From positions 1 through 64,000 of the forward strand of contig CBDCWP010000043.1 of assembly GCA_965223505.1 (NCBI GenBank): a stretch of DNA of 64,000 bases, read 5' to 3'. The notes under the pieces are model-generated. The model saw only the letters and a list, made by a program, of their open reading frames with translations. It had not been told where the DNA came from and made no database searches. Below, in pieces: positions 1-64,000 of the stretch; the stretch's first letter is position 1, and the number at the start of each line of letters is the position of its first letter. Made by a program: the position numbers and the translations under genes. The DNA comes from Planctomycetota bacterium. GTDB lineage: Bacteria; Planctomycetota; PLA2; JAEUHO01.

Positions 1-65
1 GCGCCGCCGACGAGCAGCGGCCCCGGTTGGGTCAGTCGCTCGCGCAGCTGTTTCCTGCCGTCCAT
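1..65 (-). CDS. 5' end of a gene running off the window, possibly isocitrate lyase/PEP mutase family
   Basis: ATG at 65 preceded by GGAG; reads MDGRKQLRERLTQPGPLLVGGA, resembling the N-terminus of ICL/PEP-mutase proteins. Only 21 codons are visible. Confidence 0.4.
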   Translation of the reverse strand, partial: MDGRKQLRERLTQPGPLLVGG

Positions 66-336
66 CGGTTGTGCTCCTGCCCGGGGCCTGGACATCCCAC
101 GGACCCGCAGGTTCGAGTCCGAAACGCATCCACGATGGCCAAGCCCGAAACCACCGGGCCCGACATGATAGGCGCGCGAAGGGCAACGCCCCTGTTCACG
201 ACATGGCGCAGCCGTCCCGCGGGAGACCGCCGAGGGCACGAAGAAAGGGGCAGCTGGGCGGAAGAGCGTCCTTGGAATCAAGGGTGGGAGAGGAGGAGGC
301 CGAGAGAACGCCGCGAAAACCGCCCGGCTGCCCCTC

Positions 337-373
337 GAAGAGAAAGGTGCGCCCCCCAGGGTCTGGGGGGCGC
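337..373 (-). terminator. Terminator-like hairpin
   Basis: 11-bp inverted repeat GCGCCCCCCAG (349-359) / CTGGGGGGCGC (363-373), followed on the minus strand by ACCTTTCTCTTC. Confidence 0.5.
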
Positions 374-557
374 GTAGCCGGGAAACCGATTCCGGGGCGC
401 CGGGCGCACTCGGAGGGAGGGAGGGAAGGAGGGAGGGCAGGGAGAGGGCGCGCACACACGCGCCCGGATTCGGTCCCAACTGGTCTTGGAAAGAGCGCTC
501 TGCCTTGGCCGCCACTCCTGCCGGAGTGCTTGTCGGCCAAGGACTCGATCCGACTGT

Positions 558-573
558 TGCACTTTGTGTGCCA
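558..573 (-). promoter_or_regulatory. Putative sigma-54 (-24/-12) promoter
   Basis: Minus strand TGGCACACAAAGTGCA, with GG-N10-GC spacing and a TGGCAC core. Confidence 0.5.
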
Positions 574-1017
574 ACGGCGGTTTCGCGCCCCGACGGCCCC
601 GAAGCCGCATTTGATGCGGGTATGCCCGCCGGGCCGCCGGACACTTCGTTCCCGAAGCTGGCCAAAGTGTCCACCTACGACATCGCGAAGTGCGACGGCG
701 ATCGCCAAACAGCCGTTCAAGAGCGGCCGTTCGCAGCCGCTCGTTGGGAATGGCGATGCCCGTTTCCGCCGGGTCGGCCGGCGGCATGCGTACAGACCCC
801 GAAACCCCGCAGGGAACCCGGTCCAGACGGGGGGGATTCTCTATACTGGAGTGTCTGTACGCATTCCGGGCGGTTGCGGCCGAGACCCGGCCGCACGGGG
901 GCGGTATCAGAGTCCAGGAACGGGCTGCGGGGGGCCGCCCCCGAGGCCGATCCTCGAGATCAGAGTGACGTAGCGAGCTCGTCTGCCGGTCGCGGCGGGC
1001 GACAGGGAGACCGGACC

Positions 1018-2631
1018 ATGCGGACCGCATTCCTTTTCTTCGTGCCGTGCCTGGCCCTCGTCTTCGCGCTGGGCGGTAGCACCGTTCTCGCCGACGACAC
1101 CGTGACGGGCGACGATGGCACCGACGCGAAGATTCGCCACCTGCTGCGGCGCGCCACCTTCGGCCCGCGCCCGCAGGACGTCGAAGCGGTCAAGGAGCTC
1201 GGCATCGAAGGTTGGGTCGATCGACAGCTCAACCCGGACGTGATTCCGGACCCGGAGGTCGAGAAGCGTCTCGAGGGCTTCGAGAGCGTCAAGCTCAGCG
1301 GCGCCGAGTACATGAAGATGATGCGCGACAACCAACCGGAGGCGATGCCCCCCGGTGAGGGCGAAGACCGCATCGCCGCGGCGAGGCGCCGGCAGCGCGA
1401 GCTCAACCGCCTGCGCAACATCGCGCGCCGCGAGATTCCGCGCGCCGTGATCATTCAGGCCGCGTACAGCGAGCGCCAGCTCAAGGAGGTCATGGTCGAC
1501 TTCTGGCGCAACCACTTCAACGTCGACGTGAACAAGGACGCGGTGCGCTACTACATCGCCGACTGGGAGCGCGACGTCCTGCGCAAGAACGTGTTCGGCA
1601 ACTTCGAAGAGTTCCTGATGGCGACGGCCAAGCACCCCGCCATGCTCTTCTATCTCGACAATCACGTGTCGCAGGCGCCGATGGCGCGCGGCAACCGCGT
1701 GCTGCAAGGGCGTGACGAGAACCGCACGAACGGTCTCAACGAGAACTACGCCCGCGAGCTCATGGAGCTGCACACGGTCGGCGTGGACAACGGCTACGAC
1801 CAGAAGGACGTCATCCAGCTCTCGCTGATCCTGACCGGCTGGTCGATCGACACGCAGCAGGGCACGTTCCTGTTCCGCGACAACTACCACGCCAAGGGTC
1901 CGAAGAAGGTCATGCGCAAGACCTTCAAGGGCGGCGACGTGACGGAGGGCGAGGCCGCGGTCCGCTACCTGGCACGCCACAAGAACACGCGTGAGTTCGT
2001 CGTCACGAAGATGGCGCGCTACCTCGTCAACGACCAGCCGCCGAAGACGCTCGTGAACGACGTCGTGAAGGTCTGGGGCAAGACGAAGGGCGACCTCAAG
2101 GAGGTCACCAAGGCGATCCTGATGCACCCCGACTTCTACGCGAAGGACAACGTGCTCACGAAGGCGAAGACTCCGTTCGAGTTCGTCGTCAGCTGCGTGC
2201 GCATTCTCGGCGCCGACGTCAAGGAAGCCGGCGGCCTGCTCGCCAAGCTCGCGGACATGCAGCAGCCCGTCTACTCGTGCGAAGACCCGACCGGGTACAG
2301 CGATCGCGCGGTGGACTGGATGGATCCCGGCGTGCTCGCCGTGCGCTGGCAGCTGTCCTACGACATGATCAACGGTCGCGTCCCCGGCGTGACCGTCTCG
2401 AACAGCGGTCTGTTCGATCACTTGCGTCAGAATCCCGAGGTCTGGGAGTTCCTGATGGTGGAGGCCGTCTTCGCCAACCAGGCGCCCGGCTCGCTGACGC
2501 TGGCGCCGTTCCGCAAGCGCGTGAAGGGCGTGAGCAAGAAGTACCGCAAGATGCGGCCGCAGGAGCTGAGGAAGGAATTCGGCATCCTGGCCACCTTGTT
2601 GTTGGGCTCGCCCGAGTTCCAGCGGCAGTAA
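1018..2631 (+). CDS. DUF1800 family protein (exported)
   Basis: HLLRRATFG, FWRNHF, PAMLFYLDN, NENYARELMELHTVG and SPEFQ motifs. ATG 1018 after GGAG gives a signal peptide. Confidence 0.9.
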   Translation: MRTAFLFFVPCLALVFALGGSTVLADDTVTGDDGTDAKIRHLLRRATFGPRPQDVEAVKELGIEGWVDRQLNPDVIPDPEVEKRLEGFESVKLSGAEYMKMMRDNQPEAMPPGEGEDRIAAARRRQRELNRLRNIARREIPRAVIIQAAYSERQLKEVMVDFWRNHFNVDVNKDAVRYYIADWERDVLRKNVFGNFEEFLMATAKHPAMLFYLDNHVSQAPMARGNRVLQGRDENRTNGLNENYARELMELHTVGVDNGYDQKDVIQLSLILTGWSIDTQQGTFLFRDNYHAKGPKKVMRKTFKGGDVTEGEAAVRYLARHKNTREFVVTKMARYLVNDQPPKTLVNDVVKVWGKTKGDLKEVTKAILMHPDFYAKDNVLTKAKTPFEFVVSCVRILGADVKEAGGLLAKLADMQQPVYSCEDPTGYSDRAVDWMDPGVLAVRWQLSYDMINGRVPGVTVSNSGLFDHLRQNPEVWEFLMVEAVFANQAPGSLTLAPFRKRVKGVSKKYRKMRPQELRKEFGILATLLLGSPEFQRQ

Positions 2632-2690
2632 CGATCACAGTTCGGCTCGGGCACGAGGTCCTGTTCGAGCGCAACGAAACGGAGAAGTCC

Positions 2691-3980
2691 ATGGGTTCCA
2701 CTCGTCGTGAGGTGCTCGCAGCCGGTGCTGCGGGACTCGCCGGTATGACGTTCTACGGCGCGCTGGCCAAGAAGGCCGCGGCTGCGCCGGAGCGCGAGAT
2801 CGCCGTCAAGCCGTGTGTCGTCGTCGTCTTCCTTCGCGGAGGTCAGGACGCGCTGAACACGCTCGTGCCCTACACCGAGGGCAAGTACTACGACATGCGT
2901 CCGAACATCGCGGTGCCGCCCCCGAACGAGGAGAACGGCGCGATCGACCTGGACGGCAAGTTCGGCCTGAACCCGGGTCTGACCGGATTCAAGACGCTGT
3001 GGGACAAGGGCCTGCTCGCGCCGATCGTAAACGTCGGCATGCACCATCCCTCGCGCAGCCACTTCGACTGCCAGGACTTCATGGAGTACGGCGCGCCGGG
3101 CGACAAGTCCGTCCGCGACGGCTGGATGAACCGCTTCCTGTCGGCGACGTCCGGCCCGGATGCCGGCGAGAACGAGTTCCGCGCCGTCGCGATGCAGGGG
3201 CGCCTGCCGCGTTCGCTGCGCGGCAAGTACCCGGTGCTCGCGGTGCCGAACACGATGATCCAAGGCGGCCGCCGCGCCGGTGGCGACCAGGACGTCCTGG
3301 ACCTCTTCGACGACCTGTACGCCGCCCCGCCGTCCATGGAGAAGCCCGGCATGATGGGCGAGCGTCCGGACGAGGACGAGCTGACCCAGAACGGGCGCAC
3401 GACGATCGTCACGCTTCGCAAGCTCGAGGAGATCCTCAAGGCCAAGGAGCGCGGCAAGGTGACGCCGTACCCGGCGGGCGCCGGGCGATTGGGCAACCAG
3501 CTGCGCATGGCCGCGCGCGTGATCAAGTCCGGTCAGGGCGTGCAGTGCATCGGCATCGACTGGAACGGCTGGGACCACCACATCAACGAGGGTGGCGCGG
3601 GCGAGCAGGACACGATCCGTCGCATGGTCACGCAGATGGGTCTGGCGTGCGAGACGTTCTTCCAGGACATCGACGGCATGAAGAACAAGGTCACGCTGAT
3701 GCTGATGACCGAGTTCGGCCGCACGAACCGTGAGAACGGCAACTTCGGCACGGACCACGGCCACGGCAGCAACATGTACATCATGGGCGGCAAGGTGAAC
3801 GGCAAGAAGGTGTACGGCGACTGGGACCTGTCGGCGAACAACCGCGACTTGCGCGTCACGACGGACTTCCGCGACGTGTTCCGCGAGGTCTTGCACGACC
3901 ACCTGAAGCTTCATCCCTCGAAGAACCTCTTCAAGGGGCACACGCCGTCGGAGACCAAGCTGGGTCTCTTCAAGGCGTAG
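2691..3980 (+). CDS. DUF1501 family protein (Tat signal)
   Basis: TRREVL twin-arginine motif; FLRGGQD, RSHFDCQ, GWDHH, TEFGRT, GTDHG; usual partner of DUF1800. Confidence 0.9.
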   Translation: MGSTRREVLAAGAAGLAGMTFYGALAKKAAAAPEREIAVKPCVVVVFLRGGQDALNTLVPYTEGKYYDMRPNIAVPPPNEENGAIDLDGKFGLNPGLTGFKTLWDKGLLAPIVNVGMHHPSRSHFDCQDFMEYGAPGDKSVRDGWMNRFLSATSGPDAGENEFRAVAMQGRLPRSLRGKYPVLAVPNTMIQGGRRAGGDQDVLDLFDDLYAAPPSMEKPGMMGERPDEDELTQNGRTTIVTLRKLEEILKAKERGKVTPYPAGAGRLGNQLRMAARVIKSGQGVQCIGIDWNGWDHHINEGGAGEQDTIRRMVTQMGLACETFFQDIDGMKNKVTLMLMTEFGRTNRENGNFGTDHGHGSNMYIMGGKVNGKKVYGDWDLSANNRDLRVTTDFRDVFREVLHDHLKLHPSKNLFKGHTPSETKLGLFKA

Positions 3981-4022
3981 GACGAGATTCCTTGAAAGAT
4001 CGCCCTCGGGCGGTCGATCGTG

Positions 4023-4055
4023 CAGCCCGTGCGCTTCGGCGCGCGGGCTGTTTTT
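4023..4055 (+). terminator. Rho-independent terminator
   Basis: CAGCCCGTGCGC-TTCG-GCGCGCGGGCTG followed by TTTTT. Confidence 0.85.
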
Positions 4056-4059
4056 GGTT

Positions 4060-4148
4060 GTAGGGGGCGACCCTCGTGGTCGCCCAAGTGGGCAGTAGGG
4101 GCGACCCTCGTGGTCGCCCAATTGGGCAGCCACAGGGGCTGCCCCTAC
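4060..4148. repeat. GTAG-type REP cluster (two direct copies plus one inverted variant)
   Basis: GTAG+GGGCGACC-CTCGT-GGTCGCCC at 4060-4085 and 4095-4119; inverted GTAGGGGCAGCCCCTGTGGCTGCCC at 4124-4148. Confidence 0.85.
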
Positions 4149-6389
4149 CTACCGGTGCCGAATCGCCTTGCCCTGTAGGAACGTCGTCACCGTCTGCCCG
4201 CCGAACAGGATCGACAGGTCGCCGTTGCCCGTCGGCTCGTACTCGATCGCCAACTTGTGCCACCCGGCCTTCAGGCGCATCACGCCGTAGGTCTGCCGAT
4301 CCCACGCAAGCTCGCTGCGGTCGAAGAGCTCGATGTCCTTCACCGTCAGCTTCAGCCGGCCCGCGGCGTTGACCGCGAAGCGATAGAGCCCGTCTTCGGG
4401 CGCGTTCACCTCGCCGGTCAGCACGATCGACTCGATCTTGCCCTTGACGTTCTCCCGCAGCGTCTTGGCGAATCCCTTGTCCTTGACGCGGCCGACGAGC
4501 GAAACGACGAACTCCTTGGTCTGCCCGCCTGCCGTCGCCTTCGCCAGCAGTCCGGCTTTCCCCTGGCTCTTCGGCGGGTCCTTCTTCTTGCGCCGCGACG
4601 AGGACTTCTTCTTCTGCGCCTCGCCCGGCGCGTCCACCAGGATCTCGAACGGCGCGCTCACCGTCGCCGGACCCTCCTTGAACGTCGCCCGCGCGACGAC
4701 GGACGACGTCCCCAGCCCGAGCTCGTCTGCGCGCAACGTCACCGACCAGCTCGTGCCGCGCACCTTGGCCAGGCCCAGGTCGTCCGCGCCGCGCCGCAGC
4801 CGAACCTCGGCGCCCTTCGACACCTTGCCCGACAGCTTGACGTCCTCGCCGAGCGTCGGCGCGCTCTTCAGCTTCTTGAAGGTGAGCCGGCGCTGCGCAC
4901 CGTTCTGGATCTCGATGTCGAACACCTTCGACGATCGCGTCCCGACCAGGCTGTTCTCGACGGCGACGACACGCAGCCGATGCGCGCCGTCGTCGAACGT
5001 CGTGGTGTCGAGCGTCAGGGGCTCGCCGGGCGCGCCTTCCATCACGTACTGCCCGTCGATCCAAAGCTCGATCGACGCGGGTCTGTGCGCCTCGTCGATG
5101 TCCACGTTGACCATGACGGGCATCTCGCCCTTCCAGGGGGCTTTGATGCTCGGCGTCGTCAGCGAGATCCGCGCGAGGTACGCGAACGGACGCGCAAGCG
5201 GATCGCCGACGACGATCTGCTGATAGGGGCCGTAGATGCTCTGGTAGAAGGCCTCGGCCAGCGAGCTGCCTTCCGCGTACCACGCGTGGATGTGCGGTAC
5301 GACGTGCTTGTTGAGCACGTTGTACGGCTCGGCCACCGCGCCGCTCGAGCCCGCCGCGCCGTGGCGCAGGAAGACGCTGATCTTCGTCTGGCCCGAGCCG
5401 TCGAATCGCCCGCCGAAGCTCGTCAGGTGCTCGGTGATCGCGCCGGGCAGGATCTTGCTGCCGCACTTCTCCCAGTTGAAGCTCGCCGTGCCGGCCACGA
5501 GCCCGATCACGTCGGCGCGGTCGACGGGGCACTGGCCGTCTTGTTTGTCTTCGCCCTTCATGAGCACGGCGCCCTTGCGACCCTGCTTCTCGAGTGCGTC
5601 GATCGTCTGATCGAACCAGCCGCGGCGCGGCCCGATGCGCGGGTCCTTCGCGTTCGCGTTGTTCATGAAGTAGACCGTGCCGTCGGGATGCGTGAAATCG
5701 CTGCCGGCCGCGTCGGTGAGATAGCGCTCGATCTCGGGCAGGCTGTTGCCCTGCAGGCCGGTCACGGCGAGCGCGACGGACAGGTAGTACCGGACGCCGT
5801 CTTCGGGCGGCGACTTGTCCGGCCGCGCCTTGTCGGTTTCGAAGTGCCAGGCGTGCCGGAAGCCGTGCGCGGGATGGACCGTGTCGCCGGGCATGGGCAC
5901 GCTGCCGAGCGCATGGACGCGGAAGTAGCCGTTGCCCTTCAAGTTGAGGAAGTCGAGCTTGTCGTCGCGGACGTGCTGCGCGAAGAACGTGAGTCCGGTC
6001 AGCGAGGCCACCGGCGGCTTTCCGATCACCTGCGGCAGGTTCTCGCCCTTGGCTCGCTTGCCGTACGACGCGCCGAACGGGAGGTCGGCCGAGTACGCGA
6101 TGAGGTCGATCTCCTCGGAGAGTCCCTGCGCCTCGATGAACGCGAGCACGGGCGTGAGGATGCGCTCGCGAAACTGCTCGTACTCGATCACCCGCAGATT
6201 CGGGATGCCGCGCAGCCGGCATACGTGGGTCGGATGGATTCCGCGCAAGCGCACGTAGCGGTCCGCGACGTAGCAAGAGAGCGGCGAGTCGGCGTTGACG
6301 ACGACGAGCGTGGTCTCCGGACCGCCGCCTGCGAACGCGTCGGCCGCGAAGACGCAGACGAGTGCCACGCAGAGTGCGAAGGCTCTCAA
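4149..6389 (-). CDS. TIGR03790-like exported protein with C-terminal PA14-like domain
   Basis: Signal peptide then [47 protein letters not shown]. Inferred TTG start overlaps the lemA stop (TTGA). Confidence 0.7.
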
Positions 6390-6974
6390 AGCTCGACCCT
6401 CGGCGCCTCGCGCTGCGAGCTGTCTTCGATCTCGAAGAACTCCTTCTTCTGGAAGCCGTACAGACCCGCCAGCAGGTTGGAGGGGAACGTCTCGATCCGG
6501 TTGGCGAGGTCGCGCACGTTGGCGTTGTAGAAGCGCCGGGCGCGTTGAATGCGGTTCTCGGTCGTCGTGAGCTCTTCCTGCAGCGACAGGAAGTTCGTGT
6601 TGGCCTTGAGGTCGGGGTAGTTCTCCGCCAGCAGGAACATCTTCCGCAGGCCGCCGACCAGCGCGTTCTCGTCCCTCGGCCTGGGACCTGGGCGAGCCCT
6701 CGTTCGCTTGCGCCTTGTTGCGGGCCTGGATGACGCGCTCGAGCACTTCCTGCTCGTGCTTGGCGTAGCCCTTGACGGCCTCGACGAGGTTCGGAATGAG
6801 GTTGTAGCGCCGCTTGAGCTCGGTATCGACGTTCGACCACGCTTCGTCGCAGTGGTTGCGCACGCGCACGAGCCCGTTGTAGGTGGCGATGGCCCAGATC
6901 AGGATGATCAGAACGCCGCCGACGACGATCCAGAACGTGGGACTCCCGACGGCGAGTACGAGGGCGGCGCACAT
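6386..6974 (-). pseudogene. lemA: LemA family protein with a +1 frameshift near 6673-6677 (real or sequencing error)
   Basis: [26 protein letters not shown] in one frame; [35 protein letters not shown] in another; junction GCCGAGGGAC. Confidence 0.85.
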
Positions 6975-7005
6975 GTCGGCACAACATACCCGCAAACGGG
7001 CGTCT

Positions 7006-7030
7006 GTAGGGGCGACCCTCGTGGTCGCCC
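7006..7030 (+). repeat. Single GTAG-type REP
   Basis: GTAGGGGCGACCCTCGTGGTCGCCC, intergenic. Confidence 0.85.
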
Positions 7031-7088
7031 GTCCCGTGGGTGCGCCGGTTGCGTACGTGCTCGACAGCTCGTCCACGACGGTCCCGTC

Positions 7089-7784
7089 CTAGACGAGCCG
7101 ACGTTCTTCGACGACGTCCTTCGGGATGCAGTCGAGCAGCGACGTGGCCACGTGCAAGGCCTCGTCGAATTGCGCGGGCTTGAAGCGCCGGTTGCCGTAG
7201 GCGATCAGGTAGCGGTGGTCCATCTGCAGCGTCAAGCGAGGCGCGGCGAGCAGCATCTCCATCGCTTTCTGGTTGATGACCTCGAAGGCCCACTTGCGGT
7301 TGGGGGACTTCACGTGGAACTTGCGGCTGAACTCCGCCGACTCGAAGTCGATGTCGTCGAAGCCGAAGAACCCGGACACCTTGTCGAAGAAGTGCTCGCG
7401 GCGGATGTGGAGCGGGTCGAGACGCATCTCTCCGTTGAGGATCACCGCCGAGAAGTGGTGATGGGTGGTCGTCCTTCGGCCCTTGCTGTCGGTCGAGGTC
7501 GTCTTGTAGTGGTAGTCGAACGCACTCAGTCCGCGCTCGCCGAACGTGCCGTCGATGATGTTGAACGCGTAGCGGTCGTCGCCGCGACGCAGGCAGTCGA
7601 AGTCCGGGAACCTCTCGTCGAACGAGTAGTCCTCGCCAGGGTAGAAGCTGCACCCGTGCGCGTGCGCCCACGCCTGTAGCTCCATCAGCCGCTTCTTCTT
7701 GGCCTTCGCCGCCCAGATCATCGAGCCGATGATCAGCACGATGAATGCGAGGGCGACGAGGACGATGACGGGGGCGGCGGGCAT
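7089..7784 (-). CDS. Membrane-anchored hypothetical protein (DUF3137-like, LemA-associated)
   Basis: N-terminal TM helix; DIDFESAEFSRKFHV motif; directly upstream of lemA. Confidence 0.65.
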   Translation of the reverse strand: MPAAPVIVLVALAFIVLIIGSMIWAAKAKKKRLMELQAWAHAHGCSFYPGEDYSFDERFPDFDCLRRGDDRYAFNIIDGTFGERGLSAFDYHYKTTSTDSKGRRTTTHHHFSAVILNGEMRLDPLHIRREHFFDKVSGFFGFDDIDFESAEFSRKFHVKSPNRKWAFEVINQKAMEMLLAAPRLTLQMDHRYLIAYGNRRFKPAQFDEALHVATSLLDCIPKDVVEERRLV

Positions 7785-7856
7785 GCGGCGGGCAGCATAC
7801 CCGTGGCGCGGCGGCCTGTCGGGGCAGGCGCATCCAGTCGACGAACATTGGACTCA

Positions 7857-8006
7857 GTAGGGGCAGCCCTTGTGGCTGCCCAATTGGGCGACCACGAGGG
7901 TCGCCCCTACAGCGACCACGAGGGTCGCCCCTACAGCGACCACGAGGGTCGCCCCTACAGCGACCACGAGGGTCGCCCCTACAGCGACCACGAGGTTCGT
8001 CCCTAC
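7857..8006. repeat. REP doublet plus tandem array of four 24-bp REP units
   Basis: Doublet 7857-7910; AGCGACCACGAGGGTCGCCCCTAC at 7911, 7935, 7959 and a degenerate copy at 7983. Confidence 0.9.
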
Positions 8007-8446
8007 CGGCGTTGCTGATCGAACAGCGCGCGGTAGCCGTCCGCCGAACACCGGTAGTCGAGCGCGACCTGGTAGAGCCCAAAGATCGGGTTGTCGTCGA
8101 TGTCGGGGTGATCGCCCTTGCCGAGCGCGGTGAGCAGGGCGCGCGCGAGTCCCAGCGCGTCGGCCTCGGTCAGGCCGCGTGCGGCGTCGCGCACCTCGGG
8201 GCGCGAGATCTTGCGAAGCTGCGCCACGCTTGCGCGCGCGGTCTCGATGGCCGGGAGATCGCGTCCGAGTCCGGCCGCCTCGATCTGCTCGTACAGCGCG
8301 TCGCGTTTCGCGTTGCTCTCGTTCGTACGTGCAAAAGACACGGCAGATCGCCCTCCACTCGCAAGATACTCGACGGGGGGGACGTTCCGGATTCGTCCGG
8401 ACGCGTCGTTCTCGAACGCGTCAATGTGTCGGGGGTTCAGCCTCAT
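8003..8446 (-). CDS. Hypothetical protein
   Basis: 147-aa ORF co-oriented with neighbours; its TAG stop lies inside the GTAG of the last REP unit. Confidence 0.5.
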   Translation of the reverse strand: MRLNPRHIDAFENDASGRIRNVPPVEYLASGGRSAVSFARTNESNAKRDALYEQIEAAGLGRDLPAIETARASVAQLRKISRPEVRDAARGLTEADALGLARALLTALGKGDHPDIDDNPIFGLYQVALDYRCSADGYRALFDQQRR

Positions 8447-8966
8447 ACCCCAACGTTCGGTTGAAGTCGGCGGATGCGCCCTTCGGAATCGAAAGAGATG
8501 TCCAATTTGTTGGCGACAACAGCCGTGCGACGTACACGATCTGCCCGACGTGGTAGCTGTAGTGCGCGACCTGGCGTTCCAGCGCCTCGACGACGGTGTG
8601 CGCTTCGCCCCGAATCGTCACATTCTGCAACAGTTGCTCGGGCGTGAGCGGATCGACGGCCTCGAAGAGGCACCGCCAGCCTGTCTCCCACATCTCCATC
8701 AATGTCTCGCGATCGGCGCGCTGATCTTCGAACTCTGCTTCGCGTTCGCGCCAACTCTTCTCGCCGTCGGTGGTCAGGAAGTCAGTCCAGCGCGAGCGCA
8801 TGTTGCCCGCGATGTGTTGCATGATCACCGCGACGGCGTTGGACTCCGTGCCGGGCGCGTCGTGCAGCTGCGTGTCGGAGAGCTGCTCGATTGCGCGGTC
8901 GGCGAGGCGCTTCTGGCTGCGGAGGATCTTCCGAACCGTGTCGAGGTAGTGCGCGCCGACGCCCAT
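8421..8966 (-). CDS. DUF1572 / DinB-superfamily protein
   Basis: SNAVAVIMQHIAGNMRSRWTDFLTTDGEK and RQVAHYSYHVGQIV. Confidence 0.85.
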   Translation of the reverse strand: MGVGAHYLDTVRKILRSQKRLADRAIEQLSDTQLHDAPGTESNAVAVIMQHIAGNMRSRWTDFLTTDGEKSWREREAEFEDQRADRETLMEMWETGWRCLFEAVDPLTPEQLLQNVTIRGEAHTVVEALERQVAHYSYHVGQIVYVARLLSPTNWTSLSIPKGASADFNRTLGYEAEPPTH

Positions 8967-8970
8967 CGCG

Positions 8971-9177
8971 TTAGATGCCGATGCCCTCGAGGGCGGCGGC
9001 AAGCCGGTTGATCTGATCGGCGAGTCGCTCCTTCCAGTCCGGATGTGCGCCGCGGATGTGCTCGTCGAGCTTGGTGAAGCGCTCGCGCTCCTCGTCGGTG
9101 GGCGCGCGGTTCTCTTCGATGATGCGCTCCGCGATGTCGATCAGCTCTTCGAGGTCCTTCTCGAGCTTGGCTTCCAT
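8971..9177 (-). CDS. Small helical protein, DUF4404-like
   Basis: C-terminus HP..K..LA..INRLAAALEGIGI resembles the DUF4404 end. Confidence 0.5.
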   Translation of the reverse strand: MEAKLEKDLEELIDIAERIIEENRAPTDEERERFTKLDEHIRGAHPDWKERLADQINRLAAALEGIGI

Positions 9178-9284
9178 GGTGGGGCCCTCACGCCGGTGTC
9201 GCGCCTATCGTACGACGGTACGTGAACGGGGTCCGCGCCGGAACGCGGACCCCGTGGATGCGGATTCGGCGGTGGTGCGCGAAC

Positions 9285-9920
9285 TTACGCGTTCGGCTGC
9301 TCCGTGACGCGCAGATAGGGCTTGAGCGCGTTCCAACCCGCGGGGAACTTCTCCTTGGCCTCTTCGTCGGTGACGGCGGGAACGATGATGACGCTCTCGC
9401 CGTTCTTCCAGTCGACGGGCGTCGCGACCTGGTGGTTGGCGGTGAGCTGCAGCGAGTCGATCGTTCGCAGGATCTCGTCGAAGTTGCGGCCGGTGCTCGC
9501 GGGGTAGGTGAGCGTGAGCTTGACCTGCTTGTCCGGACCGATGATGAAGACCGAGCGCACGGTGAAGGTGTCGTCGGCGTTGGGATGAATCATGTCGTAG
9601 AGGTCGGAGACCTTGCGGTCCGGGTCGGCGATCAGCGGGAAGTTGAGCGCGTTGCCGGTGACCTCTTCGATGTCCTTGGACCAGCCCTCGTGATCGGAGA
9701 TGCCGTCGACGGAGAGGCCGAGCACCTTGACGTTGCGCTTGTCGAACTCGTTCTTGAGCGCCGCGACGCGTCCGAGCTCGGTGGTGCAGACGGGGGTGAA
9801 GTCCTTGGGGTGGGAGAAGAGAATGCCCCAGCTGTCGCCGAGGTACTCGTGGAAGTTGATGGTGCCGGAAGTGGACTCCGCGGTGAAGTCAGGCGCGGTG
9901 TCGCCAAGTCGAATAGCCAT
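9285..9920 (-). CDS. 1-Cys peroxiredoxin (Prx6 family)
   Basis: LFSHPKDFTPVCTTELG and YPASTGRNFDEILR; ATG 9920 after AAGGAG. Confidence 0.95.
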   Translation of the reverse strand: MAIRLGDTAPDFTAESTSGTINFHEYLGDSWGILFSHPKDFTPVCTTELGRVAALKNEFDKRNVKVLGLSVDGISDHEGWSKDIEEVTGNALNFPLIADPDRKVSDLYDMIHPNADDTFTVRSVFIIGPDKQVKLTLTYPASTGRNFDEILRTIDSLQLTANHQVATPVDWKNGESVIIVPAVTDEEAKEKFPAGWNALKPYLRVTEQPNA

Positions 9921-9980
9921 GGGGGGGTCTCCTTTTTCAATAGGCGATCCGACATCGTACGGCGTGTGCGGGTCGGGGTC

Positions 9981-10010
9981 GACCGGGGCCCCAGGCGAAG
10001 GGCCCCGGTC
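9981..10010. terminator. Intergenic hairpin
   Basis: Perfect 11-bp inverted repeat GACCGGGGCCC / GGGCCCCGGTC. Confidence 0.5.
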
Positions 10011-10027
10011 TGTCGGGGCGGGCTGTC

Positions 10028-10681
10028 CTAGCCGGCCAGCGTCTCCCGAAGCACCGCGAATCGCGCGGCCCAGTAGGTCTTCCGGCGTTCGATGTCGGCC
10101 TTGTCGGCCAGCTCGTCGTGCTGGATCTGGACCTGGCACTTCGACGCGCCTTTGGCGGTGAAGTAGGCCTGAACCCGTGTGCCGTCGGGCCAGTCGAAGC
10201 GAACCGACTTGTCGACGGACGAGGTGCGCACCGTCGGTTGGTCGTCGAGCCAGCGGTTGCGAATGCGCGCGATGGCGAACGCTTTGTAGAGCGTCGAGAC
10301 GGGGACGGGGAAGGTCTTGCTCTTGTTGGCGACGTAGCTTCCGCCGCGGTGTTGTCCGACGTCGCGCAGGCCGCGAATGCGTTCGTAGCCGACGGTGACG
10401 GACTGCGCCCACCAGGCGGGCGTGTCGTGTTGTTCGCGCAGGAGTTTGGCGATGTCTTTGTGCGGCATGGACGTCGCGCTGGCGCGATCGAGGAGGCGGA
10501 CCCATTGGGTCCAGGTGCGTCCGGTCTTCTCGTGGACTGCTTTGTCGCTGATGCCGGCGATCTTGGCGAGGTCGGCGGGGAGTCGTTTGCGGACGACGTT
10601 GGCGCGAGCTGCGGTGTAGGACTCGCCGGTCTTCTGCATGCGTGTGCGGATGACGCGTTTGAGATCTTTGTTCTTGGGCAT
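10028..10681 (-). CDS. Hypothetical protein: basic N-terminal KTGESYTAAR motif, DUF4287-like and SRPBCC-like domains
   Basis: MPKNKDLKRVIRTRMQKTGESYTAAR; KTGRTW.QW..LLD; WWAQSVTVGYERIRGLR. Confidence 0.7.
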   Translation of the reverse strand: MPKNKDLKRVIRTRMQKTGESYTAARANVVRKRLPADLAKIAGISDKAVHEKTGRTWTQWVRLLDRASATSMPHKDIAKLLREQHDTPAWWAQSVTVGYERIRGLRDVGQHRGGSYVANKSKTFPVPVSTLYKAFAIARIRNRWLDDQPTVRTSSVDKSVRFDWPDGTRVQAYFTAKGASKCQVQIQHDELADKADIERRKTYWAARFAVLRETLAG

Positions 10682-10712
10682 GACGGTTTCCTTCGTGGCC
10701 ACAGGAGCGACG

Positions 10713-10811
10713 CTCCCCAGCAGCGAGGCTCGTGCGGCGGGCACGAGGGTGTCGTCGATGCCGATCCGGGGGTATGCCCCCCTTTGCCTCGCGGGGGCCC
10801 TTGCTGGGGAG
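10713..10811 (-). ncRNA. Candidate structured leader RNA
   Basis: Nested perfect helices 10713-22/10802-11 and 10723-29/10786-92 enclosing two hairpins. Confidence 0.5.
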
Positions 10812-10938
10812 GGGCCTCGAGGTTGGGCGTGGATCAACGCCGGGGTTCGATGATAGGTCGAAGTGCCTATGGTGTGAACCGTTGGGAGGGGGTTGCCGGT
10901 CTGCGGGGGGTGGCGTACGGTTTCGCGACCTCTTTCAC

Positions 10939-11037
10939 GGGAGAGGATGGCGGACTGGTGTCCCCCTCGGTCTTCAAAACCGCTGTGTCGTTGGGCAACC
11001 TGCGATAGGAGGGTTCGATTCCCTTGCTCTCCCGCCA
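10939..11037 (+). tRNA. selC: tRNA-Sec (anticodon UCA)
   Basis: GGGAGAG/CTCTCCC acceptor stem, CTTCAAA anticodon loop, long variable arm with GCAA loop, GGTTCGATTCC T-arm, GCCA end; 99 nt. Confidence 0.93.
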
Positions 11038-11042
11038 CCTAT

Positions 11043-12293
11043 CTACTGGGCTTTGGGCAGGATGTGATCCACGCGTTTAGTGGGAGGCACGGCGCACCCG
11101 TACAAGCAGTGCCCACCAAAGTGCCCACCAGTGGATCCGGCCACCAGAGCCTCAATGCGTTCCTCCACGCGGTCCGCGTCCAGGTTGAGCTCGAGGATCC
11201 TGTCCAGCGCCTCTACAGCCTTCTTGCCCGCCTCGGGTGCGAAGTGGGCGTAGCGCATCGTCACTTGGATCGTCTCGTGGCCAAGCACCTTGGCAACGTC
11301 GAAGATGGGAACCCCGGCGGCGACCATGAGGGACGCAGCCGTGTGCCGAAGCACGTGCGTGGTGATCTTCGGCTTCTTGTGTGCAGGAATCTCGTCACAT
11401 GCCTGGACTGCGTTCGCGATGTCAAGGCGCAACATCGAGTGCGTGTAAACCGTCCCATCCAAGGCCGCGACGACCTGTCGATCAGGTGATCGGCGACGAT
11501 TCCCTAGAGTGAGGGCATGCCGGGATACTTCGGCGCGTAGCGTGGCGTTCATCCGGATCGTGCGGGGGCGGTGGTTCTTCGGATCCTCGACGAGGAGGGT
11601 CCCTTGTTCTAGGTCGATGGCCCGCCAACAGAGGCCCAGGATTTCCCCTCGCCGCATGCCCGTATTGAGTGCGATCACCAGAAACAGGCGCAGTCGCTCG
11701 GCAGCGGCGGCGACGAGTCCTCGCGCTTCAGCGGCCGTGAGATAGGTCTCGCGACCGCGAGGTGTACGCAGGCGCCGGACGCCCTGAACCGGGTTCTTCT
11801 CCGCAAGGCCGCGCTCGAGAGCCCAGCGGAAGAGGGCACTCGTGACCGCCAGGCCGTTGTTGACGGTCTGAGGTGATACGGAACTCTTCGCTCGTGCATC
11901 CATCCAGCGAACGATGTCGCGGCGTTCGATCTCATCGAGGAGCTTGGCGGTCCACTCCTCGCGCGCGATCATGGCCAAGAGCTTCCGGTACCCGTAGACG
12001 GTGTTGGGCCGGCGGTTGGCCTCGGCGTACTCGAGGTACTGCGGAACCGCGTCGCGGAATGTGATCTGGCCAGGAAGCGGGTCGCCGAAGACTTGATTCA
12101 GGACGACTTCGATCGGGGTGCGCTCGGCAAGGAGGTGTTGCACCCGGACAAGCAATCGCTTGGCAATCTCCTTCGTTGGCCCAGCTGGGCGGTCGTAGCG
12201 TTTGCGCGCCGCGCCCTGGCCGGCTCGAAAGCGGACGTAGTACTTCGAAGACCGAGAACGCCAGTAGATGCTCCCGAAGTCGCGCCTCCCCAT
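11043..12293 (-). CDS. Tyrosine recombinase / phage-type integrase
   Basis: NTGMRRGEI (R), DPKN (K), HVLRH (HxxR), LGH, MRYAH (Y); N-terminal GSIY arm-binding-like segment; RBS AAGGAGG. Confidence 0.95.
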   Translation of the reverse strand: MGRRDFGSIYWRSRSSKYYVRFRAGQGAARKRYDRPAGPTKEIAKRLLVRVQHLLAERTPIEVVLNQVFGDPLPGQITFRDAVPQYLEYAEANRRPNTVYGYRKLLAMIAREEWTAKLLDEIERRDIVRWMDARAKSSVSPQTVNNGLAVTSALFRWALERGLAEKNPVQGVRRLRTPRGRETYLTAAEARGLVAAAAERLRLFLVIALNTGMRRGEILGLCWRAIDLEQGTLLVEDPKNHRPRTIRMNATLRAEVSRHALTLGNRRRSPDRQVVAALDGTVYTHSMLRLDIANAVQACDEIPAHKKPKITTHVLRHTAASLMVAAGVPIFDVAKVLGHETIQVTMRYAHFAPEAGKKAVEALDRILELNLDADRVEERIEALVAGSTGGHFGGHCLYGCAVPPTKRVDHILPKAQ

Positions 12294-12306
12294 GACAACC
12301 CTCCTT

Positions 12307-12510
12307 CTACGAAACCACGCCCTCTTGGTTGTCGAACCAGCGCAGGAAAGTGGTCCTGCGGATCACCCAGCGCTTGCCCTGCTGGTTCCAGCCCGGTGCG
12401 TCACGCCGAAGACGAATGCGCTTTCGCATCGCCGGTGTGCGGACTCCATAGAACGCCGCAACGTCCTCGACATACAGCAGGTCGACCTCTGGTAGTCGTG
12501 CCCGGGGGAC
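12307..12510 (-). CDS. Excisionase-like helix-turn-helix ORF without a clear in-frame start (absent from the ORF track)
   Basis: Manual translation: VPRARLPEVDLLYVEDVAAFYGVRTPAMRKRIRLRRDAPGWNQQGKRWVIRRTTFLRWFDNQEGVVS*; ends just before the integrase RBS. Confidence 0.6.
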   Translation of the reverse strand, partial: VPRARLPEVDLLYVEDVAAFYGVRTPAMRKRIRLRRDAPGWNQQGKRWVIRRTTFLRWFDNQEGVVS

Positions 12511-12523
12511 ACTCTCCTTCCGG

Positions 12524-12868
12524 TCAGCTGCAGCCCGCCCAAAGTCGCATTGCTCCTCGTACCTTGCGGCGTCGGCGCTGCGCGTTCTCCGTCAGAAGGA
12601 CAGCCAGGGCAGCCTTGTCGTCCTCGGGGTCGAGCACGATGCAGGGAGCGTCCTTGGCCTTGAGCGCCTTCAGCGCAGCGTGGCGTCGGTGGCCGGCGAG
12701 GATCTCGTAGCCCGCTCCGTTGCGTTTAACGACAAGCGGCTGGAGCAGGCCGTGCTCGCGGATGCTCGCGATCAAGTCCGCCAAGTCGGCCTTGCGGTAC
12801 TCGCCCTTGTGACGGGCGTTCTGTGCGTGTCGCTTCAGGTGCGACAGAGGCAGGGATTCGGTCTTCAT
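12524..12868 (-). pseudogene. ParB/Srx N-terminal domain, apparently truncated
   Basis: LIASIREHGLLQPLVV, ILAGHRRHAA, ENAQR, then similarity is lost and the frame stops. Confidence 0.75.
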
Positions 12869-13015
12869 GCACTTCCTCCTCATGGAATGACGACGATTGG
12901 GACGGAGCGCTGCGAAGTCGGTCTCGCGCTCTACGTGGGCACACGGAGCCCTGAAACTGAGCCCCCGCCGCCTTTCGACTTGTTCCACCCGGCCAGGGGC
13001 GGTTCATTGGCGGCC

Positions 13016-16000
13016 ATGGAGGGAACACGCCTCGGTCCGTACCAGGTTCTCGCCGAGCTCGGCTCGGGCGGGATGGGGAAGGTCTACCGGGCCGAGGTCG
13101 CCGAGGAAGCGCCCGGCTTGGAGACGGGCTGCTCGGTCGCTCTCAAGGTCATCCACGCGCACCTGCTGAGCCAGCCGGGCTTCTTCCAGCGCTTCCTGCG
13201 CGAAGCGGACATTGGGCGTTCGGTCCAGCACGAGAACGTGGTCGAGACCTACGTGGCCGACGCGCTGCTCCACGAAGGCGTGCAACAGAACTTCCTCGTT
13301 ATGGAGTACGTCGAGGGCCAGACGCTGCGCGACCTGCTCGAGGAGCTGGAGCGCGTCCCCGAGGAACTCTGCCGCCACATCGGGCTCGAGGTGGCCAAGG
13401 GGTTGGCCGCGATCCACGAGGCCGGGGTCGTCCACCGCGACATCAAGCCGGAGAACGTGCTCATCACCGAAGCGCACGTCGTCAAGGTGATGGACCTCGG
13501 CGTCGCGCGCCTCCAGGACGAGGCGATCCGTCTGTCGCAGGTCGGAGCGTTCGTGGGGTCACTGGAGTACGCCGCGCCGGAGCAGTTCCGGTCGGCGGAC
13601 GGTGAGCCGGACGGACGCGCCGACCTGCACTCCTTGGGCGTCGTGCTCTACGAGTTGGCGACGGGGCAGCATCCCTACCGCGACGAGGACGCCTCCAGGG
13701 TGCTGCGCAACATCCTCGACGTGGCGCCGAGGAAGGCGGGGGAGGTGAACCCGCAGCTAACGCCGTTCTTCGAGGAGGTCATCGGCACGCTGATCGCCAA
13801 GGACCGCGATGAACGGTTCGCCGATGCGGCCGCCCTCGCGGCCGTGCTGGAGGAGGGCGAGCAGGGCGAGTGGTGGAAGGCACGCGCCAAGGCCCTGCGC
13901 ATCGAGACGCAGCGTCCGCTCCGGCGCATCCGCGTCCCGCGCGAGACGGCGCTCTACGGCCGCGACGATGACCTTGCCAAGTTGCACGCGCTCTTCGACA
14001 AGGCCAAGGCCGGTGACGGGCAAGTGCTCCTCATCGAGGGTGAGGCGGGCATCGGCAAGACGCGCCTCGTGGACGAGTTCGTCGGGCGGCTGAGGCAAGA
14101 TGGCGAAGACATCAACTTCCTCTTCGGCAGCTACCCGCCGGGCGGTGCGGCGACGGCGGCCGGGGCGTTCTCCGAGGCGTATCGCGCGCAGTTCGGCGAG
14201 GAGGGCTCGGCGCCCTGGCTCTCGCAGACGCCGATCCTTGTGCCCGCCTTCGATGCGCTGCTTCGGGGTGAACCCGCGCCCAAGGGCGCAGAACCCCTCA
14301 CGAAGGACTCGCTCGGGACGGTCTTCGTGCATGCGACGCGGAACCTCGCGGCTGAACGTCCGACGATCGTGCTTATCGACGACTTGCACTTCGCGCCCGA
14401 GGATGCGCGATCGCTGTTCATGACGTTGGCGCTCGCGGCGCCGGGTCATCCGGTCCTGCTCGTGGGGACGATGAGGCCGGGTGTAGACGAATCGTGGATC
14501 TCCAACGTGACTCGGTTGGACCATGCATCACACACAACGCTGTCGCGTCTGGGGCCGAAGGACCTGACGCGACTCTTGAAGGATGCCTTCCGATCCGAGC
14601 GTCTGGCCGAGGAGCTAGGCTTCAAGATTGCCGAGAAGTCTGACGGCAACCCGTTCTTCGCCTTCGAGATCATCCGAGGACTTCGCGAGGGGCAGTTCAT
14701 CACCCAGCAGCCTGACGGCACGTGGGTCAGCACGCAGGTAATCGATGACATCCAGATCCCTTCATCGGTGATGGATCTCGTCAAGGCACGTATCTCCGAC
14801 CTGACTCAGGTGGAGCGCGATCTACTCGACGTGGCGTCGTGTTGTGGCTTCGAGTTCGACCCCGGGCTGCTTGCCACCGTCGTTGGCCAAGGCCGAATCC
14901 CCGTGCTCAAGAGCCTTGCGCAGATCGAGCGTGCCCACCGGCTCGTCCGGTCACAGGGGCGCAGCTTCGTCTTCGACCATCACCAAGTGCAGGAAGCGAT
15001 CTATGGCAGCTTGCCGGAGATGCTGCGTGAGGAGTACCACGCCGCCCTCGCTGACGCGGTGGAGATGCGCGCGCAGGCTGCCGAGAGGGACCCGGAGGAT
15101 CTTGACGGCGCGCTGTGCGTGGATCTGTGCGAGCACTTCCTCAAGGGCGGGCAAGGAGAACGCGCGCTTCGCTACCTCGACGCAGGGCTCGACCACTTGG
15201 AGAAGGGCTACCTCAACGACCAAGCCATTGCGCTGGCGGACCGTGCCCTGGGTGAGCGAGGCTTGCTCGGGGGTGCTCGGCGTGTGGAGATGCTGCTCCG
15301 GATGAACGCACGCTTAGATCTGCTGGGGCGGAGGCGCACCCAGGAGGCCGTGCTGGAGGAGGCTCACACGCTCGCGGAGGGACAGAGGGCCAAGGACCTA
15401 CTGATGAGGGTGACGACTGCCATTGGGAGCTTTCTCCGCCTGACAGGTCGCCAAGAGGAGGCCTGGCAGAAACACGAGCACAGCCTCGAAATCGCCCGCG
15501 ACATCGGAGACCGCAAGGGCGAGGCCGACGCGAGGGGGCATCTGGGCGGTCTGTGCTGGAGCCTTGGCCGCTACGAGGAGGCCAGGGAGCACGACGAGCG
15601 GCGTCTCGCGATTGCTTGTGAGATCGGGGACCGCGTAGGTGAGGCTACGGCCACAGGTGGCCTCGCTCTTGTGTTCGTCGAACTCGGCCGCTACGAGGAG
15701 GCTAGGAAGCATCACTCACGAAGTCTCGCCATCGCCCGCCAGATCGGCGACCGGCTGGGCGAGGGCGTTGCTACAGGGAACCTTGGCGTTGTCGCAGCCT
15801 GCCAGAGTCGCTACGACGAGGCCATAAGGCACCACGACCGGCACTTGGCGATCGCCCGCGATATCGGCTACCGACGGGGTGAGGGCATCGCTAGGGGGAA
15901 TCTGGGCCACATCTACACGAATCTCGGTCGCTACAAGGAGGCCAAGGAGCAGTTTGATCGACGTCTGGGTATCGCCCGCGAGATTGGAGATCGACAGGGC

Positions 16001-16639
16001 GAGGCCATCGCCGTGTTTAACCTGGGCGCCCTGTCTATGGCACTCGGAGAAGTAGGCGAGGCGCGCGGCGCGTTTGGAGCATCCCTGGCGATCTGTCGCG
16101 AGACCCGTACCCACGTCTTGGAGGGGCACGTACTCCACGGTCTCGCAGCGCTCGCCCAAGAGGAGGGTGATTGGGGCGGAGCTTCCGACCTAGCAAGCCA
16201 AGCGCTGGCTGTGCGCCAGAAGACTGGCGTCGCTGGCGTGGCCGACTCACTCGTGCAACTTGGCGAGTCCTACTGCAAGAACGGAAACGCCGACGAGGCT
16301 CGGAGCGCGCTACAGGAAGCCGTGGATCTGCTACGTCAACAGCATCGCAAACCAGAACTCGCTCACGCCCTCAGCCTTCTCGCCAACCTCTCTGATGGCG
16401 ACGCCGACGCAGCCGAAGCAGCCCTGGAAGAAGCAGAAGAAGCAGGCAACACGCCCCAGACGCGCTACTACCTCTGGAAGGCCACCTGCAATCACGAGCA
16501 CCTCGCCGAAGCAAAGCACCTCCTCGACAACCTCATCGAGCACGCCCCCGAGGAGTGCCGCGAGTCGATGTTGAAGAACGTGCGACTGAACCGCGAGATC
16601 ATGGAGGCGTGGGAGGAGCACGGGGGCGAGGAGGCGTAG
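13016..16639 (+). CDS. Ser/Thr kinase - AAA ATPase (STAND-like) - TPR protein
   Basis: LGSGGMGKV, HRDIKPEN, MDLG; Walker A GEAGIGKT, Walker B LIDDLH; GNPFF; 40-aa repeats (AR.IGDR.GE..A.GNLG). Confidence 0.9.
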   Translation: MEGTRLGPYQVLAELGSGGMGKVYRAEVAEEAPGLETGCSVALKVIHAHLLSQPGFFQRFLREADIGRSVQHENVVETYVADALLHEGVQQNFLVMEYVEGQTLRDLLEELERVPEELCRHIGLEVAKGLAAIHEAGVVHRDIKPENVLITEAHVVKVMDLGVARLQDEAIRLSQVGAFVGSLEYAAPEQFRSADGEPDGRADLHSLGVVLYELATGQHPYRDEDASRVLRNILDVAPRKAGEVNPQLTPFFEEVIGTLIAKDRDERFADAAALAAVLEEGEQGEWWKARAKALRIETQRPLRRIRVPRETALYGRDDDLAKLHALFDKAKAGDGQVLLIEGEAGIGKTRLVDEFVGRLRQDGEDINFLFGSYPPGGAATAAGAFSEAYRAQFGEEGSAPWLSQTPILVPAFDALLRGEPAPKGAEPLTKDSLGTVFVHATRNLAAERPTIVLIDDLHFAPEDARSLFMTLALAAPGHPVLLVGTMRPGVDESWISNVTRLDHASHTTLSRLGPKDLTRLLKDAFRSERLAEELGFKIAEKSDGNPFFAFEIIRGLREGQFITQQPDGTWVSTQVIDDIQIPSSVMDLVKARISDLTQVERDLLDVASCCGFEFDPGLLATVVGQGRIPVLKSLAQIERAHRLVRSQGRSFVFDHHQVQEAIYGSLPEMLREEYHAALADAVEMRAQAAERDPEDLDGALCVDLCEHFLKGGQGERALRYLDAGLDHLEKGYLNDQAIALADRALGERGLLGGARRVEMLLRMNARLDLLGRRRTQEAVLEEAHTLAEGQRAKDLLMRVTTAIGSFLRLTGRQEEAWQKHEHSLEIARDIGDRKGEADARGHLGGLCWSLGRYEEAREHDERRLAIACEIGDRVGEATATGGLALVFVELGRYEEARKHHSRSLAIARQIGDRLGEGVATGNLGVVAACQSRYDEAIRHHDRHLAIARDIGYRRGEGIARGNLGHIYTNLGRYKEAKEQFDRRLGIAREIGDRQGEAIAVFNLGALSMALGEVGEARGAFGASLAICRETRTHVLEGHVLHGLAALAQEEGDWGGASDLASQALAVRQKTGVAGVADSLVQLGESYCKNGNADEARSALQEAVDLLRQQHRKPELAHALSLLANLSDGDADAAEAALEEAEEAGNTPQTRYYLWKATCNHEHLAEAKHLLDNLIEHAPEECRESMLKNVRLNREIMEAWEEHGGEEA

Positions 16640-16644
16640 TCCAC

Positions 16645-16932
16645 CTACGGACGGCACGCCCCGCAGGGCTGCCGCCCATCACGAGTGGCATCCTCTCGTG
16701 ACTCGCAGCCAACCAGGTTGCCAGCCGTGATCTTCTTGGCCCACTGGCAACTCGCCTCGTGGTACTTGTGGCTCCACTTGCTCGCGACAAAGGGCTGGCT
16801 GCGAGCTGCCTGTCCGCGAACAGCGGCATGGGCGGTTGGGAAGTTGGTGCGGTGCCTGGAGGAAGCGTCGCCTCCGTACGAGGCGAGGACGATCATCAGG
16901 CTGAGGGTGAACGCGAAGAGGATGGGTCGCAT
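16645..16932 (-). CDS. Small exported protein with Ada-type metal-binding domain
   Basis: FVAS..S.KYH...C..AK.I...N ... G..PCGACRP. Confidence 0.7.
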   Translation of the reverse strand: MRPILFAFTLSLMIVLASYGGDASSRHRTNFPTAHAAVRGQAARSQPFVASKWSHKYHEASCQWAKKITAGNLVGCESREDATRDGRQPCGACRP

Positions 16933-16940
16933 GGCTTCTC

Positions 16941-18029
16941 CTACGGCTGCACCGTGGCGGCCAGGATGTGCCCAGCGAGGGCACCGACACGACTGCGGTT
17001 CTCTGCATGGGCGTAGGCCTTGGCCGCGCTCGTGATCCCGTTGACCACGCCCCACACGCTCAGGTCACCGGGGTTCTCGGGCTCACGCACGAGGTGCACG
17101 ACCTCCCGAGCATCGGCCTGTGACAGCTTGAACTCCCGGTTCAAGCGCTTCACAGCCAGCTCCTCCTCGTTCGGCCCCTCCGGCACGAATCTCGTGTCCT
17201 TGGCCCGCTGGAAGACGTCATACTCGGCCGCGGTGATGGTCGTCCCGATGCGGACGAGGTTCTCGTGGAACTCCCGCACGACCTCCATGACGGTGCCCAT
17301 GTGGCGCACACGCCGGCTCTTGATGCCCGTGGCGTCCCAGATCAGGAAGTTGGCGCACATCTCCCGGAAGTAGAAGGTCGAGAAGCCGAAGCTCTTGGCC
17401 CCCACCTCGCTGTTGAAGACCATCACGCCCTTCCGAAGACCTCCGAAGCCGTCGTCTCCCGGCTCCTGGTCGGAGTAGAAGAAGGCAAACAGGTCCCGGT
17501 CACTACGGAACAGCGCGGGCTTGGTGTTGCCCATCAGGTTGGTACCGTGCTCGTCGGTGTTGATCGTCGGCATCGCAGGGATGAACCCCGATCCAATGAG
17601 CCACCGATCGACCTCCTCGAGGATGTCTGCGTCCCACACACGCTCGTAGCGGTCGCTGGTGACGCAGCGCAGGCGGTCGCCGTCGACCAGGGCCACCTTG
17701 TAGCGGCGGTTCCTCGGGAAGGTCTGATTGAGAACCCTCGCGCGAGTCTCACCGTTCAGGCGCTCCAGCACGGGCATCGGAACCTTGGCCATCGAGGCGA
17801 GCTGCCCGAGGCCGTAGGGCGTGAGCCGAAGGGTGGCCTCGCCAAAGTGGACGGATCTCCCGTCCTCCGAGAACAGGATCTTGTCGTCTCGGGCGTCCAC
17901 CGTCGCACAACGCTGGCGCTGATCCGACGCGTCAGAGAGCAGAGCCGGGAAGCTCTCGAAGTGCTCCTCGGGGGGCCTCGTGAACAGATTGTCCCTTGCT
18001 TGAGTGAGCAGGACCACGGCAGTCTCCAT
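16941..18029 (-). CDS. DUF932-like mobile-element protein
   Basis: LFTRPPEEHF, TSDRYERVWD, LFRSDRDLF.F, GVMVFNSEVG.KS, C.N..IW, WGVVNGIT. Confidence 0.65.
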   Translation of the reverse strand: METAVVLLTQARDNLFTRPPEEHFESFPALLSDASDQRQRCATVDARDDKILFSEDGRSVHFGEATLRLTPYGLGQLASMAKVPMPVLERLNGETRARVLNQTFPRNRRYKVALVDGDRLRCVTSDRYERVWDADILEEVDRWLIGSGFIPAMPTINTDEHGTNLMGNTKPALFRSDRDLFAFFYSDQEPGDDGFGGLRKGVMVFNSEVGAKSFGFSTFYFREMCANFLIWDATGIKSRRVRHMGTVMEVVREFHENLVRIGTTITAAEYDVFQRAKDTRFVPEGPNEEELAVKRLNREFKLSQADAREVVHLVREPENPGDLSVWGVVNGITSAAKAYAHAENRSRVGALAGHILAATVQP

Positions 18030-18088
18030 CTGGGCCTCTGGCCCGGTTCTTGATTCACTGGATGACGACGAAGTGCAGGAGACGATCC

Positions 18089-18517
18089 ATGGGCACGCCA
18101 GCACGCACCCCACCGGGGCTCGACCGCAGCCAGATCGAAGCGGCCCTGCGTCTCTTCGAGAGCATGGAGCAATGGAAGCGAACCGACCGCGCCCTTGCCC
18201 TGCTGGCAGATCGCTTCCCGACTCACGACCCTGAGTCAGTGCTGCTGAAGGCCTCGGTCCTGAACAGCCTCTACAGCACAGGCGTCCTCGCCATCGTTCG
18301 CATGGCGGAGCACATGGCCTCGGTGCTAGAGGGCATCGACACCGCAACCGTTGGGCCCGAGGTCATCGAGGATCTAGCGGTGCTTCCCGCCCTGGATGCA
18401 GGCGCGAAGCCCCGCCACAACGTCAGCCTGGCCTCGAAGTACGCCCACATCTTCATCAGCGAGGAGCGTTTCAGCGAACGTCCTCCCGGACATCTTGCGG
18501 GGTTGGTTCGGTCCTGA
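18089..18517 (+). pseudogene. Hypothetical protein fragment
   Basis: VLLKASVLNSLYST...SLASKYAHIF looks like a conserved domain cut off at about 18470. Confidence 0.4.
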
Positions 18518-19064
18518 TGCCGGTCTGCCAGGTACGAACTACCACGTGAGGTTCGTGGTTTCCGGAGACGCCTGGGTGCTTGAGCCTGAGCAGAAGGATG
18601 ACGGGCCAGGAGTTGAGTTCGAAGTAGATCGCGCATATCCCCGGACTCAGGTCGCTGAGCTCTTGGGCCGGCCGTACCGTGCGCCCCTCTGGGAACGCGG
18701 TCTTGTTACAGATGTGCCTGACCAACTGCTCCTATTCGTCAATCTTGACAAGGCTGGGATGCCTGAAGAGCACCAGTACGAGGACGGCTTTCGCGATCGC
18801 GAGACCTTTGCCTGGCAGAGCCCTGGTGGTCTTGCTCAGGAGTACAAGCAAGGCCGCAGGCTTCGCAATCACGAGTCTCTGGGCCTGCCGGTTCGTCTCT
18901 TTGTGCGTAAGGCCGCTAAGCTGGGCGGCAAGACCGCGCCCTTTGTCTACTGCGGCCGACTCACGTTCCTTGATTGGCACGGCGAGAAGCCGATCAGCGT
19001 CAGCTGGAGGCTCGACCCGCCGCTGTCTGATCGGCTGGTTCGCACCTTCGACCTGCAGTTTTAG
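18474..19064 (+). pseudogene. DUF3427-like C-terminal fragment
   Basis: ILRGWFGPDAG.PGT, LLFVNLDK, Y.D.F....F.WQS, LFVRK, PFVYCG; no convincing start of its own. Confidence 0.6.
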
Positions 19065-19301
19065 TGCGGGTGCGTGGCGCCAGGGCGCTCGTGTGCCTCA
19101 TCTGATCAACGCTCGGGGCCCGCAGAGGGGCACACTCAGAGCCTCAGCATCTCGCGATCGGCCTAAGCGGCGCAGGCATAGACGCTTTCGGCGGCAGCCG
19201 TCTAACCCTCATCGGTCTTCATCTCCCGTGCGCGGATGGCTCGTCGGTCTCGCGCCAAGTGACCCCGCGCCATACCCTCTGGGCTCGACGAGGAGGTATG
19301 G

Positions 19302-21707
19302 ATGGACGCGAACCTGGGACGCCAGAGCATTGTCGCGTGGGCCGCCGGAGCGCCGGAGGCCGACAAGGGCGCCGCGTTCACCCCCGCCGAACAGAAGTTC
19401 CGGCTGGAGATGCTGATCGGCCGGGGTGGCATGGGGGAGGTCCACATCGTCACGGACGAGGACCTCAAGCGGCAGGTGGCCATGAAGGTCATGCGCGAAG
19501 ACGTCGAGGCGAGCCGCCAGCAGCGCCTGGCCTTCGTGGCGGAGGCGCAGGCCACCAGCCAGCTCGAGCACCCCGGCATTCCGCCCATCCACGACATCGG
19601 CCTCACGAAGGAGGGCCGGCTCTACTTCACGATGAAGCTCGTCCAGGGCCGCACGCTGGCCGAGGTCATCCACGACCTGGCGCTCAAGCGCCGCGAGGTG
19701 CAGAGGGAATACAACCTGCACAAGCTCGTCGGCATCCTCGAGCAGATCTGCGAGACGATGCAGTTCGCGCACGAGCGCGGCGTCATCCACCGCGACCTCA
19801 AGCCCGAGAACATCATGCTCGGCGATTATGGCGAGGTGCACGTCATGGACTGGGGCCTCGCGCGCGTAGAGCACGAGACCGACCCCGACATCGAGGACGC
19901 CGAGTACGTCGAGACGGCCAAGGTGAGCCGCGGCACCGAGACCCAGCACGGAGACGTCAAGGGCACGCCGGCCTACATGAGCCCCGAGCAGATGCGCGGG
20001 CAGACCGAGCTGCTCGATGCGCGAAGCGACGTGTATGCGCTGGGCTGCGTGCTCTACGAGATGCTCACGCTGCATCCGGCCTTCGACGGGACCCTCTCGG
20101 AGCTGATCTCCAAGAAGGCCTCGGGTGAGGTCGTCGATGTCGGGGAGCGCAACCCGCGCCGCAAGCCGCCCGAGCCGTTGGCCGAGGTCTGCCGAAGGGC
20201 CATGGCGACGGCGCCGGAAGATCGCTACGCGACGACACGAGACATGGGCGACGCGCTGCGCGTCTGGCTCGACGGGCGCGGTGAGCGCGCGCGACGGCAC
20301 CAGGAAGCCGATGAATTGGCCGCGAAGGGCCGCGAGGCGTTCGCGCGCTTCGATGCGTTGAACGAGGAAGTGCGGGCAGCCGAGACGGCAGCGGACCAGC
20401 AAGCCGCCAAGGTGAGGCCCTGGCAGTCCGTGACCGAGAAGGATGCTCTGCTCGATGCGCGCGCGCGCGTCAAGACACTCCAGACCGACGCGGCACTGGC
20501 CTTCGCCGAGACGACGCAGCTGCTCAACGCCGCGCTGACCCAGGAGGCGGACAACAAGGCGGCTCGCGCTGCCCTCGCGCAGCTGTGGAGGTCGCGTCTC
20601 GAAGACGCCGAGCGGCGCTCGGACGCAGCCGACGCCGCACATGCCTTGGCGAACCTCGAGCGCTACGACGACGGGGCGCTCGCCGCGTTCGTCCAGGGGG
20701 ACGGCGCGCTTTCGATTGTGAGCGATCCGCCCGGCGCCGAGGTCGTGCTGACGCGCTTGGAGGACCGGCGTGGAATCCTCGTACCGGCCGAGGAACGATC
20801 GCTGGGGACCACGCCGCTTCAGGCGGTGCCGCTCGCGATGGGGTCCTACCTCTGCGTCCTGAGGCGGGAGGGCTTCGCGGACACCCGCTACCCCATCCAC
20901 ATCGCGCGCGGGCACCACTGGGACGGCCGGGTACGCCTGCGCATGCAGGACCAGATCGGTGACGGGTTCGTCTACGTGCCGGGCGGTCCGATGATCTACG
21001 GCGAAGGGAAGGCGACGAAGACGATCGAGGTCGAGGACTTCGCCATCCAGCGCCTGCCCGTCACGTTCGGCGACTACCTCGAGTTCGTGGCCGCCGTCGA
21101 GGCCGAGGAGGGCCTGGAGGCGGCGACGGCGCGCGCACCGCAGACGCCGGGCGACGGGCTCTACGTGGAGCGGGGCGAGGACGGCGTCTGGCGGCCGTTG
21201 TCCGTCATCGTGGAGGGCGACATCCGCGCCTGGTGTCTCGAGACCTACGGCGAGGGCTTCGAGACGGACATCCCGGTGATGGGCGTCTCGTTCGAGGACG
21301 CCGAGGCCTTCTGCGCGTGGAAGACGAAGACCACCGGTCGCGAGTGGCGCCTGCCGACGGAGGAAGAGCGAGAGAAGGCAGCGCGCGGCGTCGACGGGCG
21401 GCGCTTTCCCTGGGGCGACCTGAAGGACGCGAGCCTCGCCAAGTGCCGGGAGTCGCGGGAGCTCAGCACGCAACCCGAGCCGGTCGCCGCCTTCGAGACC
21501 GCGGTCTCGGTCTACGACATGGCCGACGCGGCCGGCGGCATGTGGGATTGGACCACGTCCTGGTTCGACGACAGGAAGGCCCTGCGCGTGCTGCGCGGCG
21601 GGTCCTGGGTCAATCCTCCAGCGGGCCTGCGCTGCGCGGACCGCCGCGGCGACCTACCGTCGAACCGCGGCTCCACCTACGGGTTTCGTTGCGCGAGGGG
21701 CCTCTGA
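19302..21707 (+). CDS. DGR target 1: Ser/Thr kinase - helical linker - PEGA - FGE-sulfatase (C-lectin fold)
   Basis: IGRGGMGEV, HRDLKPEN, DWG, GTPAYMSPE; SDPPGAEV; WRLPTEEEREKAARG, FPWG, RVLRGGSW, GFRC; VR1 at the 3' end. Confidence 0.95.
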   Translation: MDANLGRQSIVAWAAGAPEADKGAAFTPAEQKFRLEMLIGRGGMGEVHIVTDEDLKRQVAMKVMREDVEASRQQRLAFVAEAQATSQLEHPGIPPIHDIGLTKEGRLYFTMKLVQGRTLAEVIHDLALKRREVQREYNLHKLVGILEQICETMQFAHERGVIHRDLKPENIMLGDYGEVHVMDWGLARVEHETDPDIEDAEYVETAKVSRGTETQHGDVKGTPAYMSPEQMRGQTELLDARSDVYALGCVLYEMLTLHPAFDGTLSELISKKASGEVVDVGERNPRRKPPEPLAEVCRRAMATAPEDRYATTRDMGDALRVWLDGRGERARRHQEADELAAKGREAFARFDALNEEVRAAETAADQQAAKVRPWQSVTEKDALLDARARVKTLQTDAALAFAETTQLLNAALTQEADNKAARAALAQLWRSRLEDAERRSDAADAAHALANLERYDDGALAAFVQGDGALSIVSDPPGAEVVLTRLEDRRGILVPAEERSLGTTPLQAVPLAMGSYLCVLRREGFADTRYPIHIARGHHWDGRVRLRMQDQIGDGFVYVPGGPMIYGEGKATKTIEVEDFAIQRLPVTFGDYLEFVAAVEAEEGLEAATARAPQTPGDGLYVERGEDGVWRPLSVIVEGDIRAWCLETYGEGFETDIPVMGVSFEDAEAFCAWKTKTTGREWRLPTEEEREKAARGVDGRRFPWGDLKDASLAKCRESRELSTQPEPVAAFETAVSVYDMADAAGGMWDWTTSWFDDRKALRVLRGGSWVNPPAGLRCADRRGDLPSNRGSTYGFRCARGL
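21578..21697 (+). repeat. DGR variable repeat VR1
   Basis: 120-bp ungapped match to TR with 15 differences, all at TR adenines. Confidence 0.97.
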
Positions 21708-21788
21708 CTCTGGCCCTCTCGCTCTGTCGGGGGGCCCGCCTACGCTCACCTCGCCTTCGGGTCGGGGAGGGCGCCCATGAAACGGCTC

Positions 21789-21908
21789 GGCCCTGCGCGT
21801 GCTGCGCGGCGGGTCCTGGAACAATCCACCAGCGAACCTGCGCTGCGCGAACCGCAACGGCAACCAACCGTCGAACCGCAACACCAACAACGGGTTTCGT
21901 TGCGCGAG
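21789..21908 (+). ncRNA. DGR template repeat (TR)
   Basis: Intergenic copy of both VRs containing ten AAY codons in the target reading frame. Confidence 0.97.
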
Positions 21909-22059
21909 TGACCTCGAGAGACAAGGCCTGAAACGGGCCGTCCACGGACGGCCCGTCCGCGCCACGAAAGAGGCCCCAAGCGCCCGACTCCGGGTCGTCC
22001 GACAAGATCTCGGAGGACCGAAGAGAACAGCGCCGGGGTGGGGCTCGTAGCGCCTGGGT

Positions 22060-22452
22060 TCAGACCCGGCGCGAGCGTCCCGCCCCGGCACCCTCCGCGC
22101 GCGTGCGCCTCTCCTCGGATCGACGCCACCCTCCGATCAGGCGACCGATCTCGGCGACTCGCTCGCAGGCGAACGCGTGCTGGCGATTCGAGAGGTAGCC
22201 GAGGTCTGTCGCGAGCCGCAGCATGAAGCGCGTGGCGTCGAGGTTCCCGTCGGCGTCGTCCAGGGCTTCGAGCCGCCGCGCGCCGCGCCGGCGATTCGCC
22301 AACGTGAGCGCGGTCTGCAGCTCCAGCACGGCCGACTCCAATCGGTTCGTCAGCGTGTGCCGTCGGGCCCGCGGGAACCTCTCGGTGTGCGGTAGAAGCC
22401 AGCGGATGAAGTCGTAGGTGCGGACGAAGACCGGGGTCTCTTCTGCGCGCAT
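22060..22452 (-). CDS. avd: DGR accessory variability determinant (four-helix bundle)
   Basis: YDFIRWL...FPR..RHTL..RLE, LR.A.DLGYLS, EIGRLIGGW; basic 130-aa protein; RBS GGAGGAGG; adjacent to RT. Confidence 0.9.
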   Translation of the reverse strand: MRAEETPVFVRTYDFIRWLLPHTERFPRARRHTLTNRLESAVLELQTALTLANRRRGARRLEALDDADGNLDATRFMLRLATDLGYLSNRQHAFACERVAEIGRLIGGWRRSEERRTRAEGAGAGRSRRV

Positions 22453-23513
22453 CGGTGGCGTACCTCCTCCAGGACGTGGCGGCGTAGGCCGCGTGCGTGG
22501 GCATGGGCGGTGTGGGCGAGCCAGGAGCAGAGCGAGTCGCGCGCCTTCTCGGCAGGCAGCGCTCCACGGAGGAACGCGCGGGTGTTCGCACGCAGGCGCT
22601 TGCGGTAGCGCTTGACCGACGCGCCCTGCACCCGGCGTCGGCCGTCGGCGAAGAGCGCGAAGCCCAGGAACGGCACGCCGGCCGTACACGGACGTACGCT
22701 CGTCTTCTTCGCGTGCAGGCTCAGCCGGAGACTGGCGAGGCGCAGCTCGATCGCCGCGAGCCACGCCCACAGCGTGCGCTTGTCGTCGGCGAACAGGCGG
22801 AAGTCGTCGGCGTAGCGCACGTACGCCTTGACGCGCAACTCCTCCTTCACGAAGTGATCGAGCGGATCCAAGACGACGTTGGCGAAGAACTGGCTCGTCA
22901 GGTTGCCGATCGGGATGCCGCGTGGCCGAAGGAGCGCGAGCAGGTCGTCGCCGGGGAATAGCACCTGCGGTGCCTCGCCCTTGAGCACGTGTGCACCACC
23001 GGCCAGGACGTGTCCCACGAGGGCCAGCGTTCGTCCGCATCTCACCTTCCGTTCGACCGCGGCTGTCAGCACCTCGTGATCGACCGAGGCGAAGAAGCGC
23101 AAGACGTCGGCGCCGAGCGCGTAGCGGAATCGCTTGGTGAACCCGTGCGCCCGGTCGATCGCCGCGTGCCCTCCCTTGCCCTTCCTGCACGCGTAGGAGT
23201 CGTGGACGAAGCGTGGCTCGAAGACGGGCTCCAGCACCCCGACCAGCGCGTGGTGGACGACGCGGTCGCGGAAGGGCGCGGCGGAGACGAGCCGCCGCTT
23301 GGGCTCGTGGACGAGGAACGAGCGGTAGGGACCGGGCCGATAGCTGCCGTCTTGCAGCTCGCGCCGCAGCGCCTCCAGCTCGGCCTCGAGGTGGTAGTCG
23401 AAGGCCGTCGTCGCCGGGCGCGAGCGACCGGCCCCGTGCGCGCGCCGGTACGAGGCGAGCAAGTGGGCCCGGGACGTCAGCCGATGCCAGAGGTTTCCGC
23501 ACCGTCTCGGCAT
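22350..23513 (-). CDS. DGR reverse transcriptase
   Basis: EPKRR.VSAAPFRDRVVHHAL, SYACRKGKG, GIPIGNLTSQFFAN, YVRYADDF, FLGF; no maturase or endonuclease domain. Confidence 0.96.
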   Translation of the reverse strand: MPRRCGNLWHRLTSRAHLLASYRRAHGAGRSRPATTAFDYHLEAELEALRRELQDGSYRPGPYRSFLVHEPKRRLVSAAPFRDRVVHHALVGVLEPVFEPRFVHDSYACRKGKGGHAAIDRAHGFTKRFRYALGADVLRFFASVDHEVLTAAVERKVRCGRTLALVGHVLAGGAHVLKGEAPQVLFPGDDLLALLRPRGIPIGNLTSQFFANVVLDPLDHFVKEELRVKAYVRYADDFRLFADDKRTLWAWLAAIELRLASLRLSLHAKKTSVRPCTAGVPFLGFALFADGRRRVQGASVKRYRKRLRANTRAFLRGALPAEKARDSLCSWLAHTAHAHARGLRRHVLEEVRHRCAQKRPRSSSAPTTSSAGFYRTPRGSRGPDGTR

Positions 23514-23593
23514 GGCGGAGATCTGACTACGAGAGACGGACGGCGAGGTCAGCCCGGTAGGATCGCGCCCCGGGAGTCGATCGGGAGGGTCGC

Positions 23594-26002
23594 ATGGCCG
23601 ATGCAGCACGGTTCGGGCGCAAGAGCGTCCTGCTCCAGAGCCCTTCGGGATCTGCGCAAGGCGCGGCCTTCGAGCCAGCCCATGAGAAGTACGCGATCGA
23701 GACCCTGATCGGCGAGGGCGGCATGGGTGAGGTCCTTCTGGTCGAGGACCGGGACCTGCAGCGGCAGGTCGCCATGAAGGTGTTGCGCAAGGAGGTCGAG
23801 CAGAAGGACGCGCTGCGCCTGCACTTCCTGGCCGAGGCCCAGGCCACCAGCCAGCTCGAGCACCCCGGCGTGCCGCCCGTGCACGATCTGGGCATCACGC
23901 CCGCGGGGCAGCTCTACTTCACGATGAAGCTCGTGCGCGGCCGCACGCTTGCCGAGGTGCTGCACGACCTCGTGCTCAGGCGCCGGGACGTGCAGCGGGA
24001 GTACTCGCTCCATCGCCTCGTCACAATCGTCACGCGGATCGCCGAGACGCTGCACTACGCGCACGAGCGCGGGGTGCTGCACCGCGACGTGAAGCCCGAC
24101 AACATCATGCTGGGCGACTACGGCGAGGTGCACTTGATGGACTGGGGCCTGGCGCGCATCGCCGAAGAGGACCTCGAGGGTCAGCCACTGGACGCCGAGC
24201 GTGTGGCGACGGCTCGTAGCGGCGACGCGCTCAAGACACAACACGGCGACGTCAAGGGCACGCTGCCCTACATGAGCCCCGAGCAGCTCAGAGGTCAGTC
24301 CGATGCCCTCGATGGCCGCACGGACATCTACTCGCTCGGATGCGTGCTCTACGAGATGCTCACGCTCCAGCCCGCGTTCGATCCGCGAGCCGGGGATCTG
24401 CTTCAGCGCGTGTCGGCGGCCGACGTACCGGACGTCGCGAAGCGAAGTCCCAAGCGCAAGGTCCCGCCTGCGCTGGCCGACGCGACGCGCCGGGCGATGG
24501 CTCGCGAGGCCGCGGACCGTTTCGACACGGCTGAGGACTTCGCCGATGCGCTGCAGGCCTGGCTGGATGGCTCGAGCGAGCGCACCCGACGTCACGAGGA
24601 AGCCGAGGCGCTGGCCGCGAAGGGCCGCGAGTCCGTAGCACGCTTCGAGACCCTGCGCGCGGAGATCGACGCGGCCGAGAAGGCAGCTGAGACCGAGGCG
24701 GCGAAGTTCGAGCCCTGGCAGCCGCTCGACGAGCATACGAGCGTGTTCGAGGCGCGCCAGAAGGTCGAGGAGCTCGAGACCGCGCGCGCCCTGGCGTTCG
24801 CCGATGCCACGCACACGCTCAATGCAGCGCTCGTCCAGGAGGAAGACAACGCCTCGGCGCGCACGGCGCTCTGCGACCTGTGGAAGACGCGGCTCGATGG
24901 TGCCGAGCGGCGCGCGGACAAGGCCGACGTGGCGCATGCGCTCGCGATGATCGAGCGCTACGACGACGGTCAGCTCGCGGCGTACGTGAAGGGCGACGCC
25001 GCGCTGACGCTACAGACCGACCCGCCGGGCGCCGAGGTCGTGATCCAGCGCTTCGAGGACGAGCGCGGGATCCTCGTCCTCGGCGAGGAGCACTCGCTCG
25101 GGACCACGCCGCTCGACGGCGCCCCGCTCGAGATGGGCTCCTATCTCTGCGTTGTCAGGAAAGAGGGCTTCGCCGATACGCGCTACCCCGTCCACATCGC
25201 GCGCGGCCACCAGTGGGAAGGCCTGGTCCGCCTGCGCACGCCGGAGGAGATCGGAGACGAGTTCGTCTACGTGCCCGGCGGACCGTTCGTCTGCGGCGAG
25301 GGCAAGGAGACGAAGACGGCCGAGGTGGGGGACTTCGCGATCCAACGTCTTCCGGTCACGTATGGGGACTACGCAGAGTTCCTGGCTGCCGTCGATACCG
25401 AAGAAGGCGTCGAGGCAGCGGCCGAGCACCTGCCGCGCACACCGGGCGACGGGCCCCACATGTTGCGCTCGGATGACGGCACCTACGTGGTCGATCCGAA
25501 GATCGTGGAGGGCGAGGCGCTGGCGGCGAACATCGAGCGTCACGGCGAGCGGTACGAGTCACGGCTCCCGGTGCTCGGCGTCTCATGGGACGACGCGGTC
25601 GCCTACTGCGCGTGGAAGACGAAGACGACCGGCATGGCCTGGCGCCTGCCGACCGAGGAGGAGCGCGAGAAGGCCGCGCGTGGTGTGGACGGGCGGCGTT
25701 TCCCGTGGGGCGATGTTGAGCACGCGAGCCTCGCGAAGTGCCGCGAGTCGCGACCGGAAAGCACGCAGCCGGAACCGGTCGGCGCCTTCGCGACGGCGGT
25801 TTCGGTCTACGGCATGGCCGACGCGGCCGGGGGCGCGTGGGACTGGACCGACTCGTGGCTCGACGACAGGAAGGCCCTGCGCGTGCTGCGCGGCGGGTCC
25901 TGGAACGGTCCGCCAGCGAACCTGCGCTGCGCGTTCCGCATCGGCAACCTACCGTCGGTCCGCAACGCCTTCTACGGGTTTCGTTGCGCGAGGGGCCTCT
26001 GA
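23594..26002 (+). CDS. DGR target 2: paralogous Ser/Thr kinase - PEGA - FGE-sulfatase protein
   Basis: Collinear paralog of target 1 (802 vs 801 aa); HRDVKPDN, DWG, TDPPGAEV, RVLRGGSW, GFRCARGL. Confidence 0.95.
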   Translation: MADAARFGRKSVLLQSPSGSAQGAAFEPAHEKYAIETLIGEGGMGEVLLVEDRDLQRQVAMKVLRKEVEQKDALRLHFLAEAQATSQLEHPGVPPVHDLGITPAGQLYFTMKLVRGRTLAEVLHDLVLRRRDVQREYSLHRLVTIVTRIAETLHYAHERGVLHRDVKPDNIMLGDYGEVHLMDWGLARIAEEDLEGQPLDAERVATARSGDALKTQHGDVKGTLPYMSPEQLRGQSDALDGRTDIYSLGCVLYEMLTLQPAFDPRAGDLLQRVSAADVPDVAKRSPKRKVPPALADATRRAMAREAADRFDTAEDFADALQAWLDGSSERTRRHEEAEALAAKGRESVARFETLRAEIDAAEKAAETEAAKFEPWQPLDEHTSVFEARQKVEELETARALAFADATHTLNAALVQEEDNASARTALCDLWKTRLDGAERRADKADVAHALAMIERYDDGQLAAYVKGDAALTLQTDPPGAEVVIQRFEDERGILVLGEEHSLGTTPLDGAPLEMGSYLCVVRKEGFADTRYPVHIARGHQWEGLVRLRTPEEIGDEFVYVPGGPFVCGEGKETKTAEVGDFAIQRLPVTYGDYAEFLAAVDTEEGVEAAAEHLPRTPGDGPHMLRSDDGTYVVDPKIVEGEALAANIERHGERYESRLPVLGVSWDDAVAYCAWKTKTTGMAWRLPTEEEREKAARGVDGRRFPWGDVEHASLAKCRESRPESTQPEPVGAFATAVSVYGMADAAGGAWDWTDSWLDDRKALRVLRGGSWNGPPANLRCAFRIGNLPSVRNAFYGFRCARGL
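25873..25992 (+). repeat. DGR variable repeat VR2
   Basis: 120-bp ungapped match to TR with 13 differences, all at TR adenines. Confidence 0.97.
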
Positions 26003-26058
26003 CTCTGGTCCTCTACGAGCGGGAGCCGGCGTGCGCTTCTTGGGATGCGCGCTCGCCC

Positions 26059-26104
26059 TGGGCAACCTTGGATAGGAGGGTTCGATTCCCTTGCTCTCCC
26101 GCCA
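26059..26104 (+). repeat. att-like copy of the tRNA-Sec 3' end
   Basis: 44/46 identical to 10992-11037; last 34 bp perfect. Confidence 0.92.
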
Positions 26105-26233
26105 GTTCTTTTCTGCCGAATTCCGGCAGCCACTTCATCAATCGCGAGCGGGGGTTGGAGGCAAGTGCCCAATTGAAAGCAGCAGGCGCCGTGCTTGGCG
26201 CCTGCCGCAAGTCGCTCGGCTGCAGCAGCTCAG

Positions 26234-27610
26234 CTAGCCGCCGCACCAGCGCGCTGCGAACCAGTCGTAGACCCCGCCGTCGTCACGGAAGCCGGAGAGG
26301 AGGATGTCTCCGTTCCCGTCGATAGAGACGCTCCAGAGCGAGATGTGGTCCGCGCCCGATGCTCCGAGCGCCTCTCCCTCTCCGCCAAGCCCAAAGCCAG
26401 CGTCGAGGGAGCCATCTGCGTTCAGTCGCACGGGGCGCAGATCGTTGTCGGTGGTCGTGAGGCCGACGTCGGCGGCAACGACGACCTTGCCGTCGGCCTG
26501 ATGGGTCACCGCCGAGCCCTCGGACGGGCTTTCGACGCCGAGCGCCGCGATGCCGCTCGTGCCGAACGCCGTGTCGAGACTGCCGCCCGCCAAATGTCGC
26601 CCGGCGATTGCCTCTGCGTCCCCGTTGGAGTCGAGTCTCCAGCCGCAAGCGACGATGCGATCGCTGCTGTCGATCGAGATGCCGCGAAGATACAGGCCCG
26701 CTTCCACGACCTGACCGAAGGTCGTGTCCACGCTGCCGTCGGTGTCGTAACGGGTGAGGGCCCACTGATCCCCGTTGATCCGTCCACCCACGACGATCTT
26801 GCCCGAGCTCTGGATACCGATCGCGCCCAGGAACGGCCGGTCGTCTCCAGTGCTCGCGTCATTCACGGCGATGCCGTCCTCGTCGAAGGTCGTATCCAGG
26901 TCCCCGGTCGCGTCGTAGCGAAGAACACAGATGGCCGTGCTCGTGCTGCTCGAGCCGCCGCCACCTTTCTTGCCCTTGCCTCCACCGCCGCCCGAAGACG
27001 CGGCCACGCCGTCGGCGCGCCCGGCAACCACGATCTGGCCGTTGGACTGGACGGCAGCCGACTCGCCCTGCGCGCTGCCATCTTGGGCCTCCGAAACCTC
27101 GGTGTGGACGATCCCGCCGTCGCCGAAACTCGTGTCAAGGGCGCCAGCACTCGTCAGCCGCACGACGGTCAGACGATTGACGTAGCTCGTGCTCTGCTTC
27201 TTACCTCGGCCAGTCGTGATAGCAACACGAACCCGGCCGGTGGCGAGGATGCGGTCGCTGGCGTCGACGATCATGTCGCGGAGGTTGTCCGAGCCGTTGT
27301 CCCCGAACAGCAGTGTCTCGCCGCTCGATCCGAACGAGGCGTCGAGCGATCCATCGCTGTTGAGGCGAGTGAAGCGCCACTCACCGCTGTCACTGCCGGC
27401 CATGACGACCTTGCCGCTGCTCTGCACAGCGATTGGCAGGGGGGTGGCGCCCGAGGAGGCGAGGTACTCGACACCCCCTGTTCCGAAGCCGGTGTCCGGG
27501 TTGCCTGCCACGCCACTCGCCGCCGCCACGGGAAGGCCTCCCAAGGCTGCGCACATGAGGACGAGTGCCCCCAGTCGGCCCAGGGCTCGTGAGTTCCGAT
27601 CGCGTTCCAT
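26234..27610 (-). CDS. Exported delta-60 repeat (beta-propeller) protein
   Basis: Repeated Q..GK.VVAG / RL..DGSLD.SFG..G motifs; signal peptide; GGAGG RBS. Confidence 0.85.
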   Translation of the reverse strand: MERDRNSRALGRLGALVLMCAALGGLPVAAASGVAGNPDTGFGTGGVEYLASSGATPLPIAVQSSGKVVMAGSDSGEWRFTRLNSDGSLDASFGSSGETLLFGDNGSDNLRDMIVDASDRILATGRVRVAITTGRGKKQSTSYVNRLTVVRLTSAGALDTSFGDGGIVHTEVSEAQDGSAQGESAAVQSNGQIVVAGRADGVAASSGGGGGKGKKGGGGSSSTSTAICVLRYDATGDLDTTFDEDGIAVNDASTGDDRPFLGAIGIQSSGKIVVGGRINGDQWALTRYDTDGSVDTTFGQVVEAGLYLRGISIDSSDRIVACGWRLDSNGDAEAIAGRHLAGGSLDTAFGTSGIAALGVESPSEGSAVTHQADGKVVVAADVGLTTTDNDLRPVRLNADGSLDAGFGLGGEGEALGASGADHISLWSVSIDGNGDILLSGFRDDGGVYDWFAARWCGG

Positions 27611-27811
27611 CGCATCCTCCATGTGTGGCGGTGCTTCAGGCACCGGCTCAGTGAGGTCAATCCCGTCCGGGTCGGAGGGTGCCGCGATTTCTGGGAAGGC
27701 CCGGCCGCCTTGCGAGGGCCAGCGCCTGCGCCCCATACTGCGCGCGCGGAATTGGTGGCACCCGTGTCCCAGTATCGGATTTGGCCCCCTGGAGACCCCT
27801 AGCGAACCCTC

Positions 27812-28432
27812 ATGCCCAATCCCCGCGAATCCACCGAAGAGCTGCTGGTCCAGCGGGCGAAGTCTGGGGATGAGCTTGCCCTGACGTCGCTCTTCGATCG
27901 ACACGCGCCGCGGCTCAAGCGCCGGATCCGCTCGAAGCTGTCGCCGGCCGTTCGGCGCAAGGTCTCCGACTCCGACGTGCTGCAGGAGACCTGGATGGCC
28001 GTGACCCGCCATCTCGATGACTTCGAGTACCGAGGGCAAGGCTCCTTTGTGGCGTGGGCGGGCACGATCGCCGAGAACGCCGCTCGCAAGCAGATGCGAC
28101 GGCACGCAGGCACGGCCAAGCGAGCTGCTGGGACCGAGGTAACTCGTGGCCTTCGTAAGGAGACCGTGCACCAGGCCGGACTCGCGCCGTCGCCGAGCGC
28201 GGCTGCGATGGGTCGCGAGATGCGTGAGCGCATCAGGGAGGGCATGCGGGCCCTGCCCGAGAGCTACCGCACCGTCATCGAGCTGTTGCAGCATCGGCGC
28301 GTCACGATCGTCGAGGCAGCGGAGCTGATGGGACGTTCGCCCAACGCCGTCAAGAAGCTGCACGCGCGCGCGCTCGCCGAGCTTGCCAAGCACGTGGGGC
28401 TGCGAAAGGGAGCTGACGATGGATCCCGCTGA
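27812..28432 (+). CDS. ECF RNA polymerase sigma factor
   Basis: A..GD..AL..LF, SDVLQET, LPESYR.VI.L, EAAELMGRS..AVK.L..RAL..L. Confidence 0.9.
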   Translation: MPNPRESTEELLVQRAKSGDELALTSLFDRHAPRLKRRIRSKLSPAVRRKVSDSDVLQETWMAVTRHLDDFEYRGQGSFVAWAGTIAENAARKQMRRHAGTAKRAAGTEVTRGLRKETVHQAGLAPSPSAAAMGREMRERIREGMRALPESYRTVIELLQHRRVTIVEAAELMGRSPNAVKKLHARALAELAKHVGLRKGADDGSR

Positions 28433-31400
28433 CGAAGTCGCCGACATCCTGGGACGTTGGCGCGAAGAGGCCGAGCACGGCCGCTACATCGAGCCCGACT
28501 CGCTCCTGGAGAGCCACCCCGAGCACGCAGCTGCCCTCGCGGACGGCCTCGAGATGCAGGGGTTGGTCGACCAGTACTTCGCCGAAGAAGACGCGCTTCC
28601 CTTCCTCACGCCCGAGCGCCTTGGCGACTACCGAATCGTGCAGGAGATCGGCCGGGGCGGCATGGGCGTCGTCTACGAGGCAGAGCAGGAGTCCATGCAG
28701 CGCCGCGTCGCGCTCAAGGTGCTCTATCCGACCATTGCGACGACCGTGCGGACCCGCAAGCGTTTCGAGCGAGAGGCGCGCCTCACCGGGCGGCTGCACC
28801 ACACGAACATCGTGACCGTGCACGCGATGGGCCGGCAGGACGGCTACTTCTACTTCGTGATGGAGCTCGTGCGCGGGCGGCCCCTCGACGAGGTCATCGG
28901 TGGGATGCGTACGCTGCGGAACGGCGACGAGCTAGCCGAGACGCTGGAGGGCACGGCCGCAGAACTAAGTGGGCGTGGCTCCCACGAGCGGATCGCGCGC
29001 ATGGCGGCGGAGGTGGCCGACGCGCTGCAGGTGGCCCACGGCCAGGGCGTTATTCATCGAGACGTGAAGCCGAGCAATCTGGTCCTCGACGAGGAGGCTG
29101 TTCTCAAGCTGACCGACTTCGGACTTGCGCACCTGGTGGGGGAGGACCTAGGCGTTACCCGAACCGGTGAGGCCATCGGCACGCCCAGGTACATGAGCCC
29201 AGAGCAAGTCCGGGCCCGACGTGAGGACGTAGACCACCGCACGGACGTCTACTCACTCGGCGCAACCCTCTACGAGTTGCTCACGCTCGAGCCCCCGCAC
29301 GACGGCGCGGACATCGGCACGCTGTGCTCCCAGATCATCAGGGACGAGCCACGGGCCCTTCGCCAGCTCGATCCGTCGATCCCAATCGACCTCGCGACCA
29401 TCGTGGAGAAGGCACTGCAGAAGGAGCCGGCCGATCGCTACGCGTCGGCGGCCGACATGGCCCGGGACCTCCGGGCGTTCGCCGACAGGCGGCCGATCGA
29501 CGCGCGTCGGCCGACGTGGATGCGCAAGGCCGTGCGCGTGGTCCGGCGTCATCCGGTCCGCTCAGCCCTCGTGGCCACGATCGTCCTACTGGCCGCGCTC
29601 GGGGCCTGGCTCCACACGGAGTCGCGCGCCGAGACCGAGCGCCGCATCGACGCGGAGTACGAACTGCTGCTCGTCGAGGCGCAGGAGGGTCGCGTCCGGG
29701 GTAGAGGCCACGCCCTGGAAGGCGGTGGCGCCGTGCTAAGCGTGGCAGCGGACGGCGACGCCGTCCGAGGAACGCTCGACCGCGCGATCGCGCTGAGGTC
29801 TGACCGCTTCGAGGCGTGGTTCTTGCGCGCACTGCTTGCACCCGCTTCGGTGCCGCTTGACGAGTCCATTGCGGACGTAGAGCGTGCGCGGACCAGGGGG
29901 CTGCCGGAGCGCACGGCCCTACTGGCACGAGCGCACCTCATGCTACGAGGGCGCCGCGCCGACCTCGCGACCGAGCTTACCGAGCGCGCGCGCCGCTTGC
30001 CCCGGGGCAGCACCCGCGACACATTCTTCGAGGGCGACTTGCTCGTACGCCAGGGGCGCTGGGCCGAGGGGGTCAAGCTGCTTTCCGAGGTGCTTGCCGT
30101 GACTCCCGCGACGGAGGGCGTACACGTCATGGCGCTGATGTCGCGCGCACGGGCTGCCGAGGCGGCCGGTGAGTGGAGTGCCGCCGTCACGGACCTCGCG
30201 GCGGCTCTCCACCAGCGGCCGGGCGACGGCGCCCTCGGGCTGAGGCTTGCGGGCGCGTGGCGCCACCTAGGACAGGAGAAGGAGGCGGAGGAAGTCCTCC
30301 GCGAAACGCTTCAGCGGCTGGCTGCGGGCAGCCGCGAAGCGGACTGGTTGCACCTCCTGTTCCGGGCCGAGGGTTTGGTTTGGGCGGATTGGCGCCTGCG
30401 TATCCACGAGGCGGCACATGCATCCGTACCTTCATCCGGGCGTATCACCGCCCGCTACGCGGTCGAACTCGCCATCCAACGGGAGCACGAACGGGCTCTG
30501 GAACTCGCGTCGGCTGCCGCCAGGAGCGTAGCGCCACGCTGGCGACATCGGATCGATGCCCACCTCGCGCGGATCCACGTAGAGGGGGGCGATCATGGGA
30601 AGGCGCTGCGCCTGTGGCGCAGTCTGCTCGAGCGCCACCCGGATCGGCTCGAGTACCTTGTCAATGCCGGGTGCTGTCAGATGCGGCTCGGTGACCTCGA
30701 AGGGGCTGAGGCCTTCCTGCGGCACGCCGTGGGCGTGCAGGAACATGAGCCCACGGCCCAAGCGAACCTTGCCGATGTGCTGCTGCGCTCGGGGGCTCCC
30801 GAGGAGGCCCTCCCGCACGCCGAGCGCGCCGTGCACCTCGCGCGGGGGGCCTGGGGGATTCGGTTCGTGCTCGCCCAGGTCCTTCAGCAACTGGACCGCA
30901 AGGCCGATGCGCTCGCCGCGGTGAAAAGGGCCATGGATCTCTGCCGCGCCACGAAGTCGGCTCGCCAGCTCTCGGTTCTCTCGTGCCGCCTGGGCGAGAA
31001 CGGATGGCACGAGCAAGCCCTGACGCTCCTTAGGGAAGCGCTTGACCTGAATGCGGATGAGCCCCGCATTCACCACAATCTCGCCGTCGCCTACATGACC
31101 CTTGGGGATCACGATCAGGCGCTCGTGTTCACGCGGGAGGCGATCAAGCGCGATCCCGACGCGACGGACTACCACACGTTGGCGCTGCTCTTGAGTCGGC
31201 GAGGCGAGTGGCTCGAGTCGCTCCAGGCGTGCGAGCGTGCCGTGGATCTCGACGAGAGCCTGAAGCCAACGCTTGCGAAGATGCTGTACAACTGGGGCAA
31301 CTGGCACTACCGAGGCGGCCGCTACCGGAAAGCGGCGGAGAAGTACCGTGCGGCCCTCGCGCAAGATCCCTCCAACGTCCATGCACATGCCAACCTCGGC

Positions 31401-32063
31401 GCGATGCTCTATACGATTGGTGACTACGAAGGCGCCATAGCGGCATGCCGAGCTGCGCTGGCCCTCGATGAAGCGCACGCCAACGCACGGGGCAATCTCG
31501 CTCACGCGCTGCACGAGCAGCGCAAGCCCCGCGAGGCCATCGCCGAGTACGAGAAGGTGCTTGAGGCGCATCCGGGTCATGCGGGAGCGCGGACGGGGCT
31601 GGCGAAGTCGAGGACGCTGTTGTCTCTCGTGAAGCGCACGCCACGTGTGCTCGCGGGAGCGGAGCAGCCGCGCAACGCGTTGGACGCGCTCTACATGGCC
31701 GACTTCATCCTGACAGGGCCACCGCGCCGTCCTCGCGCGGCGCTCAAGCTCTACCGCCTTGCGTTCCAGCAGGACGCGCGCTTGATGAACGCCCGGAGCG
31801 GTAGCCGCTACAACGCTGCCTGTGCAGCCGTGCTCAGCGAGGAGTACGAGACGGCCCTTACGTGGCTGGAGGCCGACCTGATCGCGTGGAAGGCTATGCT
31901 GCGCACCGCTCCGGCTGACGCTGCCTACACGCTTTCGCACTGGCAGCGCGACGGTGACCTGAAGGCAGTTCGTGAGGGAGACGATCTGGGTGAGCGCGCG
32001 ACTCGACTCTGGCGCGAGGTCGCACGGGTACTGAAGCAGGCGCAAGACGCGACTGCGAAGTAG
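28419..32063 (+). CDS. Ser/Thr kinase with TM helix and TPR repeats
   Basis: IGRGGMGVVY, HRDVKPSN, DFG, GTPRYMSPE; hydrophobic SALVATIVLLAALGAWL; many TPRs; overlaps the ECF stop. Confidence 0.9.
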   Translation: MDPADEVADILGRWREEAEHGRYIEPDSLLESHPEHAAALADGLEMQGLVDQYFAEEDALPFLTPERLGDYRIVQEIGRGGMGVVYEAEQESMQRRVALKVLYPTIATTVRTRKRFEREARLTGRLHHTNIVTVHAMGRQDGYFYFVMELVRGRPLDEVIGGMRTLRNGDELAETLEGTAAELSGRGSHERIARMAAEVADALQVAHGQGVIHRDVKPSNLVLDEEAVLKLTDFGLAHLVGEDLGVTRTGEAIGTPRYMSPEQVRARREDVDHRTDVYSLGATLYELLTLEPPHDGADIGTLCSQIIRDEPRALRQLDPSIPIDLATIVEKALQKEPADRYASAADMARDLRAFADRRPIDARRPTWMRKAVRVVRRHPVRSALVATIVLLAALGAWLHTESRAETERRIDAEYELLLVEAQEGRVRGRGHALEGGGAVLSVAADGDAVRGTLDRAIALRSDRFEAWFLRALLAPASVPLDESIADVERARTRGLPERTALLARAHLMLRGRRADLATELTERARRLPRGSTRDTFFEGDLLVRQGRWAEGVKLLSEVLAVTPATEGVHVMALMSRARAAEAAGEWSAAVTDLAAALHQRPGDGALGLRLAGAWRHLGQEKEAEEVLRETLQRLAAGSREADWLHLLFRAEGLVWADWRLRIHEAAHASVPSSGRITARYAVELAIQREHERALELASAAARSVAPRWRHRIDAHLARIHVEGGDHGKALRLWRSLLERHPDRLEYLVNAGCCQMRLGDLEGAEAFLRHAVGVQEHEPTAQANLADVLLRSGAPEEALPHAERAVHLARGAWGIRFVLAQVLQQLDRKADALAAVKRAMDLCRATKSARQLSVLSCRLGENGWHEQALTLLREALDLNADEPRIHHNLAVAYMTLGDHDQALVFTREAIKRDPDATDYHTLALLLSRRGEWLESLQACERAVDLDESLKPTLAKMLYNWGNWHYRGGRYRKAAEKYRAALAQDPSNVHAHANLGAMLYTIGDYEGAIAACRAALALDEAHANARGNLAHALHEQRKPREAIAEYEKVLEAHPGHAGARTGLAKSRTLLSLVKRTPRVLAGAEQPRNALDALYMADFILTGPPRRPRAALKLYRLAFQQDARLMNARSGSRYNAACAAVLSEEYETALTWLEADLIAWKAMLRTAPADAAYTLSHWQRDGDLKAVREGDDLGERATRLWREVARVLKQAQDATAK

Positions 32064-32296
32064 CTGCTCGCCCTCCCGTCGAACCGGCCGGCGGCAAGCA
32101 AGTGAAGGAAGAGTGGTCGTGCGACTGGGTGACCAGCAGCAGATCGAGCTAGGGGTCATCGGTGTCTGGCAATGCCGTTCCAGGTCCGGCGTGAACGACC
32201 CGTGACGTAGAAAACGGGCATCCTGTGTTCGGGGCACGCCGAAGAGTACAGATGGCCTTCCGGCAAGCGCTGACGAGACTCAACTCATTTTTCGGT

Positions 32297-32632
32297 TTAG
32301 GGCGCCCTCTCCGGAACTGTAGATAGCCGTGCTGCCAGGAGCGCCCACGCCGGTTCCGCTAGGCCAAATGCCTTGAGCATCAGTTCCCTCGTCTGCGGAA
32401 GGTGGATGGCGCTTGCGTCGAGGGCAGGCTCGTCTAGTTCGTCAAGGTGCCGGTCGGTCGTGCCCGCGCGCCCAGGGAACTCGAAGGTCGCTTCCGTCGA
32501 TCCTCGTCCGACCTGAGCGCTGTCGTACAGCGACATGGGTCGAAAAACGAACTCGCGGCCGTCGATCACCTCCCTCTTGAAGATCTCGTCTGCCACCGCC
32601 TCCCAGTCGCCGTCACGGCCGCCCTCGCGCAT
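32297..32632 (-). CDS. Hypothetical protein
   Basis: 111-aa ORF just downstream of the TIR gene on the same strand; no recognised motif. Confidence 0.3.
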   Translation of the reverse strand: MREGGRDGDWEAVADEIFKREVIDGREFVFRPMSLYDSAQVGRGSTEATFEFPGRAGTTDRHLDELDEPALDASAIHLPQTRELMLKAFGLAEPAWALLAARLSTVPERAP

Positions 32633-32683
32633 TCGCTTCTTCTTCGGCGCCGCCGCATCGCGCTCCTTGCGGATGCCCCTGCT

Positions 32684-33127
32684 CTAGGCGTTTGCGGCAC
32701 GGTCCAGCTTGACACAAACTTCGCTGAGGATGGCCTCTCTCTCTTGCGGCGACTTTCGATTTAACGCCACACTCGTGTCGTACGCAGCCTGGTAGGCGTT
32801 GATTTGTGTATTCTCGTAGTTGCAGGAGCCGAAGTAGATCCAGAAGATCGTCGCTCCGTCCTTCTGAGCAGCATCGAGCAACGGAAACCATTCCACTTTC
32901 TTGATGAACTCCGACGCAAAGAAGTTCTTCGTAACGACCAAGACGGCGACTTTCGCTCGCCCCAGCGCCTTTTTGATCTCGTCTTCCCAGATCTCACCGG
33001 GCTGAATCTCCGTGTCGTCCCAGACTCGAAGACCCTGATCGATGAACGGATCGAGCATCGTCTTCAACTCGTCTCGCCACTGGCGGTCCTTATGGCTATA
33101 GCTGATGAAGACTCCATTGCGTGCCAT
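32684..33127 (-). CDS. Stand-alone TIR domain protein
   Basis: VFISYSHKD, WDD..I.PG..W..EI..AL, ASEFI..VE; RBS GGAGGTG; visibly lower GC. Confidence 0.9.
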   Translation of the reverse strand: MARNGVFISYSHKDRQWRDELKTMLDPFIDQGLRVWDDTEIQPGEIWEDEIKKALGRAKVAVLVVTKNFFASEFIKKVEWFPLLDAAQKDGATIFWIYFGSCNYENTQINAYQAAYDTSVALNRKSPQEREAILSEVCVKLDRAANA

Positions 33128-33475
33128 CAAGCACCTCCGGTGTAGTTGAGTTGAGGATGGGCTGCATTGCAGCTTCGAACGGGGCGCCTGGTGGGTCCCG
33201 ACGCTTGACCATGGCGGCGATCGCATGCTCAAGCAGTCGCTCGGTCACTTCCGGACCTCCCGTGCGCCCCTCTGGTTCAGTACTGCGCGATGCCATCTTG
33301 TAACCGGCAGAGGGAGCGCGTACCTCGGCCTCTCGCTTGAACCGAGCGAGCAGGCCTGGATCGGTGCAGAGCCGGCGGAAGGACCTTGCTGCTTGGCCCC
33401 GCTCGTGGCCCCCGCAAACCTGTAGGGATGCTACAAGTCCCAGATCGCTGGGGGCGGGGCGAGGTGCAGAGCGCC

Positions 33476-33541
33476 CTTCAGAACCGCTGTGTCCCTGGGC
33501 AACCTGCGATAGGAGGGTTCGATTCCCTTGCTCTCCCGACA
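33476..33541 (+). repeat. att-like copy of tRNA-Sec from the anticodon loop to the 3' end
   Basis: 62/66 identical to 10972-11037. Confidence 0.92.
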
Positions 33542-33768
33542 CTACTTCTTGGGATCTGGGGGTGAGGTGGCCCGGCGAGTCAGCGGTCCCGCCACTGGGA
33601 CGAGGTACTCGCGAAGTGGGCACTCTGGTGGGCACACTACGGCCGATGACCAAGCGAGCTGTGCGGCCGCGCGTGGTTGTGCTCCCGGCGCCATTGCTTC
33701 GGCCCTGAGCCGGTCCGGTGGCACGTCCGGAGGGCGTTTCGTATGCTCCCCGACCATTGGAGAGCACG

Positions 33769-36420
33769 ATGCTCGAGCCGGGTCAGACCGTCCTCCACTA
33801 CGAACTGATCGAAGAGTTGGGCGAGGGCGGCATGGGCGCCGTGTGGCTCGCCAGGGACACGACGCTCGACCGCGCCGCCGCCATCAAGGTGCTTCCTGGC
33901 CGCTTGGCGGAGGACGAGCAGTTCCGCGCGCGTTTCGACCGTGAAGCGAAGCTGCTCGCGTCGCTCGACCACCCGAACCTCGCCACAGTCTTTGGCATCC
34001 ACAAGTTTGCAGACGCGCACTTCATCGCGATGGAGTACGTCCCGGGCGAGGACCTGTCGACGCGGCTCGAGCGCGGGCCGCTGCCCGTCGACGAAGCGAT
34101 CGCAGTCTGCGAGCAGGTCGCCTCGGTTCTAGAGTCGGCACACGAGGGCGGCGTGATCCACCGCGACCTCAAACCCGCGAACGTCCGCATCACGCCGGAC
34201 GGACGGGTGAAGGTGCTCGACTTCGGACTCGCGAAGGCGGTCGCGGCAGGCACCGAGGATGTTGACGTCTCGCTCACGGCAAGCGGCGTGCTGCTGGGGA
34301 CCGTCCCGTACATGAGCCCCGAGCAGGCGCGTGGTGAGGCCGTCGACGGTCGAACCGACATCTGGTCATTCGGGTGCCTACTCTTCGAGTGCCTGACCGG
34401 CAAGCACCCGTTCCCCGCATCGACCGTCTCGGACCAGATCGCGGCGATCCTGACAAAGGAACCCGACTGGAGTCTCTTGCCACCCGACCTGCCCGGGCCC
34501 GTGCGCGTCATCTTGAGGCAGTCACTTCAGAAGCCGGTCGACCAGCGCCTGAGCCACGTGTCAGGCGCACGGGTCGGGCTCGAGACGGCCGCCTTGGATC
34601 CGCCTCCCCGGAAGCCCGACAGGAGCAGGCTCCCGGTGCCGCTATCGGCCATCCTGGTGATCGGCATGATGGGTCTGTTGGCGTGGATCTTCACCCAGGG
34701 CGGCACGCAGCCGCCGAGGGGCAGCGTGCTCGAGGGTTACACGACGACGCGTTTCACCAACTTCCCGGGCGAGGAGATCGATGCCGCGATCTCGCCCAAC
34801 GGCGAGTTCGTCGCGTTCCTGGCCGACCGCAGGGTGACCAACCACGGCGCCGAGGAACTCGACGGCATCTTCCACGTCTTCCGCGGCCAGATCAGCACGC
34901 ACACGTTCGACCAGGTGAGCAAGGCGAGCGGCGAGGCGGGGATCGACGCGCCCATGCTCACGGTCCGGCGGCTCGGATTCCTGGGCGATGAGATGGGCCT
35001 GTGGGTCAGCGGCATCTTCCGGCACCTACGCCGGGTCTCGTTCGTCGGGTCCAAGGAGACGGACTGGCTCGAGCGGGGGATGATCCACGTCGATTGGTCC
35101 CCCGACGGCAAGCAGATCGTGTTCAGCCACATGCTCAACGGGGATCCGGTGTACGTGACCGAAGCCAGCTCCGCCCCCATCCCGACACCCGAGAAGCCGA
35201 TCCTCGGCTCCGAGGAGGGGTACCACCAGCACTTCCCCACGTGGTCTCGGGACGGCAAGTGGATCTACCTGATCCGGGGCATCGTAGCGTTCGGCGAGAT
35301 GGACCTCTGGCGCGTACGCCCGGACGGCAGCGATCCGCACCAGCTCTCGAGAGACCTGCGCAACGTCGCCTATCCCGTCCCGATGGACAAACGCACCGTG
35401 CTTTTCGTCGCCGAGACCGCGGACGGCAGCGGCCCCTGGCTCTGGGAGTTCGACGTCCCGTCGCGGACCGCGAAGCGTGTGCAGACTGGCGCCGACCGGT
35501 ACCTCTCACTCTCCGCGAGCCGCGACCTTAGCCGACTCGTCGCGACGGTGTCGAACCCGACTGCTTCGCTGTTCACAATCCCGCTCAGGAAGTTGGAGGC
35601 CGAGGGCAAAGCGACCGAGGCCGAGGTGAAGCCCTATCCGCTTCCGGCGGTGCGCGCGCTGTGCCCGCGCTTCCGCGGCGACGTGCTCTACTTTCTTTCC
35701 TCGCGCGGCGCCGGCGACGGGCTCTGGCGCCACGAGCGCGGCGCCTCCCAGCCGCAGGAGATCTGGTCGCCGCGCCAGGGCCCCATCCTCGAGCCCCCCG
35801 CGATCTCGCCGGACGGGACCCACGTCGCGCTCGTGGCACGCACACCGAAGCCTGAGCTTTACGTGATCAACGCGAACGGAAAGACGAGAACCCGGATCAT
35901 GGCGGACGTCGAGGTGCTCGGCGCGCCAGCGTGGTCCCACGACAGCGAGGCGGTGTATTGCGGTGGCCGGCGGAACGGCGAGCCCGGGCTGTTCCGCGCA
36001 ACGCGCGAGGATGGCTGGAAGGCCGCGCTCCTGGTTCGGGCGCAGGCCACCAACCCCGTCTGCTCGTCGGACGGCGAGCTGATCTTGTTCGTGGGCCGCC
36101 ACGTCGCCACGGGGCAGCGCCTCTTCGCAGCCACGCCGGACGGTACGCAGAAGAAGGACTTCCCCCCGATCTGGACCCGTCCCTTCGGCGAGCGTGTCCG
36201 GTTCCTGCCCGACGGGTCGGGATTCGTCTACATGAGGGGCGTCGATCCCACGCAGGAGTTCCGCTACTTCGACCTCAAGACCGGCAAGGACATCGAGATC
36301 TCCGCCCTCGAGGACTCGTCCGTCATGCGCACGTTTGACATCACGCCCGACGGCAAGTCCATCGTCTTCGGCCGCCAGCGCGCCAACGCAGACATCGTGC
36401 TGATCCAGCGCGAAGACTAG
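33769..36420 (+). CDS. Ser/Thr kinase with TM helix and TolB/PD40-like beta-propeller
   Basis: LGEGGMGAV, HRDLKPAN, DFG, GTVPYMSPE; repeated SPDG/WSPDG motifs. Confidence 0.9.
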   Translation: MLEPGQTVLHYELIEELGEGGMGAVWLARDTTLDRAAAIKVLPGRLAEDEQFRARFDREAKLLASLDHPNLATVFGIHKFADAHFIAMEYVPGEDLSTRLERGPLPVDEAIAVCEQVASVLESAHEGGVIHRDLKPANVRITPDGRVKVLDFGLAKAVAAGTEDVDVSLTASGVLLGTVPYMSPEQARGEAVDGRTDIWSFGCLLFECLTGKHPFPASTVSDQIAAILTKEPDWSLLPPDLPGPVRVILRQSLQKPVDQRLSHVSGARVGLETAALDPPPRKPDRSRLPVPLSAILVIGMMGLLAWIFTQGGTQPPRGSVLEGYTTTRFTNFPGEEIDAAISPNGEFVAFLADRRVTNHGAEELDGIFHVFRGQISTHTFDQVSKASGEAGIDAPMLTVRRLGFLGDEMGLWVSGIFRHLRRVSFVGSKETDWLERGMIHVDWSPDGKQIVFSHMLNGDPVYVTEASSAPIPTPEKPILGSEEGYHQHFPTWSRDGKWIYLIRGIVAFGEMDLWRVRPDGSDPHQLSRDLRNVAYPVPMDKRTVLFVAETADGSGPWLWEFDVPSRTAKRVQTGADRYLSLSASRDLSRLVATVSNPTASLFTIPLRKLEAEGKATEAEVKPYPLPAVRALCPRFRGDVLYFLSSRGAGDGLWRHERGASQPQEIWSPRQGPILEPPAISPDGTHVALVARTPKPELYVINANGKTRTRIMADVEVLGAPAWSHDSEAVYCGGRRNGEPGLFRATREDGWKAALLVRAQATNPVCSSDGELILFVGRHVATGQRLFAATPDGTQKKDFPPIWTRPFGERVRFLPDGSGFVYMRGVDPTQEFRYFDLKTGKDIEISALEDSSVMRTFDITPDGKSIVFGRQRANADIVLIQRED

Positions 36421-36733
36421 AACCCTGGACCTCGGGAACTGACCACTCGCTGTGGGCTCCAAGGGAGTACGTCCCGGCGGCAGAGGAACGGTAGGCAGCC
36501 TTGCACGACGCCACGCGTCGTCTCTGTGAGGTGCGCCACATGCCTCGACGCCGCCGGGTTGGCCGCACCGTCCGGGCGCGCGCTGCGGATCGACCGGGAT
36601 CGCAGACGTCGGTATCGCCACGCGCAACGAGGGTAGCGGGGGGCACTCCGTTACTGCAGACGGGTCCCTTGCTCTCGCCGGCACGATCATCACCGAGTAT
36701 CCCTCCGGGCCCCCGGAGCATGAGTCCTACCTT

Positions 36734-36934
36734 GTGCGGTTCACCAGTCAGGGCGCCTTGGACACGTCGTTCGGCACCTTGGGCTTCGGCGAGGGGCTTC
36801 CGCTGCTCGACTCGCACGTCGCTCAGGCGCTTGCGCTGACGGGCGCCGGGGACATAGTCGTTGCGGGAATCATCGAGGACTTCGTCGACGAGTCGGGACG
36901 CAGCATGTTCGTTGCCCGCTGGTGCGGCAACTGA
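36734..36934 (+). pseudogene. C-terminal remnant of a delta-60 repeat gene
   Basis: RFTSQGALDTSFG..G.GE ... FVARWCGN matches the end of 26234-27610 (RLNADGSLDAGFG..GEGE ... FAARWCGG). Confidence 0.65.
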
Positions 36935-37172
36935 TCACTTCTTGTCTCTGCGAGTGCAACCGGGGGCGTCGTCGATGGGCGACGCCCCCTTCGTTTTCGT
37001 GTCGATTGCACTGCATGTGATCCGCCTGTGACACGCCGTTCGCCTTGCGAGCGTTCGGGGCACGTCGGCGGCACACGGAGCCATGACAGCTAGGAGCGAC
37101 TGCACGCGCTCGGTGTGCGCCCAGTTGAAGGCGGCAGGCGCCGCCGCCGGGTCGCCGCTATGCTCTCTCGCA

Positions 37173-37511
37173 ATGCCCCTTCCCGCCCTCATTCGCAGGT
37201 TGCTCGATGCCAAACTCGCCGGCTGGTGCGAAGAACGTGTGCCCGAACACATCCGCCAGCAACTTCGGTACGAGCACACGATCAGAGGGAACGCCGCTAC
37301 GATCGTGGAAATACGTCCGATTTGGGACGGCTCGCCGGGAGAGACGCGGAGCAAGGTCGCACAGATTCGCTACGAAAACGACGTCTTCGCCTTGTATTGC
37401 CCCGATCGGAACGGGCGGTGGCACTTCTTCGAGCCGTTCCCGCCGACCAAGGACCTCGACGCCGTGCTCACTGAGATCGAAGTCGACCGGACGGGGATCT
37501 TCTTCGGGTGA
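37173..37511 (+). CDS. DUF3024 family protein
   Basis: RVPEHIR.QLR.E, I.E.RP.W, LY..DRNGRWH, D.TGIFFG. Confidence 0.8.
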   Translation: MPLPALIRRLLDAKLAGWCEERVPEHIRQQLRYEHTIRGNAATIVEIRPIWDGSPGETRSKVAQIRYENDVFALYCPDRNGRWHFFEPFPPTKDLDAVLTEIEVDRTGIFFG

Positions 37512-37642
37512 GCGATCGTAGACGCCGTGCTTCGGGTGAAGCGCGCCCGAGCACGCTTCGCGAGCGGGGCGCAGCACGCCACACCGGGGCCACTGTCCCG
37601 CCTCGCTGCGAACCGAGCGCCGCGAATCGTGTCCAAGCACGC

Positions 37643-38638
37643 ATGCCCAGTCTGCCGCGCGTCCTCTGTCTGCTTTCGTTCTGCGTCCTCGCCGTGGCCA
37701 CGGCCTCCGCCGGAGACGACGTCCCGACCCGCGAAGCCATCGAACGTGACCTGAAGGTCGAAGCCTCCCTGTCGTCGCCCGCCAGCGTGCAGCCCGGCGA
37801 GCCCGTTCGTGTGACGTCCCGCATCGTCAATCGCTCCAAGACCGCTTCCTACAAGCTGGTCAAGCCGGGCGACGGGTCCGAGTCCGGCTGGCGCGAGCCA
37901 CACGTCTTCTTCACCGCGACGACCGTCGACCCGCGCGGCGTCCGCACGCCCGTTCCCGCTTTGGATATCTTGCGCTGCGGGCTGCACGACCCCAACTGGC
38001 ACGACGAGGTCGTCACCCTCGCGCCCGGCGCGGTGCTCGAGCTCACCGACTGGATGCCGGCCGCGAACCTCGCACTCGACTTCCAACAGCAAGGGTCCGT
38101 CGAGCTTCGCCTTCACTACAAGTACGCGCGCGGCAACGTTTCCAAGGGCGCCATCGTCGACGCACCCGCCGGGACCGGGCCGATGGGCGACACGCCCGCG
38201 TTCGAGCTCGTCTCGAAGCCCGTACGCTTCAACGTCGTTCGCTACGTCGACATTCGTCTCGAAGTCACCGGCAAGCTCGAGGTCGGCAAGGAGGCCCTGC
38301 TCTCCGACGCCGTGCGCCTTCACGTGAAGAACCTGAGCGCGGATCCTGTTTCCGTCTCCAGCGCCGAGATCTTCGTTCAGGTCGTGCCTGCCATCGGGTC
38401 CGGCGATCTGTTCTCCGTCTTCGAGCGAATCGCGCCTACGGTCGAGCGCAAGACCGTCCCGCTCGCGGGCAGCGCGACCCGAATGTGGGACGGGACGCCG
38501 GCATGGAACGAACTCGCGGACGTTCGAATGACGCCGGCCAAGCCCGGCAGCATCGAGATCGAGGCCATGTGGTCGCCCACCGGCGGGAAGGCGCGGTATC
38601 GCAGCGCCCGCGTCGAGGTCGAGATCGTTCGCCCCTGA
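37643..38638 (+). CDS. Exported hypothetical protein
   Basis: Signal peptide ending ATASA; host-like codon usage. Confidence 0.65.
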   Translation: MPSLPRVLCLLSFCVLAVATASAGDDVPTREAIERDLKVEASLSSPASVQPGEPVRVTSRIVNRSKTASYKLVKPGDGSESGWREPHVFFTATTVDPRGVRTPVPALDILRCGLHDPNWHDEVVTLAPGAVLELTDWMPAANLALDFQQQGSVELRLHYKYARGNVSKGAIVDAPAGTGPMGDTPAFELVSKPVRFNVVRYVDIRLEVTGKLEVGKEALLSDAVRLHVKNLSADPVSVSSAEIFVQVVPAIGSGDLFSVFERIAPTVERKTVPLAGSATRMWDGTPAWNELADVRMTPAKPGSIEIEAMWSPTGGKARYRSARVEVEIVRP

Positions 38639-38708
38639 CCAAGGCCTACCTCGCGGCGGATGCCGAACGCCACCGCCCCGTCGCCGACGCTCTAGAATGC
38701 GCGCTCCC

Positions 38709-39506
38709 ATGCAATACGACGAGCTCAGGCCGACATCCGCCTTGCTCCGGCCGTACGTGCGCTCCCTCTGGTCGCTTCGAAGCGCAGCGGGCCGCGTCGA
38801 ACGCATCTCGCCCGACGGCTGCGTCGAGCTCGTGGTTCATCTCGGCGAACGGTCGGTTCGGCTGCAAGGTGGTGCCGAGTCGGCGAATCGCTGCGCCGTC
38901 GTCGGGCAAGCACGCGCGCCGCTCGCCGTGCGGCTTCCGGGCAACGTGGACACCCTGGGCGTTCGCTTCGAGCCCGCCGGCGCAAGCGCGTTCTTTCGTC
39001 CGGCGATGGGGGAGTTGACCGACGCGTCGTGGCCGCTGGACGCGCTCTGGCCCGGCAGCACCGGGCCTTTGCTCGAGACGCTCGCCACCTGCGCCCGTCA
39101 ACAGCGCTTCGCCTGCCTCGAGTCGACGCTCCTCGCCCGCATGCGAACCTCCGGTTCGGTTCGGGCCGTTACAGCCTGCGTGCAAAGGATTACGGCAAGC
39201 GGCGGCCGCGTTCGCATCGACGACCTCGCCTCCGAGGTCGGCTCGAGCCCGCGGTCGATCCAGCGCGCCTTCGTGCGGCGCGTGGGCATCGGGCCGAAGC
39301 TCCTCGCGCGTATCACACGCTTCCAATCCGCGGTTCGGCGACTTCGCGACGATGCGCCCGGAAGCTGGTGCCACTTCGCGCTGGATCACGGGTACGCCGA
39401 CCAGTCCCACCTCATTCGTGAGTTCCAGGCGTTCGGCGGACTCTCACCGCGCCGCTATCTCGGCACACGCTGCGAGCTCAACGCCCGGCGTATCGCTGGC
39501 GTTTGA
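38709..39506 (+). CDS. AraC family transcriptional regulator
   Basis: PDGCVEL; S.R..QR.F...VGI.PK...RI.RF; GYADQSHLIREF. Confidence 0.9.
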   Translation: MQYDELRPTSALLRPYVRSLWSLRSAAGRVERISPDGCVELVVHLGERSVRLQGGAESANRCAVVGQARAPLAVRLPGNVDTLGVRFEPAGASAFFRPAMGELTDASWPLDALWPGSTGPLLETLATCARQQRFACLESTLLARMRTSGSVRAVTACVQRITASGGRVRIDDLASEVGSSPRSIQRAFVRRVGIGPKLLARITRFQSAVRRLRDDAPGSWCHFALDHGYADQSHLIREFQAFGGLSPRRYLGTRCELNARRIAGV

Positions 39507-40029
39507 ACCGAAACGTCTGGCCGACGCCGAGCGCGCCCTCTTCTTCGATCGGCTGGAGCCGTACGAGCAGCTCGTCTTCGGCCGTACGCTCGTAGGAGAT
39601 CTGCGAGGTCGCGCTCCGGAAGACGGCCTTGCGTTTCGCCGTGTCGGCGAGCTTCCACGCCTTGACCTGCTCCTCCTCGCCCTTCCACGACACCAGCTGC
39701 GGCGTGAAGTGCCGGAGTCGAAGCGACACGTCTTCGCCGTCGCGTTGCAACGCGAAGACCTCGTAGAACAGCGTCTGCTCACCCTTGGTGATGCGAAACG
39801 CGCCGAATTGCGTGCCCGCGCGGGGGTCGGACCAATACTCGTCGCACTCTGTCTCGCCGCTCGTCATGCGCCACGTGCCGGCCAGCCACGCGAACCCGAC
39901 CGACGGGGCCGGTCGGGCCTCGTCCGACGCCGGCGCACCGCCTCCGTCGGTCGCGGGTTCCTCCGCGTTGCTCAAACCACAGGTGATGCCGATCCCGGTC
40001 AGGACGACGACAAAGATGATTGCTCGCAT
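39478..40029 (-). CDS. Exported protein, DUF6265-like
   Basis: Signal peptide; AWLAG.W, E.WS.P, LFYE, LRLRHF. Confidence 0.6.
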   Translation of the reverse strand: MRAIIFVVVLTGIGITCGLSNAEEPATDGGGAPASDEARPAPSVGFAWLAGTWRMTSGETECDEYWSDPRAGTQFGAFRITKGEQTLFYEVFALQRDGEDVSLRLRHFTPQLVSWKGEEEQVKAWKLADTAKRKAVFRSATSQISYERTAEDELLVRLQPIEEEGALGVGQTFRFKRQRYAGR

Positions 40030-40122
40030 GGCTACCTCCGTTTCGTGGCAGCCCTGATAGACGGGACCGGGTCTGCCGTATTGAAGGAATGCGACAACCC
40101 TCGTGTTCGCCGCTCGGCGACC

Positions 40123-40593
40123 TTAGTTCAACGCCACGATGGTCCCGTTCAAGACCGCCGCGAACGTCACCCACGCCAGGTACGGGACGAGCAACACGCC
40201 GGCGTTCCGGTCCAGTCGGAAGAACGCCACCAGCGTAGCCGTGAGCACGGCCCACAACCCAATCAGGATCACCAGCGCCGCCGTGATCGCATGCGCGCGG
40301 AAGAACACCGGCGACCACACCGCGTTGAGAACCAGCTGGGTGCCGAACAGAAGGAGCGCCACGCGCGCGCTCGGCTTCGATGACAGGAGACGCCAAACAC
40401 GCCAGGCGGCAATGCCCATCAACGCATAGAGCAGCGTCCACACCGGTCCGAACACCCAGCCCGGCGGCTGGAACGAGGGCTTGGCAAGCTCCTGGTACCA
40501 AGGCGAGCTTCCCGTCTCCGTCGTGAGCGCACCGATCACGCCTGCCAGCTGGCAGGCGATGACGAAGACCAGCGCGCCTCGCCAGGAACGCAC
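40123..40593 (-). CDS. tspO: TspO/MBR tryptophan-rich sensory protein
   Basis: WY..L.KPSF.PP.WVFGPVWT.LY.LMG and PYLAWV.FA..LN. Confidence 0.93.
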   Translation of the reverse strand: MRSWRGALVFVIACQLAGVIGALTTETGSSPWYQELAKPSFQPPGWVFGPVWTLLYALMGIAAWRVWRLLSSKPSARVALLLFGTQLVLNAVWSPVFFRAHAITAALVILIGLWAVLTATLVAFFRLDRNAGVLLVPYLAWVTFAAVLNGTIVALN

Positions 40594-40597
40594 CGGT

Positions 40598-40825
40598 CTA
40601 CCGATTCCGGCGGAACACCAGCAGCGCCGTTCCCACCGCGACCGCCGCGACGCCCGCCCACAACGGGACGTTCACCCGGCGACGCTGCTCGACCTCGATC
40701 TTGATCGGGCCGAGCTCCGCCTGCGTCTCCTCCGTCGTGTACCAGAACCCGCCGTAGATGACGGCAAGGAGCCCCAGGGCAACCAGGATTACCGCAACGA
40801 CCTTCGTGACGTTGTTCGATCCCAT
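40598..40825 (-). CDS. Small two-TM membrane protein
   Basis: Two hydrophobic helices around a LGPI..EV...VNVPLW loop. Confidence 0.65.
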   Translation of the reverse strand: MGSNNVTKVVAVILVALGLLAVIYGGFWYTTEETQAELGPIKIEVEQRRRVNVPLWAGVAAVAVGTALLVFRRNR

Positions 40826-40849
40826 CGCGGACGGCTCCCTTTCGAAGCG

Positions 40850-41128
40850 CTACTCCAACGCCTCTTTGAGCTTCGCCTTGAAAACGTCCCACTTGACCAC
40901 GGCGCTCTCTTTCAACGCCGCGGCCTTCTCCTCGGTCGCCGTCTCCAGCCCCTCGAACGCGCTCACGGCCTCGTCGAATGCGCGCTGAAGGTCCTCCGCA
41001 ATCGCGTCCTTCTTGTCGCGCAGCTCGAGCTTGAGCACCCCCGCGCTCGCTCGGAGTCGCTCGAGCTGAGCGCGGCCCTTCTCCATCTCCTTCGAGATCG
41101 TTTCACGCAGTCCTTCGAACATGACCAC
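40850..41128 (-). CDS. Small coiled-coil hypothetical protein
   Basis: Charged helical 92-aa ORF with RBS, co-oriented with neighbours. Confidence 0.55.
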   Translation of the reverse strand: MVMFEGLRETISKEMEKGRAQLERLRASAGVLKLELRDKKDAIAEDLQRAFDEAVSAFEGLETATEEKAAALKESAVVKWDVFKAKLKEALE

Positions 41129-41254
41129 CTTCTCCTTCCGCCTTCGATCAGCGGACCTCGTTTTAGGGCCCGTGGATGATAGGCGTTTGCTCGACCCGTT
41201 CGGAACCGTCGCCCCGGTCGTGTCCAGGTATTCGCGATCGACCTCGCCCGCGCA

Positions 41255-41722
41255 TCACGGGCTCAGCTCGTCCTGCCCGACGAGCGCAAGACCCGCATTC
41301 GCAAGCGCCCGGGACGCCACGTCCAGGTCCTCGACGTGCAGCGCGAGCACCGGATGGCCCGCCACCGGCGTCACGAGCGAGAAGACGTACTCGATGCGCA
41401 CCTCGGCCGACAGCAGCGCCGACAACACGCGACGAATGCCGACCTCCGGCTCGTCGCCCGCCGACAACAGGACGCCCAGCAGCTCCGATCGAAAGACCTT
41501 GAAGCCGGCGGTCTCCAAGGCCAGCTGCGCAACCGCCGGCCGATCGACCACCAAGCGTGCGACCGCGTGATCCGCGGCGGACAAGATCGAGATCGCACAG
41601 ATGCGAATGTCGTCGGCGCTGAGCGCGCGCTCGATGGCAGCCAGCTCTATCGTGCGGTTCTCGATGAACACCGAGAGCTGTTGGATTCGCCGGCCGTGTT
41701 GATGCGTCGACGCAACGGTCAT
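41255..41722 (-). CDS. ACT domain pair protein
   Basis: IQQLSVFIENR, I.AISI, RLVVD.P, IEYVFS. Confidence 0.8.
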   Translation of the reverse strand: MTVASTHQHGRRIQQLSVFIENRTIELAAIERALSADDIRICAISILSAADHAVARLVVDRPAVAQLALETAGFKVFRSELLGVLLSAGDEPEVGIRRVLSALLSAEVRIEYVFSLVTPVAGHPVLALHVEDLDVASRALANAGLALVGQDELSP

Positions 41723-41796
41723 GAGCGCCCCGTTCTTCTACGCGCCGCCGGCGTGACGCGCGAAGGCGCCACGCCGGCCGGCACTCCGATCGGTTC

Positions 41797-43272
41797 CTAC
41801 CTCATCGGAACCACGATGTAGCGCGAACCCCGCTGATCCAGCACGCGCAACAGCACCTGCTTCAGCGTGCGATCCGCGGCGACGGCCTTGTGGAACGCCG
41901 CCGGGTCGTTGACCGGCTGGCGATCGACCTCCAGGATCACCTGACCCGCCTCGAGCCCCACGAGCGCCGCCGGGCTCGCGGGTGTTACGCGACGGATGAG
42001 AACACCGCGCGTGATGTCCACGCCCAGCTGCTTCGCCGCCGTACGCGTCATCGGCTCGACCGAGATTCCGAGATCGGTTGCCGGCGTCGCAATGGCGGCG
42101 TCGCCTGCGCCCGAAAGCGCGGGACGCGTTCCGAGCGACACCGTCAGCGTGCGCCGCCCGCCGTTGCGAATGATCTCGAGCTCGACGTTCGAGCCCGGCT
42201 TGCGCAACGCGATCTCGTTGCGAAGCATGCCGGAGTCACGGATGAGCATGTCGTCCAGGCCGATCACGATGTCGCCGGGCAGCACGCCGGCCTTCCCGGC
42301 AGGCGACCCTTCGTTCACGTCCGCGATGACGGCGCCGCGTGCCTCGTCGCTCCCGAAGGAGCTGGCCAGCTCCGGCGTCAGATCCTGGACCGTCACGCCC
42401 AGGAAGCCGCGCACGACCGAGCCGCCGTCCTCGAGCTGCTTGCGGATCGCCTTGGCGAAGTTGATCGGAATCGCGAACCCGATGCCCATGTTGCCGCCGC
42501 TGCGGCTGTAGATGGCCGCGTTGATGCCCACGACCTCTCCGTGCAGGTTGAGCAAGGGGCCGCCGGAGTTGCCCGGGTTGATCGCCGCGTCCGTCTGGAT
42601 GAAGTTCTCGTAGTTCGCAAGGCCGACGTGCGTGCGTCCCTTCGCGCTGACGATGCCGGACGTCACCGTTTCGCTCAGCCCGAACGGGTTGCCGACCGCC
42701 ACGACCAACTCGCCGACGCGCAGCCGGCTGCTGTCGCCCAGCGGGAGATGGGGCAGCTTCTCGCCCTCGATGCGAATCAAGGCGACGTCCGACTCGGGGT
42801 CGGCGCCGACGAGCTCCGCCTCCAGCTTGCGTCCGTCATGCAGCCGCACGTGGATGTGCTCGGCATCGTCGACCACGTGGTTGTTCGTCATGATCAAGCC
42901 GTCCGAAGACACCAGGAAGCCCGAGCCCTGGCCCCGGCGAAATCGATGCGGGCTCGGCTGCGGCGTCGGCTGGTGCGGCAGCTTCTCGAAGAACCGTTCG
43001 AACGGGCTGTCACGGAAGAAGTCGAACGGATCCTCCATCATGAACCGGTCGAGCGGCAGCGGCGTCTCGACCGCCTTCGACTCGACGCTCACGTACACGA
43101 CGGCGGGAACGGCCTTCTCGGCGACGCGCGAGAAGCTCGCGCTCAGGGCCTGCGCGATGCTCAGATCCGACGACGCGCTTTCGTCATCCGTGCGGTCGTT
43201 GCCGAACGCAGGGACGGCGACGGCGAACAGCGCGATCAGGCCCGCGATCACGCCCAGGTTTCTGTACAACAT
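41797..43272 (-). CDS. DegP/DegQ (HtrA) serine endoprotease with two PDZ domains
   Basis: GSGF, TNNHVV, SDVAL, FIQTDAAINPGNSGGPL. Confidence 0.95.
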   Translation of the reverse strand: MLYRNLGVIAGLIALFAVAVPAFGNDRTDDESASSDLSIAQALSASFSRVAEKAVPAVVYVSVESKAVETPLPLDRFMMEDPFDFFRDSPFERFFEKLPHQPTPQPSPHRFRRGQGSGFLVSSDGLIMTNNHVVDDAEHIHVRLHDGRKLEAELVGADPESDVALIRIEGEKLPHLPLGDSSRLRVGELVVAVGNPFGLSETVTSGIVSAKGRTHVGLANYENFIQTDAAINPGNSGGPLLNLHGEVVGINAAIYSRSGGNMGIGFAIPINFAKAIRKQLEDGGSVVRGFLGVTVQDLTPELASSFGSDEARGAVIADVNEGSPAGKAGVLPGDIVIGLDDMLIRDSGMLRNEIALRKPGSNVELEIIRNGGRRTLTVSLGTRPALSGAGDAAIATPATDLGISVEPMTRTAAKQLGVDITRGVLIRRVTPASPAALVGLEAGQVILEVDRQPVNDPAAFHKAVAADRTLKQVLLRVLDQRGSRYIVVPMR

Positions 43273-43443
43273 GGCATTACTCCTTTCTTTGTTGGGATGA
43301 CGATGAAATGCGCACGTCCGCCGCGGTCGTGATCCACACGGGCGAGTGCGACGCCGGGCGAGCAGTTCGCGGCGAGACGTGCGCGGGTGTGCGGTGAGGG
43401 ATGGGCGGCGGCAGTGACGGCGCCGCCGCCGCGAGCAGGTTGC

Positions 43444-43890
43444 CTACTTGCCCTTGATCTCGATGCGCTTCGGCATCACCTCGGCGACCTTCGGCAGAAC
43501 GATGTGCAGCTGGCCGTGCTCAGCGCTCGCCTTCACCTTGTCCCCGTCCACGGGAACGGGGAGGCGCAACGCGCGATGGAAGGCGCCGCCGGCGCGCTCG
43601 AAGCGGTACCAGCGGGTGTCGTCCTGCGCCTGCGGGCGCTCGCGCTGACCCGAGATCTCGAGCCGGTCCTTCTGGATCGAGAGGTCGATGTCCTTCGGGT
43701 CGATGCCGGGCAGATCGATGAGGACCTCGATCGCCTCGGGCGTCTCGACGACGTCCATCGGCGGGATCCAGGTTTCACTCGTCAATCCGGCACCCGTGCC
43801 GAGATCGAAAAGGCTGTCGAACAGACGGTTCACGCGCATGGGAACAGCGGCGAGACCGTTGCTGTCGCGTTTGGATGCGATCAGGTTCAT
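43444..43890 (-). CDS. Hsp20 small heat-shock protein
   Basis: W.PPMDV.E, DLPGI, I.G.R, ER..G.F.R...LP, G.L.I.LPK. Confidence 0.92.
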   Translation of the reverse strand: MNLIASKRDSNGLAAVPMRVNRLFDSLFDLGTGAGLTSETWIPPMDVVETPEAIEVLIDLPGIDPKDIDLSIQKDRLEISGQRERPQAQDDTRWYRFERAGGAFHRALRLPVPVDGDKVKASAEHGQLHIVLPKVAEVMPKRIEIKGK

Positions 43891-43960
43891 CGGAGTCCTC
43901 CAATCTTGCATGTTGGTTGTTCGATGGGCGGCGGGACCGGCCCGCCGAGAACCCGGCATC

Positions 43961-43975
43961 GCAACGAATGTGCCA
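43961..43975 (-). promoter_or_regulatory. Sigma-54 promoter of hsp20-degP
   Basis: Minus strand TGGCAC-ATTCG-TTGC, an exact -24/-12 consensus. Confidence 0.8.
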
Positions 43976-44030
43976 GACACGGTCACGCCTCGTCCGATGC
44001 GTGCCGCTCGGACGCGCGGACCGCACGGGA

Positions 44031-44076
44031 CTGTCAATCTGGCAAACCGGCGAATCCGGCGTCTGTCGATCTGGCA
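44031..44076. promoter_or_regulatory. Paired upstream activator sites (putative enhancer-binding protein sites)
   Basis: CTGTCAATCTGGCA (44031-44) and CTGTCGATCTGGCA (44063-76), each an imperfect palindrome, 32 bp apart. Confidence 0.6.
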
Positions 44077-44107
44077 GATGGGCGCTGCTGCCCCCGCTGC
44101 GCGCCCC

Positions 44108-44791
44108 TTACCCGGGCGTTGCGCCCCGCGCCTGCTTGAACGACGTCAGCCACGTGTACAGCGCGCCGCCCGGGCACTCCGTGGCCTTGAAGTCGCGGTG
44201 TCCGTGAAGCTCGCCGATCGGCACCCGGTACCGCGCGAGCTGCTGCGTCAGGAACAGCTCGACGGTCGCGAGCTGGCCGGCGGGGGGGAGCGCCTCCGTG
44301 AAGTCGCCGACCACGCTGATGCCGAGGTTGTGCTCGTTGTTCGAGCCGCCGGCGTGCGCGCCCTGAACGCTCAAGAAGCGGCCTTCGTAGACGTTGCCGT
44401 CCCGGCCGATCAACCAGTGGTAGCCGATGTCCGCCCAGCCGCGCAGGTTGCGGTGCAGGTTCTGCACGCCCTTGACCAACTCCAGGTCGGTCCGCGTCTG
44501 CATCTCCGGAAGCTCGGCGGTGTGGTGCAGCGTGATCCGTGAGATCCCGCCCATCGGGTCGTGGTTGTCCTTGAGCGACTCGGCGCCCCAGTCCGATCGC
44601 CGGAACACCCGGTATGTGGGCTTCGCCGGTGGGCGCGGCGGCTTCGGCGCCGACGCCGTGCGGACGGCGCGCGTGGGCGTGATGGGGATCGGCGCACAAG
44701 CGCCCATGGCGGCAGCGCCGGCCATCGCCAGCATCGCGCGCCGGGACAGTCCCCGCGGCGGGAACGCGTGTTCGGGAATCCGCTCGCACAT
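44108..44791 (-). CDS. N-acetylmuramoyl-L-alanine amidase (Amidase_2/PGRP), Tat signal
   Basis: SRRAML; ITLHHTA, GWADIGYHWLI..DG.VYEGR, GAHA, GHRD...TECPG. Confidence 0.9.
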   Translation of the reverse strand: MCERIPEHAFPPRGLSRRAMLAMAGAAAMGACAPIPITPTRAVRTASAPKPPRPPAKPTYRVFRRSDWGAESLKDNHDPMGGISRITLHHTAELPEMQTRTDLELVKGVQNLHRNLRGWADIGYHWLIGRDGNVYEGRFLSVQGAHAGGSNNEHNLGISVVGDFTEALPPAGQLATVELFLTQQLARYRVPIGELHGHRDFKATECPGGALYTWLTSFKQARGATPG

Positions 44792-44885
44792 CGTGGCGCC
44801 ACTGTCGCATCGGGGTGCGACGGGCGCGCGGAGCCCGGCGGCGAACGCCTCCGGGTGCTACGATCCTCACTTGGAGGACGCAGTG

Positions 44886-46610
44886 ATGAAGTTGCACGTT
44901 GTCCTGGTTGGTCTCGCCGTCCTCGCTGCGTCCCTGGGGGCCGGACCCAGCGCCGACGCCTGAATCCGTTGGAGGCGACCGATGGGGCCCGTGCGGTCCC
45001 TGGAGAGCGAGCCGACGAGTACGAACGTCGACGCCACGACGTGGGAGTCGTGGTGGGAGCTCAACCGCATCGAGTACTTCGCTCGCAGCGACGCCGGCCG
45101 TCCCGTCGAGACGGCGTCTCCCGACGCCGCCCTGCTCGACGGCAAGGCGATCGAGGACCGTGTCTGGCCGCACCTACTGAAGACCGCGAAGGGGAAGAAC
45201 GTCTTCGTCGCCGAGGCCGCGCTCGTCGCTCTCGGTCGCGTCGCGACGACCGAGCCTCGGCGCGCCTCCGCACGAGGCGTTCTCCTGCAGAGCCTGTCCC
45301 ATCGCAATCACTTGATCGCGAGGTGCTCCTCGATTGGTCTCCGGCATGTCGCCGACGATGCGTCGATCGAAGCGATGTTCGACGCCGTGACGAAGACGAA
45401 GCTGATGGACGTGAAGGCCTTCGTCGTCCTGGCTCTGGCGGCCCTCGAGCCGGAAGAGGCGGCTCCCGTTCTGCGCAAGCTCGCCGAGACCGCCGGGGCG
45501 TCACGGGAAGAGCAGGAGCTGGTTGCGGCGGCACTGATCGGACTCGCGATGTCAGGTGGGGGACGCGACGCGTCGGTGTATCTCGAGTCGTACGCGTTCG
45601 AACGCGAGAAGGTCGACGACAAGGTCCGCGCCGTCGCCGTCGAGGCGCTGGGCCGGCTTACGGATCCGACGCTCGTGGCGAAGCCGCTTCTTCGCGCGCT
45701 CGACGATCCGTGCGTCGAAGTGCGTCGCGCCGGCGCCGTGGCACTCGGCCGGCTTGCGTTCGAAGCGAGCGACGCGACCGAGTTGAAGTCCGTTCGGGCT
45801 CGACTTGCCGGCGTGCTCGACGACGACGCCGATGCGTTCGCTCGTCGGATGGCCGCGATCAGTCTCGGTCGACTGGCGGGCGTCGGCGACGGTGGCGAAG
45901 CGAGCGTTGCCGTGTTGAAGAAGACGTTGGCGGAAGGGCAAGTCGGCATGCGCGAGTACGCGTTGCTGGCCCTCGCACTCGCGGGTGCCCCCGACGTCGT
46001 CGATCTCGCTACGAAGTCGCTCCTCAGCGCGAACCCCTCGACCAGAAGCGCCGCGTCGATCGCCCTCGGCCTCGCTGGGATGCGTGGCCGCAAGGTGGGG
46101 CGCCTCGACGCGAAAGCCGTCCAGCGGGCGGATCAGCGGCTAGGTCAAGTGCTTGCCGAGGAACTCCATCCACATGTTCGCGCGTATGCCGCTCTCGCGA
46201 CCGGCATGATCGGCGGACCGAGTAGCGCGGGCCGCATCAAGCAGGCTATGCGCAAGGCCGAGACGCCCGAGGAGCGCGCCTACGGCTTGCTGGCACTGGC
46301 GCTGACCGCGGATCGGGATGCCGCCGACGAGGTTCTGAAGTACATGCGTCCCGAGATGATGCGCAACGGCTTCGTAGCTTCCCATGCGATCTACGCACTG
46401 GGGCTGACCAAGGACCGGCGCGCGAGTGTGTTCGACGCGCTCATGGAGCGCGCGACAAATCCCTCCGACATGTACGTGCAGGCCGCGTCGATCACGGCGC
46501 TCGGCTACCTCGCGAGCCGCGAGCGTTATCCGCAACGGCATCTTGTTGGCGCGGGGTACAGCTACACGCTCTGGTTCGACGTTCTCGATGTCTACTTCTA
46601 CATGATCTGA
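44886..46610 (+). CDS. Exported HEAT-repeat protein with in-frame TGA at codon 26 (candidate selenoprotein)
   Basis: GGAGG RBS, ATG 44886, signal peptide ..SADA, TGA 44961-63, then the same frame as ORF 44982-46610 with HEAT repeats (VR..A..ALG.L). Confidence 0.7.
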
Positions 46611-46792
46611 GCGCGAGAGTGGCGCGGGCGAGCGCGGTCGGGCCAGTGATCGTGCTTGCCCTCGTCCTACTCCATCGCGCGCACGCGGTACACACGGGCC
46701 AGCTCCGAGAGGCTGCAACTGGATCCCGACCCGGCGGTCCTTCGGCGCGCGGATCACCGCGTTCGGCCGTTCGTTTCGGGTAGAACGTCGCC

Positions 46793-47938
46793 GTGGAAGC
46801 CCCCGCCGACGTTTCGCTCCGTACACGGCTCGACGCCTCCGACGTGGACTGGATCGTCGAGCGGCACGGCGCGTTTCACTGCAAGGAGCTCGGGTTCGAC
46901 GCGTCGTTCCTGGACTACGTCGAACGTCCGCTGCGCGAGGCCCTCGAGCGCGCCGAGCCGAACGACCGCGTCTGGATCGCGGAGCTGGCGGGCGACCGGG
47001 TCGGCTCGATCGCCATGATCGCGAGCGACGCTCACACCGTGCAGCTTCGCTGGTTCCTCGTCGAAGCCTCGGTGCGCCGGCGCGGGATCGGTACGACGCT
47101 GCTCGAAGCGGCGCTTGGCTTCGCGCGCGAGCGCGGGTTCGCACGAGTGATGCTGTGGACGGTGCGCGCGTTGACGGACGCCGCTCGCCTGTACGAACGA
47201 CACGGATTGCGTCCGACGCTCATTCGATCCGGGCGGCAGTGGGGCGTCGACGTCGTCGAGGAGCGGTACGACCTCGAGCTCGACGAGCGCGCCGTGCTCG
47301 ACCGCGCCGAGATGGAGAGCGTTGCGCGGGGTTGGGGCCGCGTCGCGGACGCGTACGTCGAGGAGCTGTTCGACGAGCTCGAGCGAAAGCCCGCCGATCG
47401 CGAGCTGCTCGCCAGGTTCGCCGGCCGCGTGGAGCCGGGTGCGCTGGTGGGGGACGTGGGCTGCGGCCCCGGGCACGTTGCCAAGTTCCTGGCGGCGCAA
47501 GGGCTGCGAATGCAGGGCATCGACCTGTGTCCGGAGATGGTTGCCAAGGCCCGAGCGCTCGTTCCCGAAGCAGCGTTTCTTCAGGGCAACATGCTCGCGC
47601 TCGATCTGCCGCCCGGGACGTGGGGCGGATGCATCGCCTTCTATTCACTCATGAACCTCGTGCGCGACGACGTGTCCGTCGCATTGACCGAGATCGCCCG
47701 CGTCATGAGCGCCGGCGCGCCGTTGGCGGTCGCGGTACACCGCGGACGCAACGAGGTCCGGGTGGACGGGATCTTGGGGCGGCCGCTGCCGATGGTGGCG
47801 ACGCTGTTCGAGCCCGACGAGCTCGCGGCGCTCGTCGCCGACACCGGATTCACCGACATCGAAACGCGCTGCAGGCCGCCGTACGAATCGGAGTACCCGA
47901 GCGAGCGTCTCTACGTGCTGGCGCGGCGGTCCTCCTAG
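46793..47938 (+). CDS. GNAT acetyltransferase fused to class I SAM methyltransferase
   Basis: QLRWFLV....R.RGIG..L, A..LY...G; then DVGCGPGH, GIDL.PEMV. Confidence 0.85.
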   Translation: MEAPADVSLRTRLDASDVDWIVERHGAFHCKELGFDASFLDYVERPLREALERAEPNDRVWIAELAGDRVGSIAMIASDAHTVQLRWFLVEASVRRRGIGTTLLEAALGFARERGFARVMLWTVRALTDAARLYERHGLRPTLIRSGRQWGVDVVEERYDLELDERAVLDRAEMESVARGWGRVADAYVEELFDELERKPADRELLARFAGRVEPGALVGDVGCGPGHVAKFLAAQGLRMQGIDLCPEMVAKARALVPEAAFLQGNMLALDLPPGTWGGCIAFYSLMNLVRDDVSVALTEIARVMSAGAPLAVAVHRGRNEVRVDGILGRPLPMVATLFEPDELAALVADTGFTDIETRCRPPYESEYPSERLYVLARRSS

Positions 47939-49161
47939 AGCTCGCAACAACCGAGGTCGGACGGGAGGCCCGGGTCGCGCGGCAGGAACCGCAGGTCGAC
48001 CACCATCGGGACGCCCTCGGGGTTCGGGTTCAGGCCCGCCGGTACGGCGTCCACGCACGGACTCGCCGGGAGCGGCAAGCGTACGACGCGGCCGTCCGGA
48101 AGCGTGAACGGCGCCAGCAACATCGCGTCGATCGGCGCCGCGTCGGTACCCACCTGATTGCCTTCCACGCCGTCTTCGAAGTGGATGAAGCCCTCGTATC
48201 GGCTGATCAGGTTGTTCGATCCCGACGCCGTCGCGAGACCGAAGAAGGACAGGTCGTGCGAAACGAACGCCGTGTTCTCCGCCACCACGCACCGCTGCAG
48301 CTCCACGTGCGCCGGGACGTCGAACGCCTGGACCCGGATCGCGCCGCCCACGTCGCCCACGTCGTTGTCGGTGAACGTGCAGTTGAACGCCCGTAGCGTG
48401 GTCGGGTCGGACGCGGCATTCGTCTCGATCCCGATTGCGCCGCCCCACGAGAACGCGTCGAAGCACTCGTTCAGGTGGAACGCGCAGTTGACCAACGTCA
48501 TCAGGCCGCTCGAGTGAGCGACCGCGCCGCCGACGAAGTGCGCCTCGTTCGTGTAGAAGGCCGTGCGCTCGATGCGTACCGTGCTGCGAACCGTCGTGAT
48601 CGCGCCGCCGTAGTCGGAACAGTTGTGGACGAAGTTCGCGTCGTTGATCCAGAGCGGTGCGTCCTGGACGTAGATCGCGCCGCCCGACTCGCTCGCATCG
48701 CAGTCGGTGCACTCGACGCGCCATAGCACGACCGGGCCCTCGAACGACGCCACGGCCCCGCCCAGGTTCGAGTCGCCCTGCACGAGCTCGAGGTCGTTGA
48801 GCTGCAGCGCGCCCATCGGCAGCACGCCGAAGATGCCCGTCGCGTTCTGCCCCGAGATCTCGTGACGAAGGCCGTCGCCGCTCAGGCCGCCGATCGTCAG
48901 GACCTTGTCGATCACCAGGATGGAGTTGAGCTGGATCGAGCCGGTCGCGAGTCCCGGGTCGAACACGATCCACGCGCCGCTGGGGGCATCGTCGATGGCC
49001 TGACGCAACGACCCCGGTCCCGCGTCGTTGTGGTTCGTGACCTCGATGACGTCCGTCGGGGGCTGCCCGAGCCCGATCACGGGCGCGACGAATCCGCCGC
49101 CGCCTCCGCCGCACGCGGCAAGGAACAGGACGCTGAACAGTGCGAGAACTCGTACGGACAT
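47935..49161 (-). CDS. Lipoprotein with parallel beta-helix / choice-of-anchor Q-like repeats
   Basis: LAAC lipobox; D.GPGSLRQAI; GGAI and F..N repeats; SPCVDA, DLG..E. Confidence 0.75.
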   Translation of the reverse strand: MSVRVLALFSVLFLAACGGGGGGFVAPVIGLGQPPTDVIEVTNHNDAGPGSLRQAIDDAPSGAWIVFDPGLATGSIQLNSILVIDKVLTIGGLSGDGLRHEISGQNATGIFGVLPMGALQLNDLELVQGDSNLGGAVASFEGPVVLWRVECTDCDASESGGAIYVQDAPLWINDANFVHNCSDYGGAITTVRSTVRIERTAFYTNEAHFVGGAVAHSSGLMTLVNCAFHLNECFDAFSWGGAIGIETNAASDPTTLRAFNCTFTDNDVGDVGGAIRVQAFDVPAHVELQRCVVAENTAFVSHDLSFFGLATASGSNNLISRYEGFIHFEDGVEGNQVGTDAAPIDAMLLAPFTLPDGRVVRLPLPASPCVDAVPAGLNPNPEGVPMVVDLRFLPRDPGLPSDLGCCEL

Positions 49162-49248
49162 CGGTGGGCTCCCGTGCCCGAAACGAGCACTTGCCCAGTA
49201 GTCGCGGCGCCGCCGTCGAATTGCCGCCGGTTCTCGACGGTCGACCGT

Positions 49249-50583
49249 TTACCGCAGCAGGTCGCGGATGCGCTTCAACCAGGCGTCTTCGACCTTCTGC
49301 TGCTGTGGGTTCGGCCTCGAGGTCGGCGACGCCAGCGCGCGGTTCGTGAAGCCCTCGGCGTCGAACGCACCGACGACGCGTTGGGCGGCCGCCTCGCCGG
49401 CAGCCGCGCGCAGCGCGGAGAGCTGCGCGGCGCCGGTTTCGCCGGCCTCGCCGTTGCGGCCCAGCCAAAGGACCGACCCGCCGCGCTTCAGGTGCGCCAC
49501 GAGCTTCGCGCGCACGGATGCCGAAAGCGCGGTTTCGCGCGGCGCGACGACGACGAGGTCGAACGCGCCGTCGATCACCGTGTGCGCGAACGTGTCCACG
49601 TGACGCGCCAGCGCGACGAACGCGTTGAACAGACCACTCGGCGCGTCGCTGCCGAACGCCATGCGCGCGCGATCCTCGAGCAACAGCACCCGCGGCGACG
49701 TCGTCGGAGCGGGGAGCGCTCCCACCCCACCGTTTGCCAGCCACGACATCACGTTGTGGAACAGCCGGCGGTTGTCGCCGTAGCGAATCCAGACGTCGCC
49801 GAAGACGTTCTGATCGCCCACGACGACGATGCGTCCCTTGCCGAGTCGGCGCGCGCTGACGACGGCCAACCGGCCCTTGCGTTCGTCCTTGTCCAACTCG
49901 AAGTTCCCGTAGTTGCCCAGATTGCCGCTTCGAAGTGCGTTCTCCCCGAACGGGCTCGTCGCCCACCGATCGCCCCATCCGCCCTTGGACAGCGTCGCGA
50001 CCGCGCCGCGATCGTCTACCGGTCCGCCGGTTTGAAACGAGATCCAGCGCAGCCCGGTCGTGATCGGGTGCTTCTCGAAGTGGTCCACCACGATCCAACC
50101 TGGGCCCGAGCCCAACGCTCTCGGCGCGACCTCGAGCGCGCTCTCCTTGAAGAGGCGTAGTTCCAACGCCTCCGCCAGCGGCTCGAGCTCGTTGACGTGG
50201 TGGTAGCAGTTCGAGTGATCGGTGATCAAGAGCAAGGCGCCGCCGCGCGTCACGAACGATCGAATCGACGCGATCTCTCCGGGAAAGAACGCCGGCAGGT
50301 CCGACGAAACCAGGTTGAGGTAGAGCACGTCCGTGCCGGAAAGGACTTCGGTGTCCACGCGCCCGCTTCGAACCTCGGTCAGCTTCGCCCCGCGCGCCTG
50401 CAACTCGTGCAGCGCCCGGCGCGGACCGTGAAGCTCGTGGTAGTCGTACACGCCCGGCGACAACCCGCGCTCGATGTGGTTGTGGGCGTGCACGCTGTCG
50501 AGCAGGATCGTCTCCGCGTCCCCGGCACGAAGCGGAAGCGCGACGCACGCAAGGAACGCCAGGACGACGACGCCGCGGCTCAA
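49249..50583 (-). CDS. Exported protein with class I GATase-like (DUF4350/GldG-like) domain
   Basis: I..FV..GG.LLLI.DH, GKGRIVVVGD, N..LF.N...WL; inferred TTG start overlapping the ALDH stop. Confidence 0.6.
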   Translation of the reverse strand: MSRGVVVLAFLACVALPLRAGDAETILLDSVHAHNHIERGLSPGVYDYHELHGPRRALHELQARGAKLTEVRSGRVDTEVLSGTDVLYLNLVSSDLPAFFPGEIASIRSFVTRGGALLLITDHSNCYHHVNELEPLAEALELRLFKESALEVAPRALGSGPGWIVVDHFEKHPITTGLRWISFQTGGPVDDRGAVATLSKGGWGDRWATSPFGENALRSGNLGNYGNFELDKDERKGRLAVVSARRLGKGRIVVVGDQNVFGDVWIRYGDNRRLFHNVMSWLANGGVGALPAPTTSPRVLLLEDRARMAFGSDAPSGLFNAFVALARHVDTFAHTVIDGAFDLVVVAPRETALSASVRAKLVAHLKRGGSVLWLGRNGEAGETGAAQLSALRAAAGEAAAQRVVGAFDAEGFTNRALASPTSRPNPQQQKVEDAWLKRIRDLLR

Positions 50584-52019
50584 AGCTCGAGCGACCGGAA
50601 CACGCGCAGCTTCTCGACCTGCATGTCGTGCATGGTGTAGGGGATGCCGCCGATGCCGTACCCGGACTCGCGCAAGCCCGCGAACGGCATCCAGTCCACG
50701 CGAAACGCCGTGTGGTCGTTGACCATCACCGCCGCCGCGTCGAGGTGCTTCGTCGCCCGCCACGCGGTGTCGAGATCGCGCGTGAACACCGCTGCCTGAA
50801 AGCTGAAGGGCACGTCGTTCGCGCGTCGAATCGCGTCGTCGACGTCGTCGTAGGCGTACACGCAGACGACCGGGCCGAAGATCTCCTCGCGGCTTACCTT
50901 CGCGTCGGTTGGTGGCTCGCGCAGGACGGTCGCGGCGTACGTCGTCTCCGAGAGCGGCTCGCCGCCGCAGAGCACCTCCGCGCCGCCCCGCTCGGCCTCG
51001 GTCACCCACTCGTGCACGCGCTCGACCTCGCCGGGGCGAATGAGCGGGCCGATGTCCGTCTCGGCGTCGGTCGGGTCGCCGACGACGAGGTCGCCCGCTG
51101 CCGCGGCAAGTCGCGCCGCCACGTCGTCGGCGATCGAGCGGTGTGCGAACACGCGCTGCACGGACACGCACACCTGTCCCGCGTGGTAGAGCCCGCCCTT
51201 CGCAAGCAGCGGCACAGCGTCGTCGAGGTCGGCGTCCGCCGCGACGATGACCGGCGCCGCGCCGCCGTGCTCGAGCGCGCAGCGCGTGCCCGGCGCGAGC
51301 TTGGAGCGCAGCGACCAGCCCACGCGACCGCTGCCGATGAAGCTGAAGAACGCCACACGCTCGTCGGCGACGAGCTTCTCGGACACGTCGTGCCCGGTCG
51401 TGAGCAGCGCCTGCACCCATCCGTCCGGCAGACCCGCTTCTTGCAGCAGGCCGACGAAGCGCATGCAGGAGAGCGGCGTGGCCTCCGCCGGCTTCACGAT
51501 GACGGGGCAACCGACCGCCACCGCCGGCCCGACCTGATGCACGATCAGGTTCAGCGGGTGATTGAACGCGCTGAACGCGACGACGACGCCGATCGGCTCC
51601 GGACTCGTGAAGGCCATGCGATTCGCCGACGCGGCGTTGATGCGCATCGGGATCTCGCGCCCGCCCCGCGTTCGCAGGTGCTCGACGCACTCCTTGACCC
51701 CGTCGATCGCGCGATCGACTTCGACGAGCGAGTCCTTCAGCGGCTTCCCGCCCTCCCGGGCGGCCTCGACGGCCAGCCATTCGCGCCGCTCGGTCATCAG
51801 GACGGCGGTGCGTTCGAGAATCGCGACGCGTTCGGCCACCGGTAGCAACGCGTCGCGGTCCCGATGTAGCGCGTGCGCCGTAGAGAGTGCCTGCTCGACG
51901 GCGGCTTGGTCCGCTTGCGCGACCCGGGCAATCGGCGAGCGATCGAAGGGCGCGAAGATCTCGGCGTGCTCGGAAGCCGGCGTCGCGCCCGGCACGATCA
52001 GCGGCCAAACGTCAGACAT
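50580..52019 (-). CDS. Aldehyde dehydrogenase family protein
   Basis: FNHPLNL, KPA..TP, FIGS..VG, LEHGG, AGQVCVS, EEIFGPV, PF.G...SG.G. Confidence 0.95.
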   Translation of the reverse strand: MSDVWPLIVPGATPASEHAEIFAPFDRSPIARVAQADQAAVEQALSTAHALHRDRDALLPVAERVAILERTAVLMTERREWLAVEAAREGGKPLKDSLVEVDRAIDGVKECVEHLRTRGGREIPMRINAASANRMAFTSPEPIGVVVAFSAFNHPLNLIVHQVGPAVAVGCPVIVKPAEATPLSCMRFVGLLQEAGLPDGWVQALLTTGHDVSEKLVADERVAFFSFIGSGRVGWSLRSKLAPGTRCALEHGGAAPVIVAADADLDDAVPLLAKGGLYHAGQVCVSVQRVFAHRSIADDVAARLAAAAGDLVVGDPTDAETDIGPLIRPGEVERVHEWVTEAERGGAEVLCGGEPLSETTYAATVLREPPTDAKVSREEIFGPVVCVYAYDDVDDAIRRANDVPFSFQAAVFTRDLDTAWRATKHLDAAAVMVNDHTAFRVDWMPFAGLRESGYGIGGIPYTMHDMQVEKLRVFRSLEL

Positions 52020-52030
52020 GCGGTGTCCTC

Positions 52031-53665
52031 CTAGATCGGACAGACGAGGTTGCCGAGCTCCTCGGTGAGCTTCATGTTCTCGGCGTAGTCCACCGGGCAG
52101 TCGATGATCACGACCGTGTCGTCCTCGATGGCCTGCTTCAGCGTCGGCAGCAGCTCGTCGGCGGAACCGATGCGGTAGCCCTTCGCCCCGAAGCTCTCCG
52201 CGTACTTCACGAGATCGGGATTGCCGAATTCGATGTGACTCGGCCGGCCGAAGTGGCGCAGCTGGTGCCAGTGAATGAGCCCGTACTCGTTGTCACGCCA
52301 CACCAGCACGATGATCGGCGTTCCGATGCGAAGCGCCGTCTCGATCTCCTGCGAGTTCATGAGGAAGCCCGCGTCGCCGCAAACGGTCAGCGCGACCCGG
52401 TCGGGGTAGGCGATCTTCGCGGCGATCGTGCCGGGCAGACCGATCGCCATGCTCGCGAACCCGTTCGAGATGATGCAGGTGTTGGGCCGCTCCGCCTTGT
52501 AGAGGCGCGCCATCCACATCTTGTGCGCGCCGACGTCGCTGATGACGATGTCCTCCGGCGCGAGTGCCTCGCGCAGGTCCCAGATGATGCGCTGCGGCAC
52601 CATGGGGAACGCGTCGTTCTCCGCGTGGTCCGTGAGCTGCGCCCGGATCTTTTCGCGCAATGCCGAGATGGCCGGCGGAGACGAGCGCTCGACCTTCGGG
52701 GCGAGCTGCTCGAGCGCGCTCGCGATGTCGCCGACGATGCCCACGCTCAAGATGTAGTGCGCGTCCACCTCCGCGGGCGTCGTGTCGATGTGGATGAGCG
52801 TGCGGTCCTTGGTCGCGTGCCAGAGATGCGGCGCGTACTCGACCATGTCGTAGCCGACGCAGATGATCACGTCGGCCCTGTCGAACCCGCACGCCACGTA
52901 GTCGTGCGACTGCAGTCCGATGGTGCCGAGCGAGAGGGGATGCGTCGCGGGGAGCACCCCCTTGGCCATGAACGTCGTCGCGACCGGCAGGTCGAGGGCC
53001 TCCACGAAGCGCACGAAATCGTCGGCGGCGCGGGTTCGCACGATGCCGTTCCCGGCCAGCACGACCGGGAACTTCGCGTTCTGGATCAGCTCCGCCGCGC
53101 GATCGAGCTTCGACTCGGCCGGCTCCGGCAGCGCGGCGCGCTGGACCTTCAAGGGGGCGAGTCCCTCGACGTCCATCGCAGCGATGTTCTCCGGAACGTC
53201 GATGAAGCACGCGCCGGGCTTCTCCGCCTCCGCGACCTTGAAGGCCTTGCGCACGACCTCCGGGATGACCTCCGCCGCGCGCAGCTGGATGCTGTACTTC
53301 GTGATCGGCTCGAACATCCGCACGAGGTCGAGGTGCTGGTGGCTCTCCTTGTGCAGCCGCGTCGTGGCGGCCTGTCCGGAGATCGCGACGAGCGGCGCGC
53401 GGTCCATGTTGGCGTCGGCCACGCCCGTCACGAGGTTGGTCGCCCCCGGGCCAAGGGTCGCGAGACACACGCCGGCCTTGCCCGTCAGGCGGCCGTAGAC
53501 GTCGGCCATGAACGCCGCACCTTGCTCGTGACGTGTCGTGACGAACTGGATCGAGCTGTCGAGCAGCGCGTCCATCACGTCGATGTTCTCTTCGCCGGGA
53601 ATGCCGAAGATGTGAGTGACGCCCTCGTTCTCGAGGCATCGAACGAAGAGCTCGGCGGCCTTCAT
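52031..53665 (-). CDS. Acetolactate synthase large subunit-like ThDP enzyme
   Basis: FGIPGEEN, TRHEQGAAFMA, TLGPGATN, GDAGFLMN..E. Confidence 0.93.
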   Translation of the reverse strand: MKAAELFVRCLENEGVTHIFGIPGEENIDVMDALLDSSIQFVTTRHEQGAAFMADVYGRLTGKAGVCLATLGPGATNLVTGVADANMDRAPLVAISGQAATTRLHKESHQHLDLVRMFEPITKYSIQLRAAEVIPEVVRKAFKVAEAEKPGACFIDVPENIAAMDVEGLAPLKVQRAALPEPAESKLDRAAELIQNAKFPVVLAGNGIVRTRAADDFVRFVEALDLPVATTFMAKGVLPATHPLSLGTIGLQSHDYVACGFDRADVIICVGYDMVEYAPHLWHATKDRTLIHIDTTPAEVDAHYILSVGIVGDIASALEQLAPKVERSSPPAISALREKIRAQLTDHAENDAFPMVPQRIIWDLREALAPEDIVISDVGAHKMWMARLYKAERPNTCIISNGFASMAIGLPGTIAAKIAYPDRVALTVCGDAGFLMNSQEIETALRIGTPIIVLVWRDNEYGLIHWHQLRHFGRPSHIEFGNPDLVKYAESFGAKGYRIGSADELLPTLKQAIEDDTVVIIDCPVDYAENMKLTEELGNLVCPI

Positions 53666-53773
53666 GGGCGGTCCCTCCCCACACGATGGGGAGCATAGCG
53701 CCTGCCCCGGCCCGTGTCGTTCTCTCTTCCATCGACGGCCGGCGCGTGTCGAGGTTTCAGGTTGGCCGGCTTC

Positions 53774-54604
53774 CTAGAGCGTCGCCCCGCAGGTTTTGCA
53801 GTGCCTGGCGTCGACGTCGTGGCCTTCCTTCGCGCACTGCGGACACACCTGCGTGCTCACCTTCATCTTCTGGGTCACGGACGCCATCTCGACGGAGACG
53901 ATGCCCGTCGGCACTGCGATGATCGCGTAGCCCAGAATCATCACCAACGCGGCCAGGAATCTCCCCAGCGCGGTCACCGGGGCGATGTTGCCGTAGCCCA
54001 CCGTGGTGAGCGTCACGATCGCCCAGTACATGCTCTGCGGAATGTTGGTGAAGCCGGAGTCCTCGCCGCCTTCGACGAGATACATCATCGCGCCGACGAT
54101 GACCACGATGGTGAGCACCGCGCCGAGAAACACGATGATCTTGCGCGCACTCGCGCGCAGCGCCTCGCGCAGCATGGCCGCCTCGCCCAGGAAGTGGCCC
54201 AGCTTCAGGATGCGGAAGATACGCAGAAGCCGCAGCGCGCGAATGACGATCAACGACTGCGTGCCCGCGAACACCAGGCTCAGATACGTCGGCAGGATCG
54301 CGAGCAGGTCGACGACCCCGAAGAAGCTCTTCGCGTAGCGAATCGGGCGGCCGACACAGATCAGGCGCAGCAGGTACTCGAGCGTGAACAGAACCGTGAG
54401 GGTCCACTCGATGGTGCGCAGCAGCGGACCGTGTCGAGCCTGGATCTCCACGACGCTCTCGAGGCACACCGCGACGATGCTGAGGACGATCGCGCCGAGC
54501 AGCGCCACGTCGAACGCCTTTCCGCCGGGCGTATCCGCCTCGAAGATGATCGTGTGCAGGCCGTGCCGCCACGGCGAGAGGGACTTGTCCGGCGTGTCCG
54601 TCAT
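53774..54604 (-). CDS. Voltage-gated potassium channel-type ion transporter
   Basis: S4 segment RALRLLRIFRILK; selectivity filter TTVGYG. Confidence 0.92.
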   Translation of the reverse strand: MTDTPDKSLSPWRHGLHTIIFEADTPGGKAFDVALLGAIVLSIVAVCLESVVEIQARHGPLLRTIEWTLTVLFTLEYLLRLICVGRPIRYAKSFFGVVDLLAILPTYLSLVFAGTQSLIVIRALRLLRIFRILKLGHFLGEAAMLREALRASARKIIVFLGAVLTIVVIVGAMMYLVEGGEDSGFTNIPQSMYWAIVTLTTVGYGNIAPVTALGRFLAALVMILGYAIIAVPTGIVSVEMASVTQKMKVSTQVCPQCAKEGHDVDARHCKTCGATL

Positions 54605-54652
54605 GCCCGCGGGATTGTCGGTGCCCTGTCCGACGGTGCGCAGCCGGACCGC

Positions 54653-57055
54653 CTAGCAGGCGTACAGGGGCCAGGCCATCGGCAGGAAGATCAGCACGAC
54701 GATCAGCAGCACGATCGTGAGCGGCAGGCCGACCCGCAGGTAGTCGGCGAAGCGATAGCCCCCGGGGCCCATGACGAGCACGTTGGCCGGGTGGCCGACT
54801 GGACTCATCACGGCGGCGGACGCGGCAACGGCCACCGTCATCATCAGCGCGTACGGGTTCATGCCGAGGTCCTTGGAGGCGCTCAGCGCGATCGGCGCCA
54901 TGAGGACGGCCACAGCCGGGTTCGGCATGATCTGCGTCGAGATGTTGGTCACCAGGAACAGCCCGGAGATGACGGCGACCCAGCCGATCGGCTCGAGCAC
55001 CGACATGACGCCGTGCGCGATCCACGCGGCGGCGCCCGAGTTCTCCATCGCGATGCCAAGCGGCAGCATACCGGCGATCAGGAACACGGCCTTCCATTCG
55101 ATGTAGCCGTAGGCCTCGTCCATCTTGAGGCAGCCGGTCAGCACCATCAGCGCCGCGCCGCCCACCGCGGCGACGGCGATCGGCAGCAAGCCGAACAACA
55201 CCGGCAGCAGCACGGCCGCCATGATCAGCATGGCCAGTGTGGCCCGCTCGCTTCGCGGCGCCTGCTGCGCCTCCCCGCGCAGCACGATGTAGTCCGGTTC
55301 CGCGCCCAGCAGGGCCAGCTTCTCGCGCGGTCCGTAGACGACGAGCGCGTCGCCCGACCGGATGGGGACGTCGGCCAACCGCGAACGGCGTGCCTTGCCC
55401 TCGTGCCACAACGCCAGAGCCGTGAGCCCGTACCGTTCTCGAAACGTCAGCTCCCGCAGCGTTCGTCCGGCGAGACGCGTGTGCGGCGAGAGGATCACTT
55501 CCGACAAGCCGACCCGCGGCGACTCCACGACCTCGAGCTCGGGCGGGATCTCGTCTTCGATGCGAAGACCCTGCAGCGCGAGCAGCAGCGAGAACATCTC
55601 CTCGCGGCCTTGGACGATCAGCGTGTCGTCGCCTTCCAGGGGCGTGTCCCGGCCGGGCATCTGCAAGACGGTGTCGCCGCGCCGGATGGACAGCACGACG
55701 AGGTCGAATCCGCTGCTCAGGTTGCTCTCCGCCAGCGTCACGCCGGTGAGCACGCTGTCTTCGGGCAGTCGCAAGCCCAGCAGCCGCGCTCCGACGTGGT
55801 AGCGGGTCTCCGCCTGCTTCGCCGAGAGCGCCTCGACCGTGGCGATGTCCGCGTCGGCTTCCAGCCCGTCGAGGCCCGCGAGCGGCGCCTGCAGCAGCAG
55901 CTTCGTCTCCGACGTGAACGAGATGTCCTGCAGGTCGGTCCGGATCAGTGTGTCGCTCAGCCGAATGGCCAGCACGTTCGCGCCGAAGCGCTGCCGGAAC
56001 TTCGCGCGGCGAAGCGTGCTGCCGACGAGCCTGCCCTCCGGCTCGATCGTCACCTCGCCCAGCGCGACCTCGTCGGAGATGAGCGACTCGACGGTCGGAT
56101 GCGCGCCGGCACGTCGGGTGTGTTCCCACGCCCGCAGCCGCTCGAGCCACTCCCGGCGACCGGCGACGAGGTAGCGGTCGTCCGTCTGAAAGCGCCGAAA
56201 GTGCTCGGGCGCGCGCATGACGCGACCCCCTCGCTCGCGCGCGATCACGTTCAACCCCAGGGCGGTGCTCAGGCGCGCCTCGGCCAGGGGCAAGCCGTCG
56301 AGCTTCGACCGCTTCGGCACGTGGACGACGAAGAGGCGCTCTTTGAGGTCGAACAGCTCGGTGACATCGTCCGGTCGCGCCGTCGTGGCGGACTGTGCCG
56401 TGTCGCGCTCCGGCAAGAGACGCTTGCCGAAGTACGCCATGTACACCACGCCGGCGATCAACAAGGGCACGCCGATCAGGGCGAACTCGAACATGCCGAA
56501 CGGCTCGAGATCGCCGAACTGTTCGACATCCGCGGACTCGAGCGCCGCGCTGGCGAGGATGTTGGGCGGAGTGCCGATCAGCGTGCACAGGCCGCCCAGC
56601 AGCGATCCGTACGCCAACGGGATGAGCAGCTTCGAGGGTGCGCGGTTCGTTCGTTTGGCGATGTCCATCACGACCGGCAGCAGCATGGCGGCGACACCGA
56701 CGTTGTTCATGAACGCCGACAGCACACCGGTGGTGAGCATCAACACGATGATCAGCCGTGTTTCGCCGTCGCCGGCGATGCGCAGAACGTGCTTGCCGAT
56801 GCGGCCCGAGACGCCGGTTCGCGAGAGTCCCCCGCTCAGCACGAAGACCGCCCAGACGGTGATCACGGCGGGGTTGCTGAACCCGGACAGGGCCTCGCCC
56901 GAGGTCACGAGCTTCTCCGGATCGGTCAGCAGACCCGCGATCGCGAGGACGACCAGGACGAGCAACGCGACGAGGTCCACACGCAGCAGCTCGGTGACGA
57001 ACAGCACCAGGGCCGCCACCAGAATGCCGAGGACGATGCCGATTTCGAGCGTCAC
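54653..57055 (-). CDS. SLC13 family permease with TrkA-C domains
   Basis: SGFSNPAV, LSAFMNN, LGG.CTLIGTPPN, PVGH.AN.LVMGPGGY.F.D. Confidence 0.9.
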   Translation of the reverse strand: MTLEIGIVLGILVAALVLFVTELLRVDLVALLVLVVLAIAGLLTDPEKLVTSGEALSGFSNPAVITVWAVFVLSGGLSRTGVSGRIGKHVLRIAGDGETRLIIVLMLTTGVLSAFMNNVGVAAMLLPVVMDIAKRTNRAPSKLLIPLAYGSLLGGLCTLIGTPPNILASAALESADVEQFGDLEPFGMFEFALIGVPLLIAGVVYMAYFGKRLLPERDTAQSATTARPDDVTELFDLKERLFVVHVPKRSKLDGLPLAEARLSTALGLNVIARERGGRVMRAPEHFRRFQTDDRYLVAGRREWLERLRAWEHTRRAGAHPTVESLISDEVALGEVTIEPEGRLVGSTLRRAKFRQRFGANVLAIRLSDTLIRTDLQDISFTSETKLLLQAPLAGLDGLEADADIATVEALSAKQAETRYHVGARLLGLRLPEDSVLTGVTLAESNLSSGFDLVVLSIRRGDTVLQMPGRDTPLEGDDTLIVQGREEMFSLLLALQGLRIEDEIPPELEVVESPRVGLSEVILSPHTRLAGRTLRELTFRERYGLTALALWHEGKARRSRLADVPIRSGDALVVYGPREKLALLGAEPDYIVLRGEAQQAPRSERATLAMLIMAAVLLPVLFGLLPIAVAAVGGAALMVLTGCLKMDEAYGYIEWKAVFLIAGMLPLGIAMENSGAAAWIAHGVMSVLEPIGWVAVISGLFLVTNISTQIMPNPAVAVLMAPIALSASKDLGMNPYALMMTVAVAASAAVMSPVGHPANVLVMGPGGYRFADYLRVGLPLTIVLLIVVLIFLPMAWPLYAC

Positions 57056-57377
57056 GGGGCGCCTGTTCTACGGGACCGACGTCTTTCCATCCATCCACCG
57101 CGGTCTTCGTCGTGTCGTGGGTCAGTTTGCGGATCCGCGCGTGCATGCGGCTTGCCGGATGCTCGTCGGCGCTTCGCCGACCGCCCCGCTCTCGTCCTTG
57201 CGTGGACTGCCACGCGGCGTCCTCATTGGCCTTGCGGCGACTTCGCCCCGACAAGCCGACCACGACCGGGCAGTCCCTGCGACGGCACTTGCCGCCGCCG
57301 ATCTGCCCCTCCGTCAACGTGACCCACTACCTTCGTCGTTGCGATCGACGCCGCGACCGCGGAAGATCCCCCAATTC

Positions 57378-58262
57378 ATGAAACTCGGTCTCCTGACCGC
57401 ACTGACGCTGACCGCCTTTGCCGCCAACTCGCTGTTGTGCCGCGGCGCGCTCGACGTCGAGAACGTGGACGCAGCCGCCTTCACGCTGCTGCGCCTCGGC
57501 GCGGGCGCGATCGTCCTCTTCGTGTTGCTCGCCGTGCGCGGTCGGGTTCGCCCCGCGGCAGCCGCGGGGTCGTGGATCTCCGCGTGGGCGTTGTTCGGCT
57601 ACGCGGTGCTGTTCTCGTTCGCGTACCGCACGATTTCCGCCGGCGCGGGCGCGCTCGTGCTCTTCGCGGCCGTACAGATCACGATGCTCATCGCGGCCGT
57701 GCGGTCGGGCGAGGGTCCGCGCGCCGTTGGATGGCTCGGGCTCGCGATCGCGATCGGCGGGTTGGTCGTGCTGACACGTCCGGGCGCAGAGGCCCCCGAT
57801 CTCGCCGGCGTCGTTCTCATGGCCGGCAGCGGCATCTCGTGGGGCGTCTACAGCCTTCGCGGTCGTCACGCCACGAACGCGTCCGATGCGACGACGATGA
57901 ACTTCGTCTTCGCGACGCTCATCGCGCTGCCGATCTGCTTCTTCGCCCATCCGATCGGCTCGCCGCCGGAAGGCCCCTCCGCGACCAGCGCGGCCGGAAT
58001 GGCGTATGCGATCGTGTCCGGCGCGGTGACGTCGGGTCTCGGATACACGCTCTGGTACGCCGTCCTCCCGACGCTCGGCGCGACGCGCGCCTCGGTATTG
58101 CAGCTCGCCGTGCCCGTGATCGCGACGCTGGGAGGGGCGGCCTTGCTTCACGAGCTCATCACGACGCGGGTCGTGATCGCGTCGCTCATGATCCTCGGTG
58201 GCATCGCCGTCGTGTTGGTCGCCGGTCGGCGCCCTAGTCGCGGCGCTTCAGCTGAATCGTGA
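57378..58262 (+). CDS. DMT/EamA family transporter
   Basis: AFAANSLLCR.AL, FSFAY, WGVYSLRG, SGA.TSGLGY..WY, QL.VPVIA. Confidence 0.88.
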   Translation: MKLGLLTALTLTAFAANSLLCRGALDVENVDAAAFTLLRLGAGAIVLFVLLAVRGRVRPAAAAGSWISAWALFGYAVLFSFAYRTISAGAGALVLFAAVQITMLIAAVRSGEGPRAVGWLGLAIAIGGLVVLTRPGAEAPDLAGVVLMAGSGISWGVYSLRGRHATNASDATTMNFVFATLIALPICFFAHPIGSPPEGPSATSAAGMAYAIVSGAVTSGLGYTLWYAVLPTLGATRASVLQLAVPVIATLGGAALLHELITTRVVIASLMILGGIAVVLVAGRRPSRGASAES

Positions 58263-60120
58263 GCTCGAGGTGCTGTCCTCGAGCGAGGTCGAGCGAGCGG
58301 TCCGGGATCTTCCGGTATCCGTCGGGCGTCGGAACGACGAGACGGTAGCGACCCGGGCCCGGCGCGCGGACGTGCAGCTGCTGTGACCCGCGGTCGAACC
58401 ACAGGTCCGTTTGGTCCTCGCCGTCTTCGTCGTAGAGCTGCGGGTAGCGGATCTTGTCGATCGGAACGACCGTCTCCCCCTCCCGGAAACGAAGCGTCAC
58501 GGACTCGGTGTGTTCGAGCAGGAGCGTCAGCTCGTTCGATCCGCTGGATGCGGTCAGCTCCCGCTCCGCTTCCCGGAACAACGGGCCGGCGGCCTCCACC
58601 CGCAGCTTGCCGACGGGTACGTGCGCGATCCACACGGCCTGCTCGGGATCCCACGCGAACGACCCGCGCGAGCGCATCTTCGCGCCCCGTGTGAAGTCGA
58701 CCTCGATGCCGGTCGTGATCGCGTCGTCGCGTGCGTCCACGACCTTCACGCGCAGCTCGCAGATCTCGGGCACCGCGACGACGGCATCCTCGAGCCCGTC
58801 GTTGCCGACCTCGAACGTCGCCGAGACGGCGACGGGCATGACGGTCACGGTCCAGGTGCCGGTCGTGATCTCGCCCGCACTCCAACGCAGAAAGCCGGGC
58901 TGCTTGGGGTCGGCCTTCAGCTGCTTCGCTTCGATGATGATCATGCGCCGGGGCGCGGCGGGGTCCTCGGTCGTCACCCAGAGGAACAAGGGCGTTGGAC
59001 CGCGTCTTGCATGCGTTCGCAGCACACCGGATAGCGGGACCGTGCGGACGTCGGGCGAAGGTGCGAGCTCCAGCGTGATCGATGAGCGCTCCCCGGAACG
59101 AACCTCGATGCGTGCCTCCGCCAGCTCGGGCGTCGCTACACGATTGCCGCGATAGCGACCGCCGAGAGCGCGAATCCAGTAGGGTCCGGGCGGCAACCCC
59201 TCGATGATCACCGGCTCGTGACCGGCGAGGCGAAACTCCAGATGATCCCATTCCGCCCTGTCCCGAGCGGCTGACCGGTCGCGCGCGACCAGCCACGCGT
59301 TCTTGCCCGGCAGCGCACCGCTGAAGTGAACCTCCAGATCGCCACCGCGCCGAAGCGCGACGCGATGCTCGCCCCCGACGCGGTGATCCACGGCAACGTG
59401 GCCCCAGGCGTAGCCCGCGGCGCGCACGTACCACGTCGGCGTGCCGTCGCGGTCGGGAAGCGTGACGGGCGAGTCGAGGTCCTCGGCGACGAGACGCTCC
59501 TGCCACCCTTCGCTCGGGTGCAAACGGGTGTCGTCGAAGCGGTCGGCTTGAACGAGCGTCAGGCCCGTCATGGGGCGCCCGGTCTCCTCGTCTTCCACGT
59601 GCAACACCGACGGCAGCGGCCACCACGCTTCGACGAGGACGTCTTCGCCCGGCGTGACCGGGATCTCCTCCCACGTCGCGCACGCCATGCGACCGCCGAT
59701 CTTCAGGTCGGCCACGTCGATCCCCAGCGGCTGCGACGCCTCGACGCTGAAGCGCCCCTTCTCGACGCGCACGAAGGACTCGAACCGGCCGGCGCGCGTG
59801 CGCACGTCGATCGTGAACGTGCCCGACTCCTGCGTGTGCGCCTCGCCCTCCGCGTCCCTCACGACCAACATGCCGCGGAGGATCCCGCCGTTCGACTCGG
59901 CGTCGGTCCGGGTCGGATCGACGTCGCGTGCCGGCGTCGGCGCCGCCCCGGTCGAGGGCGCACCTTCCAACATCGGCGCGTTCGGATTCTCGTCCGAGGT
60001 CGTCGTCCCATTGCCGCCGCCCTCCGGCGCGACGTCGCCGGCGGAAAACGCGACGAACGCCGCCACGCCCAGGCAGGCGAGCAGCAGAGCGGCGAGCAAC
60101 AGGCGTGCGGGCGCGGGCAT
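58234..60120 (-). CDS. Exported beta-sandwich protein (carboxypeptidase-regulatory-like repeats)
   Basis: N-terminal hydrophobic anchor; GLPPG.Y and PG.Y.L.V motifs. Confidence 0.55.
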   Translation of the reverse strand: MPAPARLLLAALLLACLGVAAFVAFSAGDVAPEGGGNGTTTSDENPNAPMLEGAPSTGAAPTPARDVDPTRTDAESNGGILRGMLVVRDAEGEAHTQESGTFTIDVRTRAGRFESFVRVEKGRFSVEASQPLGIDVADLKIGGRMACATWEEIPVTPGEDVLVEAWWPLPSVLHVEDEETGRPMTGLTLVQADRFDDTRLHPSEGWQERLVAEDLDSPVTLPDRDGTPTWYVRAAGYAWGHVAVDHRVGGEHRVALRRGGDLEVHFSGALPGKNAWLVARDRSAARDRAEWDHLEFRLAGHEPVIIEGLPPGPYWIRALGGRYRGNRVATPELAEARIEVRSGERSSITLELAPSPDVRTVPLSGVLRTHARRGPTPLFLWVTTEDPAAPRRMIIIEAKQLKADPKQPGFLRWSAGEITTGTWTVTVMPVAVSATFEVGNDGLEDAVVAVPEICELRVKVVDARDDAITTGIEVDFTRGAKMRSRGSFAWDPEQAVWIAHVPVGKLRVEAAGPLFREAERELTASSGSNELTLLLEHTESVTLRFREGETVVPIDKIRYPQLYDEDGEDQTDLWFDRGSQQLHVRAPGPGRYRLVVPTPDGYRKIPDRSLDLARGQHLELTIQLKRRD

Positions 60121-60251
60121 GGCCCTATTGGACCGGATTCACGCGCGGCTTGTTTGTCCAGGTTTTCGAGATAATTATTTAGACAAATCGGTCACCTCGA
60201 CCAGGATCCCCGCTGCGAGGACGCATTTCCGACCTCGCCCGGAGCCCGGCC

Positions 60252-61222
60252 ATGCCGCAGCGCGTCTTTTCCTTCCTGGTGTTGATCCTCATGACGATTC
60301 CCACGTCCCTCGCGTCCGCCGACGTGCTCGCCGCGCCAAGCCGCGACCGCTTGCTCACGGACTTCACGGCGGCCACGCCGAATCTCGGCTGGTACGTCGT
60401 CAACGACAACGTGATGGGGGGGCGCAGCCGCGGCGGCTTCGAGACGGACGCAGGCGAGCTTCTCTTCGAGGGCCGCACCAACACGAACGGCGGCGGGTTC
60501 AGCTCGATTCGCACACGTTCGTTTCGCGCGGACCTGTCGAACCACGAGGGCATCCGGATCCGCGTCAAGGCGGACGGCCGCACGTACACCTGGCGGCTGA
60601 CGACCGATGCGCGGTACCGCGGTCGGCCGGTGAGCTACTGGGCGGACTTCGAGACGCGCAAGGGAGAGTGGGTCGACGCACGCATCCCGTTCTCTCGTTT
60701 CAAGCCGCAGTTCCGCGGCATGAAGCTGAAGGGCCCGAAGCTCGATCCGAAGCGCATTCGGGGCATGGGGTTGATGATCTACGACAAGCGCGACGGCGCG
60801 TTCGAGCTTCGGCTCGACAGTGTCCACGCCTACAGCGCCAAGCCGTCGTCCGCGCTCGCGAAGTACCGCTCGACGCGGCGCGTGCTCGTGCTCTTCGCAC
60901 CGACGCTGGAGGACGAACGGCTCGTCCAGCAGCTGTTCGACATCGGCCGCACGCAGGAGGACTTCGATGCGCGCGACATGACGCTGGTCGTCGTCAGCGG
61001 AAACACCGGCTGGTCGTCGGCGGGGACGCGCTCCCGAAGTCCGAGGTCGCCTCGCTTCGAGAGACGTTCGACGTCGACAAGCCGGCGTTCGGGCTGCGGC
61101 TCGTCGGGAAAGACGGCGGCACGAAACGATCCGCAAGCGAGCCGATGTCGATGGAATCGCTGTACGCGTTGATCGACACGATGCCGATGCGCCGCGCCGA
61201 GATGCGCGAGCGCGGCCGGTAG
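60252..61222 (+). CDS. CIA30 family domain fused to DUF4174, frameshifted near 61023
   Basis: W..VND.VMGG.S, NGGGFSSIR, ADGRTY; RVLVLFAP; the DUF4174 end LVGKDGG.K...LID.MPMRR.EM is in another frame. Confidence 0.8.
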
Positions 61223-61240
61223 TCGGCCGCGCCGCTTGCC

Positions 61241-62125
61241 ATGGGAGATTCCGTGTCGCTTCGCATTTTCGTTTCGTTGGCGATCACGATCGCCGCTGTG
61301 CCGCTCTCGGGTTGCCAGAACCGCATCCGGATCGCCACGCCCGGGCCGGTCGTCGCGAAGCAGCCTGCGACCCCTCGCGGCGAAGCCGATTGTCTCGTCG
61401 CGTCGAAGTGCCTCTGGACCTGCGGCCCGCGTCGCGGTCGTCCGTGGCACCCTTGGCAGGTGGAGCTCGAGGGCGGGCCCGTTTGGCAGACCCGCAACGA
61501 CGTCGCGTTCCCCGGCGACACCGGGACGCGGTTCGCACTCGACGAGCTGACGGGATCCGGACCCTTTCCCTACGGTCGCGTCACCGTCGACTATCAGATC
61601 GATCCGCGGCACGGCGTGCGCGCGGTCATCGCGCCGTTGACGATCTCGGAGACCGGCACGCTCGACGAGTCCGTCGTCTTCGGCGGTCAGACGTTCGCCG
61701 CCGGGGCGCGGACCAAGGCGAAGTACACGTTCAACTCCTATCGTCTGACCTACCGCTACCTCCTCTGGTGTTGCGACGACTGGTCGCTGCACGTCGGCGC
61801 CACGGCGAAGATCCGCGACGCCCAGATCGAGCTCTCCCAGGGCGGGACGACGCGGCGGACGACGGACCTCGGCTTCGTGCCGTTGCTCCATGTCGGGTTC
61901 GAGAAGCGGATCGCGCCGCGCTGGCGCTTCACGGCCGATCTCGACGCGGCCGCCGCGCCCCAAGGCCGCGCCTTCGACTTCGCCGCGAAGCTCCACTACG
62001 ACATCGACGACCGCTGGAGCATCGGCGCGGGCTACCGAACGATCGAGGGCGGCGCCGACAACGACACCGTGTATACCTTTGCGTGGCTGCACCAGGCGCT
62101 CGTTTCGGTGACGTATCGATTCTGA
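61241..62125 (+). CDS. Putative outer-membrane beta-barrel protein
   Basis: LSGC lipobox-like; alternating beta strands; C-terminal VTYRF. Confidence 0.65.
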   Translation: MGDSVSLRIFVSLAITIAAVPLSGCQNRIRIATPGPVVAKQPATPRGEADCLVASKCLWTCGPRRGRPWHPWQVELEGGPVWQTRNDVAFPGDTGTRFALDELTGSGPFPYGRVTVDYQIDPRHGVRAVIAPLTISETGTLDESVVFGGQTFAAGARTKAKYTFNSYRLTYRYLLWCCDDWSLHVGATAKIRDAQIELSQGGTTRRTTDLGFVPLLHVGFEKRIAPRWRFTADLDAAAAPQGRAFDFAAKLHYDIDDRWSIGAGYRTIEGGADNDTVYTFAWLHQALVSVTYRF

Positions 62126-62237
62126 CGATGGCCCGCCGGATCGAGATCGTTCACACTCCCGCGTACGCGCGGCCCCACCCGCCGCTTCCCTTATGCTCCC
62201 CCCGATGCCGCCCCCCGAAACGAGGAGAAGAGTCGAC

Positions 62238-63497
62238 ATGCGTTGGACCTGCATCCTCCTTGCGCTGGTGATGGTGCCGTCGGTCGCGACGGCGAGTCCC
62301 CGCGGCGGACGCAGCGGCGGCAACGGTCCGCCGCGCATGCCCCCGGCGCCCGTGCGCGTTGAGGAGGTCGTCGCGCGCAAGGTGCGCGAAGGCCGCAATT
62401 TCGTCGGCGACGTGACGCCTTCGCGCGCGTCCGTCGTGGGTTGCGGCGAGTCCGGCTACCTCGAGCGCCTGAAGGCCCGCGAAGGGCAGCGCGTCTCGGA
62501 GAACGACGAGCTGGCCTCGCTTCGCAAGGACGTCATCACCCACCAGCTCACGGCGGCGCGAGCGGCGCTTGAGCTGCGAGGTCACGAGCTGCGTGAGCTT
62601 GAGAACGGACCGCGGCCCGCGTTGCTCGAGCAGGCGAAGGCGGCGTTGGACGAAGCCGAGGTCGATCTCGAGCTCGCCAAGTACAAGCTCACGAACGCCG
62701 AGGAGCTCCGGGAGCGCAAGCGCATCGCCGAAGAGCTGGTGCGGGAGGCGCGCGACGCGGTGCGCGCGATCGAGCAACGCGTTCGCAGGCTGAAGGCGGC
62801 GCTCGCGCTGCTCGAGGAAGGCTCGCGCGAAGAGCAGATCGCCCAGGCGCGTGCGCGCAAGGCGCAGCAAGCGGCGGAAGTTCAGCGTCTCGAGGCCATC
62901 GAGAAGCGCTACACCGTCCGCGCGCCCTTCGATGGCTACGTCACGATGGAGCACGTCGAGGCAGGCCAGTGGGTCTCCGACGGCGACTCGATCGTCACCC
63001 TCGTCGCGCTCGACGTCGTGCACGTGCGTGTGCCGGTGCTCGAAGACTACGTCGTTCACCTGCGCAAGGGCGACAAGGTCACGCTGCGGCTCGGTCCGAT
63101 CCGTGATCGACTGTTCAACGGGACGATCGCGCGCATCGTGCCCGCCGCGGACCCGCGCACGCGGTCCTTCCCCGTCGAGATCGAGGTAGCGAACGAACGC
63201 ACCGAAGACGGCGGCGTGCTGCTCAAGGCGGGCATGTTTGCGCGCGCCATGCTCCCCGTCGGGGAGGAGGTGGACGCGGTGCTCGTGCCGCAGGACGCGC
63301 TCGTGCTCGGCGGCCCGTCGCCGACCGTGTTCGTCGTCGACGAGGCCTCTCAAACGGCGCGGCCGGTGCCGGTCGAGCTCGGCGTCGTGAGCAAGGGCCA
63401 GGTCGCGGTCACCGGCGCCTTGAAGCAGGGCGACCGCGTCGTGACCGCGGGCAACGAGCGGCTGCGGCCCGGCCAACCGGTCGAGATCCTGCCCTGA
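62238..63497 (+). CDS. RND efflux periplasmic adaptor (MFP)
   Basis: EG..V, coiled coil, VRAPFDG.V, D..TR.F.V, L..GMF, G.L..GD.VV..G. Confidence 0.92.
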   Translation: MRWTCILLALVMVPSVATASPRGGRSGGNGPPRMPPAPVRVEEVVARKVREGRNFVGDVTPSRASVVGCGESGYLERLKAREGQRVSENDELASLRKDVITHQLTAARAALELRGHELRELENGPRPALLEQAKAALDEAEVDLELAKYKLTNAEELRERKRIAEELVREARDAVRAIEQRVRRLKAALALLEEGSREEQIAQARARKAQQAAEVQRLEAIEKRYTVRAPFDGYVTMEHVEAGQWVSDGDSIVTLVALDVVHVRVPVLEDYVVHLRKGDKVTLRLGPIRDRLFNGTIARIVPAADPRTRSFPVEIEVANERTEDGGVLLKAGMFARAMLPVGEEVDAVLVPQDALVLGGPSPTVFVVDEASQTARPVPVELGVVSKGQVAVTGALKQGDRVVTAGNERLRPGQPVEILP

Positions 63498-64000
63498 TGG
63501 GACTCGTACAGGCCTTCGTCCGCAACCCCGTGAAGGTCACCGTCGGTGTCCTGCTGGTGGTGATGTTCGGCACGCTCGCGCTCGTCAACATGCCGATGCA
63601 GCTGACCCCCGAGGTGCAGACGCCGAAGCTCACCATCGAAACGTCGTGGCCCGGCGCGAGTCCCCAGGAGATCGAGCGCGAGATCGTCCAGGAGCAGGAG
63701 GAGCAGCTCAAGAGCGTCGAGGGCGTCGTGAAGATGTCCTCGGAGTGCATGGACTCGATGGGGCGCATCACGCTCGAGTTCACCGCCGGGCAAGACATGT
63801 CCGCCGCGCTTCTGAAGGTGAACACGCGGCTCGCGCAGGTGCGCGAGTACCCCGAGGACGCCGACGAGCCGGTCATCAACACCTCGAGCTCGTCGGACAA
63901 CCCGATCGCCTGGTTGATCTTGCGGCCGCGCGTGCCCGACGACGCCGAGATCGACGCGTTCGTCGAAGAGCATCCCGAGCTCGCGGACGCGCTCGACGGA
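63497..64000 (+). CDS. RND efflux permease (AcrB family), 5' part
   Basis: MGLVQAFVRNPVKVTVGVLL..., T.WPGASPQEIE.EI; start overlaps the MFP stop (TGATG); runs off the window. Confidence 0.9.
   Translation, partial: MGLVQAFVRNPVKVTVGVLLVVMFGTLALVNMPMQLTPEVQTPKLTIETSWPGASPQEIEREIVQEQEEQLKSVEGVVKMSSECMDSMGRITLEFTAGQDMSAALLKVNTRLAQVREYPEDADEPVINTSSSSDNPIAWLILRPRVPDDAEIDAFVEEHPELADALDG

Follow-up and report, generated by a model that had tools for sequence, protein, structure and literature searches.

The region downstream of the tRNA-SeC gene (selC) in the 64,000-nt stretch of planctomycete DNA analysed here (the window) raises the question of whether its signalling, immune-like and diversity-generating genes form one mobile machine or gathered there independently. 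The first-pass annotation had described about 25 kb as a single integrative signalling/immune-like island. In our analysis, the region most probably consists of two tandem selC islands filled with independent, accreted cargo, including a self-contained DGR that diversifies kinases. The gene content given earlier was borne out by Pfam, which recovered five kinases, a TIR protein, a DGR, a DUF3427 fragment and an ECF sigma factor, in addition to an integrase. It was also correct that the window has no other kinases: only five PF00069 matches occur in the 64,000 nt, and none of the 51 ORFs of at least 220 aa outside the region encodes one.

The integration target, selC (10939-11037, plus strand), was identified by ARAGORN and Rfam (RF01852, 69.2 bits versus a gathering score of 47). 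Its 3' part is the left att copy (10972-11038, plus strand; repeat family D7), and two further copies lie on the same strand. Att copy 2 (26039-26105) has a 46-nt core (26059-26104) with 96% identity to the tRNA-SeC 3' end. Att copy 3 (33476-33542) shows 94-95% identity over 63-66 nt, starts at the anticodon loop of the tRNA and runs to its 3' end, and scores 27 bits, below threshold, with the Rfam tRNA-SeC model. The three copies are in register with the tRNA-SeC 3' end and extend exactly to the last tRNA base. Because the tRNA 3' end is repeated at the latter two sites, the stretch contains two tandem islands ending at 33542: island A (11038-26105), with an intact integrase, and island B (26105-33542), without an integrase, which share att copy 2 as their right and left end, respectively. 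The fifth kinase lies outside both, and the 25-kb stretch is therefore divided into three parts. A tRNA-integrated genomic island is recognised by a tyrosine integrase beside the tRNA gene and by a second, directly repeated copy of the tRNA 3' end at its distal boundary, and both features occur here. The integrative character of the region was thus supported, but its description as one island was not. The reported 56-bp gap between the DGR and an att copy is exact, with the second DGR target stopping at 26002 and the core of att copy 2 beginning at 26059. The reported lack of phage and conjugation genes holds insofar as the search revealed neither phage structural genes nor genes for a relaxase or type IV secretion, but island A does possess a mobile-element backbone.

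This backbone comprises the tyrosine integrase (11043-12293, minus strand; Phage_integrase, 6.2e-25; phrog_1, 2.3e-72), located 5 bp from tRNA-SeC, a ParB_N protein (12524-12988, minus strand; ParB_N, 5.8e-16; ParB-like PHROGs), and a DUF932-like conserved mobile-element protein (16941-18032, minus strand; phrog_1362, 6.7e-20). The ORF of the last protein runs to 18347, and its 137 homologs, some of which match PF06067, show identities of up to 90%. Between the latter two genes lies a STAND-like protein (13013-16639, plus strand), in which Pfam detected a Ser/Thr kinase, an AAA_16 NTPase and TPR repeats; the long ORF begins at 12680 (12680-16639), and the likely start is near 13013. Assignment of this protein to the Avs/STAND anti-phage NTPases, which calls for an Avs-type model together with an effector domain, was rejected, as PADLOC found no Avs-type NTPase and the AAA_16-TPR part matched generic TPR models only. 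A helicase/nuclease-type DUF3427 remnant (18396-19064, plus strand) covers only the C-terminal positions 125-279 of the 280-position profile and matches the PADLOC model mREase_IV over positions 829-931 of 945.

Island B begins with a Delta-60/DUF5122 beta-propeller protein (26234-27610, minus strand; Pfam; TIGR02608, 2.5e-61; long ORF to 28447), for which hydropathy analysis indicated an N-terminal hydrophobic segment. An ECF-type sigma factor gene (27812-28432, plus strand; Sigma70_r2/r4/ECF; Sig-70_plancto1, 1e-31, below cut-off) lies directly upstream of, and overlaps, the gene of a Ser/Thr kinase with a transmembrane segment (aa 391-413) and a TPR array (28383-32063, plus strand; Pfam and hydropathy), which is the arrangement of an ECF sigma/Ser/Thr kinase pair. 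A stand-alone TIR_2 protein (32684-33232, minus strand; TIR_2, 3.3e-16; likely start about 33127) gave domain-level ThsB and SAVED-TIR matches in PADLOC. Downstream of it, an orphan 111-aa ORF (32297-32632, minus strand) had no family match in Pfam, PADLOC, PHROGs or NCBIfam, and was matched in two of 401 genomes of the phylum, one being the window's own. A Thoeris system, which pairs the TIR protein ThsB with ThsA (SIR2/Macro-SLOG), was considered and rejected, with only a domain-level ThsB1 match (3.3e-13) and this orphan as the adjacent ORF. Past att copy 3, the fifth kinase (33718-36420, plus strand) combines a kinase domain, a transmembrane segment and a PD40 beta-propeller (Pfam and hydropathy). 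PADLOC found no complete defence system in the region; all five kinases matched PD-T4-6 models over the kinase domain only, as any Hanks kinase would. Since these matches are at the domain level, it is the genomic context that would point to a defence role for the kinases.

That context is provided by related genera. Four of 40 relatives (G001, G015, G020 and G008) carry a full tRNA-SeC gene whose 3' end is partly duplicated on the same contig, at a distance of 10-56 kb. An ortholog of the integrase adjoins selC in G008 (74% identical), and integrase fragments lie next to selC in G009 (87.5%) and G004 (68%). The selC sites of the relatives, all from other genera, hold other islands or have different flanks, and none was seen to be empty. 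These other selC islands carry McrBC, Z1/HATPase_c_3, D12 and MmeI/Eco57I-type methylases and DarT, as well as SNF2, PLD, AbiEi/AbiEii, TIR_2 and DUF4062 proteins; no kinase above 70 bits was found in the stretches covering the four islands, and one kinase lies about 8 kb from selC in G012. The presence of restriction, Abi, DarT and TIR genes, without kinases, in integrase-borne islands at the same site led us to conclude that selC is an integration hot spot for defence islands in this lineage, with accreted cargo. The term "immune-like" finds indirect support in these islands of related genera. Islands integrated at selC are known in enterobacteria, and the Legionella DGR is island-borne. The present islands resemble other tRNA-targeted genomic and defence islands in the integrase beside the tRNA gene, the directly repeated tRNA 3' end, the tandem accretion and the variable defence-type cargo, but differ in the dominance of eukaryote-like kinases in the cargo and in the planctomycete host.

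The remainder of island A is occupied by the DGR. Its first target, T1 (19302-21707, plus strand), consists of a kinase domain, a coiled-coil linker, a PEGA domain and an FGE-sulfatase domain with the C-type-lectin fold; the second, T2 (23594-26002, plus strand), is a paralog (64% identical; Pkinase, PEGA and FGE-sulfatase) divergent from the reverse transcriptase (RT) gene. The FGE-sulfatase domains (2.9e-37 and 4.1e-41) reach the final residues, and the last 42 codons of each target form the variable repeats VR1 (21578-21704) and VR2 (25873-25999), both on the plus strand. The template repeat (TR; 21789-21915, plus strand, i.e. the target strand) is 127 nt long with 27 adenines. VR1 differs from TR at 17 positions, 16 of them TR adenines, and VR2 at 15 positions, 14 of them TR adenines; the two positions common to both VRs, T121G and A123G, are in the 3' IMH-like end. 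Of the 27 TR adenines, 24 occupy the first or second codon position, in nine AAC codons and one AAT codon. The RT (22350-23609, minus strand; RVT_1; phrog_1423, 2e-110; likely start Met 33, about 23513) has the motifs IGNLTSQ (residue 234) and YADD (residue 266); the hallmark of DGR-type RTs is an [I/L]GxxxSQ motif together with a YxDD catalytic box. The accessory protein Avd (22060-22452, minus strand; bAvd, 4.1e-19; NCBIfam NF033474, 88.6 bits versus a cut-off of 80) overlaps the 3' end of the RT gene by about 100 nt. With a DGR-type RT, adenine-specific TR/VR differences, a C-terminal lectin-fold VR and Avd all present, the earlier proposal of a diversifying recognition system proved correct, with two kinases as targets. 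The RT and the intact TR occur once each in the genome, which also holds an RT-less relic (C10). Hydropathy analysis revealed no transmembrane segment in T1 or T2, and the motifs GxGxxG, VAMK, HRD, DWG and SPE were found, which identifies both as cytoplasmic, catalytically intact Ser/Thr kinases.

The DGR has the inverted (group 4) layout: the varied adenines, TR, VRs and targets are on the plus strand and the RT and Avd genes on the minus strand, with TR convergent with the RT-Avd operon. The same layout, and likewise a covarying RNA element after TR, was found in all four other examined loci with an RT at least 58% identical (L041, L042, L043 and L061). In the window this element is a structured spacer (21916-22062, plus strand), which presumably forms the 3' portion of the DGR RNA. 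Across the five sequences, from which the structure itself was predicted, 36 pairs are formed with 92.8% of cells paired versus 38-49% when slid, and nine pairs show compensatory changes on both sides, a number reached by none of 500 shuffles. Several pairs are G-U, so that the structure fits the target strand only. The spacer of L061 is 79% identical at the nucleotide level; the VR of L042 is less clean, with 18 of 29 mismatches at template adenines. According to the published description (Schillinger et al. 2012, PMC3521204), the inverted DGRs of Shewanella, Vibrio and Photobacterium share the RT opposite in strand to TR, VR and target, and have RT mRNA and template RNA as separate transcripts. 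The present DGR departs from them in its gene order (RT then Avd), in having a second target that diverges from RT, in its target proteins and in the phylum of its host, and its inverted layout probably had an independent origin. It belongs to an already known kind of mutator cassette, of which the inverted type is rare.

A close functional precedent is a set of cyanobacterial DGRs that diversify Ser/Thr-kinase/C-type-lectin proteins, for which a regulatory role has been proposed (Vallota-Eastman et al. 2020, PMC7517822). Those targets likewise have an N-terminal Hanks-type kinase, a C-terminal lectin fold and the VR at the very end, are mostly cytosolic, and have many non-diversified paralogs dispersed in the genome. 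Unlike them, the present system comes from another phylum, has a target on either side of the RT-Avd operon, combines an inverted template with targets that contain a PEGA domain and a coiled-coil linker, and lies within a tRNA-integrated island. By analogy, the cassette could tune the ligand or substrate specificity of the cell's own kinases, with its island location incidental. The large kinase-lectin family of the genome (13 in-frame Pkinase+FGE ORFs, most without a TR match) mirrors the cyanobacterial situation, two of the three closest DGR loci with flanks (L042 and L043) lie among housekeeping genes, and PADLOC found no defence system. We nevertheless consider this explanation rather unlikely, as the carrier is a selC island whose family members bear defence genes, and relatives in the phylum target NACHT-, KAP-, TIR-, SIR2- and caspase-lectin fusions, which are typical of conflict systems. 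Clade 5 DGRs are described as diversifying putative antigen sensors of such systems (Dore et al. 2024, PMC10907252), and the present DGR resembles them in its RT relative (Thiohalocapsa PB-PSB1, 45% identical), in the conflict-type lectin fusions among relatives and in the RT-less relic loci, a likeness based on RT identity and target types. That report stresses multicellular bacteria and transposon-driven dynamics, whereas the carrier here is an integrase island at selC.

Were all the kinases, the DGR and the TIR protein to act together, as parts of one mobile, functionally coupled signalling/immune system, they should travel together. The region is the densest kinase cluster of the genome (five in 25.4 kb, followed by clusters of 4, 4 and 4, among 75 kinase loci in 5.15 Mb), and such domain types do cooperate at other loci of this RT clade, in the TIR-NACHT-FGE target of L044 and in L052, where an ECF gene lies upstream of a kinase-NACHT-FGE target. 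Among 20 RT-homolog loci, kinase+FGE targets were found in six, including the three closest with flanks (RT 58-60% identical), and NACHT- or KAP-FGE targets in five, compared with one locus with an integrase and one with TIR, fused to the target; a DGR of the same subclade, in L041, adjoins integrase, resolvase and AAA_25 genes. It is the RT-Avd-kinase-lectin module alone that recurs. In the three closest flanked loci only the kinase-lectin targets are shared, and no STAND-like kinase, TIR or ECF/kinase neighbour was found; these absences are soft because the ORFs were picked by a GC3 heuristic that misses overlapped genes (e.g. Avd and the ECF gene of the window), and the two Pfam runs had E-value limits of 1e-6 and 1e-8. 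The closest relative of the island A backbone, the 7.4-kb contig L187, has DUF932-like (69%) and ParB_N (61%) genes and an Abi_C gene, with neither a STAND-like kinase between the former two nor a DGR within that contig. The non-DGR gene types are common paralogs in the genome, with 11 kinase-AAA_16 fusions, the STAND-like kinase included, and 11 TIR_2 genes beside the 13 kinase-FGE fusions. The outcome comes close to what the first-pass annotation had itself set against its reading, namely independent accretion of common paralogs. As the ECF/kinase pair and the TIR gene also lie on the other side of att copy 2 from the DGR, and no kinase above 70 bits occurs in the stretches with the four other selC islands, a coupled system is very improbable.

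An alternative in which the repeats did not arise by integration, and local kinase-gene duplication shaped an ordinary chromosomal region, has hardly any probability: GC shows no contrast (0.63-0.70 in the region versus 0.65-0.69 in the flanks) and the four kinase-lectin paralogs of the genome cluster in a tree (support 88/93), suggesting duplication within the lineage, but the repeats keep register up to the last tRNA base, the integrase abuts tRNA-SeC, the backbone is made up of typical mobile-element genes, and the same 66-nt tRNA-SeC segment is duplicated at the selC islands of G001 and G015.

Under the preferred reading of two accreted islands, island B would have inserted first, bringing a small TIR protein, a secreted beta-propeller protein and a signalling pair of ECF sigma factor and transmembrane kinase-TPR protein, and would then have lost its integrase. 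Island A would have inserted later and, with its integrase kept intact, may still be mobile; the STAND-like kinase, the DUF3427 remnant and the DGR were presumably accreted onto its ParB_N/DUF932-like backbone. The remaining signalling and immune-like genes appear to be independent cargo and not components of a single machine. A target-strand transcript would carry TR and the structured spacer; RT-Avd, expressed from the convergent operon, would reverse-transcribe the TR RNA, inserting random bases opposite template adenines, and the resulting cDNA would then replace the final 42 codons of each target. The DGR would thereby rewrite the C-terminal lectin-fold pocket of both kinases. Most likely, ligand occupancy of the variable pocket activates the kinase, either by release of autoinhibition or by coiled-coil-mediated clustering. 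The ligands could quite possibly be invader molecules; that they are the cell's own signals is only slightly less likely. Ligand-gated T1 and T2 would provide the cell with a repertoire of intracellular sensors.

The window, which covers 64 kb from the start of a 137-kb contig (genome 5.15 Mb, 92% complete), contains the tRNA-SeC gene selC at 10939–11037, as identified by ARAGORN and Rfam. The last 46–66 nt of this gene recur in register at 26039–26105 and 33476–33542, and a tyrosine integrase lies 5 bp from the tRNA. The in-register repeats of the tRNA 3′ end, together with the adjoining integrase, are what two integrations at selC, one after the other, would leave behind, and we hold the two-island structure with great confidence. 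Island A (11038–26105) carries the integrase, and island B (26105–33542) has none. The integrase is full length, with the HxxR motif and the C-terminal RY motif visible, and is likely to be active at present. The first-pass annotation had read the region as a single mobile island of approximately 25 kb; the three copies of the tRNA 3′ end instead mark off two islands, and the kinase-PD40 gene (33718–36420), past the last repeat, belongs to neither. This gene has one full-length ortholog (51% identity), in genome G033, and the 4.3-kb contig that carries the ortholog has no tRNA. Base composition does not set the islands apart from their flanks. In the search for an empty site, the flank genes had no match above 70 bits in the selC neighbourhoods fetched from eight relatives.

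A Pfam search of 23 + 22 window ORFs found every gene type previously listed for the region, from kinases and a STAND-like sensor to a TIR protein and a diversity-generating retroelement (DGR). The window was also confirmed to hold no kinase elsewhere (none in 51 further ORFs; only five PF00069 matches in positions 1–64,000 of the contig). Island A further contains a ParB_N protein (12524–12988, − strand; Pfam) and a conserved DUF932-like gene (16941–18032, − strand; PHROGs). The ECF sigma factor best matched a Planctomycetaceae-specific subfamily, with a score below the cut-off of that model, and a homolog of one of the island genes bears the name “Planctomycetes bacterium”; the host probably belongs to Planctomycetota. 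Directly downstream of the TIR gene is a 111-aa ORF (32297–32632, − strand) that belongs to no known family and has matches in two of 401 genomes of the phylum, one of them the window's own and the other giving a weak hit. The ORF may be an orphan gene whose product partners the TIR protein; otherwise it is no gene at all. Outside the islands, a 1370-aa ORF (3970–8082, − strand) lacking any Pfam match adjoins a DUF1800/DUF1501 gene pair (505–3980).

Integration at selC recurs in this bacterial family, which makes the gene a hot spot. A full tRNA-SeC accompanied by a partial 3′ copy 10–56 kb away was found in four of 40 relatives (loci L171–L179, on G001:C35, G015:C2, G020:C14, and G008:C1). 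The integrase of the G008 island is 74% identical to that of island A, and integrase remnants were found in G009 and G004. The repeats are of two lengths, about 66 nt and 30–46 nt, which suggests that two integrase types use selC. The cargo of these islands (107 ORFs) includes McrBC, Z1/HATPase, several DNA methylases including MmeI/Eco57I-like enzymes, DarT, SNF2, PLD, AbiE, TIR_2, and DUF4062, and tblastn detected no kinase above 70 bits in them. In another relative, G012, a kinase is located approximately 8 kb from selC.

The DGR of island A, comprising RT, Avd, a template repeat (TR), and two targets, is compact (approximately 6.8 kb) and apparently intact. The 127-nt TR is at 21789–21915 and recurs, as the variable repeats VR1 and VR2, at the 3′ end of each kinase-PEGA-FGE gene, T1 (19302–21707, + strand) and T2 (23594–26002, + strand), respectively. 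VR1 differs from TR at 17 positions, 16 of which are template adenines, and VR2 at 15 positions, of which 14 are. Two differences are common to both repeats, each in the 3′-terminal IMH-like stretch. Most TR adenines (24 of 27) fall at codon positions 1 or 2, chiefly in AAC codons. The RT has the motifs IGNLTSQ and YADD, and its nearest named relatives are from Planctomycetia and Planctomycetota MAGs; Avd scored above its NCBIfam cut-off. The genome contains a single RT and a single intact TR. We regard this anatomy as well established, and the DGR is likely to be active at present.

The varying adenines are on the + strand, whereas RT and Avd, in this order and overlapping by approximately 100 nt, are on the − strand. 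The template must therefore come from transcription of the target strand, right after T1 and in convergent orientation to avd. “Inverted” DGRs are known but rare (PMC3521204, PMC6602519). A promoter and terminator scan of 21500–23800 returned no sites. The inverted layout was present in all four other loci examined with an RT at least 58% identical, and is thus not an accident of this genome: L061 (75%; a short contig with TR at its end), L042 (60%; a less clean VR, in which template adenines account for 18 of 29 mismatches), L043 (60%), and L041 (58%). Across these four loci and the window, the approximately 145 nt directly after TR on the target strand (21916–22062, +) show conserved blocks and two main hairpins. 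The structure has 36 pairs; 92.8% of cells are paired, versus 38–49% with the partners slid. Nine pairs are altered on both sides, which was matched by none of 500 shuffles, and the G-U pairs are compatible with the target strand only. An Rfam search found no family for this spacer, and a single-sequence fold of 21705–22065 was not significant (z = −0.76); it was the comparative analysis alone that proved informative. A conserved, covarying RNA structure in the spacer is suggestive rather than proven, because it was predicted from the same alignment of only five sequences. The segment is a candidate for the spacer/priming region of inverted DGR RNAs, and would help in working out how template RNA is produced by inverted DGRs.

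The locus belongs to known kinds, namely islands integrated at a tRNA gene and DGRs that target kinase-lectin proteins. Its less usual features are the inverted template with a conserved spacer, the RT-then-Avd order, the two flanking targets, and the carriage at selC in a planctomycete-like genome. A non-exhaustive full-text literature search found no description of an inverted DGR in Planctomycetota, of a selC-island DGR, or of these traits combined; the supplements of PMC10907252 and PMC8144416 may list such loci.

T1 and T2 share 64% identity. No hydrophobic segment of either protein exceeds the threshold (19-residue Kyte–Doolittle), and the catalytic kinase motifs are preserved in both, DWG replacing DFG. 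They are thus probably active cytoplasmic kinases whose lectin-fold tip would be rewritten by the DGR. In cyanobacteria, kinase-lectin DGR targets are well described and mostly cytosolic (PMC7517822). Neither of two trees of the four kinase-lectin paralogs of the genome gave a firm branching order; only the grouping of the paralogs apart from the G030 and G068 proteins was supported (88/93). A second copy of the cassette, without RT, is located in the same genome outside the window (C10:51842–59352). It consists of two kinase-PEGA-FGE genes approximately 62% identical to T1/T2, one of which is frameshifted near 58405, and a TR remnant cut off after approximately 56 nt. Its VR-like ends are 82–84% identical to the window TR, with differences also at non-adenines. 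No RT or Avd remnant was detected by tblastn (E 1e-5), and a tblastx comparison gave only noise except in the VR/TR region. This copy looks like a frozen relic.

Whether the cluster is one system was judged by co-occurrence. In the neighbourhoods of 20 RT homologs of the phylum, from which 233 ORFs were picked, kinase + FGE targets occurred at six loci, including the three closest with flanks, and NACHT- or KAP-FGE targets at five. An integrase occurred at one locus, L041, which also has a resolvase and an AAA_25 protein, and TIR at one, fused to a target. Among the picked ORFs, the three closest loci had neither a STAND-like kinase nor an ECF/kinase pair nor a free TIR alongside. The related locus L052 (G411:C1:6089800–6109799) has two DGR targets (3860–8326 and 11021–14710), each combining kinase, NACHT, and lectin, and an ECF sigma gene directly upstream of one of them; kinase, STAND, and ECF modules are thus linked in a related DGR locus. 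A metagenome scan with the DUF932-like protein gave ten loci, with no tRNA, kinase, or DGR in any, and only one, L187 (7.4 kb), had useful flanks. In L187, the best metagenomic relative with flanks, the DUF932-like gene (69%) is 1.2 kb from ParB_N (61%), with no kinase between them and no DGR. An Abi_C (abortive infection C-terminus) gene (3597–4790, − strand) stands beside the DUF932-like gene of L187, at the place that the DUF3427 remnant and the DGR occupy in the window.

The constituents are common in the genome, with 75 kinase domains, 11 TIR_2 matches, and 17 integrase matches; matching open frames between separate profile searches gave 11 kinase-AAA_16 fusions and 13 in-frame kinase-FGE fusions. 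Three other clusters of four kinases exist. A four-kinase cluster past the window on the same contig (107–121 kb) includes one kinase-AAA_16 fusion and has an FGE-domain ORF nearby. The island integrase has a paralog of 40% identity at C21:376769–377944, 6–15 kb from three kinase genes (C21:383–392 kb), which are among the best non-cassette matches to the T1 kinase domain (42% identity); this locus may be another kinase-bearing island. Functional coupling among the genes was not borne out: RT neighbourhoods, backbone, and site, together with the paralog counts, point to the accretion of common paralogs, the outcome that the first-pass annotation had given as refuting. For the signalling/immune-like cluster, stepwise tandem accretion at a hot spot is a better reading than a single system, and the other genes of the region are probably independent cargo. 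Two points qualify this: the RT-Avd-kinase-lectin DGR is in itself a conserved unit, and its carrier sits at a defence-island hot spot.

PADLOC found no complete defence system, only domain-level matches (PD-T4-6 over the kinase domains, a generic RT, and a ThsB-like TIR without ThsA), and no Avs match for the AAA_16-TPR part. The proposed roles of DGR-diversified kinase-lectin proteins are regulators or antigen sensors, and PMC10907252 proposes relatives of this RT clade as diversifiers of antigen sensors. In T1 and T2, ligand binding in the variable pocket may gate the kinase. The ligands are quite possibly, if short of probably, invader molecules, which would imply defence; nearly as possibly, they are the cell's own signals, which would imply regulation. 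We consider it unlikely that the integrase-borne cassette of RT, Avd, TR, and kinase-lectin genes is a transferable anti-invader module. In such a module, T1 and T2 would use their hypervariable cytoplasmic lectin pockets to recognise phage or plasmid proteins, the kinase domain would then trigger a protective or abortive response, and the transcript of the target itself would carry the template, along with a dedicated structured spacer RNA. A compact cassette on a defined integrative island, at a site that collects defence genes, lends itself well to experiments on transfer and challenge. If the anti-invader reading is true, a phylum that is not multicellular would have a “receptor kinase” immunity that spreads horizontally and diversifies somatically.

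Follow-up and report, generated by a model that had tools for sequence, protein, structure and literature searches.

The question raised by this locus is whether the region from 19,302 to 26,002 of the window (the whole analysed stretch of 64,000 nucleotides of a Planctomycetota contig) carries a complete diversity-generating retroelement (DGR) with two targets, as proposed in a preliminary description, and whether this element is still intact. An intact, cellular, Avd-dependent DGR is the best account of the locus, with a probability of about 0.9. The signature of mutagenic retrohoming reported before was recovered in full, and a DGR-type reverse transcriptase (RT), Avd, a template repeat (TR), two variable repeats (VR1 and VR2), an IMH/IMH* difference and a conserved RNA are all present (Table 1). 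The reading frames of RT, avd and both targets contain neither frameshifts nor stops. The DGR is of a known kind; this copy is complete and clean, and its gene layout is uncommon. Kinase-lectin targets, multi-target DGRs and inverted DGRs have each already been published.

Table 1. Features of the DGR locus and of the surrounding island (positions refer to the window).
Feature	Position	Strand	Basis or remark
tRNA-Sec, left end of island	10939..11037	+	ARAGORN
Tyrosine recombinase (phage-integrase family)	11043..12293	-	Pfam Phage_integrase 6.2e-25
Target 1, 801 aa	19302..21707	+	Pfam Pkinase 4.9e-39, FGE-sulfatase 2.9e-37
VR1, final 42 codons of target 1	21578..21704	+	15/15 differences at TR adenines (120-nt core)
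IMH-like 3' boundary of VR1, GCGCGAGGGGCCTCTGACTCTGGCCCTCT	21691..21719	+	alignments; putative function after the BPP-1 model (PMC5758913)
TR upstream flank, predicted pairing with TR-downstream sequence	21750..21788	+	RNAalifold, 4 loci
TR	21789..21915	+	mutagenised core 21789-21908, IMH*-like end 21909-21915
Structured spacer-like RNA, 133 nt	21921..22053	+ (TR strand)	conserved in 5 loci; strand-specific covariation
avd, 130 aa	22060..22452	-	DivGenRetAVD 88.4 bits, Pfam bAvd 73.4 bits
DGR RT, 387 aa	22350..23513	-	RVT_1 3.4e-15; IGNLTSQ and YADD; 8ub7 1.5e-47 (residues 2-343)
Divergent intergenic region (RT start/target 2 start)	23514..23593		80 bp; ORF coordinates
Target 2, 802 aa, paralogue of target 1	23594..26002	+	Pfam Pkinase and FGE-sulfatase; BLASTP 514/803
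VR2, final 42 codons of target 2	25873..25999	+	13/13 differences at TR adenines (120-nt core)
Direct repeat of tRNA-Sec 3' 46 nt (96%), candidate right end of island	26059..26104	+	repeat match
Second direct repeat of tRNA-Sec 3' part, 67 nt, 94%	33476..33542	+	ends second tandem segment

A repeat search returned three 127-nt copies without gaps, corresponding to VR1, TR and VR2. The TR core of 120 nt contains 26 adenines, and the ungapped alignment reported earlier, with 15 differences in VR1 and 13 in VR2, all of them at TR adenines, was reproduced exactly, as was every codon example given for the two VRs. The substitutions in VR1 were A>G (8), A>T (5) and A>C (2), and those in VR2 were A>T (8) and A>G (5). 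At least one VR is altered at 21 of the 26 adenine sites, and both are altered at seven. The identical A>T substitutions of VR1 and VR2 at positions 21866 and 21889 could be due to selection or shared history rather than to independent events. In the frame of the targets, the TR contains ten AAY codons, one CAA and one ACC codon, which yields 15^10 x 5 x 4 = 1.15e13 combinations, and no adenine change in these codons can create a stop; both statements agree with the preliminary description. The variable residues of VR1 correspond to positions 770, 771, 775, 780, 782, 784, 785, 788 and 790-793 of target 1. The TR itself lies outside any gene, and its reading frame continues past the position of the targets' stop codon.

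The reported absence of non-adenine mismatches holds for positions 21789-21908, and one T>G difference is found at 21909, just beyond the end point chosen there. Past the core, both VRs have G at 21909, where the TR has T, and at 21911, where it has A (TR AGTGACCTC, VRs AGGGGCCTC); the VR ends read GCGCGAGGGGCCTC... and the TR end reads GCGCGAGTGACCTC... These two differences resemble the IMH*/IMH distinction, and the same T/G and A/G difference is also kept in two relative loci (L179 and L180). The IMH-like sequence of VR1 and its counterpart at VR2 (25986-26014) are distinguished by a single C/T difference and depart from the TR from position 21909 on. A GC-rich inverted repeat downstream of the IMH is given for 34% of DGRs in the relevant part of PMC5758913. 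At both VRs of this locus, next to the IMH-like sequence, a stem GGGGCC/GGCCC can be formed across the stop codon, but folding does not surpass that of shuffles (z -0.79 and +0.57).

The two targets, which share 64% identical amino acids, belong to a known class of DGR targets, cytoplasmic proteins that combine a Ser/Thr kinase with an FGE/C-type-lectin domain. Target 1 comprises a Ser/Thr kinase domain, a coiled middle part, a weak PEGA match and a C-terminal FGE-sulfatase/C-type-lectin domain, the latter covering positions 4-255 of the 255 positions of the Pfam model. Its ATG is preceded by GAGGAGG, and a hydrophobic segment is absent (highest 19-residue Kyte-Doolittle hydropathy 1.08). An AF2 model of residues 545-801 had a pLDDT of 95.1, and the model obtained with a 6-sequence alignment was discarded at a pLDDT of 48. 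In Foldseek searches with the AF2 model, FGE, SUMF2, CalU17, ToxD and PvdO were the best folds (E 1e-16 to 5e-21). Among 121 family members, the entropy was 3.38 bits at residues encoded by TR adenine codons and 1.16 at the remaining VR residues. Planctomycetota are very rich in this family of targets of about 800 amino acids, with 2271 proteins at E<=1e-50 among 8000 scored candidates. The nearest full-length homologue of target 1 is 78% identical, and the protein cluster of target 1 has only one further member, an 87-aa kinase fragment from a different contig. A role in defence, as suggested by matches of the kinase domains of both targets to PADLOC models (PD-T4-6 and mad6 kinase), was considered and rejected; the other two kinases of the window that were tested match these models too.

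The RT with its GIPIGNLTSQ and YADD motifs and the Avd lie between the two targets, as noted before; missed in that account was that both genes are located on the minus strand, opposite to the TR, both VRs and both targets. Target 1, TR and spacer converge on avd and RT, and target 2 diverges from the RT gene. The RT gene and the start of avd overlap by about 100 nt. About 7 nt separate the avd stop codon from the 3' end of the spacer-like element, and the two units are thus convergent. The divergent intergenic region probably holds promoters; it contains no match to the sigma-70 consensus, which may not suit the host phylum. The same applies to the TR RNA and to avd-RT, for which no promoter-like sites were found in the sigma-70 scan with a consensus that may not fit the phylum, and a scan for plus-strand terminators between target 1 and TR was also negative.

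An RT that is encoded opposite to TR and targets was found in seven loci of five planctomycete genomes. In a quick tree, the RTs of these loci form one clade, which points to a single inversion in the lineage. Adenine-specific TR-VR pairs occur in four of the inverted relatives (L179, 22/23; L180, 18/19; L223, 14/14; L224, 10/12). In contrast to the cassette described here, all 94 fetched relatives with a TR-VR pair have TR and RT on the same strand.

Downstream of the TR, a structured spacer-like RNA is conserved on the TR strand. The covariation term was -3.24 in the sense of the TR and -0.28 antisense. The covariation counts derive from a model-fitted alignment, in which several rows come from the same or related genomes; 89% of the cells were paired as compared to 67% in shuffles, and in the first stem-loop (about 21933-21958), which starts about 18 nt past the TR, 11 of 16 pairs were changed on both sides. 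This stem-loop is a candidate for the stem-loop bound by Avd. The definition behind this structured-RNA test of DGRs is the one set out in section 10 of 10.1101/2023.10.23.563531. Beyond the loci used for training, a model of the element (R1) gave 15 matches. Twelve begin 1-22 nt past an identified TR and on its strand, and the other three are located on short contigs in which no TR-VR pair was found. Two further inverted loci were also matched by R1 (E 7e-9 and 2e-8). No Rfam family was detected between 19000 and 26500 at E<=1. In addition, RNAalifold predicted for four loci a pairing of columns 56-85 with columns 328-389, including three pairs changed on both sides. This duplex of upstream flank and downstream sequence might tentatively be compared to the cPRT-stop duplex, which it resembles in an alignment of four sequences.

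Whether the element has been used since the two targets separated can be read from the repeats. TR, VR1 and VR2 are identical at all 94 non-adenine sites, and VR1 and VR2 are the same at seven and different at 19 of the 26 adenine sites. The target genes themselves have 71% identical nucleotides upstream of the VRs (1627/2285) and 81% in their last 300 nt (243/300). From the differences at 19 of 26 adenine sites and at none of the 94 other sites, in genes whose flanking parts are only 81% identical, it follows that each VR was rewritten separately after the duplication. Both VRs have thus been rewritten from the present TR since the divergence of the two target genes. The recent or ongoing activity assumed in the preliminary description is correct in this evolutionary sense only.

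It is unlikely, but of the rival explanations the one that survives best, that this is a genuine DGR which is now dead. In that case the VRs would be a frozen record and the intact frames would point to a recent loss, for example if the TR RNA were no longer expressed after the inversion. The death of cassettes does occur in this lineage. A decayed copy of the cassette without RT is present on another contig of the same genome (C10), and a VR on a divergent target of a relative is decaying (G032, 18 adenine and 11 non-adenine mismatches). No near-identical variants of target 1, target 2 or the RT were present in the protein clusters. The stretch was contained in four sequencing runs from a single study (sampled-word shares of 0.94, 0.75, 0.71 and 0.67) and in no RNA run among those listed, which speaks neither for nor against activity or expression. 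Against a dead element stand the complete identity of both VRs with the TR at the 94 non-adenine sites and the intactness of RT, avd, TR, spacer and targets. The inverted layout has, in addition, been retained in the seven loci, and L179, L180, L223 and L224 possess the adenine-specific pairs mentioned above, which argues that the inversion per se is compatible with function.

The copies on C10 were also considered as targets served in trans by the TR of the window. This was ruled out; their VRs have 7 and 9 non-adenine differences to this TR, and no spacer-like RNA was found at the C10 locus (L010), which was among the sources searched with R1.

An intact DGR acting on both targets in cis is also preferred to the assumption that only target 1 or only target 2 is a true target in cis and the other one gained its VR by duplication. 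The latter is very improbable. Targets outside the core of a cassette can decay, as the VR of G032 illustrates, but the many differences between VR1 and VR2 at adenine sites, the lack of any at other sites and the lower identity of the flanking gene speak against a VR that was simply carried along. That the repeats reflect ordinary paralogy or gene conversion, with an adenine bias by chance and an unrelated retroelement as the source of the RT, can practically be dismissed: the targets are indeed paralogues and C10 carries a third related pair, but the hypergeometric chance of adenine-only mismatches is 1.6e-12 for VR1 and 1.2e-10 for VR2, the TR is not genic, and a DGR-type RT and Avd are present. 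Hardly any weight can be given to an RT of a group II intron, a retron or a defence system (Drt/UG) lying beside the repeats by accident, since its best NCBIfam match by name, a group II intron RT/maturase (144 bits), and the generic RT and UG models listed by PADLOC are opposed by scores far below all non-DGR cut-offs of NCBIfam (group II 144 vs 300, retron 34.5 vs 235, Drt <=38 vs 200-550), by an IGxxxSQ motif, by an avd as the next gene with neither maturase/X domain nor msr/msd, and by adenine-biased TR-VR pairs in 94 of 160 fetched relatives.

The sequence of the RT agrees with its assignment to a DGR. Its best match among solved structures is 8ub7 (165.7 bits), which we take to be the Bordetella phage bRT. 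A group II intron RT (GsI-IIC, 97.5 bits) and retron-type RTs (<=58 bits) score lower, and the DGR call made before survives this comparison. Its signature is not the QGxxxSP motif, from which the motif [I/V/L]GxxxSQ of DGR RTs is distinguished in the pertinent section of PMC7826257. Equivalents of R74 and I181 of bRT, whose role is treated in the same source (PMC7826257), are present. The scores of the Avd exceed the cut-offs of both families (NCBIfam DivGenRetAVD, 80 bits; Pfam bAvd, 40 bits). The RT and avd of the cassette are the sole RVT_1 match and the sole Avd match of the assembly.

The DGR is located within an island of 15 kb, with tRNA-Sec and an integrase on the left and a 46-nt repeat on the right, which begins 57 nt past the stop codon of target 2. 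Judging from this arrangement, the DGR is the cargo of a predicted integrase-bearing island at tRNA-Sec. The repeats of the tRNA 3' part lie 15.1 and 22.5 kb downstream of the intact tRNA-Sec. Because they differ in length (46 vs 67 nt), they probably mark two insertions in tandem, or an older and a newer one. The three full or partial copies of tRNA-Sec in the assembly are all found on this contig and in one orientation. In relatives, a second partial copy of this tRNA lies 24-56 kb from the tRNA-Sec, which is adjoined by homologous integrases, and a single copy was found in 19 of 23 family genomes with a match (G000 included). The genes flanking the island in the window were not found within 1.5 kb on either side of the tRNA-Sec of relatives, and no empty site was recovered in a close relative.

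The way in which the intact element would work can be outlined by analogy with the Bordetella phage. RT and Avd would be expressed from the minus strand, and a plus-strand RNA would bear the short upstream flank, the TR and the 133-nt spacer-like element. The RT-Avd complex would bind this RNA, prime and synthesise a cDNA of the TR and misincorporate nucleotides opposite adenines. By retrohoming, this cDNA would then be exchanged for its 120-nt homologue at the 3' end of either target, with the IMH-like sequence as the 3' bound. In this manner, 12 residues on the tip of the lectin fold of each kinase would be recoded, and the resulting variants (about 1e13 for each) may alter what the kinases sense or bind.

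It is further conceivable, albeit doubtful, that in this planctomycete clade flank, TR and spacer were flipped as a unit into the 3' UTR of their own target, head-on to avd-RT at a distance of about 7-40 nt from its 3' end, and that this represents a regulatory variant on the tRNA-Sec island and not a neutral rearrangement. If this were true, the template RNA would be formed by read-through from the target, and hypermutation would be coupled to the expression of the sensor kinase. The converging transcripts could then restrain each other.

With this locus, an intact and fully delimited DGR acting on cytoplasmic sensor kinases is added from a phylum rich in kinase-lectin proteins. In all seven inverted loci of the five genomes, TR and spacer RNA stay together on one strand. 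This set supports the published view that co-transcription of TR and RT is dispensable and that the RNA 3' of the TR belongs to the machinery. Together, the intact locus, its decayed twin without RT and the island give a picture of the gain, use and decay of a cassette. The current understanding of DGR function is left unaltered by this cassette.

With islands that are integrated by integrases at tRNA 3' ends, the element described here shares an intact tRNA-Sec, an adjoining recombinase and direct repeats of the tRNA 3' part. Its nearest RT relatives include loci of Thiohalocapsa PB-PSB1, Nostocaceae and Leptolyngbyales, and kinase-FGE, caspase-FGE, NACHT-FGE and TIR-NACHT-FGE proteins are found among the targets of relatives. 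The neighbours in the quick tree suggest membership in the clade of these relatives as understood by Roux et al. Targets without a membrane segment and decayed paralogous loci in the same genome are common to this clade and to the locus; it differs from the clade in its planctomycete host, the inverted layout and the uniform target family of about 800 amino acids (kinase, coiled part, weak PEGA match and FGE).

The opposition of RT to TR and target strands together with otherwise normal DGR features is shared with the Group 4 'inverted' DGRs of Schillinger et al. 2012, as characterised in the passages of PMC3521204 on this group. Group 4 is represented there by Shewanella baltica OS155, Vibrio sp. 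RC586 and Photobacterium angustum S14 (PMC3521204). The locus of this study differs from Group 4 in its host phylum, in an avd that follows the RT on the RT strand and in a spacer-like RNA that stays with the TR. Since Shewanella, Vibrio and Photobacterium are absent among the 160 relatives found by pattern, the inversion observed here is likely of independent origin.

The prototype of DGRs is that of the Bordetella phage BPP-1 (mtd-avd-TR-brt), whose mechanism is covered in parts of PMC5758913, PMC7826257 and 10.1101/2023.10.23.563531. Alike are an RT with IGxxxSQ and YADD motifs and equivalents of R74 and I181, the Avd, adenine-only differences between TR and VR, the IMH/IMH* difference, a structured RNA directly 3' of the TR and a VR that is placed on a C-terminal C-type-lectin fold of the target. 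The planctomycete element differs from BPP-1 in that a convincing GC-rich hairpin does not follow its IMH-like sequence. It is cellular and not phage-borne, has the order RT then avd and serves two targets. TR and spacer lie on the opposite strand, so that the TR is flanked upstream by a target gene's 3' UTR instead of by the end of avd. Finally, diversification concerns cytoplasmic kinases whose lectin domain is of the FGE type, and not a tail fibre.

The window contains three ungapped copies of a 127-nt sequence, which were detected with a repeat finder at 21578-21704, 21789-21915 and 25873-25999. The alignment showed that the middle copy is the adenine-rich one; it represents the template repeat (TR), and the outer copies are the variable repeats VR1 and VR2. 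Over positions 21789-21908 of TR (120 nt, 26 adenines), all 15 differences to VR1 and all 13 differences to VR2 are located at TR adenines, as claimed in the preliminary description. With this adenine content, the chance that all differences fall on adenines is 1.6e-12 for VR1 and 1.2e-10 for VR2. Read in the frame of the targets, TR comprises ten AAY codons, one CAA and one ACC codon; therefore, the earlier estimate of about 1e13 peptides per target (15^10 x 5 x 4 = 1.15e13) is correct, as is the claim that no adenine change can create a stop codon.

Past 21908, T>G at 21909 and A>G at 21911 are common to both VRs in comparison to TR (TR, AGTGACCTC; VRs, AGGGGCCTC), and in the alignment the likeness of VR1 and VR2 persists for approximately 20 nt beyond the stop codons, where TR diverges. 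From its sequence, the difference between VR and TR from 21909 on looks like a pair of IMH and IMH*, the differing 3' boundary sequences of VR and TR, which is described in a passage of PMC5758913. Two substitutions are identical in VR1 and VR2, at 21866 (CAA>CTA, Gln>Leu) and at 21889 (last AAC>TAC, Asn>Tyr); TAC also occurs at the site equivalent to 21889 in one VR on contig C10 of the same assembly. Selection for Leu and Tyr at these sites, or chance, could be the cause.

Features of the window, of contig C10 of the same genome (G000) and of the loci with inverted layout
Feature	Location	Strand	Remarks
tRNA-Sec gene	10939-11037		followed by tyrosine recombinase
Target 1	19302-21707	plus	VR1 at 3' end
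Spacer RNA	21921-22053	plus	
Avd ORF	22452-22060	minus	130 aa; NCBIfam DGR-Avd and Pfam bAvd
RT ORF	23513-22350	minus	387 aa; RVT_1 match
Target 2	23594-26002	plus	VR2 at 3' end
Repeat of tRNA-Sec 3' 46 nt	26059-26104		57 nt past target 2 stop
Repeat of tRNA-Sec 3' 67 nt	33476-33542		
Decayed sister DGR locus	C10:51842-59352 (L010 3843-11352)		
Intact kinase-FGE gene, C10	C10:54236-54361		location of VR-like end
Second kinase-FGE gene, C10	C10:59093-59214		location of VR-like end; single frameshift near L010 10404
TR remnant, C10	C10:59305-59352		48 nt
Window locus	G000		RT identity 100%; inverted
Locus L011	G026 C133		RT identity 75%; inverted
Locus L179	G026 C1		RT identity 62%; inverted
Locus L180	G026 C726		RT identity 60%; inverted
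Locus L181	G032 C265		RT identity 60%; inverted
Locus L223	G167 C3		RT identity 58%; inverted
Locus L224	G072 C3		RT identity 60%; inverted

The assignment of the RT to the DGR type was supported. The closest solved structure is 8ub7 chain A (1.5e-47, residues 2-343), which we take to be the Bordetella phage RT (bRT), ahead of a group II intron RT (8e-27) and retron-type RTs (8e-15 or weaker), and with the NCBIfam models for group II, retron and Drt RTs the protein remained far below every cut-off. It possesses the motifs IGNLTSQ and YADD, and the residues aligned with R74 and I181 of bRT in the 8ub7 alignment are kept; the DGR RT signature [I/V/L]GxxxSQ and the role of both residues are treated in a section of PMC7826257. 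The 130-aa ORF reached a score of 88.4 with NCBIfam DGR-Avd (cut-off 80). Both proteins are the sole RVT_1 and Avd matches in the assembly (5.15 Mb, 92.5% complete).

The two targets share 64% identical amino acids, and their DNA identity amounts to 71% upstream of VR and 81% over the last 300 nt. VR1 and VR2 were each overwritten from the TR of the window, separately and after divergence of the genes, because, compared to this flanking identity, 94 of 94 non-adenine TR positions are identical in all three repeats, and VR1 matches VR2 at only 7 of the 26 adenine positions. The "recent" activity proposed in the preliminary description is borne out by this separate rewriting on an evolutionary scale only.

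Both targets (approximately 800 aa) carry a Ser/Thr kinase domain at the N-terminus and an FGE-sulfatase domain at the C-terminus, joined by a long helical part, and match PEGA weakly. On inspection by eye, the kinase domains retain the motifs GxGxxG, VAMK, HRDLKPEN, DWG and SPE. A hydropathy scan revealed no hydrophobic segment in either target. The AF2 model of residues 545-801 (alignment of 29 sequences) had a pLDDT of 95.1, and its top structural matches were FGE, SUMF2, CalU17, ToxD and PvdO. The target family is very abundant (2271 proteins at E<=1e-50 among 8000 candidates scored), and Planctomycetota is the label of those members whose source is named. When 121 members were aligned, mean entropy was 3.38 bits at the 12 residues that TR A-codons specify, in comparison to 1.16 bits for the other VR residues and 1.25 bits for the remaining lectin domain; these residues account for 9 of the 20 positions with the highest variability in the complete protein. 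Kinase-CLec targets of DGRs are described from cyanobacteria in part of PMC7517822 and noted in a passage of the survey by Wu et al. (PMC5758913). A separate assembly contains, on a contig of 2.16 Mb, an 87-aa protein (P0002) that shares about 90% identity with target 1 over residues 121-200; it probably represents a fragment of a disrupted orthologue from a close relative.

The DGR is located in a 15-kb segment which, judged by its sequence, is bounded like an integrated island, because tRNA-Sec and a recombinase gene lie on one side and a repeat of the tRNA 3' end on the other. The one full and two partial tRNA-Sec copies have the same orientation, and the assembly contains no others. The segment also carries a kinase-STAND-TPR (kinase-AAA_16-TPR) gene and fragments matching DUF932 and DUF3427. 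tRNA-Sec occurs in 23 of 29 genomes of the same family, and three other family genomes (G011, G019, G023) possess a partial second copy at a distance of 24-56 kb. Integrase homologues adjoin tRNA-Sec at 8 of the 28 loci examined; no empty site was recovered around the tRNA-Sec of relatives in these 28 loci with 1.5-kb flanks.

The region 10939-33542 has the appearance of two tandem islands, the first of 15 kb with the DGR and the second of 7.4 kb with genes for a DUF5122 beta-propeller protein, an ECF sigma factor and a kinase-TPR protein. The interval from the STAND kinase gene to the DGR (16941-19064) contains overlapping ORFs with low GC3, which gave weak or partial matches only (DUF932 at 0.0024; the C-terminal half of DUF3427, also a type IV restriction enzyme model) and are probably leftover gene fragments.

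At the decayed sister locus on C10, the VR-like ends show 7 and 9 non-adenine differences to the TR of the window; compared to their own TR remnant, all differences (4/4 and 4/4) are at adenines. The two kinase-FGE genes are separated by a CitMHS transporter gene at the place expected for RT and avd; neither these two genes nor a spacer-like RNA was found at this locus.

RT and avd of the window are encoded on the strand opposite to TR, VR1, VR2 and both targets, in the order target1(VR1) > TR > spacer > < avd < RT, then target2(VR2) >. When 160 fetched loci of relatives, some of which are duplicates of each other, were scanned, an adenine-biased repeat pair was present in 60 of 80 loci from genome contigs and 34 of 80 metagenome loci, and in 94 of these 94 TR is on the RT strand. 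The closest RTs differ in this respect: the inverted layout is common to seven loci in five genomes, window included, and a quick tree of 46 RTs places theirs on one side of a branch with an SH-aLRT of 99. Among planctomycete relatives at greater distance, the orders avd-RT-TR, TR-(avd)-RT and RT-avd-TR occur. Inverted DGRs are the rare Group 4 of Schillinger et al. in the part of PMC3521204 concerned, are also termed rare by MyDGR, and a passage of Wu et al. (PMC5758913) states that TR and RT may occupy different strands. The DGR of the window is textbook-complete, and its layout is rare but already published and is kept in a small planctomycete clade.

Some inverted loci possess peculiarities of their own. 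L011, from a Planctomycetia MAG with the closest RT, contains an insert of about 950 nt (2319-3322) exactly at the junction of the 3' ends of avd and spacer RNA. Judged by eye, its products are a Phd/YefM-like antitoxin and a PIN-like toxin, and a 48-nt direct repeat (92%), a duplicate of the end of avd, borders the insert. A further insert of 120 nt lies between TR and spacer. In L181 (5807-5930 and 9855-9983), the counterpart of target 2, which is oriented divergently to RT, has 18 adenine and 11 non-adenine differences to TR, and its VR seems to be leaving the DGR system; the contig stops before any counterpart of target 1. In L180, a tRNA-Phe gene (9373-9448) precedes the target gene by about 240 nt, which hints that such cassettes are often near tRNA genes.

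The spacer, the 133 nt after TR, is conserved in five inverted loci above parts of TR. Its fold in TR sense comprises 36 pairs, many of them G-U, with a covariation term of -3.24; for the antisense fold this term is -0.28, and several pairs turn into C-A mismatches. A search with its covariance model (R1) over 95 sources (891,565 bases) recovered the five sequences used for training and another 15 hits, all weak (E 0.0025-0.79). Twelve of the latter, including two pairs of duplicate records, begin 1-22 nt past the TR located in the repeat-pair scan, on its strand, and the other three are on short contigs without identified TR-VR pair, at the expected position after RT. In two inverted loci fetched later, R1 matched directly 3' of TR (E 7e-9 and 2e-8). 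In a 20-row alignment fitted to the model, with related rows, 89% of the cells are paired vs 67% after shuffling and 37-45% with slid partners, and in 27 of 36 pairs both partners have changed. These results indicate that TR and spacer moved as a single unit and that the template RNA would be transcribed from the plus strand, with read-through of target 1 or a separate promoter as its source.

In four loci, the flank upstream of TR is predicted to pair with sequence downstream of TR. For 207 of 278 DGRs, a part of the study by Handa et al. (10.1101/2023.10.23.563531) describes a stem-loop that binds Avd shortly after TR and a duplex between the two flanks; the stem-loop after TR and the predicted flank duplex of the window correspond to both features.

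Follow-up and report, generated by a model that had tools for sequence, protein, structure and literature searches.

Within the 64,000-nucleotide stretch of DNA that was analysed (hereafter the window), a single reading frame on the forward strand runs from an ATG at position 44886 to position 46610, interrupted only by one internal TGA (44961-44963), after which 548 codons follow without any other lesion. Both the ORF list and a reading of the frame place the true stop codon, also a TGA, at 46608-46610. A Shine-Dalgarno-like GGAGGA (44873-44878), which was counted as a full GGAGG in start-site scoring, lies 7 nt upstream of the ATG, and the 25 codons from 44886 to 44960 encode a signal-peptide-like leader, MKLHVVLVGLAVLAASLGAGPSADA, that aligns with the signal peptides of homologous proteins. 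The internal TGA is situated immediately 3' of the A-D-A codons with which this leader ends. A first-pass annotation of this DNA had reported a ribosome binding site, the ATG at 44886, a leader, a TGA directly after an A-x-A cleavage motif and a frame that stays open into a 542-aa HEAT-repeat ORF, each of which can be read in the sequence. The 542-aa ORF (44982-46610) is nested in the same frame and has no hydrophobic stretch at its own N-terminus, in keeping with the earlier statement that it is devoid of a signal peptide. It is at its ATG, 44982, that gene callers start the protein (P0002).

Downstream of the internal TGA, a flexible N-terminal tail, IRWRRPMGPVRSLESEPTSTNV (44964-45029), forms the counterpart of the motif IRFKxPGGSVPPGLREPSDP found in related proteins (alignment A1). 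It is followed by a HEAT-repeat alpha-solenoid (45030-46607) extending from a TTWESWWELNR motif to a C-terminal YFYMI, which was recognised both by Pfam (HEAT_2, 3e-25, 88.8 bits; HEAT, 4.7e-10) and in an AlphaFold2 model that was all-helical with a mean pLDDT of 85.3, and in which pLDDT fell below 50 at model residues 12-25 and 31-48 (the tail). A Foldseek search of the PDB returned only generic HEAT/ARM repeat matches, an NCBIfam search of the protein yielded no above-cut-off family, nothing came back from a look-up in a protein atlas, and a promoter and terminator scan of positions 44600-47000 found nothing. The leader had a codon-usage score of 0.45 in frame, the two remaining frames scoring -0.51 and -0.59, and the 40 codons downstream of the TGA scored 0.43; the seven codons leading from the TGA to the ATG at 44982 (44964-44981) scored poorly, at -0.63. 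On this reading of the frame, positions 44886-46610 would constitute one gene encoding an exported HEAT-repeat protein of 574 residues, in which the TGA specifies residue 26. Cleavage of the signal peptide after A25 would leave that residue as the first of the mature protein, and cleavage after A23, by analogy with the homologues (..A|xSC..), would leave it as the third; a selenocysteine encoded here would thus lie within the first three mature residues, on a disordered tail ahead of the solenoid.

Sequence alignments with homologous proteins placed the TGA opposite a cysteine in 17 of 19 homologues (A1), the exceptions being P0003, whose called ORF begins just after this column, and P0021, with a gap at that point. 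The residues that follow read IRFKxPGGSV in the homologues and IRWRRPMGPV here. All 13 family loci carried the pattern C[IL][RT]F[KR], a further eight of eight canonical loci recovered by a pattern scan had the same cysteine, and its codon was TGC, one base from TGA, in each of 19 distinct homologue DNAs. The HEAT repeats, the TTWExWWELNR motif and the C-terminal YFY[KM][LI] are all present in the protein studied here, as are the invariant columns of A1 and a match to the phylum-wide profile. The homologues belong to a long-form family of Planctomycetota HEAT-repeat proteins of approximately 630-690 aa, whose annotation goes no further than 'HEAT repeat protein' and with which the protein shares 37-48% identity, a signal peptide, a Cys/Sec column followed by I-R-[FW]-[KR] and P-x-G-x-V, the TTWExWWELNR motif, the HEAT solenoid and the C-terminal YFY[KM][LI]. 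It differs from them in having a TGA where the long forms carry TGC, and in the absence of a Pro/Thr-rich linker of about 70 residues and an insert of about 40 residues. As the linker, the insert and the metzincin-like gene found upstream of long-form genes are all missing here, the gene is a diverged short paralogue rather than an orthologue.

The possibility that the conserved cysteine marks a lipoprotein was also considered. In such proteins the signal peptide terminates at a lipobox of the pattern [LVI][ASTVI][GAS]C, the cysteine of which is the lipidated +1 residue. By eye, no lipobox was apparent: before the cysteine, most homologues have AWS, AES, AEP, AET, ADS or AYS, the protein studied here has ADA before the TGA, and only forms with LAC fit loosely. 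The sister family, moreover, has a histidine rather than a cysteine, and a lipoprotein reading was rejected.

The short form was found only in the gene described here, in P0003 and in a C-terminal fragment, P0032. An exhaustive search of 1.84 billion representative proteins identified P0003 as the only close relative (47% identity), the other short-form matches being P0002 itself and C-terminal fragments. P0003, available as a protein sequence only, belongs to a cluster of one member without an accession, and it begins with V-R-P, one to three residues past the selenocysteine column, which, judged from the protein sequence, is the start that a gene caller would be expected to choose if a stop codon stood there too. 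Searches with alignment A2 did not recover the DNA encoding P0003 from metagenome contigs, where only three loci were found (two long-form cysteine genes at 32% identity and one distant), from genome contigs, where none of 231 stretches was confirmed, or from viral contigs. A search for shorter fragments with residues 27-200 gave no match among 825 candidates, and order-wide (40 genomes) and phylum-wide (401 genomes) searches retrieved long-form cysteine genes only. The TTWExWWE pattern scan of genome contigs yielded 44 stretches, comprising eight long-form genes, 14 members of the sister family and 22 chance matches, with no TGA at the column in any of them. In the sister family, H-G-G-[TG]-Y follows the signal peptide in 12 of the 14 stretches, the other two being cut. 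Glycine at the column, which the first-pass annotation had named as evidence against selenocysteine, was seen only in this distant sister family (His-Gly) and not in the protein's own family.

The genome is equipped to decode UGA as selenocysteine. The tRNA-Sec that had been noted in the window was located at 10939-11037 (forward strand, anticodon TCA) by both ARAGORN and Rfam (RF01852, scoring 69.2 bits where the gathering score is 47), and was the only Rfam match in the window at gathering thresholds. The genes for SelA, SelB and SelD, which the earlier annotation had suggested looking for, are all encoded in the genome (SelA, 436.7 bits; the SelB wing domain, 56.6 bits; SelD, 338 bits), SelD as a selenocysteine-containing form with an in-frame TGA of its own. 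An in-frame TGA is spanned by a Pfam domain in at least 16 further genes; these represent 16 of 20 candidates of the UxxC/CxxU type, with 14 above the curated cut-off, and several of the 16 look exported, judged by their N-termini. A general reassignment of UGA was rejected, TGA being the terminator of 477 of the 1237 long ORFs.

We also considered whether the TGA is an error of assembly or base calling, the true codon being TGC. The genome is a 44-contig assembly, and the depth of the public contigs at the site is only about 4-5, in addition to which contigs hide minor variants. Nevertheless, the identical TGA was present in separately assembled contigs from three runs of two samples (X1 and X2 from sample S1, X3 from sample S2), with no differences over positions 44866-45137. 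Although run X1 may be the window's own source, an erroneous base, a concern that had been raised at the outset, is hardly credible.

A genuine TGA might still be a recent nonsense mutation from TGC by which a gene for an exported HEAT-repeat protein was lost, with decay yet to reach the remainder of the frame. The codon is a single base from the TGC of all 19 homologue DNAs, and no second TGA-bearing orthologue was found as DNA in the metagenome, genome and viral contigs searched. Furthermore, a long-form copy and its protease neighbour on another contig of the same genome (C9) are frameshifted, in a region with several frameshifts, so that the HEAT family may be decaying in this lineage, or be under relaxed selection. 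Such a stop, however, would need to have struck the one conserved cysteine codon, where just 1 of the roughly 142 single-base changes that create a stop in this gene falls, and the 574 codons contain no other lesion, unlike the C9 copy. The ORF of P0003 starts at the same place at only 47% identity, suggesting an old and maintained feature. Even a newly arisen UGA would probably be read at least in part as selenocysteine anyway in a cell with SelB, tRNA-Sec and a consensus-fitting hairpin. A nonsense mutation is accordingly improbable in our estimation, though it has a further argument in its favour in that the hairpin downstream of the TGA is unspecific.

This hairpin, a candidate bSECIS element, occupies positions 44979-45003 (forward strand, -11.8 kcal/mol), its apical loop lying 26 nt after the TGA. 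The stem-loop GGGGCC/CGUGC/GGUCCC claimed in the first-pass annotation is present at 44984-45000, 20 nt past the TGA; a lower stem (CCG/UGG), separated from the upper stem (GGGGCC/GGUCCC) by a 2-nt bulge (AU), extends it to 44979-45003, and the apical loop, CGUGC, is at 44990-44994. The alternative structure offered there, CCGUUGG-AGGCGA-CCGAUGG, does pair, but only with two G-U pairs. The consensus quoted in a 2026 review of prokaryotic selenoproteins specifies an apical loop of 3-9 nt with a G among its first two nucleotides and an upper stem of 4-16 bp, located 16-37 nt after the UGA with a minimum free energy of -7.5 kcal/mol or lower (PMC13188914). The hairpin agrees with it in all four respects, having a loop of 5 nt whose second position is a G with a U next to it, a 6-bp upper stem, a spacing of 26 nt and an energy of -11.8 kcal/mol.

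The specificity of this agreement is low. Our implementation of the published bSECIS model passed 28.9% of 2000 ordinary cysteine codons and 26.2% of 477 true TGA stops, but no more than 10 of the 17 validated selenoprotein genes. Taken in its entirety, the 76-nt stretch folds unremarkably (z = -0.6), with 52 of 200 shuffled sequences folding as well. Among control positions, 3.5-3.8% gave an equally stable hairpin with a GU loop (the figure for 2474 randomly chosen coding positions in the same genome was 3.5%), as did 7.2% of 2000 sequences that recode the same peptide synonymously; 36.5% of these recodings had some hairpin of this stability. A GU-loop hairpin at 20-33 nt was seen in all 16 Pfam-validated genes other than SelD, this criterion having been picked after the positives had been seen; 15 of those 16 loops read GU followed by C or U, and the loop here reads GUG. 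Folding at this place is also seen in the cysteine homologues, of which 5 of 19 reach -11.8 kcal/mol or lower and 10 of 19 reach -8 or lower, with hairpins that sit in other registers. RNAalifold detected no hairpin shared by the family among 15 sequences (-0.52 kcal/mol), and the pairs of the hairpin form in 50.4% of cells, no better than in slid controls (26-58%). The hairpin is thus weak evidence for selenocysteine, because some 29% of ordinary cysteine codons pass the model and the cysteine homologues fold there too.

The same region contains a possible alternative start, comprising a GGAGG at 44971-44975 and an in-frame ATG at 44982-44984 (forward strand), 6 nt beyond it and seven codons past the TGA, that lies inside the hairpin. 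From this start the working gene would produce a HEAT protein without a signal peptide, leaving the upstream 25-codon ORF as a relic or a short leader peptide that terminates at an ordinary stop. A GGAGG so placed precedes only 0.94% of 14104 internal in-frame ATGs, and in none of the 17 validated selenoprotein genes is this combination seen in the 20 codons that follow the TGA. The start is also the one selected by gene callers for P0002, and the codons between the TGA and this ATG are those with the score of -0.63. Against this, each of the 17 homologues with a complete N-terminus has a signal peptide, the residues flanking the ATG on both sides belong to the conserved tail motif, and the ATG itself is buried in a hairpin of -11.8 kcal/mol. 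The upstream ORF, in addition, retains its Shine-Dalgarno sequence, ATG, hydrophobic core, A-x-A and good codon usage, which would be unexpected of an old relic; if the change was instead recent, the internal Shine-Dalgarno sequence and ATG would be coincidental under a re-started gene as well. We consider internal initiation decidedly improbable, and it and a nonsense mutation remain unlikely even when taken jointly.

The UGA at 44961-44963 is most likely read as selenocysteine, because it sits exactly where relatives carry one conserved cysteine. The proposal of the first-pass annotation, that this codon specifies selenocysteine in an exported HEAT-repeat protein, finds its main support in that column (17 of 19 sequences in A1, 13 of 13 loci, and TGC in all 19 DNAs), and we assign it a probability of roughly three in four, insertion itself being inferred from these comparisons. 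Codon 26 would be read by tRNA-Sec and SelB, with SelB recruited by the hairpin at 44979-45003, whose apical loop is 26 nt downstream of the UGA, and selenocysteine would replace the single conserved cysteine of the family. Such a gene may have originated by one TGC to TGA change in a diverged, linker-less paralogue, in a host that already decodes many UGA codons as selenocysteine. The Pro/Gly codons that follow the cysteine in this family readily fold into hairpins, which may have made the change easier to tolerate.

The annotation had not recognised this as a described selenoprotein family, and no HEAT-repeat selenoprotein was found in the literature searched (PMC4807772, PMC13188914, PMC12013277). 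The term 'HEAT' is absent from the main text of the 2026 review, which covers over 110 families of prokaryotic selenoproteins (PMC13188914), and from the deep-Sep paper (PMC12013277), though the family tables and supplements of either could list one, and it is likewise absent from the table of planctomycete candidates, S9, of PMC4807772. If selenocysteine is inserted, the bacterial selenoproteome would gain an exported repeat-scaffold protein of non-redox fold, with selenocysteine beside the signal-peptide cleavage site, a placement that was not found described in these portions of the literature. The gene would also illustrate how a single step can convert a cysteine codon to a selenocysteine codon when a hairpin is already encoded by the peptide motif downstream, and would offer a way into the function of a Planctomycetota HEAT family that has no name, of which the single conserved cysteine (histidine in the sister family) is probably the active residue. 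It is also a further example of a gene shortened by gene callers; as they drop the signal peptide here, the protein would be misfiled as cytoplasmic. Were either a nonsense mutation or an internal start correct, this would simply be a broken or a re-started gene. We regard the protein as a probable new selenium protein, and not as a revolutionary one.

The neighbours of the gene are a divergent Amidase_2 gene and a GNAT-methyltransferase gene. In nine of 13 loci of relatives, a gene for a metzincin-like protease, with HExxHxxGxxH and a C-terminal WCGxC, lies upstream; no such gene is upstream here, and an intact paralogous protease of this genome is encoded on another contig. A solitary Cys/Sec that ends a flexible tail, with histidine in its place in the sister family, would most resemble a metal-binding residue or one engaged in thiol/selenol exchange, and its target may be the protease encoded upstream of the long-form genes in relatives. 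Extending this, selenocysteine could act as the N-terminal 'warhead' of an exported scaffold, serving on its flexible tail as a selenolate that binds a metal site, or exchanges with it or with the C-terminal WCGxC of a secreted metzincin-like protease. It would then be a selenium counterpart of a cysteine switch or tether, lying outside any thioredoxin-type fold, and would have arisen in one step since the PGGxVPPG codons of the family form a suitably spaced SECIS-like hairpin already. The internal Shine-Dalgarno sequence and ATG could then yield a selenium-independent, non-exported product when selenocysteine insertion fails. This proposal is speculative and, as a whole, rather improbable.

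Compared with selenoproteins of the SelB/bSECIS type, the archetype of which is FdhF of Escherichia coli, the gene has in common a UGA aligned with a conserved cysteine, a hairpin 16-37 nt downstream with a G in the first two loop positions, the presence of SelA, SelB, SelD and tRNA-Sec, and its splitting by gene callers. Its product looks exported, as do those of several validated selenoprotein genes of the same genome, whose exported UxxC proteins of thioredoxin fold include AhpC/Redoxin and Thioredoxin_7 members. Unlike the UxxC selenoproteins of thioredoxin fold, however, the HEAT protein is neither a thioredoxin fold nor a recognised redox enzyme, and has no partner cysteine near the selenocysteine and no UxxC/CxxU motif; relative to known bacterial selenoproteins, it would carry selenocysteine in a disordered tail, beside the signal-peptide cleavage site of a HEAT solenoid. 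Thioredoxin reductase, a known flavoenzyme, has its selenocysteine in a C-terminal GCUG tail, paired with an adjacent cysteine. Both proteins would bear the residue on a flexible terminal extension and not in a folded active site, whereas here it would be N-terminal, without a partner cysteine, in a protein with no recognisable catalytic domain. Latency or inhibition of metalloproteases by a terminal ligand is known from the 'cysteine switch' of MMPs and ADAMs, and from the N-termini of TIMPs and serralysin inhibitors. A lone cysteine-type residue on a flexible terminal peptide is common to these and to the protein described here, and in relatives the gene adjoins that of a metzincin-like protease; this resemblance is a lead only, and the gene described here is not beside a protease gene.

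The first-pass annotation had described a ribosome-binding site, a leader, a TGA and an open frame, and direct reading of the sequence bore this out. On the + strand, a Shine-Dalgarno-like GGAGGA (44873-44878) precedes an ATG at 44886 and a 25-codon leader (MKLHVVLVGLAVLAASLGAGPSADA), which runs into an in-frame TGA (44961-44963), after which the frame is unbroken until a stop at 46608-46610. Automated gene calls place the start at ATG 44982 (542 aa), and hence the leader is lost from the called protein. Pfam assigns HEAT repeats to the product (HEAT_2, 3e-25), and an AlphaFold2 model from a 20-sequence alignment (mean pLDDT 85.3) placed the start of an all-helical solenoid at about residue 50, with residues 12-25 and 31-48, flanking the TGA-encoded position, disordered. 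Foldseek returned generic HEAT/ARM proteins and nothing more specific. The gene for this short paralogue is a solitary one, flanked by an Amidase_2 gene that diverges from it and by a GNAT-methyltransferase gene. Genes for a DegP/HtrA protease bearing two PDZ domains, for an Hsp20 and for an Amidase_2 protein whose leader (RRAMLAMAGAAAMGA) is twin-arginine-like form an envelope-stress-like run on the other strand, further upstream (41797-44791).

A word-indexed search retrieved 24 homologues, including the window's own ORF. The closest, P0003, is of the same short form (542 aa, about 46-47% identity); further homologues of 660-689 aa (37-41% identity) were found in Planctomycetota assemblies, annotated merely as HEAT repeat proteins, together with a few more distant matches. 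When aligned with the read-through protein, 17 of 19 homologues carried Cys at the TGA column, the other two being P0003, which begins just past the column, and P0021, which is gapped there. The Cys codon was TGC in all 19 distinct homologue DNAs, so that TGA is one transversion away; around 142 single-base routes to a stop exist in the gene, only one of which falls at this codon. The motif following the Cys is I-R-F-K-x-P-G-G-S-V-P-P-G in the family and I-R-W-R-R-P-M-G-P-V in the gene under study, and the pattern C[IL][RT]F[KR] was present in 13/13 loci of related genomes and in 8/8 additional long-form loci found by a pattern scan of species-representative genomes. No second conserved Cys was found in the alignment of 19 homologues. 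We consider it probable, at roughly three in four, that the UGA at 44961-44963 is read as selenocysteine (Sec).

That the TGA is a sequencing error is highly improbable, as the site was identical, with 0 differences, in contigs assembled separately from three public runs, which represent two samples of a single study, albeit at a depth of about 4-5, in contigs that would hide rare variants, and with one run possibly being the source of the window.

The host assembly (44 contigs, 5.15 Mb, 92% complete) encodes SelA, SelB and SelD, the SelD gene itself having an in-frame TGA, and tRNA-Sec lies at 10939-11037 of the window. A screen for in-frame TGA codons with coding potential on both sides yielded 189 candidates, 86 of which were not better accounted for by the opposite strand; the gene under study fell below its 12-codon flank threshold. 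Twenty genes with UxxC- or CxxU-like contexts were picked from the 86, and in 16 a Pfam domain spanned the TGA (14 above the curated cut-off), including AhpC/Redoxin, Thioredoxin_7/_2, CMD (AhpD-like), DUF3179, deiodinase-like (with EF-hands) and FG-GAP domains (e.g. loci L060-L079). The organism is therefore selenoprotein-rich, with a large selenoproteome. TGA still serves as a stop, ending 477 of 1237 long ORFs, relative to 685 for TAG and 75 for TAA, in a genome of 67.4% G+C. In high-GC bacteria TGA is usually the commonest stop, and the lead of TAG here is unusual for such an organism.

A candidate bSECIS hairpin (44979-45003, + strand, -11.8 kcal/mol) comprises a lower stem CCG/UGG, an AU bulge and an upper stem GGGGCC/GGUCCC, its apical loop, CGUGC, starting 26 nt past the TGA. 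All 16 Pfam-validated genes (SelD left out) have a hairpin that begins 20-33 nt beyond the U of UGA and carries GU in its apical loop, mostly as GGUC, GUC or GUU, and the hairpin of the gene under study likewise fits, although this criterion was set after the positives had been seen, and its loop is GUG where 15/16 validated loops, read by eye, have GU followed by C or U. Among 2474 random coding positions, 3.5% had a GU-loop hairpin at least as stable, compared with 3.6% for 2500 Cys codons, 3.8% for 477 true TGA stops and 7.2% for 2000 synonymous recodings of the same peptide, whilst our implementation of the published bSECIS model passed 28.9% of ordinary Cys codons versus just 10/17 validated genes. 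The Cys homologues fold at the same place (5/19 at -11.8 kcal/mol or better, 10/19 at -8 or better) because Pro codons pair with Gly codons within PGG..PPG. Given the low specificity of the model, the post hoc criterion, the GUG loop and this folding, hairpin support is weak, being compatible with Sec and not proof of it. In the 19 Cys-homologue DNAs (L021, L022, L030-L042, L082, L083, L085, L108), the codons of PGGxVPPG are self-complementary (CCN GGN GGN ... CCN CCN GGN), and fold into hairpins as stable as -18.8 kcal/mol some 26-28 nt past the Cys codon, several with GGU in the loop; the homologue DNAs showed no structure shared in register across the family. A single base change could thus have created a UGA that a usable hairpin already followed.

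The same change might instead be a simple nonsense mutation, which we regard as unlikely, or the working gene might start internally at ATG 44982, which is less likely again. A complete GGAGG (44971-44975) lies 6 nt ahead of this ATG, an arrangement found at just 0.94% of 14104 internal ATGs and, within 20 codons past the TGA, in 0/17 validated selenoprotein genes; the seven codons from the TGA to the ATG also include rare Arg codons (score -0.63). Conversely, this ATG sits within the hairpin, the tail motif continues across it, and the leader retains its Shine-Dalgarno sequence, ATG, hydrophobic core and codon usage (0.45 in frame versus -0.5 and -0.6 in the other frames); were the mutation recent, the internal GGAGG and ATG would be coincidental under these alternatives too. 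P0003 begins V-R-P, 1-3 residues from the TGA column, a start position that would fit a stop codon kept at the same site. Also weighing against Sec, frameshifts interrupt both the long-form copy of this genome, on contig C9, and the protease gene that precedes it; the HEAT family may be decaying in this lineage.

That copy (C9:8981-12506; locus L021, C9:9000-14000), carrying DADSCIRFKKPGGSVPPGL, is broken by a 1-base insertion near L021 2017-2024 (ATGGGGTCGTGTC), and the match of the metzincin-like gene ahead of it to a relative's protein is spread over two frames; either the operon is decaying or the assembly is locally wrong. In 9/13 relatives' loci a metzincin-like gene (HELGHFLGLYH, C-terminal WCGxC) precedes the long-form gene on the same strand; the protease (HExxHxxGxxH), with a conserved W-C-G-x-C...G-R tail, is directly upstream in L030, L032, L034, L035, L037 and L039. 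An intact 616-aa lipoprotein paralogue of it (C21:477393-479243; L124 894-2744) has no HEAT gene downstream. Lacking both linker and protease neighbour, the gene under study does not count as orthologous to the long-form genes. A Planctomycetota sister family (L094, L099, L100, L102, L106, L111, L115, L117-L119, L122 and L123, the last two on a single contig) has a signal peptide, A|HGGTYRGPGDTVPP, a Pro/Thr/Gly-rich linker and GPDL-TTWEFWWEFNKEPYLNLK, with His at the mature N-terminus (A|H-G-G-T-Y-R-G-P-G-D-T-V-P-P) versus x-S-Cys in the long form; MAFFT placed its Gly under the Sec column and the His one residue earlier. Such a solitary residue (Cys, Sec or His), placed at the end of a flexible tail on an exported protein, may serve in metal binding or in thiol/selenol exchange.

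Full-text literature searches found no HEAT-repeat selenoprotein; 'HEAT' occurs 0 times in the main text of a 2026 review and of the deep-Sep paper, and such a protein is absent from table S9 of PMC4807772. Apart from TGA conservation across organisms, for which the one observation is the start of the P0003 protein just past the column, the gene passed the selenoprotein tests run on it. Read with Sec, the gene would work in the same manner as known bacterial Cys/Sec-pair selenoproteins decoded by SelB.
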